This document shows, in pieces, positions 1 to 64,000 of a stretch of 64,000 nucleotides of DNA. Numbering within the stretch: the first letter of the stretch is position 1; each line of letters opens with the position of its first letter. Origin of the DNA: Octopus sinensis (Eukaryota); NCBI RefSeq assembly GCF_006345805.1, contig NC_043008.1, positions 3,782,001 to 3,846,000 on the forward strand. Reading direction: 5' to 3'. The notes under the pieces were generated by a model that saw nothing but the letters and a program-made list of their open reading frames with translations, was not told the origin of the DNA and ran no database searches. Both the position numbers and the translations under genes were made by a program.

Positions 1-409
1 TCCTTTCATTACCTTGCGACGTATTCTGTCATTTATTCGATAAACATTCTTTATTTGGCAATAAAAATAAAAGGCAAGTGCACGGCTTTCGATTTCTGTT
101 TTACTGTTTCAACTAATTGTACAGAATACACTTTTGTATATATTTATTTATGTATATAAGTCGATTAGCGAGTATATTAGATTATTTAATTATCGGTGCC
201 TGTTTACTTGTTCTTTTATTCAATTAAGAGCCTAATTAAACAATGTGGTCTCCTTACAAACATTTGGGAAAAGTTGATGTTTAGAAGGAATGAAATCTAG
301 TAACCAGTTTGAGGTTGTATTTGCATAAAATAATCGAATGTTTCCATTAAAACCATCATCACCACCATCACCACTAACGCAACCGCGTAAAAAAGAGAGA
401 ACCTCGACA

Positions 410-870
410 CATTTGCTCTACATGTTGAAATAGCAGCCAATCAACACTCAAATCACGCACTATTTTCATGAATATAAGTGTGCATTAGATATACGTTTCC
501 GAGATAAAGATTCACATAACATTAAAAAGAACCAGAAGGACTAGATGATCACGAATGGAAAGCGTTTGTTGATAGGCCTGCTAGTTCATTGCCAATTCGT
601 AAGGCGGCGAGCGAGCAGAAACGTTAGCACACCGGGCGAAATGCGTAGCGGTATTTCGTCTGCTGTTATGTTCTGAGTTCAAACTCCGCCGAGGTCGACT
701 TTGCCTTTCATCCTTTCGGGGTCGATAAATTAAGTACCAGTTACGCACTGGGGTCGATGTAATCGACTTAATCCGTTTGTCTGTCCTTGCTTGTCCCCTC
801 TGTGTTTAGCTCCTTGTGGGTAGTAAAGAAATAAGTTCATTGCCAATTCGGGTATAAACTGCATACAACA
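410..870 (+). mobile_element. Old copy of dispersed ~200-bp (AAC)n-tailed repeat, interrupted by the SINE at 600-833
   Basis: Motifs GAAATAGCAGCCAA..TCAAATCAC and GATCACGAATGGAAAGCGTTTG..ATAGGCCTG match the copies at 37020, 39555 and 63775. The sequence resumes after the SINE TSD. Confidence 0.6.
600..833 (+). mobile_element. Full-length tRNA-derived SINE with Nin-type central domain (octopus OK/OR-like), young copy
   Basis: tRNA-like head (GGCGGCGAGCGAGCAGAAACGTTAGCAC... with B-box-like GAGTTCAAACTCC), Nin core TTTGCCTTTCATCCTTTCGGGGTCGATAAATTAAGTACCAG, tail ...GTAGTAAAGAAATA. Flanked by a perfect 17-bp TSD AGTTCATTGCCAATTCG (583-599 and 834-850). Closely similar to the copy at 46037-46325. 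Confidence 0.9.
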
Positions 871-994
871 GACCAAGCGGGTCTTAATGAGAGCAATGAA
901 ATGGCTAGAAATAGAAGCCAATGCACTCTGAAATCCTGCTCTAGTTCCATGAAGACGAAAGACAAAACCTTGATGTTTTTCAAATGGGCAAAGG

Positions 995-1160
995 ACTGGC
1001 TAGAAATATCAGCCAATTTACCCTCACCATATACAGCAGTCCCATGATAATAGAAAAAAATTAGTCTTGGAAACAGGATGATCATGGCTGAAAGGCCTAC
1101 GTTCGATTAGGTCCAATAGATCAGGTTTGACCTAGATTTAAACTGCATGCAATAACAGTT
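995..1160 (+). mobile_element. Degenerate copy of the (AAC)n-tailed dispersed repeat
   Basis: GCTAGAAATATCAGCCAATTTACCCTC ... GGATGATCATGGCTGAAAGGCCT ... GATCAGGTTTGACCTAG follows the family motif order. Confidence 0.5.
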
Positions 1161-2419
1161 TAATGAGATTGCTATAACATGTTTACTTGATCTGATAGAA
1201 ATACAAGCCTAATTTCCTTGAAATGAAATGTTAGATTTTTCTAAAACGTGAAGGTGCCATATGTATACAAGATAATATAAATAACGATACATTATACTGT
1301 AAACACACACGTAACGATTACAGTATGAGTTCATGGCAGCACAGGTAGGATGAATGAGAGGAGACTAGGGTCTATACAACAATAACAACAACTAATATGT
1401 TTAAAGCTATCTTTTAATAATCATTTGTATTTTGTATTTTGGAAACATTGCCAACCTATTTCGAGAAGTGGACCACATGAGGCTACGCTCCTCATCAAGT
1501 ACTCCGCACGACTAATAATATTCCGAGGTAATGTTTCGCTAAGTATGTCATTCAGGAAGTCAAGCGCGCTGCCATTTGCCCATGAGTGCCACACACGTTT
1601 GTAAAGTAGTTTATTTATCATGGATTAATCAAAGGCTGTTGTTGAAATCTGTTGAATTCATGATCAAGAATATCTACTTCGAAATTCATTCCAGCAGTGT
1701 TGGTACCTTTAAAGAATAGTGCATTTGGAAATATATTACCAGATGTGTCCTTCTCTTTAAGACCCCACAGCACGGTTTTGAATGAATTTTGGTTTATTGA
1801 GGTTGTCTTTGGTTGGCGATTCAATGATGGATTGTAGTACCATGAAGCACGTTCCTCCTTAGCTTATAACTGTAACAATAAGAGTTATTGTTTAGTAACA
1901 GCGAGTTATTGTTTCGTTCTAAGTCAGCCTTCATTGAACAGCTCTGTAATCAAAGTAATTCCAGCCGGAACCCTCTTGCTTTAATGTTCTAATCATACTG
2001 TACAAATGCCAACATTTTATATTTTCATAATCAGAGAATGTTCTTCACAAATAAGAAAGAAAGATCATTACTCATTCTGTAATCGTAACAATGACCGATT
2101 GAAACTCTACTTGGCTGAGGAAGTCAAGCAAGACCAAAATAAGTTCGCTGTTGCAAATCAGACTCGCTCTCTCTCCACGTCTACATCTCCATTACAATTC
2201 CTTTTGGTTTCTGACGCGTCCCCCTTTATTACCCCTGGGACTAAATCCTCATTAAACATTAATGAGCATATTCCGCAGTTAGACAGAAGAAAGTAATTAG
2301 TAAAATATAATTTCGACACTCATAGAAGATTGTACATACTTACACACACACACACATACACACACATAAGCACACACACATATACATACACACAAGAACA
2401 AACTGATTCTGTGTGTGTG

Positions 2420-2464
<45 letters not shown>

Positions 2465-2605
2465 AATAGTATAAAATTATACATATTGTCTGTATCGCAT
2501 GAATATGTTCTTGACAACCCATAATATATTATAGCATTCCTTATTATATACCTCAATGGCATTTCACTCCCAACAAGTTTCTCATCATATTACGAAAACA
2601 GAACA

Positions 2606-2606
<1 letters not shown>

Positions 2607-2685
<79 letters not shown>

Positions 2686-2709
2686 AATATGTCTGTCTGT
2701 CTGTCTATT

Positions 2710-2746
<37 letters not shown>

Positions 2747-2848
2747 ATCTGTCTGTCTGTCTGTCTGTCTATCTGTCTGTCTATCTATCTCTCTCTCTCT
2801 CTTCATATATATATATATATGAAGAGAGAGAGAGAGAGAGAGATAGAC
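2607..2848. repeat. Compound microsatellite (TATC)n/(TGTC)n/(CT)n/(TA)n/(GA)n
   Basis: Directly visible tandem arrays. They explain the YLSI and CLSV ORFs. Confidence 0.95.
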
Positions 2849-3375
2849 AGTCATTAGTTTACTTGAAACAAACCGCTAAGAAAACTTCAGTAAGCAAACA
2901 CATCCACATATATCCATATATTCATATGAACACACACACACATGCACACATAGGAAACACGTGCATATATACACACATGTACACTGCATATGTGTGTGAG
3001 CATGTACATACATACATATAATGCAAAAAATACAAACACACATATAAATGTATATGAATGTATTTATATATAAATATATATACATACACACATTTATGTA
3101 TATATATAAATACATTCACATACATTTATATATGTGTTTGTTTTTTTTGCAATATATGTATGTATGTACATGCTCACACATATGCAGTACACATGTGTGT
3201 ATATATGCACGTGTTTCCTATGTGTGCATCTGTGTGTGTGTGTACATGCATGGTTTAATATATTTATAATTGATATATTTATTAATGTTTGCATTCATAT
3301 GAATATATGGATATATGTGGATGTGTTTGCTTACTGAAGTTTTCTTAGCGGTTTGTTTCAAGTAAACTAATGACT
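2849..3375. repeat. ~530-bp fold-back inverted repeat (palindrome)
   Basis: 2849-2930 is the exact reverse complement of 3294-3375 (82 bp). The inner arms ~2931-3075 and ~3095-3242 are also complementary with mismatches. About 50 extra bp (3243-3293) occur only in the right arm. Confidence 0.92.
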
Positions 3376-3847
3376 ATTAGATATCAAAGTCATTTCCAGT
3401 CGCGTAGTAATAAGAACATCAACACCAACATGAACAATAAATAAATAAATAATAATAAAAAAACAAACACTAAAATGCATTTGATGTGGAACTTATATTC
3501 AAATGAGGAAAAGCAAAAATATAAACTACTAATTATTCTTTAGAAAGAGGGAGGCAGAAAGAGAGCGCAAGTGGGATGGTGTGGTGTCTAAACTGAAGTC
3601 TTGTTTGTCTTCATATCGTTACTTTTTGATTTTTATTGGCAGCTTACATTAAACAGTGTCAATATAATAAAGATTTCGATCAATATAAACTCATCATTTT
3701 TAAGTGTGTGTATGTGTGTATGTGGCGAGATATGTGTGAATATATCCTATCCTATCAAATATGAGTCGCTGTAAATTTATATTAAAATATACAAAAAAAG
3801 AGAAGCAAACAAAATTTCATTAATATTTTCCATTTAATGAAAGCGAT

Positions 3848-4035
3848 AAGGTGGTGAAATGGCAAAATCGTTAGAGTGTCGAAGAAATTACCTTGCGTTT
3901 ATTAAGTTGAAGCACCTCCTACGTCCAGAGTTCAGATCTCGCTGACACAGTCTGTACCTTTCATTTCCCTTTGGAAAGGTGGGTTAAAATTAAGTACCTG
4001 TTAAATACAATGCTCAATCTAATGGATTGTAATCT
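3848..4035 (+). mobile_element. Degenerate Nin-domain tRNA SINE
   Basis: AAGGTGGTGAAATGGCAAAATCGTTAGAG head, GAGTTCAGATCTC, CCTTTCATTTCC and AAATTAAGTACCTG occur in the expected order. Confidence 0.6.
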
Positions 4036-4126
4036 ACAACACCCCACCACCACCACCATCAGCACCAAATATTTCTGATTGTGCCCTTGTGCTCTTTTGT
4101 TAGAAGTCAATACAATGATAAGCTCA

Positions 4127-4302
4127 AAGGTGGTGAGCTGGCAGAATCTGTCTTTACGTTTCGAGTTGAAATTCTCCCGTGGTTGACTTTGCGTTTCATA
4201 ACCCGGCGTCTATAAAATTAGTACCAGTTGAGCGCTGGGGTCGATGTAATTAACTTACCCTTTTCCTGAAATTGCGAGCTTTTTGCTAAATTTTGAAACC
4301 AG
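4127..4302 (+). mobile_element. Nin-domain tRNA SINE with internal deletion
   Basis: AAGGTGGTGAGCTGGCAGAATC is joined directly to TGTCTTTACGTTTCGAGTTGAAATTC, followed by GACTTTGCGTTTCAT..TAGTACCAGTTGAGCGCTGGGGTCGATGTAAT. Confidence 0.7.
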
Positions 4303-5827
4303 TTTAATGACAGGCTTAAATTTTGTCAACGCGAGTGTAAAAATATACCCTACTGTAATAGCGTGTATTTTGTAAAGCAGTTTAACTATCACGGATAAGT
4401 CAATTGTTTTAAAAGTTGTTTGAATTCATGTAATTCATGATCGAGCCTACCTAATATCAAATGCGTTCCAACAGTGACCACCATGTTGATACATTCTAGA
4501 AATGGTACATACCACTAAGAACAGTTGCAGTAATCAATCTTTACACACATAAAACAAATAAGCAAAAACATTTCATTAATGGGTTCAGACGAATTATTTA
4601 TCTCTGAACGCTACATTACTACACCGTTCTTCAGCAGCCAATTTATTTCTTATGGTTTTGAAGTTTAGGATGTTGCCGTAGTTTAGAAGAATGCTTCTTA
4701 ATACCGAAGTACAGAATTAAACCTACATATACTGTTTCTAGAACACCAGATATCGAACATAAACGCTGTGAGAGAATTTGGTATATAGAAAATTTATAGA
4801 AGCCTGTTGTATTCATAAAAACAAGTATACAGGCATCTATATAAGTGTAGTTAGGTTAGTGTGCATGTATAAGTGTAATGTGTGTCCGTGATTTTGAAGT
4901 CATGTCCATTTAGATGCTGTAATTTAGTGGTCCGACAAATACATGTGGATACAACTAAGAACTAAACTGAAATAATGTGGGCGGAGTGATAAGATTGAAT
5001 AAACACATGAAGACTTTGCAGCTCTAGAGCCGAGGACCCACGACTGCAACCACTGACAGATTAGACACACACACACACACACGTGTGTGTGTATATATAT
5101 ATATATAGAGAGAGAATTTGTGTTTATATAGTTTATATACATACGTATTTATTTATCTATGAATAATATACGTATATATATACGCGCACACGCACACAAA
5201 CATATATATACACATGTATACATACTTACACACATATATTTATATAAATTTTGTTTTTAATGTTTTATTGGTTATATTATAATTATGTTTAACAATCAGC
5301 TATTTTGTTTACTTCGGTTACGTGACTTCAATATTTCAATATGATATGACCCAGCATGGCCACAGCCCACAGGCTGGAACCAGTAAAAAAAATAAAATAA
5401 AAGAGAAGAGTTGATAGACGAGATGATATTGTATATAGAATATAAGCTATAATTTAATAAGTTTTCTTCGATTTTTTATTTCTCTTTTACTTTGAACAAT
5501 ATTTTAATATCTTATTAATATCGTGCTGTATTTCATATTCTAAAGTTGGGTGGTCTTGACTTTCCTATATTTCAATTTAATAATTCGGTGCTAGTAAACG
5601 ACATATTTCACTTAGACAAACACTCTTTCGAATGAACGCGAGGGAGCCTGTATGCGACCGCTCGATCTTCAAGAAATTGCAGCCAAATGTTCCTTGAATC
5701 ATGTTCAGAGCTGACTTTGGGTTAAAATGCAGCTGCGACTAAATACAAACTCCTGTTGCCATTATTACAAATTTTCACTCAGCAGGAAGCAAGTAAAATG
5801 TGTGTGTGCGCGCGCGCGTGTGTAATA

Positions 5828-5919
<92 letters not shown>

Positions 5920-5940
5920 GTAGGTAGGTAGATAGGTAGA
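5828..5940. repeat. (GATA)n microsatellite
   Basis: Direct observation. Confidence 0.95.
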
Positions 5941-6950
5941 TGTGTGACGATTTTGTACATGATTTTATTGGCATGTATACATGTGTTGTTAGATTTGGTT
6001 TGACAGCCTTTCTCAAGTCGCACTCATTCTGAGTACCTTGCTGTATACTTATTGTAGCTTGTTGAAGTAGAGTTTATTTTATATAATGTAATGGATGCAG
6101 CTTGTGTTGTTAAGAATTTCGCCTTCAAATCACGCGTTTCGTGTTTAATATCATTGCTACTTTTCTTAGTTTAGGTCGACCAAAGCTTTGTGAATTACAC
6201 TATCAAACATGGAGGGCAAGAAAAAAATAACATAGACTTTGCGCCGCTTTTTCTTCATAAAACTGAACGTAAAGAAAAAGTTCGTGTTGTTGGAGGCCAT
6301 CTAATCTATTTGATTATAATTTGAAGATTGTTGTTACAGGACGTGTTTCAATGCGATGCCTTAAACGTTCGACGTGAGCCGTTGTTGCAGTCAGGATTTC
6401 TTTAGATAAAAAACAAGTTCAAATAACTTTCTCTGAAGGAATGACTGTTGTTATAATTATATTTTACTACATTGTCAACAAATGAGATCTTTGACAGTCG
6501 TATCTGGCTGTCTCTTGTTTTATTTATTCATTAGTGCATAACGAAGTTCAGTATTCAAACCTTAATATTGTTCCAGTTGTAGAATTAGCAGCAGAACAGC
6601 TTGTGTCTCTTTTATGCGTTCTGCAGTATAGAATATTAGATCAGGGAGTCATTGTCAGAGATTTAGATTGTTTACTAATGCACTTTTGTTTTTTCGTGAC
6701 AGAGTATTGCATTCAGAATAACAAATCCATTTGTCTTTGTTTTGTGGGCAGCCATCTATGCAGTTCAGAACCATTGATTTCTGTAATGTCAATGTTACTG
6801 AATGTTCTTTCGTATTGAAGCCATACACAATAAAGTCTGACAGATTGCAATGCAAGATACACACACAGACACACACACTCGCACATACACATACAGGCAC
6901 GTATATATACATGCAAACAAACAGAGACACGTCTGTATGTATTATATGTG

Positions 6951-7028
<78 letters not shown>

Positions 7029-7049
7029 GAATATATATATATGTGCGTG

Positions 7050-7083
<34 letters not shown>

Positions 7084-7155
7084 ATATGTATATATATATA
7101 TGGTATTTTTATATAAGCTTAATGCTTATGACGATCACCGTGCACGAAAGCATAT

Positions 7156-7188
<33 letters not shown>

Positions 7189-7237
7189 CCTTTTTGTTTC
7201 TGAAAGTGGATATCTTTTCCTAATAAGGCCTTAAATA

Positions 7238-7353
7238 ATAGCATGTAAATATTGGGTTGAAATGTATTTTGCATAGAAAAATTCAAAGTCCGCCAGTTGG
7301 ATGCGAACCCACTTTTGCTGAGACGGATTTTCAACCCAATATTTACATGTTAT
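7238..7353. mobile_element. 116-bp hairpin/MITE-like element with 25-bp inverted arms
   Basis: ATAGCATGTAAATATTGGGTTGAAA (7238-7262) pairs with TTTCAACCCAATATTTACATGTTAT (7329-7353) with 1 mismatch. The loop holds a B-box-like GGGTTCGCATCC on the minus strand (7299-7310). Confidence 0.7.
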
Positions 7354-7508
7354 CGTTTCTTTATGTGCTTCAAATCTATTACCTGTTCCCCCCAGCCACC
7401 CACAAAAAAATAATCATTTCACGTCCTCTTGAAAGGTTATAAATTATTGTCAAACACACTTACACACACACACAGATACATATTATTCTTAAACGAGAAT
7501 GTTATTGA

Positions 7509-7552
7509 CTGTGACTTCGGAGTTTCGCCAAGCCAAAGCCATCGTCTGACTG
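7509..7552 (-). ncRNA. Degenerate minimal hammerhead ribozyme-like motif
   Basis: Minus strand reads cagt-CAGACGA-tgGCTttggcttGGC-GAAA-CT-ccga-AGTC-acag. Core order, stem III and a GUC triplet are present, but U4 and stems I/II carry mismatches. Confidence 0.4.
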
Positions 7553-8499
7553 CGATGCATTGGGGTTAATCTTATCCGTTTTAGAGTCTCTTTTGAGTTA
7601 AAATCTTCTTTGTGTATGTGAGGTTCAACGAGGCAGTAATTTTTATGGTTTGTTGTTATGGAGAAGTATTTTGTTAAACTTTTAATTGATTAAATTTGGG
7701 GTTATGTTACTGTATAGAATTTATTCATGTATGTAGAAATTCGTAAATAAGCCTGTAGGTGTTTCTCAAATGTTTGGTATGCCCGGATGTGAAAGTATTT
7801 TTGTTGCTGTTGGTTTTATTGGGTTTGATACTTTTGCTTTGATAATGTAAATGTCAAAGATGCAATGTCCAGTATTTAAGCTCTCACAAACGCACAGCCG
7901 TACCATCGTTATAACTAACCGTGTGACCTTTGTAAAATTGAATCCTACCACATTCTAACATGCACAGACCAAATCCTGAACCGAAACTCCGAACTAGTCT
8001 TTTCATGCAATCACAACATCTTAAAAACATTAAAACACTTTAAACCAACAATCTTTTCTAACAGCGAAACTTGTTAATTATCCATCCAACTCTCTCCTTC
8101 CACCTACACCATAACCATCCTCATAATATATAATAAAAGACATATGGACATAAACCTTTACTCAAACACTTTTGTGAACATCAAAGCACAAGAGAAACAA
8201 CTTTCTGTACTAACAAAGCCAGGACATGCCTGGCTCATAACCCCGACGGTACAAATGGAAACAAGAAATACCCTCAGTAACAGCAATAACAAGTAAAGAA
8301 ATGACTAGCCAAACCTTATATACATGCCTCGATATGAAGAAGAAAAAAAAAATATATATATATATACGCGCGCACAGGCACACACATCAATACATTTATG
8401 CATACATATAAATAAATATAAGTATAACCAACAATGAGAGATGCATAGATATGGATATTTTTATAAATATGCATAGATACGTGCATATGTATGTATGTA

Positions 8500-8573
<74 letters not shown>

Positions 8574-9119
8574 CATACAGATATATACATGCATCTACAT
8601 ATATATATATACATACATATACATATGCATATATACACGTACACAAATATGTACATAAATATGTAGCACACACACACTCGTATATGTGTATCTAGCGTGT
8701 GTGTATATGTGTATCTAGCGTGTGTATATGTGTATGTGAGTGTGTGCGGGTGTTGTGTGCGTATACACAAAGGCAGAGTGCAATTGAGAATGATATGGAT
8801 AGCATATAATAATAGAAAATACAGTGAGATAGGCATAGGTAAATATAAGAGAAGCAACGTGGTTCTCTTGTATATTCGGTGTGGATCGTCAGCTGCCAGA
8901 ACCTGAATGGGAGACGATTCCATGCCCGACAATAAAAATGCTGCATTGCGTATAAATAGTCAACTGAAGAATTCCTCTTCAAATGTAACATCAAAATCAG
9001 CTGCAATAAACGTATCAATTCCTAAGTAATGCACGCTGAATTTACCATGCAAGAAAAAAATTAAGATTATTATTGATTTCTTGAAAGCTATACAATTTAC
9101 TTACTGATAGCTGCTACAT

Positions 9120-10135
9120 TGTATATAGGAATGTATGTTTGTATGTATGTATGTGTGTATGTATGTATGTATGTATGTATGTGTGTATGTAAGTATGTAT
9201 GTGCGTATGTATGTATGTATGTATGTAAATATGTATGTAAGTATGTATGTATGATTGTATGTATGTACGTATGTATGTATGTGTGTGTGTATGTATGTAA
9301 GCATGTATGTATGTATTTATGTATGCATATATGTATGGACGTATGTATGTATGTAGGTAAGTATGTATGTATTTATGTAGGTATCTATATATGTATGTAC
9401 GCATGTATATTATATGTGTATATGTGTGTTATGTATATATATATATGTGTGTATGTATGTATATGTATATATATGTGCATGTATATGTGCGCATGTGTGT
9501 GTGTACTCATATATTCATGTAGGTGTGTATGTGTTTGTGTTCTTTTGTGTCGGTGTTTGTGTGAATTTACTTGTGAGTCTGTGTGCGTGCGTAATGTATA
9601 CACGCATATACATATATGTATACGTATATATATACATATATAAACACAGACACACACGTACGCACACACAGACACACACACATATATATATTAATATATC
9701 TATTTTATGTAAGTGGGTGATATGTATATGTGTGTGTGTGTAGACATCGTACAGATATTTGTCTCATTGTTATTTATATGAAAATACATATTTATATACG
9801 AACACACGTACAAGCACTCATACACACATACAAATGTCTACACATACTTTTATATATTAGAGGTGCATACACACACACGCGCACACACATATGCGTATTC
9901 ATATTTGTATATGAGTATTGTGTATCCACAAGTGTTTACAAGCACACACATATATTTATATGTACGTGCATATATACATGTATGTATATATATATATGTG
10001 TGATGTGTTTCTATGTATATGTATATGGGCATATATGTATAATATGTTTATTATCATTTGTTCAATACATGTTTATTTACGTATATTTATCAAGCTATGT
10101 CTGTACACACACACACACACACATGCATATCTAAT
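9120..10135. repeat. Long compound (TATG)n/(TG)n/(TA)n low-complexity tract
   Basis: Direct observation. It is the source of the many MYVC/HTYI ORFs. Confidence 0.9.
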
Positions 10136-11169
10136 TATGTATTGACACTGTAAAGCAGGGCACGGTGTGTGCGCATGCTTGAAACGAAATGCATTCTTCT
10201 ATTCTTGCATTCTTCACGGTAACACAATGTTGCGTATACGCATTCAAGTTGGTTGATTAAGAGTTCATTTTTTTCAATGCAGAACCCATCTGCTACATGA
10301 AGCGAGCTATCATTAACGAAATTGTTGATATGAATTATAGTTTACGCATAAAGTTGATTTTTCTGCGACACACACGCTATTGATTGGAATCATATATAGG
10401 TTAACATGTCCTGGTTAAGCGTACAAAACATGAATATGTTTGAGAGAAAATTACCACAGGGAATAAATCCGCATTCAAACTACAAAACATATGCTGTCAG
10501 GTCTTGGCTCTTGCATATGTAACAGGGCAAACTACAAGATCTCACGTCACTCAGATTATCTTTGCATTTAGTGAGGAAATGTCACCCTCCAGTTCTGTTG
10601 AAAACAGGTCTGTCATAGGACAAGTATGTACGCGCATGTCGAACAGAACAAGTTCTCCCACAGAAGAACACACGAAGAGACAGAATCATAGAAAAACACC
10701 GATAAAGTAACATCTGAGCGTCACACAATTTAATTAATTTAAGGACTCCATTTGTTTGTTGCTGTTTCATTGCTTATGTTGTTGTAGTTGTTGCTGTTTG
10801 GTGTGTTGTTGTTAGGTGTGGTGTTAATGGTCGTCATCGTGGTAGTTGTGCAGGTATTGTTTCCTTATGGATTTGGTCCTAGAATGCCTTCATTGAAAAA
10901 CACTGTGTTCAAAGACATTCCGGCCTCATTCAGTCGATCATTTCTTTATTTGCAAAAGGATCCTGGCACCACATTATCCGAAGTCTCTTTTATTTAATTA
11001 TTCTATTTCTTTTCGTTGTTTAAAGAAAGTAGGTTGTAATTTGGCGGAGAATTGGCTACTCTTTCAGCAGGTCATGCAACTACGCATTACCATTCTCAGT
11101 TATAATGCTTCAAGTTGTTGTTGTTGCTGTTGTTGTTGACATCGTTGTTTTTGTTGTTGTTGTTTTTTC

Positions 11170-11575
11170 GTAGTGTTCAGCGCCAGGTCAGCATTGATTG
11201 ATCAGAGCTATGACCGAAAGTAGACTAACCTTGACCAATTCATGTTTCTGTATATCTCGGACAATATCAATCAATGTCATTCTCATTTTAAGATGGTAGA
11301 GTGTAACGAAAGACTTGACTATTGTTTGTAGCAGCTAAAACGACCGCACAGAGGAGGCTGCCATTTTGGCTGTTCTTCTCGTTGCTGCTGTTGTTATGTA
11401 TCAGCTCTAAGTTCACCGTGATTGAACAGACCTAGGATCAAAGGTATTTCACTTGTTTCCATGACAACATTATCCAATGCGTCGCCTCCCTTTAATGCTG
11501 TAGAGTGTAATTTGAGGGATATTCGGCTGCTATACCTAGCATTTACAGCGACCAAGTAGTAGTTTCTTAGTCTGC
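11170..11575 (-). mobile_element. Two adjacent degenerate copies of the (AAC)n-tailed repeat
   Basis: (GTT)n tails are followed by CCAGGTCAGCATTGATTGATCAGAGCTATGACC and GATTGAACAGACCTAGGATCAAAGGTATTTC, then GTGTAATTTGAGGGATATTCGGCTGCTATACCTAGC (reverse complement of the family motif). Confidence 0.55.
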
Positions 11576-11593
11576 AATGAGCATCTATTTTAG

Positions 11594-11795
11594 TGGCAGA
11601 ATCATCAGTGCACTGAAAAGATTGCTCATTTATTCCGGCTGTCTCCGCTCTGGGTTCAAATTCCTTCGTGGTCAGCTTTGCCTTTTATCCTTTCGGGATC
11701 ACTAAAATAAGCAGCATTTGAGCACTAGGGTCGACAGAATCGTCTAACTCCCTCCCACAAAACTTTAGGCTTTGTGTCTACAATAGAAAGTACTA
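11594..11795 (+). mobile_element. Degenerate Nin-domain tRNA SINE
   Basis: GTGGCAGAATCATCAG..GGGTTCAAATTCC..CTTTGCCTTTTATCCTTTCGGGATCACTAAAATAAGCAGCA, followed by (ATT)n. Confidence 0.65.
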
Positions 11796-11861
11796 TCCTT
11801 ATTATTATTATTATTATTATTATTAATAGTAATATTACTTCTGTAACTTTTCTTCACTAAA

Positions 11862-12066
11862 TGCAGAATTGTCAGCACGCTGACCAAAATGCTTAGCGGT
11901 ATTTCGTCCGCCCTTATGTTCTGAGTTCAAATTCTGCTGATGTCGCCTTTGCCTTTCATCCCCTCGGGGTCGATGAAATAAGTAGGAGTTATACAGTTGT
12001 ATCAATGCAATCAACTCCCTCCCAGCCTCTAAATTGATGGCATTATGCCAAAATTTGAAATCACTA
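11862..12066 (+). mobile_element. Nin-domain tRNA SINE
   Basis: AAATGCTTAGCGGTATTTCGTC..TTCTGAGTTCAAATTCTGCTGA..CTTTGCCTTTCATCCCCTCGGGGTCGATGAAATAAGTA. Confidence 0.75.
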
Positions 12067-12805
12067 TTACTCTTGTAAATTTCTTGAAGCACAACTATGT
12101 GTCTTGTGATATTTAAATACAAATATGGATTTCATATGTGAACCAAAAGTTTTCATTCGCCTTTGATTATACAGGCATTATCCATTACTCCCTCCATGTG
12201 TTTATATCACCAATAACATTATTTGATCGGAATTTGTGGACAGCATATAATATTCACAGGGAAGACTGGTGTGTTTACTTTGGTCATATGTATCTGGTGA
12301 TAGAAACGGATGTGTTTCTGCCCCATTTAACCTCTTCACTGAAGTATATTTATTCAGTCGGCAAGATAAAAGCGATTAATAAACAGAAGGAATGCAGTGC
12401 TCATGATTACGAAATGTTGAGAACATTCATAATATTATGGATATCTCAAGGGAGATTGAAATACACTGATTGAATATACGATGCAGTCTCACATATGATC
12501 AATTGAAGAAATTCAGTTTACGGAGATTATTTGTGTAATTTAGTAGACAATATCACTGAAAAATTAAATAATCCCTTCTATAATGTCATCATGGACACAC
12601 TGCCTCTTCCTAGACAAGTGACACAGCCATGGCTTGAATGCCTCTCGTCATAGGTCTGATCTGTACTTGCTCTCAATGATGAGATGCATACAAAGAAAGG
12701 ACGATTTTCATTTTCATTTCAACGATTGTCACAAGAGATCCAGCTGCCTGATCATAACCAGTCCAGATATCGCCCGCTGAAGGTAATTCAGAAATACGTG
12801 TGTGC

Positions 12806-12873
<68 letters not shown>

Positions 12874-12958
12874 CACACACACAGAGGCACATATGTATAT
12901 ATAAGTATGTGCACACGCAAACATGCATACACACACTATATATATATATGTTTGTATG

Positions 12959-13042
<84 letters not shown>

Positions 13043-15406
13043 CTGACAATTATCCATCGTCTGTTATTCTCCATTTGGTCATATCTAAGTAGAATGTATG
13101 GTTCTATACAACAGCCGTACTTTATTGGGTTTAATTATCCCTGATGTTTGTAGATAGAAACATATGAAGGCAGAATTTATCGCTTTCGTCGTTTTCGTAG
13201 TGACAACAACACCAACATCAGCATCACCCCCGCTATCAGCATAATTACCATTGCCATGATCATAACCATCATCCTCATCACCGCCATCATCGCAGTCATC
13301 ATCATTACCATAACCAAACCTCTCGTCGTGTGTTCCACTCCAACAAAATCAATCCCAGCATTCCTCCTCTCCTCCTAATCATTGTCTCCGGCGTCGCCAT
13401 TGTTGCCGAGTCGTTTCTGCAGCTGAAGTCGAAGTTTTATCCGCAAACGCTGTCTAAACAATGTTCTTGAAGGCAAAAATATGCGTATGCATGTATGCAT
13501 GTATGTATGGATGGATGTATGAATGTATGTAATATATATATATATGTGTGTGTGTGTGTGAGTGTATATATGCATCTATGTATGTGTGTATGTGTGTATG
13601 AGTGTATGTGTATGATGCCTCTGCATAAGTATTTATGTATCTACAATAATGTTTTGTTGTTTGGATTGCTGCTGATTTGAAGAATTGTCGATTTATTCTG
13701 TTTTCCTTTGTGTATCGTTAAGGAGGAGCTGCAGACTTGTCAGTTGTCTTAACTGGTGTCATTGGTATTAATAGTAGTCTCTGTAGAATGTTTGCTTGCA
13801 TAGTTTTCGCTATTTATATTCTACTCTACGTCCCAGGTATGTTTTTGTATATGTCTCCTTTTCAAATATGATAAATAGACTAAACACACGCACGTATTTT
13901 TGGCCGATTCATCACAGCGTACTTAGAAAATGCATGACGCGTTTTGTATAGTATATATATCGGCCATTATGAACACTAAAGTATTTTCCTCGTTGTTTAT
14001 TGTTATCACTGTTTGCAGTGAGTCGACGTGACAAAGACATCCCTGTGATCTGTTTATATTTACTTTAGGAAAACATATATAGTGGAGAGGGGCTTTCAAA
14101 GCATTTAATACGGGCCTTTGAAAATTGTGAGTGTCCACCCTGTTTACCTTGAGGGAATAAAAAGATATTTACACTCTGAACAATACTATGAAAAACGTTT
14201 ACGGTTACAGCACCAACCAATGCAACTGTAACAATAGAATCCCTTAGGGAGAACCAAAACGGCACTACACTTTTCTACTTAAAACACTGGAGATGGATTA
14301 GTTCCCAGAAGAAAAAAAGACATGCGTCTAGAGGTATGTTTTAAAATGTTGTGCCTCATCGACCGAAGATTTCATCGAATAAAGGTCTAGGGTGAAATAA
14401 GCATACTCCTGCTCCTCGAGAATCGAAGGGAGCTTTTATATGCTCTCAAAAAAGCAGTTAAAGAAAGTTCTGACCGAAATGGGGCACGATGTATGCTTCA
14501 TCGATTGGGGTATGGCGTAAAGGAATGTGTACCTACCATACTTCGTAGTTAGTATTCTTAAGACGTGAAGACGATCCCCCCCCAAAAAAAGCAAACTTGG
14601 AGCATCATACGCCTTCTCGCAGAGGGACGCTGCAATACAACGAGAACCAAACATAATGATCAAAACATGAGTATTAATGTTAAACATTTTTGCCTTTTTT
14701 CCTAACACATTCTCATCGAGTCCGTCACCCTACAGATGTAGATGTTATATATCCTGAAATTCCTTTATATCACATTGCTGTATAATGTATGTATGAACAA
14801 GAAAATGAAATTATTGTTAATTTATCTCTGATGTTTAAAAGAGTCAGCTTGGTGCAGGATTGTGTTCACATAACCTGATTTTCGTATTCCACAGAAATGA
14901 CCAAACTACACGCAATATTTAGCAGAAGAAAGAGATATGTCACTGAAGTTTCTTGCAATTCATGAGCTATTAGATGGAATTAATCGGATAACATCAAATC
15001 GATTAATGGCTCTATTCTCTTCGTTGTATTTACAATGAATATAATGAGAAATATGTAATGTAGAAATGGCAACTACATATGTTTTTGTCAAACCGTCTCA
15101 TCTAACATATAAACGAATATAACTTGCGGTATAAAGTACGATTACATATTACGCTTCTGATCTTTATGGGAAAGCAAATATTTTTACATTTGGCATGTCG
15201 GTATAACGGGAGTTGTTCATATAACCATGTTGATTAGACGTCCACACAGTAAACACGTGGTAGCAGGTTCAATCCGAAGTGCAGACTTTTGCCAATTTTC
15301 TTCTGTTATATCTATTGTAAGCTATTTAAGAAATAGAAACAGCAATACTTCCATCTCTCTCTCAATCTCTCTCTCAATCTCTCTCTCTCTCAATCTCTCT
15401 CTCTCT

Positions 15407-15454
<48 letters not shown>

Positions 15455-16851
15455 TGCATATAGGTATATGCGTGCTTGCCTACATGCATAGTCATGTGAT
15501 AACATAATCAGGGCATTGAATAAAAGTACCTTGCGTTAATTAGTTGATTACCTGCCCAGATCGCCTTTGGCTGTCAAGTTAAGTGCCTAGCAATTACTGG
15601 GTTCGAAATAATCGAGTAAGACCCATAAAGTGCATGCCCCACTTTCGTCATGGTCCAATGACTGATGTTCTTAAAAATGCAATAAGTTTCATTCTTTTTT
15701 GATATTGCAGTTTAATTGTAAATATGCAGTTATGCACACTTTTTTTACTAGCTGCATTTCTGCAAATGCAAAAGTATTTCCTTCAAGACATAATGTAATT
15801 GTCAGCTACTACAAAACTTATTTGTTTTATTTTATTACTAGTATTATCTGCAAATTGATTTTCGTTCTTTTTTCTTTCTTTTTTTTTCTTGGAAGCGATG
15901 TCAACATATTTGTGTGCGTAATTTGTCAAACATGTCAGCATACAAATGGTAGATTGCAGAAAGTTATATATTTATTTAATTATTTATTTATTTCTATAAG
16001 ACTACAAAAGCGCATTCTTAGCGCACTTCCTAATATAATTATATGTATGTATTCACACATACTCACACACATACTTACATACACATCTATATATATATTT
16101 ATAAATATATATGTATACACACACATATATATAATATTCTTTTTTCCTTCTTTACGTCAATTAGAATAGCTTTTTAATCCATCTATCCTTCTAACTGGTT
16201 CAACTGTTCAATTTTCTTATCTGAATATGACTTCATTCTTTACTAACAAATTATCTCTGATTTGTCTCTGAATTTATGATTTCGTATAGTTGAGAATTAA
16301 TCAGTTACACTTTGATCATAATTTCAAACGCATACATCCCACCAATTTTTTTATTAGTATTTTCCACCTTTGAAATAAAGTGTTATGCAGAGATAGTTAC
16401 GTTTTGTTTTGAAAAGTAAGTTTTTCCTTATAACAATATAATGCCAAATAAAGATTTCCGTAGAACTGAAGGGTGCTGACATTGAGACCGTTACTTTACA
16501 CTGTAGCATGCTGTCTACTGGACCATATATTAACAGCAATGGGTGGTCTAACAGTTCATACTTATTAGATGTGGTCAAACTGGACAAGTTACAGAACAGG
16601 CAAAAAAATGTATTACAGAATCCATTAATGATTATCATATAAGATATAAAAAGATGATGGTTAGTCCAATAATAGCAATAATAGTTTCAAATTTGAACAA
16701 AAAGAAAACCCTATTATCGACCCTGGAGTGATGACTATTGGCATTGGCGACGTCTCAGAAATACTGTAAGGCATTCGGGAATTCTAAAGATTCTGCCAGC
16801 TCACTCATTTAATAATTTGCATTAAATATTACCTCTAAAGATTAGAACAGA

Positions 16852-17005
16852 TGGACAGAGGAAATAGGTATAAACCCCAGTTTAGTACAGCTTCAAGAAG
16901 CAGTGTTATTTGGGACAGCTAGGGTTCTTGACATCTAAGGTTACTTGTTGTAGCCCGATGCTAGGAATTTTTCTTTTTCGACAGTTTAACTTGTTGTGAG
17001 TTTAT
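16852..17005 (+). pseudogene. Old R4/Dong non-LTR retrotransposon 3' end remnant
   Basis: Translates WTEEIGINPSLVQLQEAVLFGTARVLDI*, matching the R4/Dong C-terminal LQKxxLLGTARILR motif. A short UTR and an (AAC)/(AAT)n tract follow. Confidence 0.65.
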
Positions 17006-17024
17006 GAACAACAACAACAACAGC

Positions 17025-17076
<52 letters not shown>

Positions 17077-17101
17077 TAATAATAATAATAATAATAATAA
17101 T
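17025..17101. repeat. (AAT)n microsatellite, target site of the Dong insertion
   Basis: About 25 AAT units directly 5' of the element. A second (AAT)6 lies at 17883-17900. Confidence 0.95.
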
Positions 17102-17669
17102 GTGTCGTGTATGCAAGCAACAAAATGAAACCATTGACCATGTGGTCTCCAAGTGCAGTCTTCTAGCGCCTACAGAGTATCTCAACAGGCACGATAGAGC
17201 TGCACAATATATTCACTGGGTAATCTGTAAAAACCTGGATTTGCCCCATGAAAAAAACTGGTGGGAACACAAACCACCCCCAGTGCTTGAAAATGACCAC
17301 ATCTCACTCCTCTGGAACTTCACCATTCAAACTGACAGGAAGATAGATGCAAATAGGCCAGACATCATATTGAAAGACTTCAAACAAAGAACATGCCTCC
17401 TCATTGATATGACTGTCCCAATCGATATAAACGTATCTGTCAAGACCTACCAAAAACTGAGCAAATATAAAGATCTTGAAATAGAAATCAGCAAAATGTG
17501 GAAGCTGAAGACTAAAACAATACCTGTTGTCATAGGTGCCCTGGGAATGATAGCAAAAGGGGCTGATAGCTACCTAACTCAGATACCAGGAAACCCAAAA
17601 ATGGCAGAAGTTCAAAAGATAGTGCTCATAGGAACTGCTCATATCCTACGCAAAATACTCTCTATGTAA
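17100..17669 (+). CDS. C-terminal part of an R4/Dong-clade non-LTR ORF: CCHC zinc knuckle plus restriction-like endonuclease (5'-truncated, no stops)
   Basis: CRVC-x8-H-x4-C, YLNRHD, LLWNFTIQTDRKIDANRPDIIL, LLIDMTVP, KLSKYKDL, IPVVIGALG, GTAHILRK are the R4/Dong RLE motifs. 189 uninterrupted codons. Confidence 0.9.
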   Translation: MCRVCKQQNETIDHVVSKCSLLAPTEYLNRHDRAAQYIHWVICKNLDLPHEKNWWEHKPPPVLENDHISLLWNFTIQTDRKIDANRPDIILKDFKQRTCLLIDMTVPIDINVSVKTYQKLSKYKDLEIEISKMWKLKTKTIPVVIGALGMIAKGADSYLTQIPGNPKMAEVQKIVLIGTAHILRKILSM

Positions 17670-17882
17670 TCTCAAGGTTTAAAACAAACATAATTTTCGG
17701 TTTAAAAAAAAAAAATAAAACCTTTTTTTTTTAGACATTCATTAGTACAACATCCCCACCCCCCAAATATATGGCACACTAGGCATAACAACAACATGAA
17801 CTCCCAACCCTGTTGTCTCTTGAGGTCTCTGGGTGAGACTTGGAGCCAACTTGTACAAATATAAAGCAAAAGTCAAACATAG
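17101..17882 (+). mobile_element. 5'-truncated R4/Dong retrotransposon inserted in (AAT)n
   Basis: RLE ORF plus ~210-bp 3' UTR with (AAT)n on both sides. TAA-repeat targeting is established for Dong elements. Confidence 0.88.
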
Positions 17883-17930
17883 AATAATAATAATAATAAT
17901 ACATACATACATACATACATACATACATAC

Positions 17931-18315
17931 TGTCTAAAAATTTGCCCTGATAGGAACAGTCCACATCCTACGCAAGACACTATCAATTCAATAATGCAAC
18001 CTAAACAAAACAACCCACAAATACAAGATACACTCTATACAACATTTACCCAGTGAAATAAACTCCCACCAGCAAGCCTAAAAACCCAAAGCATTCCATA
18101 CTCAACACACAATACAAGCAGTAACACAACAAAAAACAGAACCACACCTCAAGGGAAAAAAGCTAAAACAATACAGTACCGGGAAGAGATCGCACACTCC
18201 CAACAGCAGAAAAGAACACGCAATGCTGCACACCCCCCAACGACACGGGGGTGTAGCAGGTGATGCAGTAGAAATTTACCTCAATCTACCAAATATTGAA
18301 CAGCTATATAATGAT
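17931..18315 (+). pseudogene. Second old R4/Dong 3' end remnant
   Basis: 17941-17994 translates FALIGTVHILRKTLSIQ*, paralogous to VLIGTAHILRKILSM* of the young copy. The downstream UTR boundary is approximate. Confidence 0.6.
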
Positions 18316-18321
18316 GATGAT

Positions 18322-18462
18322 GATCCCTTTTACTATTGGTACAAGGCCTGAAATTTTGGTGGGAGGGGAATGTCGATTATATCAACCCCAGTACTTAACT
18401 GACTGGTACTTAATTTATCGAGCCCGAAAAGACGAGAGGCAAAGTCGACCTAGGCGGAATCG
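18322..18462 (-). mobile_element. Nin-domain SINE, 3' portion
   Basis: CTGGTACTTAATTTATCGAGCCCGAAAAGACGAGAGGCAAAGTCGACCTAGGCGGAAT is the reverse complement of the Nin core. Confidence 0.7.
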
Positions 18463-18486
18463 CCGTTGCTTTTTGTTCTCTTCATG

Positions 18487-19178
18487 ATTCCCCCTGACCT
18501 TGCTACCTCGGAAAATGAACCTGGGATATCAGCTAAAGGGAAAATCTCAAACAATCAACCACTTCCTCTTCAAGGTTGATTTGAAGTTGTATGATAAGAA
18601 TGAGGCACAAGTTAGTTCTTTTCTGAACACGGTCCACTGATTTTGTTCTGCTGCAATTCGAATGGAATTCTGACTCAAGAAGTGTGATATAATGTACCCG
18701 AAAGGAGGCAAGGTACAGATCCTAGCAGAAATAGAATTACCTAACAGAGAACTGATTAAACAAATTGAAAAGGAATGCTACAAATACCTTGGCATACTGG
18801 AGTTCAACGAACATGGAGAAGAAAATGAAGGAACAACTGAAAATGAAATATTTCCGGAGACTAAGAATGGTGTTGCGTTCGAAATTGACTGAATGGAATA
18901 AAATCCAATCAGTTCATAGGTAGGTGATAGCATGACTTGGGTAGGGAGCTGGAATCATGAAGTGGCAAAAGAAAGAACTGATGCACATGGATACGATGAT
19001 TCAAAAATACCGACAGTGCACTGACCCTTCCACACTGAGAGTGACACCGATAGGCAGCACTTGTCTAGAAGAATGGGTGGGAGAGGTTTCATCAGTTGCC
19101 AGGATCGTATCGAAGCAGAGTAAAACAGCTTAGTGTGGCATGTAAAAAATACTGTGGAGCCATTGTTGGACAAATAGA
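18487..19178 (+). pseudogene. Decayed R4/Dong reverse transcriptase fragment
   Basis: PLTLLPRKMNLGYQLKGKSQTINHFLFKVDLKLYDKNE (INHLLYMDDLKLY motif), YKYLGILE and SDTDRQHLSRRMGGRGFISC (DRLYxxRxxGGRGL motif), with frameshifts and stops. Followed by (AAT)n at 19180-19255. Confidence 0.8.
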
Positions 19179-19179
19179 A

Positions 19180-19240
<61 letters not shown>

Positions 19241-19371
19241 TAATAATAATAATAATTCTTAAACAGGTGCAAGGGGAAGGGTAAGCCATTACATCGACCC
19301 CTGTGCTCAAATGATACGTACATTTTCTTCCCGAAATTCGACGTATATACAGAGAGAAAAGAAGACAGGAA

Positions 19372-19404
<33 letters not shown>

Positions 19405-19535
19405 GTAGGTCCCGGGTTGATTCGGGGTTAACCACAGTAAATAAGGTACTCAATACATAGCAGAGTAAAATTAATTTATTATATAGAAGGAGCTTCTACA
19501 GGACTAGAACTGTTTCATTCAAGAGAAATCTTCAA
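19405..19535 (-). mobile_element. 130-bp mini-element in (TA)n with truncated hammerhead-like motif
   Basis: Unique insert between two (TA)n arrays. Minus strand reads TTGAAGA-tTTCtcttGAAt-GAAA-C-agttcta-GTC-ctgtag, then AATAAA and a TACTC..GAGTA hairpin. Confidence 0.55.
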
Positions 19536-19548
19536 TATATATATATAC

Positions 19549-19627
<79 letters not shown>

Positions 19628-21488
19628 CATATATATGTGTGTGTGTGTGTGTAGCTATAGATACACACACACACACACGTAATCACATGACACTAGAGTT
19701 TCAGCAGCCATTTAAAATACAAAGGGGCATCTATATTTACGCTTGTGTTCACTGCAGTGGAGACACTAATATACACGGCGTACACGTGCCCTTAAATGGG
19801 TGTTAAAGTGTGTCACTTTTAAATATATATTCAAAAGATTTCAAAATATCGACGTTAATGTTTGAGCCTCTTGAAAATTCTTCATAAATTCTTCATAATT
19901 TTGTTGTATAAACACATGACTAATAAAACAAAAGACTCAACAATTTGAATGTGAGGTACATCAATAATTTTCCATGCAAGGTACACCAGTAATGTTTCAT
20001 ATTCCAAGTAAAGCACTCGGATTTCTCTTGTCTCCAATTCGCTCTGAAGTCCTATAATCTGAGAATGTTTGTTGTTTTTGTTTAGACTCAAACGATTCTG
20101 ATCAAGCTTACTTGTTATTAAAAACTTCGCATTACGGCCATTCATTTTATTTATTTTTGTTTTCATGAATACTGTACTCCGCACTACGCAAGCCGATGTG
20201 TCCCTTTTAAAGATGGTAAGATTCAGTTTGTGGGAGATTAAATTAGCCTTCATCTCCTCCCCCCCAGTAAGTCGATCGACTGTGAAAAGGCCGCCATGTT
20301 TACTTTTGAACGAAACTATGTGTTTTACGGTTGTTATTACTTTTCCACGAAATAATATATATTCATTTTAATTCGAAAAATAACGTTTAGCGTTTTGTTA
20401 TTTACATTTTTTACGTGAGAATTGTAGCGTTTGAGGCGGTTTCTTCAAAGAACTGAGTCTATTTGCCTTAAGCTTTAGAAACGAATGAAAACGAATAAGA
20501 AAATAAAAATGAATATTAGATACAAATGTATTTATGAGAAAAGTATTTGAAATTCTAAGCTTTTCAAAATCAGCAAGACCATTTGGATTATAACTTATAA
20601 GTTATATTAAAATGAAAAGAAACTAAACCGTTTATTTGATTTCCCTAAATAATAAAGTTTATACTGTACACATGAAATACTTCAAAACGTTTAAAACGAT
20701 TTGGAAAATAGCGTTCACATTACTCGTACAAGAACATAGAAAAAAGAAACAAAATCACCAACCGTATTTACATTATCAGACTAAATATTAGTACATAACA
20801 TTTCTAAAATGTACGTACTTAAACGTTCGTGATATATTCTATACAATTTCAATGGTCTGAAAGGGGAAGGACCTATAGCGCACTGGCTTTCAGCAGGCGC
20901 ACCTTACATCATCATCGAAGAAAACACAGGAAATTAGAAATTTTAACATGACGTAAATTGTCGTGTACTGGAATCATAAGCAACAGTAGTTATTATTGAT
21001 GCAAATGCCCGCAAAAACTTTTGTTTTTGTTTTTGTTTGGTTTTATTTTTGGTGGGGAGAAGTATTATTTAAACTTTCTTATTGCACTTAAACCTCGTAG
21101 TTCAGCGCTTTGTTGTAAACTCGCCTAAAGCTGCCGATGCTGCTTTCGTGTTGACTTTATTATTCCTCTAAATATATTTCGTTTGCAAAAGAACTATTTA
21201 TTATGTTTTCGTGTGTGTGTGTGTACATAAATGTATGTATATATGTGTCGAAACATACGTAGACTTACATGTGCATGTATATATGGGTATACATATTAAT
21301 ATATACAAGTACGTATAGAAATGTATATGTACACGCTATATATGTGTGTGTATGTATTTATATATATACACACATATATATACATATATACATATATATA
21401 TATATATTTATATATATGCATATATATATATAATATATATATATATGCATATATATATATATGTACATGTATACATATATATCTACTT

Positions 21489-21537
<49 letters not shown>

Positions 21538-23754
21538 CAATCTACAGTTACATCCATAAAAAGATGTATTTGTATATGCTGCACGTGTGCATGTATTCGT
21601 GTGTGCATATGTGTATGTGTGTGTGGATGTGTCTGAGCTTTTGTGTGTGCGTGTTTGAGCGTATGTGTGCTTCATGAGAAATGTCAGATAGTATTGTCCA
21701 CAATAAACACAACTTAATGGTTCTTAGATCTAAAAACAGAAAAAGAAAAAGAAAATATAATATAAAAGGGGGAAATAAAAAGAAAAGTATATTGCTCGAT
21801 ACTTAATATTTTCTGCGCTAACCGTTTGCTGGGGAAACAAGCAATTGAACAAAATGAAATATTTGTACATGGGAAAGAAATATATGGAGCATTGATGTTT
21901 TTCGATTCACTCCACGTGAAAAATGAAACATTGGTTCTACACTAACTGAAATATCAAAAGAACATTTCTATTAAGCCATACGTAACGTATCGTAATTCTT
22001 TCAAACCAAGCAATTCTTTATCATAGAAGTTAAGTTTGAGTGATTTAGACTGTTTTTATTTCTAACTCAATTGATATTACATATACTATACAACAGTAGC
22101 AGCAGTCGCCGCAGTAGTAGCAGTAGTAATGGTGGTGGTGGTGGTGCTTGTTGGAGAAGCAGCAGCAGTAATTGTTCATGTTTAGTACTTAAGTAAGCCT
22201 CCCCGACGAAGCAAAAAAATGGATCAAAGCTGTTTTAGCTGTGACCATCATGCGGTTTTTACTTCTTCCAAGTATAGTGTGTATTGAGGACAATATCATC
22301 CAAAGCGAAATTTTCATCTATTCATTTATTTATTTATTTACTCATTTATTCGTTTATTCGTTTAGTAATCTGAACTTTGGAAGGAAATTTCTTTGCTTTT
22401 CCTAGATCTTACTTCGACTGGACTTTAATGCAGTTCTTGTTGCTGTTGATGCTTAGGTCATGGCTGTTTCCAGTGATCAAATGCCTTGATCAACCCAACT
22501 TTTATTTGGATACGTTGTATATCATTTTTTTTGTGCTATGTATTTTTTGTTGTTTGTTTTGTCTACGAAGTTAGGTTACTAGTTGATGCTGCCCTTAGGA
22601 TGAGGTCGTTTAATCAGATGATGGGACCTTACGTTAGATCAAGCATTATGTGGTATATTGTAGAGACAGTTAAATGAAACTAAAATGTTTCAGTGTGTCT
22701 TACATTATTCTTTAAAATAATTTTAATAGCTCGTAATATATAAGAGAAATAGTTTACCTAAGAATTTGATTGACTAAGATGAATAATGTTGTGTATCAAA
22801 TGAAATCACATGGAAATTCTTAACGCTTCTATTTACTTTCATCCATTTTACTTTATCCAATGCTGGAGCAGTTGTTCCTGTTGACTTCAGTCGACAAAGC
22901 ACTCTGCACCGAACGACAAAAGGCACTCTGAAATTTACAGGGACATCAAAAAGATATTTAGTAGGAAATACTTGCTGGAACAATATGTTACAGAATTCGG
23001 TTAGATTTATTCTTCACTCCATTGTAGCGACAATAAATAAGGGAAATAAATAAATAAATACAACAGTCAAGAATTATCTGTCGACCATTTACAATCAGGA
23101 TGAAAAATGATTCGCTTTATGCATCGTAAACATTGGTTAAAAGAAAATGAAAATAAAGCAACATCCTTCTGTAAGGAACAATTGCTGTTTCGTACAGTTA
23201 TCGACCTTCCCATACAATACTCCACCATTCTGATTTCATTGTGAAATCTGTTCTCTGTAAAAACTACGATGACTATTCAACTGGTGACAATAAGTCAAAG
23301 ATATGCTTCCGTACGCTTTCGTTCTCTGAATAGAATGTTATTTGAGGGACTCCTTAGAAATAGAACGACAGAATACAACTGGAATTATTGTTACTTACTT
23401 TACTCGCAAATATATTCAGGATGTTTTATTGTATTTTCTATTGATTTATCTGCCGTCGTTTATATAAAATGATTTTTTTACCCTTCGTTTTTGTTTAGGA
23501 TAATGAATATTTTTTGTAAGTGATTATTTGTTTGGAAAGAGAAAATAATCACATAATCAAATCATATCTACATTTAAAGTTTGAAATAACGCAGGATTAT
23601 TTCCTCACATACAAGAGCGAATGGCCTAATGGTTAAAAAGTTCCGAGTTCGACCACGGCTGGATATGAAATCAGAACGTAAAGAATCATGAGGTAAACCC
23701 CTAAGTATTTTGCTAACGCTTGTGCCAGTCCACAACGTTCAGGTTCAATAATAT

Positions 23755-23950
23755 TGATTTCATATTTTGTCATAAGGACAGCAATTTCGGGGGAGGGAGT
23801 AAGTTGATTACATCAACCCCAGTGTTCTACTGGTACTTAATTTATCCGAAAGGATGAAAGAAAAAGTCGACCTCGGCAGAATTTTAGCTCAAATTGTAAG
23901 GACGGACGTCATGCTGCTCAGTAACAATCCTGTTAGCTAACCACATCAAG
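23755..23950 (-). mobile_element. Degenerate Nin-domain SINE
   Basis: CTGGTACTTAATTTATCCGAAAGGATGAAAGAAAAAGTCGACCTCGGCAGAATTTTAGCTCA. Confidence 0.7.
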
Positions 23951-24194
23951 ATCCAGTAATATTACAAAGTAATTTTCTCAAATTGCTCCTAATGGAGAAC
24001 AGCTTTGACATACTGTGACACTGATTGTACCTGGGGATTACGTAAAGGCTGCAGACGTCTAGAGTTTACCCAGGCACTGACAACCATAACACGATAATCA
24101 ACTGATTCTTATCAACAGTGGAATATTCACATTACTTATTGCATTAGTATAGTGAAATTCACATTCAATGCATACACACACACACAAGCACTCT

Positions 24195-24227
<33 letters not shown>

Positions 24228-24326
24228 TTCACGTAGCAAGTTATTCGATGATATTCTACCATAGTCTCATGTTGGCCAATAACTTGTGAATGGAACCTGG
24301 GAAACGAAAGCATTATCCATCATGTT

Positions 24327-24382
<56 letters not shown>

Positions 24383-25338
24383 CATCTTTATATATATGTG
24401 AGTGTTTGTGTGTGCGAGTGCTTCTGTGCATGCATGCGTGCGCGCGCGCGGGTCTTCGCACACGCATGCACACATCTTTGGAACATGTGAACCTGCGAAT
24501 ATAATACAGTCGTTCTGCTCCGAGTAATTGTAACTAGTTATTATTCCTGCCCTTGGAAATGCAAAGAACAAGTGTTTCTCCCGTTGGGATTTTCCAATCA
24601 ACGACGCTTTTGTTAACTAATTGCAACATCAGAAAGAAAAAGAAGGAAGCAAAAAAAAAAAAACGATACTGAAATATTTACTTCATCCTTTGAAAATTGC
24701 CGATGCTTCAAGATTACTAATTTTTATTTTGCTTTTCGTTTTTGTTACTATGACTACGGCAAGGAAGAAGATAAAAAAGAATATTTTATGTATCTAAAGC
24801 AAAAAAAAAGCTTTGAAAATTTCAACTGAAAAGGAATCCACATTATCAATAGAAAGAAATGCCTGTTATATATATGTATGAAAGGATATATATATATATA
24901 TACAAACATGTATATATATATATATATCATGAACTACCTCTAATGCAATCGAAACCCTCTCCTTCTAAAGTAAGTCAAATCCCATATTGTTCCTAAAGGT
25001 AATGCAAGAACCAACATACCACTTTATCTACCTACTTTGAAAATATGAAACTGAAGCTTTGAAAGCGAGGGAATGTAAGGTACGGAGGAAACGGGAGAAA
25101 GCGAAAAAAGATGTGGAATTGCTCCTTGGTGGACAATTTTGTTAAATGGGTGGTCAGAGGCGACCGTTCAAGCTGCTCAGTGTTATAAGAAACCGATAAC
25201 ATCCATTATTCCTTAATTCATTTGACTCCATGTGGAGCGTAAGTTGTTAATTGGTGATCACCATTATACTCTGCAATCTTAAATTAGGAAAAGGAACCTT
25301 AGAACAAGTAATTGAGATATATAAAAGGTTGACTAATA

Positions 25339-25382
<44 letters not shown>

Positions 25383-25599
25383 ACACACACACACACACAC
25401 ACAACACACACACACACACACACACACAACATACACACATGTACGTATTTGACTGCGAATTGTATGTCCTTACAATGACTAGCATTATGCACCCTTGGAA
25501 GACGGAAAGAAAAACTGCTTCTGAAATGACTGTGATACCCGAAAGGTGGTTTCCTCTCTCTCTCTCTATGTGTGTATGTGTGTGTGTATATGTGTATGC

Positions 25600-25692
<93 letters not shown>

Positions 25693-26049
25693 CTAGTACA
25701 AAATGCGCATGCGCGTGTGAGATTAACTGAGAGGAAGGTGTCTAAATTTTTAGATTGTTTTGTGGAATACTAGAGCGATACGGAATTTTAGCTATTTAAA
25801 TTCGGCCACAGGTGGCGTAGTTACTGATGCTTTGCAGTAAAATGTAATATGTAATCTTTGAAACACATTATGATCCACAAGACCATAATCAGTAGCAACA
25901 GAGCAGAAAGAGGTCCCTGAGCACTTTGATAGTGGACAAGATATTCGATAATGCAGAATTTCTATCGCAGCAAGCTTTCGTACTTGAACTCAGCACTAAA
26001 GCAACTGCCTTTTTTTGGGGGGGGGGGTTTCAGGAGTAAGCAGTATACA

Positions 26050-26182
26050 CTCTTACACGTTTCAGTCATTTGACTGCGGCCATGCTGGAGCACCGCCTTT
26101 AGTCGAGCAAATCGACCTCGGGACTTATTCTTTGTAAGCCCAGTACTTATTCTATCGGTCTCTTTTGCCGAACCGCTAAGTG
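26050..26182 (-). mobile_element. 3' fragment of a second SINE family
   Basis: GTTTCAGTCATTTGACTGCGGCCATGCTGGAGCACCGCC..GTACTTATTCTATCGGTCTCTTTTGCCGAACCGCTAAGT. Opposite-strand relatives occur at 5350-5400, 45650-45705 and 52995-53130. Confidence 0.7.
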
Positions 26183-26532
26183 TTTGCTTATATTCACTTC
26201 AAGTGTTTCTTTAACCAAGCAATTCACCCAACCTAAGCTCCTTCAAGCATTTGTAGACTGTATTGTTAAAAGGACGATGGATGACTCCTGTTCTAGCAAT
26301 CAGAGCGAGTTGAAGGTTTCTGTGGAGGTCACCTGGATTTTCCTCACAAAAGAGCAAATGTTACAGACTGTATTCCTGCATATAACAGTGTATTTTTCAG
26401 GCACTTATTAAAACCAAAGAAACACGAATTAAATTCTAACCCTGGATGTTAAATTGCTTTTCACTTTTCACCAAGTTTCGCCATTATGATACATTTCGGT
26501 GGTTCAGGAAGTTACACTGTAATAGTTTGAAG

Positions 26533-26745
26533 CGAGGTGGTGGAATGCTCAAAGCGCGCCAACAAAATACTTAGCGGCATTTTCTCCATCTCTTTAAGTT
26601 CTGCGTGTAAACTGCATCGAGGTTAACGTTGACTTTTATCTTCTGGGTCGATGCAATAAAGAACCAGCGAAAGATCGAAAGTAGCGCAATCGACTTGCCT
26701 CCTCCCGCTACCATAACCAGCTTTGAGCCAAAAAATGAAGCAATA
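26533..26745 (+). mobile_element. Degenerate Nin-domain SINE
   Basis: AAAATACTTAGCGGCATTTTCTCC..GAGGTTAACGTTGACTTTTATCTTCTGGGTCGATGCAATAAAGAACCAG. Confidence 0.55.
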
Positions 26746-28167
26746 TTTTGAGATCAACAAATGTTACATTCTAACAAAATACTGTTATTAGCTTCGATTA
26801 AGCAAGCCTATTAGTTTTCAGAGTCTGACTTTCTGACTTAACTGCGAACAAATATCAAATATTTGCATAGAGTTCTAATTTTCATAGATGCGCCGAAATA
26901 TACATATAAATGTGTGCGTGTGTGTGTGTGTGTATGAGTGTTTGTTTGTGTATGTATGTGTCTGGTATGTGTGTGTGTATTCGCACACATGTATGTACAT
27001 ATGTACCACGATACATTTCCTTACAATGTATATGTATTCATTACACACACACACACACATTTACACACACAAACACACATGCACACACAAACACACACAC
27101 ACACACATGTATATATTATGAATGTGTGTGTGTGTGTGTCATAGGGCTAGTTTTATAAGAACATCTCTGAATACCACAGTCGAGGACAGTAAAAGAGGTT
27201 TCTGTATATCATTGCGCATGCGTTACCGGAAGTCTATAATAAACCTGTATTTTTTGAAATATCAAAGACATATATATTTTGTGGACAATTACAGATTTTT
27301 TAATCCTCTATACTTAAAGTATTTTTGTCTATTTGTGTTCCCACTTTGATGAAATAAAATACCTTTGATAAATCAAGTTCTGTATATGAATACATTTAAA
27401 TGAGGCTGCAACATGTTAAGTTGTGCTGTAGTGGAAAATTGCTTAGTGAATATTGCTTTGGTAGTGTTCTGCGAAAATATATGATAAAAAACTTAGGTTG
27501 AAGTTATCGAGTTTTCGAGAATATTTTTTTTATATTAAGTTGTATACAGTTTTATCTTTGCAATATAAATGACGAACCGACATTTTTTTATTTGCTAACT
27601 TTCACTCGAATTACACTCTATCATCTTACTACATTAATGTTCTCCAATGTGCAGAATCTCCGTAAAAATTCGGTATGATCATTGTTCGAAGATCTTTGAT
27701 CAAAACTTTATTCGCTCGGGGCTAACCAGAGACTAAACTTCATCAACAAAGCATAACATCAGCAATAACAAAATCTGCTTGAAATTGTTGTGTAAAAACT
27801 TGTTCTTATATTCACTTCAGGTAAACATATAGTATGTGAAACCCTTAAATTGATGGGTAGAGACTACTTACACCTAACTTCTTAATCTGTCTATTATTGC
27901 TTCAGAAACGGTGTGATGCGATTGTAATTAATTTGCCTCGAATTTTCATTGGAGGAACTTTTTAAAACAATTTCTGTGACGAAATTACTTCAATAACTGA
28001 GATTATATGGTAGATTCTGCCAAATAGCAGACCACTCAAAAGTAAGGGTGCGTGCATGGAAGCATACAAAATTGTTTACTTGCTATTCTATACACACAAA
28101 CGCACACAGACACACATGCACACGCACACACACTCTTTATTTTCTCTCCTTGTTTCTTTTTGTGCTC

Positions 28168-28203
28168 CTTTCTGTGGAAGAGCGTAGGCTCGAAACGTTA
28201 AAG
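28168..28203 (+). ncRNA. Minimal type-I hammerhead ribozyme-like motif (Penelope pLTR type)
   Basis: cttt-CTGTGGA-A-GAGC-gtag-GCTC-GAAAC-GTT-aaag. Stem I is cttt/aaag, stem II is a perfect 4 bp, and stem III is the palindromic AACGTT. The core deviates from CUGANGA at A6. It lies within a ~155-bp insert (28132-28286) between CA and TA repeats. Confidence 0.6.
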
Positions 28204-28285
28204 ACTCTTTCACTTCCCGAGCGTTAAACTAATACATTTGTTAGTTGTCTACACCACCATTTTGTTTTCTTTTGTGAATTCTCCC

Positions 28286-28317
<32 letters not shown>

Positions 28318-28858
28318 CATATATGGATCCATGACGTCACCAACTGTGCAACAACATGAAATAGGTAAACAAGAGAGAAAATGGAAAACAGGAAAGTAAG
28401 CACAAAGAGGTGACTCGTCATCAGTTGTCGGCTGTCTATATACTCTTCATTTCGAGCATTCAACGACAATATGAGTCTTCAAAGACAGATGCTCCGATAA
28501 ATTCTAAAATAAAATCTAGGGTTTATGAAGGGTCAAAATTGGGAGCAGAAACAGAACAATGGAGACATACAAAGAAACCGAACGAAAACAGACACGGAGG
28601 GTCGTTAGACCAGAACGATAGGAAAATATTGAACGCTGGGAGTAATGTTATCTTTGAAAAGAGAAAAGATAGAGGAGAGATAAAAAAACGCCCAGTCTTT
28701 TGACCGTCCGTGCAGGAAAAGGAAGATGGTCACGTGTCGAAAAGGAAGATGGACGATGGTCACATGTGGGCAACGAGAGAGAGAAGAAGAGAAAGGGGAC
28801 GCGAAAAGCGTTGAAAGAGGGAGGGAAGAAAAGGGATATATATATATATATGTATGTG

Positions 28859-28900
<42 letters not shown>

Positions 28901-29470
28901 CATATATGGATCCATGACGTCACCAACTGTGCAACAACATGAAATAGGTAAACAAGAGAGAAAATGGAAAACAGGAAAGTAAGCACAAAGAGGTGACTCG
29001 TCATCAGTTGTCGGCTGTCTATATACTCTTCATTTCGAGCATTCAACGACAATATGAGTCTTCAAAGACAGATGCTCCGATAAATTCTAAAATAAAATCT
29101 AGGGTTTATGAAGGGTCAAAATTGGGAGCAGAAACAGAACAATGGAGACATACAAAGAAACCGAACGAAAACAGACACGGAGGGTCGTTAGACCAGAACG
29201 ATAGGAAAATATTGAACGCTGGGAGTAATGTTATCTTTGAAAAGAGAAAAGATAGAGGAGAGATAAAAAAACGCCCAGTCTTTTGACCGTCCGTGCAGGA
29301 AAAGGAAGATGGTCACGTGTCGAAAAGGAAGATGGACGATGGTCACATGTGGGCAACGAGAGAGAGAAGAAGAGAAAGGGGACGCGAAAAGCGTTGAAAG
29401 AGGGAGGGAAGAAAAGGGATATATATATATATATGTATGTGTATGTGTATATATATATATATATATATAT
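28286..29470. repeat. Tandem duplication of a 583-bp unit bounded by (TA)n
   Basis: Identical ORFs at 28410-28703 and 28993-29286, and GGATCC at 28325 and 28908 (offset 583). I see no differences outside the microsatellite. Confidence 0.95.
28432..28488 (-). ncRNA. Degenerate hammerhead-like motif in the duplicated unit (second copy 29015-29071)
   Basis: Minus strand reads ctgtct-TTGAAGA-...-atgctc-GAAA-tgaagagtatat-agacag with stem I ctgtct/agacag. A further CTGATGA lies 7 nt downstream. Stems II and III are imperfect. Confidence 0.35.
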
Positions 29471-29977
29471 TCCTGAGATATGTGATTATGTATGCATATG
29501 AGTATATATGTGTATTCATATGTACATGTATGTTAAGCGCAAACATATACACGTACACAAGAGGAGGAAAACAGAGGAAACGACAGAGTTAGAGAGTAAG
29601 AGAGAGAGAGAGAGAGAGAGTGAGAGAGAAAGAGAGACAGACAGACAGACAGACAGACAGGCAGACAGAGAAAGAGCGAGTGACTTCATTGAGAAGATTA
29701 GGCCGAGAGCATTTTGGAATGTTATTCTAAATTAATCATAAATGACAAAATAAATATGAAATAATTAAATATCTTTAATAAAAGAGATTAAACTGAAACA
29801 CATTAACTTCAATACATTTTTGAATGTATGCAAATATATGGATACATACATATGTGTGTGTGTGTGTGTGTATTTGAATGCGTGTGTGTTTGTGTGTGTG
29901 CTTGTATGTGTGTGTGCGTGTGTATAGAATTGCATACATATATGCATATATATATATATACCGAATAAACACATAAA

Positions 29978-30115
29978 TGTGAAACAAGGTGGAAAAAGAG
30001 TACTCAAATACCAGTGGTAGAGTAATATGCTTTATTTAGCAAAAACTGTCCGACGAACGGGGACGTGAAACTCAGAGTAACAGGTTTTGTTGAATTTTCC
30101 GCTGCTTTAAATAAA

Positions 30116-30121
<6 letters not shown>
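29978..30121 (+). mobile_element. ~145-bp Penelope-like mini-element: inverted tail, hammerhead, tail
   Basis: ATATGCTTTATTTA (30025-30038) is the inverted copy of TAAATAAAGTATAT (30108-30121), and the pair encloses a hammerhead fold. The element abuts a long (TA)n. Confidence 0.65.
30040..30089 (+). ncRNA. Minimal type-I hammerhead ribozyme-like motif
   Basis: caaaaactgt-CCGACGA-ACG-ggga-CGT-GAAA-CTC-a-GAG-TA-acaggttttg. Stem I 9/10 bp, stem II 3 bp, stem III ACTC/GAGT, GUA cleavage triplet. The only core deviation is U4 to C. Confidence 0.7.
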
Positions 30122-30176
<55 letters not shown>

Positions 30177-30203
30177 CTATATATATATATATATATATAT
30201 ATC

Positions 30204-30253
<50 letters not shown>

Positions 30254-31239
30254 GTACATCTATGTTGATGTGTGTGTGTTTAAGTACGTATGTATGTATG
30301 CATGTATGTATATATATCGTGCATGTTCTATAAATTAGCGATAAGATATCTTCATTTCCTTAAGCTAATGCCGAGGAATCAACAAGAGATAAACTCAACA
30401 TAAGCGGGCCGTTGAGTCTTCAAAGTCTCCCTCATTAAATTTCCAGTAAAATGATGATTGGTCATAACTAGCCACATATTATCTTGAATTGTATTTAGCT
30501 AGGGATATCTACGACGATGGGCATAGCAGTAACTGAATTAAGAAAATTGAAAGGAAAGCGTTGGTGTGAAACAAAAACTACACAGAGACATGGGTAACGA
30601 AAATTGAAATTTTTCAAAATATAATTAATCAAATCGCGCATAATTATAAATTATAGGGTTACCTGGAATAGGAAACAGTAAATCTGATGACTGCCTCTAA
30701 ATAGTTATATATATGAAATAGTTTACAACAGATGTGTATATTTGTTATAGAAAATGGGAAATATTTGTACATGTTCAATTCCATTTTCAATCTCTTTTTG
30801 GTTCCGCAATATAATCGGGGTATGCTTCTGTCTAAATATATTCTGTAAGATTATATGCGACAGAATACCTCTAGAAAGCTTCACTTCATTCCAACCAACG
30901 ATAACTTGTCTATATTAAATCACCGTTTAAATTGCAGATCAACATTCTACTGCGTTTCTTATTAAAGCTTTTTTATTGATTTAAGCAAGATTTTGATAGT
31001 CTTTATGGAGCCGTTTTATGAAGAATCATGGAATATTATTATAACATCTCCTAAAAGACCAGTAACATCAGAAATGATCGACATTCCGAAGTCTGCAATG
31101 AAAATAAATTGCGATTTCTTAATAGAAACCGAAGTGAAATGAAGATGAATTTGTGTCATCACTTTACAACTGATGGAGCTATTAACCCCTTTATAAAAAA
31201 TCCTTTCGAATATAAAGGAGAAACTTGTAGCAACATTTT

Positions 31240-32170
31240 CCTACTGTATACTCTGTCCTCGGTCTTGTCTTTCATCAAGTTAGAGTTTCCTCGGTTGATT
31301 CTACGCTTCTTGCTTTTCCTCAGGAAAGTCTTCTGTTCTATCTTTTTTCTCATTCTAATTTCTTGTCTGTCGAGTCTTTTGTAGGTTTAGACTTTTCTTA
31401 ACTTTTCTCGGTCTACATTTTCCCAATGTATAAATCTTTCCCTGTTTTGTCATTCATCGTCTTACACTTTCATTAGTATAGTCTAATCTCGGCCCAATGC
31501 TTCTCTGCTTAGTTTTTTCTCGACTAAGACTGATCTCAGTCTAGAATTGTAGTAAACCAATGTTTCTTCAGCCTTACCTTTCTGTCTTCTAGTTTTCCTA
31601 GACATATTTAGTCCTCCGCCTAGTTTTTAACTGTCTGCATTTTTTCTTAGTCTCGTCTTATCTGGTTCTTGATTTTCCCCACTGCAATCTTTCCTTCACG
31701 CAGACTTTACTCTGGAAAGTCTTTCGCTAACTTAACCTTTCTTTGATTTTGTTTTCGCTCGTTCTAGTCTTTCCTTAACCTCAATTTAGTCTGTTTTCTG
31801 GCTAGTCTTTCCTTGGTCCATCATCGGCTCTGGATTTTCTTAGCTTAGTCTTTCTTCAGCTTTGTATTTCCTCGATCTGATAAACTCTGCCAGTTTATCT
31901 CGACCTGGTTTTCCTTTGACCAAGTGATTTATCATCTTCATTTATTCCATGTGCAAACCTTTCGTTGTCATTATTTCCTACACCTTGACTTTCTCTGCTT
32001 AGTATTTTTACTTTGCCCAACCTACGAGGTCTTTTATTGCTCTACTAGGCTTACCTCATCTCACTCTCTCCTCAGACGGCTTTTATTCACTCTTAGTCTT
32101 TGCTCTACTTAACTTTCATCTCTGATCTTTCTTCTTCACCTCCGTCAAATACTTCCTTGGTCTAGCATCT
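31240..32170. repeat. Decayed pyrimidine-rich minisatellite (recurrent CTAGTCTTTCC/CTTAGTC units)
   Basis: Strong T/C strand bias over ~900 bp, with repeated TAGTC/TAGTT/TGGTC cores each followed by TTTCT/TTTCC. Confidence 0.5.
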
Positions 32171-33061
32171 TGAAAACTTCTCACACTAAAAGTATTATTG
32201 TAAGACAACAGTATTAGAACTGTAGTTTGTCAGTTTACACACATAGGAAGTTTTATGAACAGTGATATAAACAGTTGCAAGTAAGATTATGAATAGTAAA
32301 TAAAAGCGGATTATACGTTCAAAGTCATAAATATACACCACAAAACTTGGACATATTCAATTCAAATGTCTCGTCAAGATTGAATTATGATATGATTCTG
32401 ATAACTGAAACAAGGAAAACAAATTTTTTCTTGGTTTCACATCAAAGGTCCCAAAACGGCGGCAGTCTTTCCTCTTGTTTAACCCTTGATTTATTTGTCT
32501 TATCGAAGGCTTTACCAGACATGGTTATTGCACCATCATTTTGAGACAGGATCTATACATACCTACATTATTCAATTCCTGTTTTAAGATGGTGAGGTGT
32601 GGTTTGAAGAAAATTTGTCTGTCAATTTTAACATGGCTAGAAACTAGTTTTCTCATTGTTTTAGAAGAGACGAGTTCAAACGCAAGGCATGCTCGACAAA
32701 CCATCATTATAACCAGTTTAGATTATAAAAGAAATAAAAGGAATTAGTCAAGAAAGCTGAAAGAAATGAACAATTACAAAAGAGTAAATATCGTATAAAG
32801 AAAATCTTATGGAAGCCGCTCGATGAAATAGAACTTGCTTAAGATAAAAATAAATATAAGATGTATGGGGTTTGCATCGACGATTTCTGTCGTGAATAGA
32901 TTTCGAAGCATTGTACAGGACAACGTAAGTTACAATGTTCAAGTTGTAAGAAATTTTTAAAATATATGTGAATCGTATTAAAGCAATTTCAGGAAATTAA
33001 ATAATTTAAGAACCCCACTTTTCTCTTATGTATTTACATACAATTATACACACACACTCCA

Positions 33062-33102
<41 letters not shown>

Positions 33103-33732
33103 CCCAACCCCTCTCTCTCTCACACACACACATGTTATTTTGATTCGACTCCACATGACTTAGGTTCACGGGTGAGTGACGCGGCTCACGCCCATCTCCG
33201 AGATGGGTATAACTTTTCGAAGGCGGGTGAAATTTGAGAATGATATTTCGAGTTGCTATTTCTAGCAGATCGAAACACCACGTATAGGCTCTCACGTTGG
33301 CTTTCTCTTTGGCAAACTTACCAAAAGTTTTTGCGAGAGCCGATGGCAATATTGTTTCCTTTTTCAATCGAATATATTTTTTTTTTAGATATCGTATCTT
33401 TTATGGTCATGCAAATTATTATATATTATAAAATCATTTATTTTAAGTTGGTAGATAAATAAAAAGGAAAGTTTGTGGTGATTTCACTAACGATAGTTGC
33501 ATTACGTGATCAAATTGTTGGTGTCGGGTATATACCGTGATATTAGATTTTAATCTATAGTTTTCTTCATCTCGATTTCTGGCAATGTTTACTCAACAAT
33601 TTCCGACGAAGAAGAAAAGCGTGATGTCTGCAGCTTTTGTTAAAGAAATTTTAACGAACAAAGAAATCATAAGATACTTCAGGTCAATATATGTATGTAT
33701 GTTTGTATGTATGTATGTGTGTGTATTTATAT

Positions 33733-33788
<56 letters not shown>

Positions 33789-35954
33789 TGTATGTATGTA
33801 TATTTGTGTGCGCGTATGTGTGAGTGCGCGCGTGTGTGCGTACGCACTTAGTTACAAACACACATACACTCGCTATTGTATTTATAGAAATACACTGGGG
33901 AAATGAAATCGTGACATCGACTCTGCGAGGGAAAGCGAACCATTCATCTTGAACTGACCTGTCAAATCTTTTAAGCGTTGCGGTACACGAACCGATAGTC
34001 AGATGGGTATCAGGTCACCGGATATTGTGTACCGTTTCTTTGTTGATCTGTTGTCATCTTGACTGAAACTGCTTATGGAGAAACTTAACACTTGTTAAAA
34101 AATTACAAAGTGACTCTGTAGTTTTCTAATTTATTATTCACACAAACACAATTTTATATTCCTAGACGTATATAAAATCGTATATGTTATGGTATATAAC
34201 AGTGTACGGAGTATAAATAACAATTAGCATCATTATTTCAATAATATCGTGTTTTAAGGGAAAATTCTTTAGGTTAGAGCAATGAAGTCAATTTTGATTC
34301 CAATCTACGGCTATTTATCGCACTCTGACTTTCCGTGTCCTGGCAAAATATATATCACAAATTTCCATTTCCTATCTGCCTCAAAATCTAAAATATTGTG
34401 TCTATGTGATAGTTTATTTCTCAGAGCTAAACGGTTAGCGATTAAGAATGAAAAAGCTCAAATATGTTTTTTTAAGCTATAAACTATTTTCTCTATAGAA
34501 GTAACTTCGAAGAATATTGAATTTAGATAATTTTATAAGTCTCAAGTTATGTCATACTGTTGATTCCAAAGGAGGATGAAACAGTGCTATACTTTGCAAG
34601 AATTTTCTAGAAGGCGAGGTAGGAGAATGTGTCTAAATATTTTATTGGCTCAATAAATATTGTACGGAGCCCTACATTTCCCTCAGTTTATTTTGACTTT
34701 GTATTCTATCATTATAAAATATCGTGTCGATTTTCTCATGTCATCCTCTTTTGAATTCACACTTGAAATCTAATGTAGTTTCTGATACCCACAAACAAGC
34801 AAAAATTTAAAAGATAGAATTTAAAAGAAAATAATAACCTCAAAAACATTTGTTATATGCAAAATTAGGAATGTGTTAATTAAAATTTACACCACGAAAA
34901 GGTATAGATTTAAACAGATTAGAGAGAATGTGTGTGGAGTCTGAGCTTGCTAGAAATCACAATTAAATCTTTTTCAAACCACAACCGTATTGCCTTCAAA
35001 AGAAAGGAACGACGTATTGAATAGTGCAGTCGTCCGAGATAAACTACGCCAGAAAAGGCGGAACAATGATGGCACTGCCAGGGCTGGTCGGGGATGCGTA
35101 GTAATACAGAACACAAGGTCTTTGTGTAAGTTTTACTCCATTAGCCGTAAAATGATAATAGAGGTAAGTATTGAATAGCTGGCTTTTGCAGAAGGAAAAC
35201 ATACTTTCGCTTATACAAAATGTCAAAACTAGAAATGGCTCAAATAGGAAGAACGGACGCGTAAGGTGAATTATATAGTTATAATTTGATTAAATAAAGA
35301 ACCATAATATATAATAAATAATAAATTAAATAGTCTCACGATAAAGAATAAATAAATCATTTTTAATGGCCACAACACAATAATTCATGTAATCTTGAGT
35401 GAAATGTTCTACTTCTGCATCTTTATCGATCTCTCCATCTGAGAGAAATGGTTGCCAAATAATTCTTAATCATTTAGTCTTTAAAAAAAAGTCAAATTTT
35501 GTAATGTAGTTCTAGACACCTTATATCTGAAAAACGGACCTGGGGTTATTTGATCTGGAACGCCATTGATCATGAATGTGCTGGATCACAGCTGACCTGG
35601 TGCTAAACAATAACTATTTACATTCTTATCCTTTATATTTTTTTATGACTTAATAAGAGGAAGAGAGAGAAAGGAATTTTTCAGAGCTTTCGATTACTCT
35701 GGAAGGGGAAGAGAAGGAACTATCCTCAGTCAGGAGGCCCAAACCGAATGCTTGCAACAAAGTGGACTTCACTAAAATTACCCATGGCTCAGGTGGTTGT
35801 GTTAAACTGGAGCACGGATTACTTTTATTACTCAAACTGTCAATAATCTACTCAAATTCGTATTTTACTAAATCAAAACAGATGTAATACCAGAGAGATA
35901 TATAAACACATAAGGAAATGACATTTTTTGCTTTCCATTTCCGGACATTTTATT

Positions 35955-36180
35955 TGACCCCAGGCCATCCCTGATTATGCAGACGTATGATCAAAGGCAT
36001 TTCAGCGTATTAATGCAGTCGTTTCCTTTCTTTTTTCTTTGTCTTTTTCAGATGGAGTATATCTATATCTAGGACTACACAATTTAAAGTTTTCTTTCGC
36101 TGCCTTTTGAGGCGGTTTGGGTGTAATATGACGAATATACGGTTGTTTATCTTCCAGAATGTCGAGCGATCAGTCATAGA
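35955..36180 (-). mobile_element. (AAC)n-tailed dispersed repeat copy
   Basis: CCCCAGGCCATCCCTGATTATGCAGACGTATGATCAAAGGCATTTCAGC..TATATCTAGGACTACAC. Confidence 0.6.
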
Positions 36181-37019
36181 TTTCTTTGAAAGTAATATAC
36201 CGATGCATTTGTTCAGAATATATTCATTTAAAACTTCTTCACAAATATACAATAACAGTTTAAATATATCAGCGAAATAAAAGAGTAGACCACAAAACCG
36301 ATATCCTCTATTAGAGCCGCATTACATAAAAAAGAAAAGATCTTTTAGAAAATTTGTATATAAAGTATGTGATCGTGTATTTAACAAGATGCATACAGTG
36401 GCAAATTTATTTAATTTTATCACCTTGTGTATGCTGAATATTTTCTTGAAATGCTAATGTACTCGTTGAGCAATGGAATATTCTATATTTGTAATATTTT
36501 ATTTAATATTCAGTAGTACATGAGGGAGGGGAGGGGGGGAGAAAGAGAGAGAAAAAGTGGAGGGAAAGAAAGAGAGAGAACAGTCATGTTACTTTTATTG
36601 AAAATGTCATAGTATAATGTCAAACCAAAGAAATTCGAAAGTTGTGGTCTTTTCACTGTAATAATCTGTTATTTAATAACTGAACAGACAATTCAGTAGT
36701 GATGGTAACTGTTGGTATTGAAAACGTAGCGGAGGGAAAATACATCTTGCAAATAGTACTCAATTACTGTGAAAAATCTATAGCGATGCCATCCGAATAT
36801 TTCATTTCAACTTAAGCATTCTTTTCTAAAAGCATTCTGTAGTCTTGGCGTTGAGAAAAATGGTTCTGTAGGCGGTCGTTATGATGAAATTCTTGATACT
36901 TACATAGTGATTTACATTAATCTCATACTGTTTTATTGAGCAATTATTCATTCCTAGTGATGTGCAAAAGTTAGTGGTTAGCCTCGGTATTTATGTTGTT
37001 ATGTATATGAGAATTAAAT

Positions 37020-37220
37020 CTGATCACGTCTAACAGGTTGCACAGTATGTTAGAAATAGCAGCAACAGCTCTTCCAAATCATACACGTCTTTAAAAAGGT
37101 AAAACACATCGGATATGTTTGTCCCAGATAAAACAAGGCGGGATAGTCGTTGGTGGAATGCCTTTTGATCATAAATTGGTTTGTTCAGAGTAAATAGGGG
37201 CTAAATAAAACCAACAGCAT
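37020..37220 (+). mobile_element. (AAC)n-tailed dispersed repeat copy (clearest example)
   Basis: GTTAGAAATAGCAGCAAC..CAAATCATACACGTCTTTAAAAAGG..GGGATAGTCGTTGGTGGAATGCCTTTTGATCATAAATTGGTTTGTTCAGAG..GGGGCTAAATAAAACCAACAGC. Confidence 0.65.
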
Positions 37221-39554
37221 CAATCAGATTTTTCATTTATCAATCTTTCGTTCCCTGTGATATGCAAAAATGTGATTTATTATATAGATCGTTTGTTAGC
37301 TTTGGTATTAAACATGGTGTTTAAAATAAGAGATATTTTTCAAAGGAGAGGTCGTCGCTTTGTCACAGGTTATTCGAATATTTATTCCCAGCATTGAACT
37401 GATTACGATGCAGTGTTTTTTCTCTAAACACATCCATAGTGTAATTCATCTTGCTGACTATGTATTGCTAGACCAATGAATATCTTACCTATTCAATATT
37501 TCTGTCCCTACATATCCAGTCAGTAGCAAAAAAAAAAGAAAAGATTGCAACAAATATTAATTCTATTAATAAAATTTTCTGTACCAGAATTAGTGAATTA
37601 TATCTAACTCACACATAAAGCCACAAATTTAAAGAATGAGAAGGACAAACAGTTTTCACTGGTTTACGTTGTATCAATCCAACACTGATGAAAGCCAAAG
37701 ACGACTTCAGCTTTCATCTCGCGACTTTGTCAATTAATATAATGGCTTCCAATATTAAAACTCGCGAAGGCGGTGGACTGTCATCGCCTATTGCTTCATT
37801 GGTGACTATTTTACCATTCTAGAAAAAAGAAATTCTAAATCAATTTCAGCGGAGTTTGAACTCCAAAGCACACCACGTAATGGAAAGCATTTTGTGCACC
37901 GCTCTAGTGCTTCTGTCAATACGGCACCCTGTGTTAGAATTTTACAATAAAATAATGTTTTCATAGTCACTTTCATTAAAAGAAAATCTTTTGAAAGGAC
38001 GGAACATAAAACGGTGGACAGTGAATTATTTTAACACTACTTCAATGATGTGTAAATATTAAAACATTGATAAAGAAATGAAGCTGAGAAAGAGATTAAA
38101 TATACTTTCATAAAAGAGTGAATAAAAATCTATTTACTCAATGCAGTGTGTTTTGAGAGATCATCAAATTATGCAAATGCTCTGTATATACAACACATCT
38201 ATGACAGTTTTTATATCCGATTTAATGGTTTACAAAACTGTGATGATAGTTTCAAAATAACTTGTGGCTTAAAAAGATTATTTTAATCAACTCCCAGTTG
38301 CACCTCTCTCTCTATCTCTCTCTCTCTTTCTTTATTCTCCATTTTATACTCGTAGGAGCTTTCTAAATCGACATTCATTTCAATATTAACAGTAACTACC
38401 CACCTAGGTGAACTGTTCTTTTATCTCACATTCCTTATTTCCCTTGTTTATCAATTGTGGAGCCGAGATGCGCAACGAATCGAAGAAATGACCTCTGATG
38501 CTTTCAATCACTTTATTACTCCTACAAATCTGCTATCTTTCACAAATCTGTTTTTCACATTGAAACCCATCATGCGTCTGAAAGAAAATTTCATTCGCCA
38601 TCGTTATGAGTCCAAAGATATAAACATCGAAACGTTTGGCTACTTACTTACTTGAAGTAAAAGAACGCTAAATTAATATATTCCTATGGATATTATATTA
38701 CAATATATCTAGATTTCTCCAAAGAATTATACAACTACAGTAAAATTTACCAAATTCTAAAGATTAAAATTGGCGAATGCTATCCTCACAGGAAAAGGTT
38801 ATTAGAATCAATACATCATTCTTTTACATGAAATGCGATGCTTCTTCCCGCACCGTTTCTCTGAAAAGCCAATTTCGACATTCCCCTGAGTGCTGTAAAA
38901 TATGTGGTTAGTTCCTTGCAATTGTTATGCGTTCGATACCCAAATGAGGCATTGCTTCTCCATTTAATTATTCTTTCTGTGTCCAAGGAGAGAATAGCTT
39001 TGCCAGACTGACTTCCCTTCGTCCTATTATGTGGCAGAGAAACTTTCATCGATGATCTTCCAAATCATGAGGGGTTAGATGACGTCTTTAGTTTAGAGGA
39101 TTGTTTGAAGTTCAAAGTAGGTAATATAATGAAATGTTGATTGAAAGGGCTACGATTATTTATAGCATGATTAGTATTATAATGTACCTATGGTAACGAT
39201 AGTTGATGTTGTTGTTGCAGATTACTAGAGCAGATATATGTTCAAGGGTTTTTTACAAAGGGATCATCTCGTTTTACTGTCTCAAATTAGTCCAAACTGA
39301 CCTTTATTTTTGATGTTAGGGTGTCAATTTAGGAATATCTGGTTGCTATTTAGTGAGATGAGTAATTTTAGATACTTATAATGCAAAATGCTCTTTCCAA
39401 TGGTAGAGATACTTCAAAATGACCTTGTTTATCTAATCGTTCGAAAATGTCGTCAGCATTTAAAACCTACCAAGATAAACAGTAGAATGATTTGTTAAAT
39501 TTGTTGAGGGGCTCAGCTATTTGATATATATTGTTAATGTAATTTCAATAACAC

Positions 39555-39725
39555 ATTGACATTCAACCTAACAGAAATATCCTGCTGTCCTAGAAAGGTA
39601 AGATACACAGCATACTATGGTCTGAGAAGAAATATTTCTGAAAAAAAGATACGGATAGTCGTGATTCAAATACCTTCGATTATAGGTTCGCTGGATCAAG
39701 CCTGACGTGGAGCTAAACAACAAAG
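39555..39725 (+). mobile_element. (AAC)n-tailed dispersed repeat copy
   Basis: GGATAGTCGTGATTCAAATACCTTCGATTATAGGTTCGCTGGATCAAGCCTGACGTGGAGCTAAACAACAA. Confidence 0.55.
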
Positions 39726-40021
39726 ATAACCACGAATTTACAGTGGAGCGGTATGGAATAGTGAGACTCGGTGCATTTCTTAAGCTCCTTAGTGACGTAA
39801 GTGAAGTGAAGTGAATTAACTTCTATCAGAATCGAAACCACAAAGTAGCTCCGAGTGACGGAACATTTTCTCTGCTGCATAGCGTAGCATGGCTTCCGCT
39901 TTTAAGAAGCCCGTATTGAATGAGTATCGGTTTTAATCTTTAACATTTTATATGAAGTTTTGAAAGTATTATAAGATTATATGAATATAGATATATAGAC
40001 ATGTATACGTATGTATATATA

Positions 40022-40084
<63 letters not shown>

Positions 40085-40178
40085 ATATATATATATCATC
40101 ATGTATATGTGTATCTAGTTTATATATACTCACACATATAAATGATGATATATAGTGAAACATATTTATAACTGTTGT

Positions 40179-40266
40179 AAATCTATCAATTTACAAGTCG
40201 ACTAATCTGAGAATTGCATTCTAAATCTAGCAATTTACAAGTCGAATACTTGGAGAATGGGCTGTA
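40179..40266. repeat. Two-copy 44-bp diverged tandem repeat
   Basis: AAATCTA(T/G)CAATTTACAAGTCGA..GAGAAT at 40179 and 40223. Confidence 0.75.
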
Positions 40267-40740
40267 AAAATGTCTGTATTGGTTCAGCTGCAAATAAAGC
40301 AGCCATTACAAAGTCCTTTACTGTGCTTTTTATTGCCATAATAACTATTCTCTTCTTTTAAAGAATTCTCATGGAATTAATTCTCTATTTGACGAACGTA
40401 GAGAAAAAAATCGCGTCATGTGTGCGTGTGTGCTCTCTTGTTTTGTTTTGTTTTCCACCAAATTGAGGAGACAGCGTATCCGACGCTTGGGATTCATGAA
40501 AAAAATGTCTATTTTGCTGAAATTGTGTGCTGTCGTTTGAAAACCAATTATTGTCATTTTAAGTTATTCTCAGCTATAACTTTTTTATGTTGTCCAATAT
40601 TGAATACGTATATATTAATGTTACATCACACACTATTATATTAATATCTTATATATATATATGAGTGCATGAGAGAGTATGTGCATCTATATATCTATAT
40701 ATATATATATATATATATAAATATATAAATATATATCTTT

Positions 40741-40774
<34 letters not shown>

Positions 40775-40830
40775 CACACACGCAACACACACGCAACACA
40801 CACACATACACACACACACATATATATATG

Positions 40831-40900
<70 letters not shown>

Positions 40901-41444
40901 TATATACACGCTAATATCGAACAGCGATACTGAGTGTTCAACACTGCTTTTGTGGATATCATTTGCTTTATTTGTGGGATAACAAAGCAACTATTGGTTT
41001 CATTTAAAGTGCGGTCTTTTAATAATTTTAAATCCTGTTGCATGGAAGCGTTGGCACTCGTCTTCATTGTCAATGAGAATGCTCGAAATTACACGAGACT
41101 GTTCGGGTTTACAGGATACATAAATATAAGGATCATGAAAGGCAACTTATAAGGAAATATTAATTGTTGTCTCTCTTACAAGCTTTACAACGAACGTCTT
41201 TCAAGATGAGTTTATTCCTTAGTCAATTTATATAAGAACGTTTGTGCAAGTCCAAATTTTTGTATATATATATATGAATATACATGTATCTATATATGCA
41301 CATCTGTACAAAATATGAGCTCACACATACATATATATGTGCATAAATACGTGCGCGCGAACACATACACACCTATACTATGTGTTTCGTTCGCGTTGTA
41401 ATATGTGTACATAATTGTATAGTTCCACAAATTTTAATCCAAAT

Positions 41445-42895
41445 TCAGTCCATGTGGTTATAACGTAACATTATAATGTATGTATGATTTTCGGTAATGC
41501 AGAGCTCGCATTTACTGCACCGTCCCGTGTACTTGCTGGTCTTAGTTATAATGCTCCACTTTATATAGGTGTTGCTCACGTTCCTCTCTTTAAGTGTCCT
41601 TACCATATTGGATAAAAGAGTTCTCTGTTTTATGTTTTTATCTCTGAGTGAAGCCACGTGCTGTGCATATTCTCTTTGAATATGTTTCCCGTCATTGCAT
41701 TGTAAGTCTTTGTTTTTCTGTTCAAATCCGTAATGCTGGCCTTATACACTAATTCTGTCTCCACGAACCTAATTTTTCAGGGGTCAATTACAGGAGATAT
41801 TCTTAATGTTGTTATTTTTATTGTAGTTGAAAACGATCAACTCTATGTTTAGGAGGCAACTGTAGTTAGCTTTAACCACATTTGAAGATCTTGTTGTATT
41901 TATGTGAGTGAGGGAAGTGGTTATATTTACTAGCTATGTTCATGGCTGCGTTCAGGTTATATGAGGGATTGTACCATAACATTTTCCTGTGTCTACGTCT
42001 TCTTGGTCGATCTACATTTGATTCGATATTCGTTATACTGCTCTTTAAAGTGGGCTTTTCTGATGCAACGTTGTAGTATGAGGCAGCCTTTTATAAAATG
42101 CTTTGTGAGGGAATAGGTTGGAAACATGCCGATTAATTTTATTATGTAATTGTTTGAATATTGACAGTCGGTGGTTAGAACCTATGACAATAGAGGAAGT
42201 GACATCATCCGATTTATGGTCGAGTTTAAATTTGCCTGTATTAACATTGATATTAATGTCTTGGAAATTAATTATTTTAAAATTAGTGTTCATTGTAGTT
42301 CTTAGGTTCACTTTCCTAAATATTTTGCATAATTATTTACTTGTCTTACCCATAACGTGTTCATTTTTGTTATGTACTTTTCCAAGACAGTTGTCCCTAC
42401 ATAGCCGTATGTCAGCTAAACTTATCTCGCCTGTAAGGACATCTAGGCTGTAAAGGTAAACCAGATCTGCCATCTTTGCACCATCATAACTCCTCATCGT
42501 GACATCAAAGAGTCAATCCCCATTCTTTTTAGCCCAATAGGAATTATCCTCAAAAAGTAATGATTTCCTTGCAGTCATTATAAGGGGCTATGTGTGTATT
42601 AGTACCTTTTGAAGTAGGTGTTTGGAGATCGAAGGGTAAAACTCCACGATATGGAACTGCATATATTTGCATTTGGGCATAGCTTCGATTTACTTGAACC
42701 ATTCGATGGTTGCACTGCTGTGTATCCATTGAATAAGGTTTGCTGTGTCGTATGGTGTTGTTTCTGAAAATGCCTATTTCGCTTTTCGTGGGATTTATCA
42801 ATATACAGCAGAAGTTTTACGTAAAATTACCTTAGTGGTCTTTCAGGGATGTGTCGTTCCATATACATGAAAATGTTGAGATATTTAGCAACGTA
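41445..42895 (-). pseudogene. Decayed Penelope-like retroelement ORF (RT plus C-terminal GIY-YIG endonuclease)
   Basis: Minus strand gives, in order: SLKDH, LINPTKSEIG, VEFYPSISK, WAKKNGD*LFDVTMRSYDGAKMADLV, LCRDNCL (YRDD-like), IINFQDININVNTGKFK, LVYKASI, KWSIITKTSKY..KCELCITE. Multiple stops and frameshifts. Confidence 0.85.
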
Positions 42896-43618
42896 TCTGT
42901 GGAGAAAGATAACAGTTTCGTTCCTAATTTTCGATTCTAGTTTCAAGTTAACTACAGGAATAGCCCATGATGGGATACCATGCATATACACACTGGTCGC
43001 ATACATCGTGTTATCTTTACATTCGTTGCTAATGGTGTACAGAAAAACAAAAATAAACAAATAAGATGCTTTAGTCACGTTATTTTATTATCTGATAGTA
43101 TTCAATTGTGAAAGTTTTCAATATTCACAAGTAACAAAAGCCATAAGGTTTGGTCATATTCATTTGTTTTAAAACAAAAACAGCAAAAAGGAAAAGAATT
43201 TATTTGATACAGAGGTCAGTCGCAAGCCTCCAAATTGCACATTACTAAGCGGAAATAGACTGTTAAAAAATAACAACAACAACATAATACAATAATAAAG
43301 GCAATTAAGCATCAAGAAGACGAAGGAGAATCAGTTTATAAACGAAGAAACAAATATTAATAACAATACCCAGAAGTCATATTAGTTCATCAACTTCAAA
43401 AAAAGCAAAAAATTCCCGTTAGTTAGTCAAAGTATAAACTGAAATCAAAATACAATTCAAGAAGACAACAATTAAAACCGTCAAAAAAGCAACCCCCGTC
43501 ACCCTGCGCTGCAAAACCGTTTGTTTAAGCAACAATTCCTATAATTCATTGTTGTTGAGGCTCCACTAAAGCAAGTAATTAAAGAACTTTACTATTTTTA
43601 ATTTCTAATAATTCTTAT

Positions 43619-43668
<50 letters not shown>

Positions 43669-44255
43669 TCTCTCTCTCTCACACACACGCTATATATATA
43701 TGTGTGTGTGTGTGTGTGCGTGTATGTATGTATGTATATGTAAGTGTATGAATATATATTACGTGTCTGTGTGTGTATGGGACTGTGTGTGTGTGAGTGT
43801 GTGTGTGTGTGTGAGTGTGTGTGTGTGTGGGTGTGTGTGTGCATAATATCGTTTTCCTCTGCTAAAAACAAATGCCCGCATACGTCACACATCAGCCATC
43901 ACACATCACACGTGACTTCGTCTCTTCATCTCAGCGACCAAGGTATGTGGCGTCATGTAGTCACAGGAAGAATAATTTCTCTTCTCTTTCGTTTTATTTT
44001 TTTTTCTTTCTATTGATTAACAAATTAATGGTTATGTTTGTGTGCAAACAGGCTATTCTCTCTCGTGTCGTTATTGTTACTTTCGCTGGAATCGGTCAAC
44101 TAAGGCACATTATAATGTTCAAGAACAATGCCATTGTCTTTGCGCAAAAACACTCCGCACCACCAGATAGTTTGCTCAATAACCACGCAATCAACAAACA
44201 TCACACGACCACACTCGTTACGACATTGCTCTACCAATCTAAATAAACCACCACA

Positions 44256-45033
44256 CTTCCTTCTTTCATTCCTTCATTCCTTCACTCATTCCTTCACTCA
44301 TTCCTTCCTTCCTTCCTTCCTTCCTTCACTCATTCCTTCCTTCCTTCCTTCCTTCACTCATTCCTTCCTTCATTCCTTCCTTCCTTCCTTCCTTCCTTCA
44401 CTCATTCCTTCCTTCCTTCCTTCCTTCACTCATTCCTTCACTCATTCCTTCCTTCCTTCCTTCCTTCCTTCCTTCCTTCACTCATTCCTTCCTTCCTTCA
44501 TTCCTTCACTCATTCCTTCACTCATTCCTTCCTTCCTTCCTTCCTTCCTTCATTCATTCCTTCCTTCCTTCCTTCCTTCACTCATTCCTTCCTTCCTTCA
44601 CTTCTTCCTTCCTTCCTTCACTTCTTCCTTCCTTCCTTCACTCATTTCTTCCTTCCTTCCTTCACTTCTTCCTTCCTTCCTTCCTTCACTCATTCGTTCC
44701 TTCCTTCCTTCTTTCCTTCCTTTCTTCTTTCCTTCCTTCCTTCCTTCACTCATTCCTTCCTTCCTTCACTTCTTCCTTCCTTCACTTCTTCCTTCCTTCA
44801 CTTTTTCCTTCCTTCCTTCCTTCACTCATTCCTTCCTTCCTTCCTTCCTTCCTTCTTTCCTTCCTTCCTTCCTTCACTCATTCCTTCCTTCCTTCACTTC
44901 TTCCTTCCTCCTTCCTTCCTTCCTTCACTTCTTCCTTCCTTCACTCATTCGTTCCTTCACTTCTTCCTTCCTTCCTTCCTTCACTCATTCCTTCCTTCCT
45001 TCCTTCACTTCTTCCTTCATTCCTTCCATCCTT
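44256..45033. repeat. ~780-bp pyrimidine-rich tetramer satellite (TTCC/TTCA/CTCA)n
   Basis: Almost G-free strand of 4-bp units with recurrent CTTCACTCATTCCTT. It accounts for the 321-aa SFLP ORF. Confidence 0.95.
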
Positions 45034-46036
45034 CAGTATATCTTTCGATCTCTCTACTTTGTTCTCCCGTTGAGCAAATATATTTGTGTGTGAATGCGTT
45101 TATTTATGAGTATGTAGTATAAATATATACATATATATATATATGTGTGTGTGTGTTTGTGTGTATACACCCGTATATATATATATATGAATACGCATAC
45201 ACAAACACACACACACACACATACACACACACAAACACAATATTTGTATATATGTATTAGATATGACTACGTATTAAGACAGGTGTATTTCTTTAAAATA
45301 ATTATTAATACTAGCAGTACCTGTGGAAATTCCACGGTTATCTTGTAAATTAGATGATGGAATTGTATATTTTTGTAAAACATTTGATTGCTGAGAACGT
45401 GTAAAAATTCACATAGGAGATAATATTGAAGGTGCAGTTGTCTGTCTGTCTGTCTATCTATCAGTCGATCTATCTATCTGTCCGTCTGTCAATCTATCTA
45501 TCTGACTATCTATCTGTACGTGTGTGTGTGTCTATCTATGAATTTATCTCTCTATTCTACTTATAGTTCTGTCGATGTATGCATCTGTCTCTTCTAACAA
45601 TAAGGACAAACATTTAAAACAATCAACTGCAGGTAAAATACCTAAATAATTGCGGTGCCCCAGCATGGACTGAGCCTTTGGGATGCTACACAAGGAAAGG
45701 TAAAAGTAACATCTACAGATTAGCTAAGATTATTTCACTTTAAGTTAGTTCTGTCGATATATATAGCCGCCCGTCTATCTATTTCCTATCCGCCAAGGAA
45801 TCTATCAATCCACAGAGGCACATCGACCGATTGAAGATATAGAAACGGCTGATCATGAAAACTTTTAACAACAAATAAACTGTTGTTTTAAATTTCTGTC
45901 ACAATATTCTATTATACGACATTTAGAATTATGTACTTGCTTTCAGTCAACACTCACTCAATCTTTCTTTGACTCTCCCTTTAACAGGTTCATTTTTCTC
46001 TCAATCTGTTATATCTATTCTTTCAATTAACGTACC

Positions 46037-46325
46037 TATTTCTTTACTATCTCGGCGGAATTTGAACTCAGAACGTAACGACAAACGAAATACCTATTTC
46101 TTTACTACCCACAAGGGACTACATACAAAGGGGACAAACAAGGACAGACAAACGGATTAAGTCGATTATATCGACCCCAGTGCGTAACTGGTACTTATTT
46201 AATCGACCCCGAAAGGATGAAAGGCAAAGTCGACCTCGGCGGAATTTGAACTCAGAACGTAGCGGCAGACGAAATACCGCTAAGTATTTCGCCCGGCGTG
46301 CTAACCTTTCTGCCAGCTCGCCGCC
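46037..46325 (-). mobile_element. Full-length young Nin-domain tRNA SINE with re-started tail
   Basis: Reverse complement of the SINE at 600-833. 15-bp TSD TTCAATTAACGTACC (46022-46036 and 46326-46340). An extra ~57-bp internal segment is repeated after the first tail. Confidence 0.92.
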
Positions 46326-49300
46326 TTCAATTAACGTACCACACAACGTCATAGCAATAACTTTCACACCGCTAGCTTTCTTCTTTCTTTCTTTCAGCCT
46401 CTCCCATACCTGTTGCTTCCTCTTTGGGATTATCTTTATCTCTTCCCTATATTAAAACCTTAATACTCGGTCTCTTTAAATGTAAGCTATATATATTTCG
46501 TACTATTCTCAATAAATTCGTATTATCTTGTTTTCTTATTTTGATATCCTTACCTATTAACCTCTTATCTCTTATAAGTTGTTACTGTTCTTAAACAGAG
46601 ATCTATATACTTTCTAGTTACTTAAGTCTATGCCAGTTGATTATAATATATCCATAGTAACGTATAAATATTTGTGTACGTTTGCGTGTGCACATAGATA
46701 AATATGTGTGTTTATCATTACACAATCTTAATTTTTTTTCTGATTCTTAGCTTAAAATTAATATATGGATAGCATGTTTATCTTTCCAGTATTCCATAAG
46801 TAAATTCCCAGAGCAGTTTTTATAGAAACCACCTAATAAGTAAATAATTAAGTACATGAATATCAAACTGATTCTATGTAATCTTCCCTTTTTAATGTTG
46901 AAAATTAATAAATATATACACATTTTATCTATTTTGATTATATCATTTTTGATAATCTTAAAATTATCTTTATACAACATAACAATATTATTTATAAACA
47001 ATCACCCACAGTACACAATGATAAAATTTCCTGTCTTAACACCATAGGTTTTATTAGCGTTTTGCCCCTTTAACATCTTGATTCGGTGTCTTCCCCTACC
47101 CAGCCTCCTTTATAGACAGTTACTTTAATAATACTCCTAAAATCTTGACAATATTTATGACCATACCTAGCTATGAGCTGTCAACTCACTCCTGCCCTCT
47201 ATTCTAAACAGACATAGTCCTCTAATCTAGATTTAGTAGTTGATAAAAATACTAATACATTTAAAATGAACCACAATCCTTTACAAGCTATGACCCCAAC
47301 AGACTTCATGCATTTCTTAGAAGTGTAGTCTATTCTTAGCTACAATAGCGACAACATGGATTTCTTCTACCAGAAGAGACACGACAGGTAGACTGACAGA
47401 AGACGTGACGTACACACACACACAAACACACAGATAGACACACACACACACACACACACAGACACATTTATATACAAACATACATTCTCATTATATAGTA
47501 TACATTTGTGCTTGGGGGTACGTAGGTGTGTGTTTGTGTGTGTGTATGTATATATGTATGAGTATGTCGCAGGCGTGTGTGGTTATATATGTATGTATGT
47601 ACATACGTATGTGTGTGGGAGTTCCGTTATGATGGACGACAGAAACTTTGCATGTGAACATCTGTTGTCAACATATCAACCCCTTCTCCCCTTCCTCACA
47701 CCTACCTTCCTTCCCCTCCTCAACGTTTTGGAAGTTACTTGTGTGTGTGTGTGTGTCTGTGTGTCTGTGTGTGTGTGTGTATACATGTACCTACGTATTT
47801 ACTTACGTATGTGTGTGTCGTGTCCATCGTCCACCAAGCCCCGCCATTGCTGGAAATTATCCTAATTTAGATAGGATAGGAAAGGATGTTTCTATATCTT
47901 CCTCACTACACCTATTTCTTGAGTAAATGGCAATTTGAAATTCAGAAATACGATGCAACAAACTTCAGCTGTGCATACACACACACACATACATATTCAA
48001 ATATACGTACATACATACATACATACATACATACATACATTCATACATACATAAATACATACATACATAATACATACATACATACATACATACATACATA
48101 CATACATACATACATACATAATACATACATACATACATACATAGATACATACATACATACGTCTATTTACCGGAGTACAAAATTGAAGCTAAAGCGAAAT
48201 CGAATTACATTAAAATAAATTTTTGCTGATGTCATTGTTAAAATAATTTACAATATTTTGAAATTGGAAATTCAAAAATTAAATTCGCAGTTTTGTTTTT
48301 TGTTTCACACAATGTTTAGTTTACTTGTTTAAGGACAACATTAATTAAAATACTGAAATTCTTCAACCGTTCTGTCAACCGTTTGATATTCGTTAAAGCT
48401 ATTTCACAAAGAAAATGTTATATTTTGCAATAATGAACCAAAACTATGGCGAAAGTATAAGTAAAAGAAATAAGAAAATGTAAAGTGTAGAAATACATAA
48501 AAAAGAACATACATCCCTGTAAACTCAAAACTTCAATCAGCTTGTCATATGTAGCAATTAGATGGGTGTTTATGCCTTTGGTGAGAAAAAGTGAGTACTG
48601 TAAATTATGTCGATACATTTTACAAGTACTAATTGGCTCACCATACCGTTTAAAGAGAAGATCAGAAATTTTGATCATGACATTTTGCAATTTCTTGTAT
48701 TTCTATCTCTTTTAGACATTTATCTATTTTGTTTTAGTTGTTTGTTTATTTATTTTGTAATTACTTTTTGCGTTACCGACGTTTTGTGCAGTCAGATATT
48801 CTTGGCCCGATCTCAAAGTAGCGTTCATTTGCTCTGGCGACGGAATTACAGAGTTGCCTGATCCAGAAGAGAGACTCCGAGCTGCCTGCGGGCAAATGTT
48901 TCTTCTGTCCTCTATCTAATAAAACCACATTTCGTGTAAAACGGTAGCATACTATTCAACTAGCGTAAATATCTCTACTGACTGCTAATGATTCTTCATG
49001 ATGAATGATAAATAAAAATGAGTCCCGAAGACAAAGAGTACTCTCCAACTCTCTCACCCTCAGACTCCCTCACTTTCTCACACACACACTCTCTCTCTCT
49101 CTCTCTTTCTCTCTCCCCCGCTTCTTTCTTTCTACCTTTCTTTCTTGGAGGCTGAGTCCGCAGGCCAGTGTTATGGTTTCGATTTTGATCTATTTAACTT
49201 CTTTTACGTCGTTAATACTCACGCTAAAGGCATGAACATGACAAATTAGTATTTGTTTCACCTTATTCAACAATTCGTTTTCTGCTTCTTTTTTTTTTAT

Positions 49301-51488
49301 AAGCGTATATATGTATGTGTGTGTGTTATTACATAAACACACACACACACACATATATATATATTCGTGCACACATATACATACGAATGGGCATTTTTAT
49401 AGGTGCGCACATGTCTGTGTGTGTGTATACATGTATATAGAAATAGACGCACGCAGACACACACATTCCTAATTACTTGTTGCGCACACCCATTGAATAA
49501 ATGTGTTGATTACATGACTCAAGGCGTATCCGTCAAGTTTATGGCGTTATCTACCACATTAAACGATGCTAAGTACGTTCAATATTTTGCCATAATATTT
49601 TGCCTCATAAATCACACTGGGAGAATTTTCATTGCCTTTCTAATAATTTGTTCAAGTCTAGGATAAATTAACTTGCTTCATTTCCTTTCGACTTGTGTTT
49701 CACATTATATTCAATCGCACGAGGCTGACAATACCAGTTTCCAGTAACACGACCGAGTAACCCAATAGTAACAACCTACTGAATGAGCCTAGATACATTA
49801 TTCCACTTTACCCTAGCACTAAGTTTTTTCTTTCTCGTTCATTAACATCAAGGTGCGCGCGCACATATATGTGTGTGTGTGTGTTTTAAAGTGTTATCAA
49901 TTCTGTTCTTTCACAACTCCAGATGTTCTTGGACAGTAATTTCATATTTTCTTGTTAGAATAGATTTGCTGGTTTCTCTGAGTTCGATAATATTCGTATC
50001 GATATCTACTTTACAATATTACTCGGTAGACTAGTTCTGTTGCTAGACGTTTGTAACCAGTGGCATCTTTAATGATAAATTCGAGTCAACGGCAAGTATT
50101 TTTCAATTAACATACACATCATACATGGAGTTAATACAGAACATACCTGCAAATTGATTAAAATGCATATGCAAATAACATGTTGAAGTATTTTACGAAA
50201 TAATTTATTCTTTTAGCTGTTATTGTTTAGTCAGAGAAGAGACTGTAGAAGATCTTAGCTTATTGCAGGGAAGCAAAAGGGAAAGAAACCATGGTTCATG
50301 GATTCTCCTTGAATTGAAAATTTGCTTTGAGTAGAGTTGAACAAGAAAGGTTGTGTCAAATCAGCAATGATTTAAGTCTATGCTATGATTTGATTGCAAG
50401 AACTTCAATTAACTTGAAACTTGAGAAGCGTATACGATGAAGAAATACGTGATTGGATCTAGAAACAAAGCAATTTCATTCGATTTTCACATTCTATACA
50501 ACAAATTATAGTAGTTTGATTAAAAAGCACGGCTCATTGATTTGCCTAAATGGCAATCTGTAAACCATGTAAAGCATTTATCTTCAAATTAAAAGGAAGG
50601 TGACGAAAAACCATCTGCCAAAAGAATGGTGTATACATAAAAATTATAGAAATTATTAGCTCGATCTGTTCATTACTAGCATGGAAATCATTGCATATTC
50701 CAAGGGTACCGGAAGCACTAGTTTCTGCCATTGATCTAAATTGAATTCAGATAGAAATACAATCATCCGTAATAAACATAATCTATGCTTTCATTCTGTT
50801 TTAACTTGCAGCTAACTGAATCGTTTGTGATTAACAAGCAGTTGGCCTTTGCACACAAATATATTTGTTTCTAATCAGAATGGTTAATTTAGAGTGTGTC
50901 TTAGGAAGGTTGTGATATAGAATAATCAGGAAGCAATCAGCTTCGATCTGAATTACATCAAAGCGATTTGATGAAAGCAAACTAGTAAATGCACACACGC
51001 ATGCGTGTGCACTTGCACAAGCGTACAAATTTATACAATTATACAAATATATATAATATACAATATAATTATACAATATATATATATAATATATATATTA
51101 TATATATATATATACATGAAAATACATGCATATGTATATATATATATAATATATACTGACAGACACACAGACAGACATACAAACAAGTATGCATATAATT
51201 ATACATGCATGCATATATTTATTTATATATATACACACACACACATATATACATACATATGTACACACACGGGCACATTTGTAATCTCTACAACAAAGCA
51301 TCTCTCGCTCTCCATATGATACATAGTGTTTATACACACATACACCCACCCACATATAGATTTAAGCATTCATGTATATATATACACACACACACACACC
51401 TCACATATACATGTGTATGTATATATATATGATATATATACACACACACACACTTCACATACATATGTGTATGTATGTATATATAATA

Positions 51489-51521
<33 letters not shown>

Positions 51522-52195
51522 CCTATATGGGGGTTGTGTGTATTTATAAATGTGGTGATATATATAACCATAATTGCACTACACACATTGCAAAATTACT
51601 AGAATCCCTGATTCCTTGGAATTAAGTAGATGGAATAAACAGAATTTGACATGTTGCCGTTTTCAGTTGCGTTCGCTTTGAACAGCTCCCTATCAATTTC
51701 CAGTAGGCGTCTAATCATGTTTTTCTGTGCTCGAAAATATAACACATTAACACATAAAATGGCACTGAAGAACAATTTTTAGCTCTCTGTAGGTGTATAT
51801 CTAATATAAACTTTGGACTCGAATATTTTCGCGGTGATTTATGTACAACTTGGACTAAGGGGTGTGTTACTTTCTTAAGTTTGAAAAAGATACAAGAGTT
51901 ACAAGGTAAATGACGTGTACTAACTATGTTTCGCTGATGTTTTATATACTTTTCTAGAGAAATGAAAAAAAAAAGTTAATTTCGTTGCCTGGCAGAAATA
52001 TAAACATCTAAAGCAGACCATAAATTATTGCCAAGTTTACACAAATTGCACAGGAGTAGAAAATACAAACATATCATATGCACATTTCCTTATTACTTTG
52101 GCATATATTTACTCTTTATACATAAATACATACGTACATATACATACATATATACACACAGACATATGCATACATACGTGTATATATATATACAT

Positions 52196-52282
<87 letters not shown>

Positions 52283-52308
52283 CATGCATACATGTATATA
52301 TATATATG

Positions 52309-52357
<49 letters not shown>

Positions 52358-52787
52358 CCACACACACATTTAGGTTATATTCTGTTATCAGTTCGTCCAC
52401 GTTCAAATTTCTCTTGGTGCTATTGAGCAGAAGTATTATACGTTACTGCCAGATTTGTGTTGGGGCTTCTGTAGTGTGTGAACGGATAATTGAATAAGTT
52501 GGAGTCAACAGGAAGGAGTAGAGAGGAACATTTATTTGTAGCCACTACAGTTGTTTCCACGCAGCGTAGTCGCAGGGAAGCGGTTGCATAACCAAATACC
52601 TAAAAAAAACCTGGAGAACTGCGTTGCGTGGAAAGAATTGTAGAGATTACAAATAAATGTTCCTCTGCACTCCTTCTTGTTGACTCTTGTTGACTCCAAT
52701 TTATTCAATAGAAAGAAAGAGAGACACACAGACACAGACAGACAGACACACAGACAGACACACAAACACATACACACACACATCTAC

Positions 52788-52951
52788 GCAGGTATGAGTG
52801 TGGTGTGGTAAGAATTTTTCTTCCCAATCACATGACTTCAAGTTCAGTTCCACTGCATAGCCAATTGCCTTCTACTCTAGCGTCGGGACGGCCTAGACCA
52901 TGTCAGTGGATTTGATACAAGGATAGTGAAAGAATCCAGTCACTGTGTGTG

Positions 52952-52986
<35 letters not shown>

Positions 52987-53310
52987 TGTTTATGTCCCCG
53001 TAACTTAGTGATTCAGCATAATAGACCGATAGTCCGATAGAATAAGTACCAGACCTGAAAAAAAGGTATTTCAATGTTGCACCCCAGCAACGCCGCATTT
53101 GAATAGCTCCAACAAATAAAAGATAAATTAATATAACAGTATATAAGTGGAACATTCCGGACAAGTGTCTTCAGCTGTAGGCTCGCTCCGACCAAAGCGC
53201 TGTGAAAAGAGCGAGACGAAAATAGAAAAGTAGTGTGGTCGATTTGCACAACTAAGTCCTTTAGAACGGTGTCCCAGTATGGCCGCCGCACACCAATGAT
53301 TCAAACAAAA
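52788..53310 (+). mobile_element. Degenerate copies of a second tRNA-derived SINE family
   Basis: GTGTGGTAAGAATTTTTCTTCCCAATCACATGACTTCAAGTTCAGTTCCACTGC head, GGACAAGTGTCTTCAGCTGTAGGCTCGCTCCGACCAAAGC, AATAAGTACCAG, and CCCCAGCAACGCCGC tail motifs. Confidence 0.6.
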
Positions 53311-53320
53311 ATAACGCATA

Positions 53321-53368
<48 letters not shown>

Positions 53369-55470
53369 TATGCATGTATGTATATATGCACGCATGCATG
53401 TATGTATGTATGTGTGAGTATGTATGTATGTATGTATGTACGTGTGTGTGTTTGTATGTATGTATGAGGAACAATACTCTTCCTCTTAGACGTGATCCCA
53501 TGAATATACGACAGTGTTCTAGTTTTAACTTCCTCATAAATTTTTATTTTACTTCCTTGATTCTCTATGCGACCTTTGCAGCATCTTTGATATAGTAATA
53601 TTCTCAAAGTTATTCATTAAGCTTTTAGACTCTCATAGACCCATCTTCTGATTGAAGGCCGGACTAAGAAAGAAATGATTAGTGTACAAGTTATTGCCAG
53701 AATTTTGACCGTTCGATTATTCCGCCATCTGTCAGCGTTTTAGTTTTGTTTGCACCTATTGCAAGTTTTCTGTGTGTCTATTCTAGCATTGTGCTATCCA
53801 TTAATGCTTTATTTTATGTTATGAGGAGGCGAACGATTAATGAAAGAAACGATACTCATACAATGCTTAGTGCACAACATAACACTAAATCAGACAGTGG
53901 GATGCCTTTCTCTAGTTATAAATAGTAGGTTGAGCAATTCTATGAAGTCTGCCTCGTTGGTCCGTATAGAAACAGTTTTAATAGTTGACGCGGTTGTCCG
54001 ACCAGCGAATATATGTTTCGCACTTCGTCATTTCGCCATTAAGTTGTTGTTTCAATTTAGTATTTATATTCTCGTCGTTGGGTGTTTAAAGTCGTTTTCC
54101 ACATCGTTTATATGTTCTTTTATTTTTTCTCTAACTTATATTACCACTGTAATATTTGTTAACTTAATTTATGTCCTAAAAGACAAAGATGCAGCAGTAA
54201 ACATTAACTATTTATTCACAGATGTTTCCCTCGTATTAAGGTGACATGAACAGTGACCGGCATATCCGACGGGAAAAGAAACTAAATGAAATAATTTTTC
54301 GATTATCGAAGCTCTTACCTTGAATTGTCTACTAGCTCACAGGTAATGAAAGTAGTCTGAGTGATTGATTCAATTTTCTAAAAGATTTGACATCACCGCA
54401 GTCATATTAAAATCGCAATAAAGCCTGCTGGCTTTAATAGCAGATATCAAATTCCGAACCAACTATCATCAACAGCATCAGATGCATCTGCTTCTATTCA
54501 TAAATTTTCGCTCTCTTATCATTACTATTTGCTTAATTTATATGCTATAAAATTCTTCAGTCAAATTATACAATCAAAACATTATGTTTCCCTCACTGAA
54601 TTCATACAGAAGTCTGTTACTGTAAGAATAAGAAAATAGTTTTGAGTCTTAGGCTATGATGTCCTATGTATAAAAATAAAATTAATTTCTTCTACACATT
54701 TTCAATTAAACCCTGATGCAAAAGCTATTAGTTTCGCAAAATTTTGTTTTGCCTGATAGAAAACCATTCCATTCCAGATGACATTCTATATTTTCTTCAA
54801 TTATATTGTTCTGATGGAAATATTTAGTTGGCTGTATATTGTTCGGTGAAAGTATTGGAATTTGTAGTGACATGGAAATATTAATTTAACAAAATGACAG
54901 TCAATTGTTGTTGTTTACCTCTCAGGTCAACATCGAGGGGACAGATGCACAATTAAAGTTATCGGTAATCGTCGTGATCTTTCTTTTTTGTCATAGTATA
55001 TTTAGGACCACATTATCTAGTGTATCTTTTTCTTTCTTAAATTTGATATCGTGCGATTGAAGCAGATTTGGTAACGTGAAATTTCTAACAACTCCATCAG
55101 TCTCCCAAATGATCTTGTTTGACTTATTTTTTAACTCCTAGACCCCCAGCTTTCGTCGGCGTGACAGATGATCAGAGATGTTCCAGAGGTGATTCAGCTG
55201 TAACCCTTTCATCTTTAATTCAAGCATTAGTCTACCTAAATCTACGTTATCCAACGCATCTTTCTTTTCTTAAAACAGTAGGTTTAGGTTTAGGGTTTGG
55301 TTGTAATTTGAGAAATATTTAGCTTATATTCCTAACATGGAGAGCGTTTCCATGCGAGTTTCCTAACTGGCTGGTTGTCGCAATGAATTATTCTTTACTG
55401 TAGGTATTACCTCGGCAAACAAACAAAAAATGTGGGACTTGTACTATATTCTCAAGAGTTACTTAATAAT

Positions 55471-56681
55471 TATATGTGTGTGCGTAGGGGGTATGAATGT
55501 ACATTTGTACCTACGCGCATACATACATGTGTGTATGTTGAATATTTATACGCATCATACACACACACACACACTCACAAACACACACACACACACACAT
55601 GCATATATAATTATCCACGTTAATTTTTTCAGTCTCTCTCTCCCACTTACTCTCTTTCTTTCTCTCGCTCCCTCTTCCTCTCTCTTTCTTTCTCTTTCTT
55701 TCTTTCTCTCTCTCTCTCTCTCTCACCCTGGATATATCTTGATGTTTGGAAACACTCTTGGGTTTCTCAAGAAGGGCAATCTACATAACCCTCTCAACGA
55801 TTACCCTTCACCGCGCTTCCAGTATTTTGACAGCAACGTTTTTCCTATATCTTTGAATCTGTTTCTCTCCTCAGTGATTAGGCTTTCGGGATGTCAGACC
55901 TACTGGACTCCTGCTCTCTAATACCATTCATCAGTTGGCTCTGAAAGAAATGCGCTGGAAATCATTTTGTTTCAGTATGTTTTCTGCCAAATTTCCGTGC
56001 AGCGAAGCAGCAGAGACAACATATTTCGAAAAGGATATATTTACATCTTTATCACTTTTTAATATGTCCTCTCCAAATCCTTTGAGTATTAAATATTTGT
56101 AAACATAAATTAAAAATGGAAAATAAATTCTTCGGTGTCATCATTATGATTATTAACTAAAATGAAAACCAAAACCCAAAAAATGTATATATGCGTTTCG
56201 TTAATTAGCAGTAGTAGCAGTAGTGGTGGTATCAGAAGATTAGCAACATTATAATTTGCTCTAATCATCATCGTTATCATTATTATAATAATTAACCATC
56301 TCCTCATAATCGTTGTAGTCGTGGCTGTCGCTGTCACCATCCTCACAATGAGCATCATCATTATCTTTATCGACATCATTATCATCTACACCATCACCAT
56401 CACCATCATCATCATCATCATCATCACCGTCGTCATCATTATTTTCACCCTCATCTTCATCATTTTCCTCGAAATCATCATCATCAACATAATCATTGTC
56501 ATCGACTGTATTTATATTTAAGAAAGTAATCAACTGTTAAGATCTAATGAATGAAATTAAGCATAATTATATATGCGTGTGTGTGTGTGTGCATGATGCG
56601 TATAGATATTCAACATACACACATGTATGTACGCGCGTAGGTACAAAATGTACATTCATACCCTCTACGCACACACATATA
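55471..56681. repeat. Spaced inverted repeat: 55471-55614 versus 56563-56681
   Basis: TGTGTGCGTAGGGGGTATGAATGTACATTTGTACCTACGCGC..GTTGAATATTTATACGCATCAT is reverse-complementary to ATGATGCGTATAGATATTCAAC..GCGCGTAGGTACAAAATGTACATTCATACCCTCTACGCACACA. Spacer ~950 bp. Confidence 0.88.
56262..56505. repeat. Degenerate (CAT)n trinucleotide tract
   Basis: Direct observation. It gives the poly-Asp, poly-Ile and poly-Met ORFs. Confidence 0.85.
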
Positions 56682-56700
56682 TATATACATATATATATAC

Positions 56701-56747
<47 letters not shown>

Positions 56748-56829
56748 TATATATATATATAGATATATATATATATTTATATATATATACATACATACAT
56801 ACAAACATGCGAATATACGAAGAGATCAT

Positions 56830-56873
<44 letters not shown>

Positions 56874-57596
56874 ATGATCTGTTCGTCATTTATTGCACTC
56901 ATCAATCAAGTCTGTGAGTGTTAATTGCTTAAAATTAAGCTATATGTCATTTATTATTTCAATTATATCATATATAATTTATCACTAACAATTAAGTTAT
57001 CTTATTTTATATTCCGTTTAATTTTTTCTCTTCGATATCAGAATTGGCAACGTCATTATTATATGTGAATTATAATATAACATCGTTGATAGCACGAGTG
57101 TCCCTGACATCGCTATCAAATATCTATTAATTATACTCGGAATATTACCCTTTAGGGTTCTATTAATTTATTATTCTTTATTTTGTTATTATTTGTGACA
57201 ATACCTCATCGTGATAAATATTTTCTATGAAGATCTTAAGATGTAGGGTTAAACTGAAAACCGAAACGTTTGAATGAGGCTGACATTTGAAGATTAGCAA
57301 ACATATCGTGTGTGTGTGTGTGCGTGGGTGTGTGCGTGGCTGTGTGAGTGGCTGTGTGCGTGGCTGTGTGCGTATGCCCGCGCGCGATTGAGTGTACTTA
57401 ATAATTATTAAGTAACTTTTGACTTCAGAGAACGCAACTCGCCGCTATGTTTTACACCGACAAATAATATCATGTATCCATCTATCGATCTATTTATACA
57501 CACACGCAAACACATACATATGGTGAGGTACTGCATCAACCTACTTGATAGTATTTACTGCGCTCTGCCGAGTGGATTTATGTATGTATATATATA

Positions 57597-57639
<43 letters not shown>

Positions 57640-57644
<5 letters not shown>

Positions 57645-57795
57645 ATATGTGACAATTCTTCGGTAGCCATGATAAAACTCCGAGTTTCGGATGCCGAGGT
57701 GGAAATTCACGCCGCCATCTCTTCAGTTATCCGGCCATCGGCATCCGAAACACAGAGTTTTATCATGGCTACCGAATAATTGTCACATATTACAT
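57640..57795 (-). mobile_element. 156-bp fold-back mini-element (58-bp inverted arms) carrying a hammerhead motif
   Basis: 57640-57697 versus 57738-57795 are 55/58 complementary. The element begins at the end of a (TA)n array. Confidence 0.85.
57671..57731 (-). ncRNA. Type-I hammerhead ribozyme-like motif
   Basis: Minus strand reads gataa-CTGAAGA-GATGgcggcgtgaatttccacctcggCATCc-GAAA-CTC-g-GAG-TT-ttatc. Canonical CUGANGA and GAAA, 5-bp stem I, stem III ACTC/GAGT, GUU triplet. Stem II is offset by 1 nt. Confidence 0.7.
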
Positions 57796-57864
57796 TTACA
57801 GATAAATTCCTCTATTTACATAATATCGAGGTCTCTCTCTTTCTTTTGTTATCTTACCGTTTTT

Positions 57865-57930
<66 letters not shown>

Positions 57931-58430
57931 GAGTACCAAAGTTCAAGAAGTCGCTGCAGTGTGATATCGAAACCGTAGGCACATGGTTTCGAAGAAACTT
58001 TCTTAACTATATGACTATACTAATACTGGTTTTTGGTATTTGGTTATAATTTCCTTATCAATGACTCTGATTTGTTCTAGTTAAGTCATGCTTCGCCTCA
58101 GCAATTAATTAGTACCCATTCATCACTATTCATAATGGCAACTGCTTCATACCAGTAGTCGATCGGGTGAATGGTATTCCGTGTACAAAGAGAAACTCGA
58201 ACTAATGATGTACACAAAAAGCACAAAACATATTGCAGCAGAGTGTAAGGGTTTCTTTCTTTGGCAAAAGCGCACGAACAGAAGGCCAAACCATCTCGGG
58301 TTAGGCATTCTTTGGTAACTGCAGCAAAGCCGCCTCTAAGGAAATAAATGATAAGATGTCAGTCATTCACACGCAGACGCGCGTGCGCAACGTGCGACGC
58401 ACATCGTATAGTCGTATGTATATATATATA

Positions 58431-58496
<66 letters not shown>

Positions 58497-58959
58497 ATAT
58501 ATGTATGTATGTATATACAGATAGGCATTTCTCTTTCTGTGTGTGTGTGTGTGTAGATAGATAAATAGATAGATAACCATATTCATGTTTATCTATTTGT
58601 GTGTATGCGTGCCTGTGTGTATATCTGTGTGTGTGTGTGTTTGCAAAACGGCGAAGAATTTGATTTTACAGAGATGGGGTGGTGGTGGTTGTGGTGGTGG
58701 TGGCATGTCAGTGGTTCGCCTTTATTTTTCGCTAGCACACACACATACACACACACACTCACACACAAATAAACAAACTGACGCACAGATGCACACATGC
58801 AATTCGGAAGTGTGTTCTCTGGAGTATACAGTTTATTGCAACAGAATTATTTACGATTTGAATTTCAAGCGACGGAGATTTTCGGATGAGAATTCTCCTG
58901 AAGTTCGCAATAGCATAAAACTCGAATCACGGGATAAAATTTTGTTTGAATAAAATTCT

Positions 58960-59370
58960 ACTCAACTACATCTATCCCGATATACTTTATAGAAAGTTGG
59001 TCAAGGAACCATGTTTTGGTGGGGCCTTGATCTTTTTATATCAGTCAAAAACGTTTGATAGTGTCAACCATTTATTCTTGTCCTTAAGGTGTCTGATTTC
59101 GGGTCCGTTTCAGAAGCTAGATCTCTACAATGTACAGCAACATTTGTCCGGTGGTCAGACTATACATTATGAATTTACTCGGTGAAGGGTGTTCCTTCTC
59201 TTCCTTTCCGTATTGATAAGTGTTACTGCTGCAACATTTGCAGGCTTCGAGAAGCATCCCGCGAGAAATGAAATGCTTAAGATTCCTGGCTGTAACTGAG
59301 GACTGCATCGAAGTGTTCGGCATTACTCTGAAGGAGTATGAGTCGGTGACTGGAAAAAAATTAACCAGGA
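58960..59370 (+). pseudogene. Decayed Tx1/L1-type reverse transcriptase fragment
   Basis: KEPCFGGALIFLYQSKTFDSVNH (LDxxKAFDRVxH motif), DFGSVSE..MYSNICPVVR and a residual RQGCPLS-like segment (CGGTGAAGGGTGTTCCTTCTC). Frameshifted. Confidence 0.65.
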
Positions 59371-59560
59371 GTCGTTAGCACGCCGAAGGAAACGCTTAGC
59401 GGCATTTCGTCGTTCTCTACGTTCTGAGTTCAAATTCCGCTGAGGCCGCCCTTACCTCTCATCCCTCCCAGATTGACAAAATAAGTACCAGTTGAGCATC
59501 GGATCGATCTAATCGACTCGCTTCACCGAAATTACTGGCATTGTTCCAAAATTCAAGCAC
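59370..59560 (+). mobile_element. Nin-domain tRNA SINE, 5'-clipped
   Basis: CGTTAGCACGCCG..GCTTAGCGGCATTTCGTC..TTCTGAGTTCAAATTCCGCTGAGG..AAAATAAGTACCAGTTGAGCA. Confidence 0.75.
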
Positions 59561-59985
59561 CTTTATAATCATTATCATCATCATCATCATTATCCTTATC
59601 TCTCTGATTATTATTGTTATTGTCTCGTCTTTATGAAGACTTATTTACGTTGCCTACTTTCGCTTTCAGGTTGCGGTCATTCGATATCCAATTTTAACAA
59701 TCTTCTTTTTCTACTTTCTCTTCTAATTTTAGGTAAGCCATTTGTTATACCATTTGAAATGATTTCGGATATATCTACTACTGCATTTGCATCAAAGACG
59801 TCCTACGCAGGTAAATTAAACATTTCATTGAATTCAATACAAACAACTCACCGAGGATGTTTATACAGGTATTGATCACCGAATTATATCAACGAAAAGT
59901 GCTGACAGAGTTTTTCTACAAATACACAGCAAATCTAAATATTGCTTTCCATTCTCGTCTTCAAATACATCAGAGATCTTCCCTC

Positions 59986-60062
<77 letters not shown>

Positions 60063-60549
60063 CTAGTCTACCTATCTACCGCACTGGCTAGCTATATCCC
60101 TTTTTATGTTTCCACATTTCTTCTGTCACATTCTTTCTCCTCTTTGTATTTCTCAATTCGACTTTGGCTCTCACTATCGTCTCCCTCTCTCCTTCTATCT
60201 ATCTATATATATTTATCTCTCTCTCTCTCTCTCACTATATATATATATATATCTTTCTATCTCTATCTCTACCTCTCTCTGTATCTATCCGTTTGCCTGT
60301 CTTTCACTTTTTGAATTTCTCTTCTTCCTCCTATCCCCTTCTTCTTTCCATTTCTCTCTCCTTCTCCATCTCTCAATTTCAGTTTCTGCTTTCCTTTCTC
60401 TCCTGTTCCACACCATTTCTCTTTCATTTCATTCTTTCTTATCACATTCTCATTTCTTCTCGCCCGTCCTTTAACCTACTTTACAAATTTCTATTTACTT
60501 GCATTGCATCATGGTAAAGTTATGTTAATCATTTAGAATACATAAACAC

Positions 60550-60792
60550 TTAAGCTCTTCGCCCCCCAATGGAAAATAGGCTGTCGACGACTTTTCTCCA
60601 CTGTCCTCCATTCTGGGTTGTCTCTTCTGCTGGTCTCCAGCTGGATCCGTGCTTTGTCACCTCTGCCTCAGTATCCTGTCAACAGTTATCTTTAGGGTAT
60701 CCCTTCTTCTATCTCCCTTTTGGGTTTCAGTTCAGAGTCTGACAAGTAATGCAGGATATTGATTTCCATGAGTTGTGGCCTATCGATCCTTT
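60550..60792 (-). pseudogene. Decayed RTE-clade LINE C-terminus
   Basis: Minus strand reads IGHNSWKSISCITCQTLN*NPKGR*KKGYPKDNC*QDTEAE..SW..TQNGGQWRKVVDSLFS, matching the RTE motif [37 protein letters not shown]..WR. Confidence 0.75.
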
Positions 60793-61934
60793 TGTTATTT
60801 GATTCATCGCGTTACCTTTCCTCACCCACTGGCTTTGAACTCGGGGTTGCAGTAGTTACGCACTCATATCATCTGATGTATTCACTCTTCTACTTGCATC
60901 AACTAATATAATAGTAAATACGTTTAGACTTTCATTGTCAAAATTGCGATCGTAGTTTATCATTAAATAAGCAGTTCTTACATGTACAAAGAAACATTTT
61001 TATATACACCGTAAAACTATTTATATGTATGTATAATTACAGACTCAGCTATATAGATGTAGCTGTGCTTTATTAAAGCTATACAAATTAAATGTTTTTC
61101 CCCACCAACTCGAGCCATTGAGGACACTTATATGCAGCTTGAACTATCAGTCAATCCCTTTGAATTAACAAGCCGCTATCTTAAAGCTATATAAATGCAG
61201 TATTAAATATAAGATGTCTGAAACAAAGTGAGTATGGTGACTGCCAGGAAGGCTTTGATCATATATCTTCTTGATCAGGGTTGACCTGGCGTAAAACAGC
61301 AGCGACAACTAATCTTCTCTCCACATGAAAGCCGACTGCTGATTAGGTTTTCTCTCTAATACATGCTCAGATGTTTTGTCAATCGTTATATTGATTGTGT
61401 ATTACAGAAAACTAACCTGTAACCTCTGGACTGTGAAGACAATAGTAGTTGTTGTTGTTGTTGTTGTTAAATGATCTGGTTCAGCTTCATTTGGATAGAC
61501 CGGTTGGTCGATTAATGTATTCTTACTCAGAATATCAAAGCCTGTATAAAACTATTACATTTGGTGTCAGTATGATACTGTTATTAGCAGTCGAATTCCG
61601 GAATTAATAGTAACTAATAATAAAATATGAGCTATGACTAAAATTTCCTTGTTCAAATATTATTAGATTGATACTGAATAAAATGGAAGAATTATTTTGG
61701 CACCCAAATGAAGCGGTACCTGATTTTTGTTATGTTAGAGGTGGAGGAGCAACAACCGTAGTGCTTTTTGTGAGAGCCGAAACTGGTGACAGAAAGTGTT
61801 AGACGCTAACCTCTAGCTGGAAAGCTGGCCTAGATGCTTCCAACGGAGTAGATTCCAACGGAAATGTTAGAAGTAACCATGGTATTAATAAGCCAGGAGT
61901 TGGCCTAAGTATACCTACCAAAAGCAAGGACACT

Positions 61935-62088
61935 TCTTTTCGACAGGCATCTACACCATTTTCGTTCACCAAATTTCGCTCAAGATTCTTTAGTTTGTCC
62001 GACGTTATGGCAGAAGACACTTTCCCAGGGTAAACAGTGAAATCGAACACGAAACCGCCGAACTGCGAAGGGATAAACTTTAATTACT
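61935..62088 (-). mobile_element. Degenerate copy of the second SINE family head
   Basis: CACCAAATTTCGCTCAAG..GCAGAAGACACTTTCCCAGGGT..CAGTGAAATCGAACAC is reverse-complementary to the motifs at 52800-53200. Confidence 0.5.
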
Positions 62089-63774
62089 AAAGATCTTTAA
62101 TTAAGGTTTTATTCAGAACCCAAGACAAAAAAAAAAAAGCTACAGTCGTACTTCGAAAGACATGTATACATTTATTTCATGCCATATAAACCAGGATGTT
62201 TAGCTTTACCTGTCGTTTTGGCCTAAAAATGAAATTATTACTGAATGAATGGTTTACTTGTGTGTTATTCATGTTGATATGTCTAACTTCATAATCAGAA
62301 TATATTTCTCATTGAAACATGAAAATACTCTCCAGTTGACAAATGCACGCAAATTTAGCTTACATTGTTAAGTGCCTTGATTCTAGTTATAATTTGTCCT
62401 CACATGAATGGTTTCAACATGGAAATTGACTTGTGGATTAAGAACTACGAAATCGATTGGAAACTAAGAAACTAGACATTCAGTAATCTCCTTAGAAATT
62501 AATACCATCTTAACAAACAGAAAGAATTTTCAAATAATTCACAATGATTATCGCAATAATATGGAAATTTGGTGTCAGCTTCATCCAGAGGATTTTAGGA
62601 ACTGTCTCCGTAATGTCTAATTTCGCAATTAAAATGACTGTTGCAGTTGGTGAGCATTCTAATTTATGAGGAACTTTAAATAATGTCATGGGATTTCTCT
62701 CTTTTTTATTTTATAATTTCATTTTTTTTTAATTTTATTTTGTTTGCACTGTCCTTTACTCATATCATTGAATAAACCTAGTATTTCAGACTGGGAAGAG
62801 TTAGTTTCTCACCAGTTTATTTCAGACACTAAACATTCTAAGTGTTAGTTAAGGAGGGTTGTAATGCTGGGAAAAAAAAACCTTCTGGTTGAAAGATACT
62901 TTCTCATGCACGGTTTAACTTGCAGTAAACATATATTTAAAAACTAAGAACGCTCGGTTTGAAACCAAATCAATAATATCAATAAACTCAGAAGAATACC
63001 CACAGAGTATGATGATTGATCTGATTTTGAAAACAAAACGTATGAAAACTGATCAAAAAGATCGGGATAAAGTTCGTTGAGCCGATGCGAGCTAATAGCA
63101 TTTGTTCGTATTGACTTTATAACGTCTATCTCCGACGAAATAACCTTTTGGAAAGACATTACTTTTAAACTATTATTTGTTATCTTCTACAGATTAAAAT
63201 ACTTACAAAATGTACTTTATTTTCTACTTGAATTCCATAGAAAATGTTATTTGGTGCATCTAATAGTAAACATTATCGATTGGTAGGGTAACTTTGATAG
63301 ATCCACTTTAAGAGTTGAGATTATTCATTTATACGACTTTAAAACAGAATCTACAGGAAATCAATTTGATACTCGAGATACAACTTCACTGCACGCAATT
63401 ACAAATGGTTAGACGTTGATTTGTGGCGAGTAATGATTAAAGCATTGAGTCAAACTTGTTTGCATAATGAAAGCTAAATAGAAAAAGAACTGCTTAAAAT
63501 TATCGTAAGTGAAATGTAAGTTTTGAAGATGTCAAAATAAAGGAATCACGTGGAAGAATTAAGTGATAAAGTAAATTTGGATTAAAAGAATAATTAAATG
63601 ATATTGTCCGACCTAATGACAGTTAATGATTCGAGTAGTAACTGTTGACAGCATTAGTTTAATGGAGTTCGGCTAAAGACCTCAATGACTGCGACTATTA
63701 TTGAACAGAAAGTTGGTTGCATTAATGTGATATGATAACATACAGTGTATATAAGAAAGAAATGATAAGAATAC

Positions 63775-63895
63775 CAACGTGATCCTCAGATATGTTAGAA
63801 ATAGCAGCCAAATCGCCTTCAAATCGCAATCTACCATCATAAGCAAGAAGAATACATGTATTGTACATTGTAATTCTAGAGATACTATATCTGAA
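63775..63895 (+). mobile_element. (AAC)n-tailed dispersed repeat, 5' part
   Basis: GTTAGAAATAGCAGCCAAATCGCCTTCAAATCGCAATCTACCATC..TAATTCTAGAGATACTATATCTGAA. Confidence 0.6.
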
Positions 63896-63962
63896 TGTGT
63901 GTGTGTGTGTGTGTGTGAGTGTGTGTGAGTGTGTGAGTGTGTGTGAGTGTGTGTGTGTGTGT

Positions 63963-64000
<38 letters not shown>
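63896..64000. repeat. (GT)n microsatellite with GA interruptions
   Basis: Direct observation. It runs to the window end. Confidence 0.95.

What the first reader, a model, noticed from the sequence alone, without database searches (positions are those of the whole stretch)
7509..57795. Population of sequence-unrelated, microsatellite-embedded mini-elements each carrying a minimal hammerhead ribozyme fold
Seen: at least six different short non-coding inserts (7509-7552 -, 19490-19535 -, 28168-28203 +, 28432-28488 - in two copies, 30040-30089 +, 57671-57731 -). They share little primary sequence but show the same order: stem I, CUGANGA-like core, stem II, GAAA, a short or palindromic stem III, NUH, stem I. 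All sit in or beside (TA)n/(CA)n. Established: Penelope-like elements carry minimal type-I hammerheads in their pLTRs, proposed to cleave as dimers, and retrozymes are non-autonomous hammerhead retroelements. Inference: this genome hosts several non-autonomous ribozyme-bearing families mobilised by Penelope RT/GIY-YIG, at roughly one per 10 kb in this window. A decayed element of the potential partner type lies at 41445-42895. I cannot tell from the sequence whether these families are already catalogued.
Basis: partly seen in the sequence, partly recalled or inferred. Interest (0 to 1): 0.8.

Follow-up and report, generated by a model that had tools for sequence, protein, structure and literature searches.

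The report
Scrambled-order hammerhead in animal retroelements
Five of the six inserts are ordinary broken-off tail ends of Penelope-type jumping genes, but the sixth belongs to a large group of protein-less repeats whose predicted self-cutting "hammerhead" RNA has its three parts in a scrambled, knotted order that we could find reported only from environmental samples and one bacterium.

Summary
All six inserts are real repeat-family members with a hammerhead-like motif. Five (A, B, C, E, F) are 5'-truncated 3' ends of longer Penelope-like elements (PLEs): longer copies run into RT/GIY-YIG coding sequence (one full-length copy for B; weaker for C). That is the known minimal type-I hammerhead story, and this scan has met it in other genomes.

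The sixth (D, 28325-28830 minus, two identical copies) differs. It is a roughly 680-nt ORF-less unit that occurs head to tail. It instead fits, with no core deviation, the non-circular "type SGC" hammerhead permutation.

Two young sister families and further variants show the same order with different, compensating stems. In a blind test, 26 of 52 loci picked only by blocks G and C carried the predicted upstream S block (shuffles 0.4, metagenome controls 0 of 80). Rough copy numbers are about 10^4 per family.

Type SGC was published only from environmental sequence data, and the published search patterns exclude the A bulge seen here. Cleavage and circular RNA are untested; stem II is weak and has a covarying competitor.

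The parts
28325..28830 (-). Family D copy 1: 5'-truncated copy of a roughly 680-nt ORF-less, retrozyme-like unit, 3' end in (TA/TG)n
28908..29413 (-). Family D copy 2, identical to copy 1, 583 nt apart (local duplication or assembly duplicate)
28413..28488 (-). Predicted type-SGC hammerhead. Block S 28475-28464 (U16.1 at 28471, H17 at 28470, predicted cut between 28470 and 28469); block G 28457-28446; block C 28430-28413 (exact core 28424-28418, bulge 28417); distal extension of stem III 28488-28483 paired with 28437-28432. In this copy one stem III pair is lost and the bulge is C; the family has A.
28996..29071 (-). Same predicted type-SGC hammerhead in copy 2
28490..28494 (-). Upstream 5-nt strand complementary to the G-block strand of stem II; it covaries with that strand across families (candidate off-switch)
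7485..7880 (-). Family A: decayed 3' end of an old Hydra-type PLE; hammerhead 7509-7552 with mutated core and stems. A weak endonuclease-like match lies inverted at 7922-8050 (E 8e-4).
19405..19536 (-). Family B: 3' end of a young Hydra-type PLE, truncated inside the hammerhead core, with tail, between (TA)n
28134..28285 (+). Family C: 3' end of a PLE-like element; minimal type-I hammerhead 28168-28203 with A6U and an A bulge
29960..30116 (+). Family E: inverted tail (about 29960-30033) joined to the forward 3' end (30036-30116) of a Hydra-type PLE; hammerhead 30046-30083 with U4C
57642..57868 (-). Family F: forward 3' end with hammerhead 57671-57731 plus an inverted copy bearing the tail; 3' end of a Hydra-type PLE
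41445..42895 (-). Decayed Hydra-type PLE (RT and GIY-YIG remnants with many stops and frameshifts); not the parent of B, E or F

Best explanation
Five of the six inserts are 5'-truncated ends of Penelope-like retroelements carrying the known minimal type-I hammerhead motif, while the sixth belongs to a group of ORF-less 0.7-0.9 kb head-to-tail repeats that carry a covarying hammerhead in the non-circular order S-G-C, predicted to self-cleave and likely copied by Penelope-type enzymes. Shown: family membership, ORF links for A, B, E and F, lack of a PLE ORF and more-than-unit copies for D, H and I, exact core letters, and three stems in register that change together across families. Inferred: a read-through transcript is cut once per unit at the S block; the unit-length RNA is likely circularised; a PLE RT/GIY-YIG protein nicks (TA)n, primes at an AU-rich tract of the RNA and copies it round, giving 5'-truncated, inverted or 1.1-1.3-unit insertions. 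An upstream strand that can pair with the stem II strand likely acts as an off-switch (speculative).
For: ORF links: B full-length copy L398 has hammerhead plus tail, then a 688-aa frame, then a second hammerhead 5.8 kb on, and the B end lies in 12 of 30 loci of that ORF; F in L330; E endonuclease end in sense about 1.2 kb upstream in 5 of 30 loci; A in L192. Inversions and one-sided tails match Craig 2021 fig. 2.

D anatomy: 26 of 29 loci start within the first 16 nt of the unit, 10 of 29 follow another unit's 3' end, and 12 of 54 repeat the unit start after the 3' end.

SGC fit: 10 of 96 decayed D copies pass a strict six-permutation descriptor, all as SGC, against 0 of 28,800 shuffles; 1.67 Mb of shuffled loci gave 0 hits. 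That scan found two more SGC families, H and I, with head-to-tail periods of 883-955 and 836-880 nt; 28 of 30 and 22 of 30 copies pass.

Blind test: a pattern naming only blocks G and C gave 125 matches against 9 for the control. Of 52 loci examined, 26 had at least 8 of 10 Watson-Crick pairs to an upstream S block; shuffles gave mean 0.4 and maximum 4; the downstream control gave 0 of 52 and metagenome matches 0 of 80.

Covariation on a sequence-only alignment of 39 rows: 15 of 21 pairs change on both sides; 81.6% of cells pair against 41-52% when slid; score 0.377 against 0.207 shuffled, 0 of 500.
Against: No cleavage, RNA end or circle was observed. Stem II is 4 bp with two G-U pairs and about zero free energy on its own. 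Nested folds are unremarkable (z -0.1 to +1.1 for D, H and I); in H and I they favour an upstream strand pairing with the stem II region, and that rival pairing covaries too. No covarying stem I-II helix like Eckert's was found (own 4.23 against cross 4.10).

Covariation counts come from related copies and are inflated by descent; the count of pairs with double changes was reached by 19 of 500 shuffles and the pair-type count by 172 of 500. 16 of 52 pattern loci were dropped before aligning (a type-I family, truncated or unrelated hits). The pattern forced a mutated position 2.1, so that pair is broken in 36 of 39 rows. A GU-tolerant, wider downstream control was less clean (5 against 14 at score 9 or more; 32 against 28 at 8 or more).

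No autonomous PLE sharing the D, H or I 3' end was found. The ORF link for C rests on a recalled peptide ending in two copies. Pfam did not recognise the PLE ORFs.
Confidence: 0.72

Rival explanations
1. The S-G-C arrangement is real and selected but is held inactive or is a slow, factor-dependent ribozyme. The dominant fold pairs the upstream strand with the stem II strand, and the element spreads from uncut tandem transcripts.
For: Minimum-energy folds of H and I use the upstream pairing. It is 5-6 Watson-Crick pairs and covaries. PLE minimal hammerheads cleave poorly in vitro (Cervera 2014).
Against: Exact core letters and all three stems are kept across divergent families, which is hard to explain without catalysis at some stage.
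Confidence: 0.15
2. D, H and I are 3' parts of autonomous PLEs with internal (TA)n tracts rather than non-autonomous units; the ORF-bearing parent was missed.
For: B and E have long microsatellite-rich 3' UTRs. Searches score only the best candidates. One 5'-truncated I copy has a sense Hydra endonuclease remnant about 0.9 kb upstream.
Against: Seamless head-to-tail junctions with 0.84-0.95 kb periods in H and I; fixed start and wrap-around in D; no shared upstream sequence beyond the D unit.
Confidence: 0.07
3. One reading: all six are independent non-autonomous mini-elements with type-I minimal hammerheads.
For: Short copies between (TA)n dominate; D is non-autonomous.
Against: Variable 5' ends and ORF links for A, B, E, F and probably C; D has no type-I stem II.
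Confidence: 0.03
4. The SGC match is a chance complementarity in an AT-rich repeat.
For: I looked for alternative parses after the type-I parse failed.
Against: 0 of 28,800 and 0 in 1.67 Mb of shuffles; independent families with different stems; the blind S-block test.
Confidence: 0.03

Closest known systems
Type-SGC hammerhead ribozymes, HRIMA-1 and variants (Eckert et al. 2023, PMC10085705; parts 1, 3, 4 and 5 of 8, methods section 7 and supplement passages read)
   Same: Block order S-G-C, exact core letters, short S-G linker (3-6 nt), three mutually crossing stems, compact size
   Different: [quoted passage not shown] Here the motif sits in an animal genome's repeats, has an A (not U or no) bulge after A9 that their SGC patterns exclude, a G-U-rich stem II, an extended stem III, and no detected stem I-II helix.
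Non-LTR retrozymes of animals (Cervera & de la Pena 2020, PMC7229834, passages and discussion read; Li, Clavereau & Pollet 2026 bioRxiv 10.64898/2026.07.22.740005, part 1 of 5 and passages read)
   Same: ORF-less, one hammerhead per unit, head-to-tail copies, proposed PLE mobilisation
   Different: Described with type-I hammerheads and 150-450 bp units, often in arrays. Here the hammerhead is SGC, units are 0.7-0.9 kb, and most copies are dispersed, truncated or 1.1-1.3 units in (TA)n.
Minimal hammerheads in PLE pseudo-LTRs (Cervera & de la Pena 2014, PMC4209133; parts 1-2 of 4 read)
   Same: Families A, B, C, E and F: type I, short or palindromic stem III, core variants, thousands of solo truncated copies; a bulge at 9/10.1 in A and C
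   Different: Nothing essential; family-level U4C (A, E), A6U (C) and non-G-C 10.1-11.1 pairs (B, E) are local variants.
Hydra clade of C-terminal EN+ PLEs (Craig et al. 2021, PMC8557442; passages and section 11 read)
   Same: CxCX5C linker, (TA)n targets, hammerhead, inverted truncated copies and one-sided tails (B clearly; A, E, F and the 41445 element by similarity)
   Different: B is about 5.8 kb with a microsatellite-rich 3' UTR, longer than the under 3 kb described; tails are about 60-100 nt rather than 30-40.

Membership tests
Type-SGC hammerhead (D, H, I) | Blocks in 5'-3' order S, G, C | tested here: met
Type-SGC hammerhead (D, H, I) | All core letters (CUGAnGA, GAAA, UH, G10.1-C11.1, A15.1-U16.1) | tested here: met
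   majority letters of 96 D copies; H and I copies; an extra A after A9 is present
Type-SGC hammerhead (D, H, I) | Covariation in stems I, II and III | tested here: met
   5 of 6, 1 of 4 and 4 of 5 pairs with double changes; related rows, no R-scape
Type-SGC hammerhead (D, H, I) | Helix joining the distal sides of stems I and II | tested here: inconclusive
   an upstream-downstream pairing was no better in own than in cross comparisons; the exact geometry of Eckert's helix was only inspected by eye
Type-SGC hammerhead (D, H, I) | Site-specific self-cleavage | not testable with these tools
   needs an in vitro assay
Non-LTR retrozyme (D, H, I) | ORF-less unit, head-to-tail copies, one hammerhead per unit | tested here: met
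   longest ATG frames 68-131 aa, no PLE protein match within the units
Non-LTR retrozyme (D, H, I) | Type-I hammerhead | tested here: not met
   SGC order; it works like a retrozyme but is not a member as defined
Non-LTR retrozyme (D, H, I) | Expressed as circular RNA | tested here: inconclusive
   only contigs available; the head-to-tail joint also stands in a run not guessed as RNA
PLE 3' ends with minimal type-I hammerhead (A, B, C, E, F) | Continuity with an RT/GIY-YIG ORF | tested here: met
   B; F; E; A; C only by a recalled peptide ending
PLE 3' ends with minimal type-I hammerhead (A, B, C, E, F) | 5' truncation, inverted copy, one-sided tail | tested here: met
   inverted copy E 25 of 30, B 18 of 23, F 30 of 30 (query-biased), A 7 of 30, C 0 of 30; variable 5' extents
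PLE 3' ends with minimal type-I hammerhead (A, B, C, E, F) | Dimer cleavage | not testable with these tools
   Lunse et al. 2017 not held; seen only as a citation
Hydra-clade PLE | CxCX5C linker before GIY-YIG and (TA)n targeting | tested here: met
   B ORF; degenerate in F and A; definition
Hydra-clade PLE | Placement in an RT phylogeny | not tested
   no reference PLE proteins on hand

The most novel reading that the evidence does not exclude
This animal genome hosts a radiating superfamily of Penelope-dependent, circular-RNA retroelements, tens of thousands of copies, built on an active pseudoknotted type-SGC hammerhead with a built-in off-switch: the first non-circularly permuted ribozyme in a eukaryotic genome, probably arisen independently by rearrangement of a PLE type-I hammerhead.
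Probability: 0.55. Interest if true: 0.82.

Novelty: new variant of a known kind. Interest (0 to 1): 0.7.

Why it matters
Non-circular ribozyme permutations were first reported in 2023 from hostless environmental RNAs. An abundant, recently active genomic example with a known host and many covarying families would show that this topology evolves and works in animal cells. It would give natural sequences for structure and kinetics, and mean that hammerhead and retrozyme surveys, which use type I-III patterns, under-count them. The conserved rival helix offers a testable answer to a question Cervera 2020 left open: how retrozyme circles avoid re-cleavage. The rest of the finding is ordinary PLE debris.

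Tried and rejected
Rfam on the window, the D region and an H copy showed no hammerhead match. RF00163 over the genome gave 7 other type-I loci. The repeat finder was swamped by microsatellites.

PLE ORFs next to L036, L077, L094 and L185 are neighbours, not parents. A type-II parse of D was rejected (no stem I hairpin), as was the type-I parse (four core deviations). A simple inversion origin of the D complementarity was rejected because the partner strands lie in the wrong order. The L505-type matches are an ordinary type-I family.

Sequencing runs: no RNA holder listed. Contigs laid on H show the head-to-tail joint in two guessed-RNA runs and one other run, and no molecule ends; no evidence either way.

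Literature searches for prior reports found none describing SGC in animal genomes: hammerhead + Penelope + Octopus (14); hammerhead, non-circular permutation, SGC from 2023 (76); retrozyme + Octopus (89); hammerhead ribozyme + cephalopod + transposable element (90); hammerhead + permuted + retrotransposon + pseudoknot + metazoan (99); retrozyme + non-LTR + hammerhead from 2024 (112). Subscription papers, Repbase/Dfam and bioRxiv supplements were not visible. Earlier-findings look-ups for D's sequence, for SGC and for this genome were empty. Unbiased genome stretches for copy density were not obtained.
Full report
Setting. The window lies in a 2.72-Gb animal genome with about 30 large contigs and dense TA/CA microsatellites. 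From recall this looks like an octopus; no call confirms it.

Observation. All six are present. Taken singly they do not beat chance: 0 of 6 pass an exact type-I descriptor and 1 of 6 passes with one core change, with shuffle means of 0.1-1.7. Rfam showed no hammerhead. Each is a member of a dispersed family. Majority letters across 28-53 copies show a minimal type-I hammerhead for A, C, E and F; for B the intact form is seen in full-length and inverted copies. The window's B copy is cut inside the core and its A copy has decayed.

Five ordinary families. Copies have fixed 3' ends at microsatellites and variable 5' ends (A about 60 to 1400 nt upstream, C 39 to 730). Many have an inverted copy and a tail on one side only, as described for PLEs (Craig 2021). 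Longer copies run into coding sequence. L398 has B hammerhead and tail, then a 688-aa frame, then a second B hammerhead 5.8 kb on, and the B end lies in 12 of 30 loci of that ORF. L330 links F to RT and GIY-YIG frames. E has an endonuclease end in sense in 5 of 30 loci. L192 links A to a decayed frame of the same type. The CxCX5C linker in B matches the Hydra clade. For C the link is only a peptide ending I recall as typical of PLE endonucleases, in 2 long copies. Pfam did not recognise these proteins, so their naming rests on motifs and mutual similarity. In L398 the tail is the sequence between hammerhead and ORF, so copies spanning the cut site came from uncut tandem or re-joined RNA (inference; the model of Cervera 2014). 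The decayed element at 41445-42895 is of the same type but 28-37% identical over its main matches to the B, E and F proteins. This part is known, and earlier notes of this scan report the same in other genomes.

Family D. D behaves differently. Of 29 loci found with its 5' part (one contig-end locus dropped), 26 start within the first 16 nt of a unit of about 680 nt and 10 follow the 3' end of another unit. Of 54 further loci (short contig-end loci and the window's own copies dropped), 12 repeat the unit start just after the 3' end. No sense PLE ORF was found upstream. So the template was a tandem or circular ORF-less RNA (inference).

The D ribozyme. A second, exact core lies 50 nt further on, and its partners lie upstream in the order cleavage-site block, GAAA block, core block. 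This is the non-circular type SGC of Eckert 2023. A descriptor treating all six orders alike passed 10 of 96 D copies, all as SGC, and 0 of 28,800 shuffles. It marked both window copies (28413-28474, 28996-29057) and two unrelated SGC hits in 1.67 Mb of held loci, with 0 in shuffled loci. These two hits are young families H and I (2392 and 1991 candidates, top copies 94-99% alike). They form seamless more-than-unit insertions with periods of 883-955 nt (6 of 30 loci) and 836-880 nt (6 of 30), and 28 of 30 and 22 of 30 copies pass a GU-tolerant SGC test, as do 21 of 96 D copies. Their stems differ from D's but pair, and their cut triplet is GUC.

Blind test. A genome pattern naming only blocks G and C gave 125 matches against 9 for the reversed control. 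I examined 52 of them (the first 12, plus 40 chosen by me for diversity from the 100 listed). 26 have at least 8 of 10 Watson-Crick pairs to an upstream S block; shuffles give 0.4 (maximum 4 in 2000), the downstream side 0 of 52, and metagenome matches to a like pattern 0 of 80. A GU-tolerant version with a wider downstream window separated less well. After dropping 16 rows (a type-I family, truncated or unrelated hits) and adding D, H and I, a sequence-only alignment of 39 rows gave 15 of 21 pairs with double changes, 81.6% paired cells against 41-52% when slid, and a covariation score above all 500 shuffles; two of five measures were less clear (19 and 172 of 500). Rows are related, so these are not probabilities. 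Rough densities from flanks of other loci give about 12,000-14,000 copies each for D, H and I, 50,000 for C, 12,000-18,000 for B, E and F and 1,500 for A (1-33 hits each, and flanks are enriched for microsatellite-targeting elements).

Against. Stem II is short with two G-U pairs and near-zero energy alone. Nested folds are not better than shuffles, and in H and I favour an upstream strand pairing with the stem II region. That rival pairing covaries between subgroups, so both folds appear selected. It may delay cleavage or silence the circle; Cervera 2020 noted that such blocking is needed. No stem I-II helix stood out. No autonomous element with a D, H or I end was found. Sequencing runs were uninformative.

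Comparison. Eckert 2023 found no such RNAs in genomes of known organisms apart from one weak GCS. Their SGC patterns accept only no bulge or a U bulge after CUGAUGA, which explains a miss of the A-bulged forms here. Animal retrozymes are defined with type-I hammerheads, and a 2026 preprint deriving them from PLEs searched only type I. Six literature searches found no SGC report in animals; closed journals and repeat databases were not visible.

Verdict. The finding as written is five parts known PLE debris and one part non-autonomous element. That one part carries a predicted pseudoknotted SGC hammerhead shared by a diverse, recently active superfamily. Structure: well supported by comparison. 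Catalysis, circles and the mobilising enzyme: inferred.

Noticed in passing
L232 (minus, about 5560-5620), L271 (about 3250-3290), L228 (minus, about 5200-5250): 3' ends of three other near-intact PLE families carry type-I hammerheads with core variants: G3-C8, U3-A8 and A9C, read by eye.
   Followed up: no
window 28168-28203 and family C: A6U is the majority letter in a family of roughly 50,000 copies, while a related family (L228 6650-6830 minus, L239) keeps A6; activity unknown.
   Followed up: partly
window 19490-19536; L098-L120, L300-L329: 5' breakpoints and inversion points of B and E cluster at the upstream edge of the hammerhead, not at the cut site; partly an effect of the query.
   Followed up: partly
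window 28446-28438 and 28482-28476 (minus); L449: The internal loop in the extended stem III of D and H resembles a loop E / sarcin-ricin motif (recalled consensus). In D the same region also reads as a dead type-I core, a possible relic of the ancestor.
   Followed up: no
L470 (about 683), L448, L474: Truncated I and H copies sit directly on or close to the 3' ends of other PLE families without a (TA)n spacer; this may be template jumping or shared targets.
   Followed up: no
L449:915-1812: Family H words occur in runs labelled as five different organisms, so the family may be shared among related species; the shares are modest.
   Followed up: partly
L189, L241-L248, L398: The young B element has a 2.4-3.2 kb 3' UTR made largely of TA/TG microsatellite-like sequence, so it spreads microsatellites and its own targets.
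   Followed up: no
window 16965-17669 (+): 234-aa stop-free frame, the C-terminal part of another non-LTR element beside an (AAT)n tract.
   Followed up: no
window 601-836, 11863-12016, 46092-46327: Copies of a SINE-like repeat in opposite orientations (92% and 80%).
   Followed up: no
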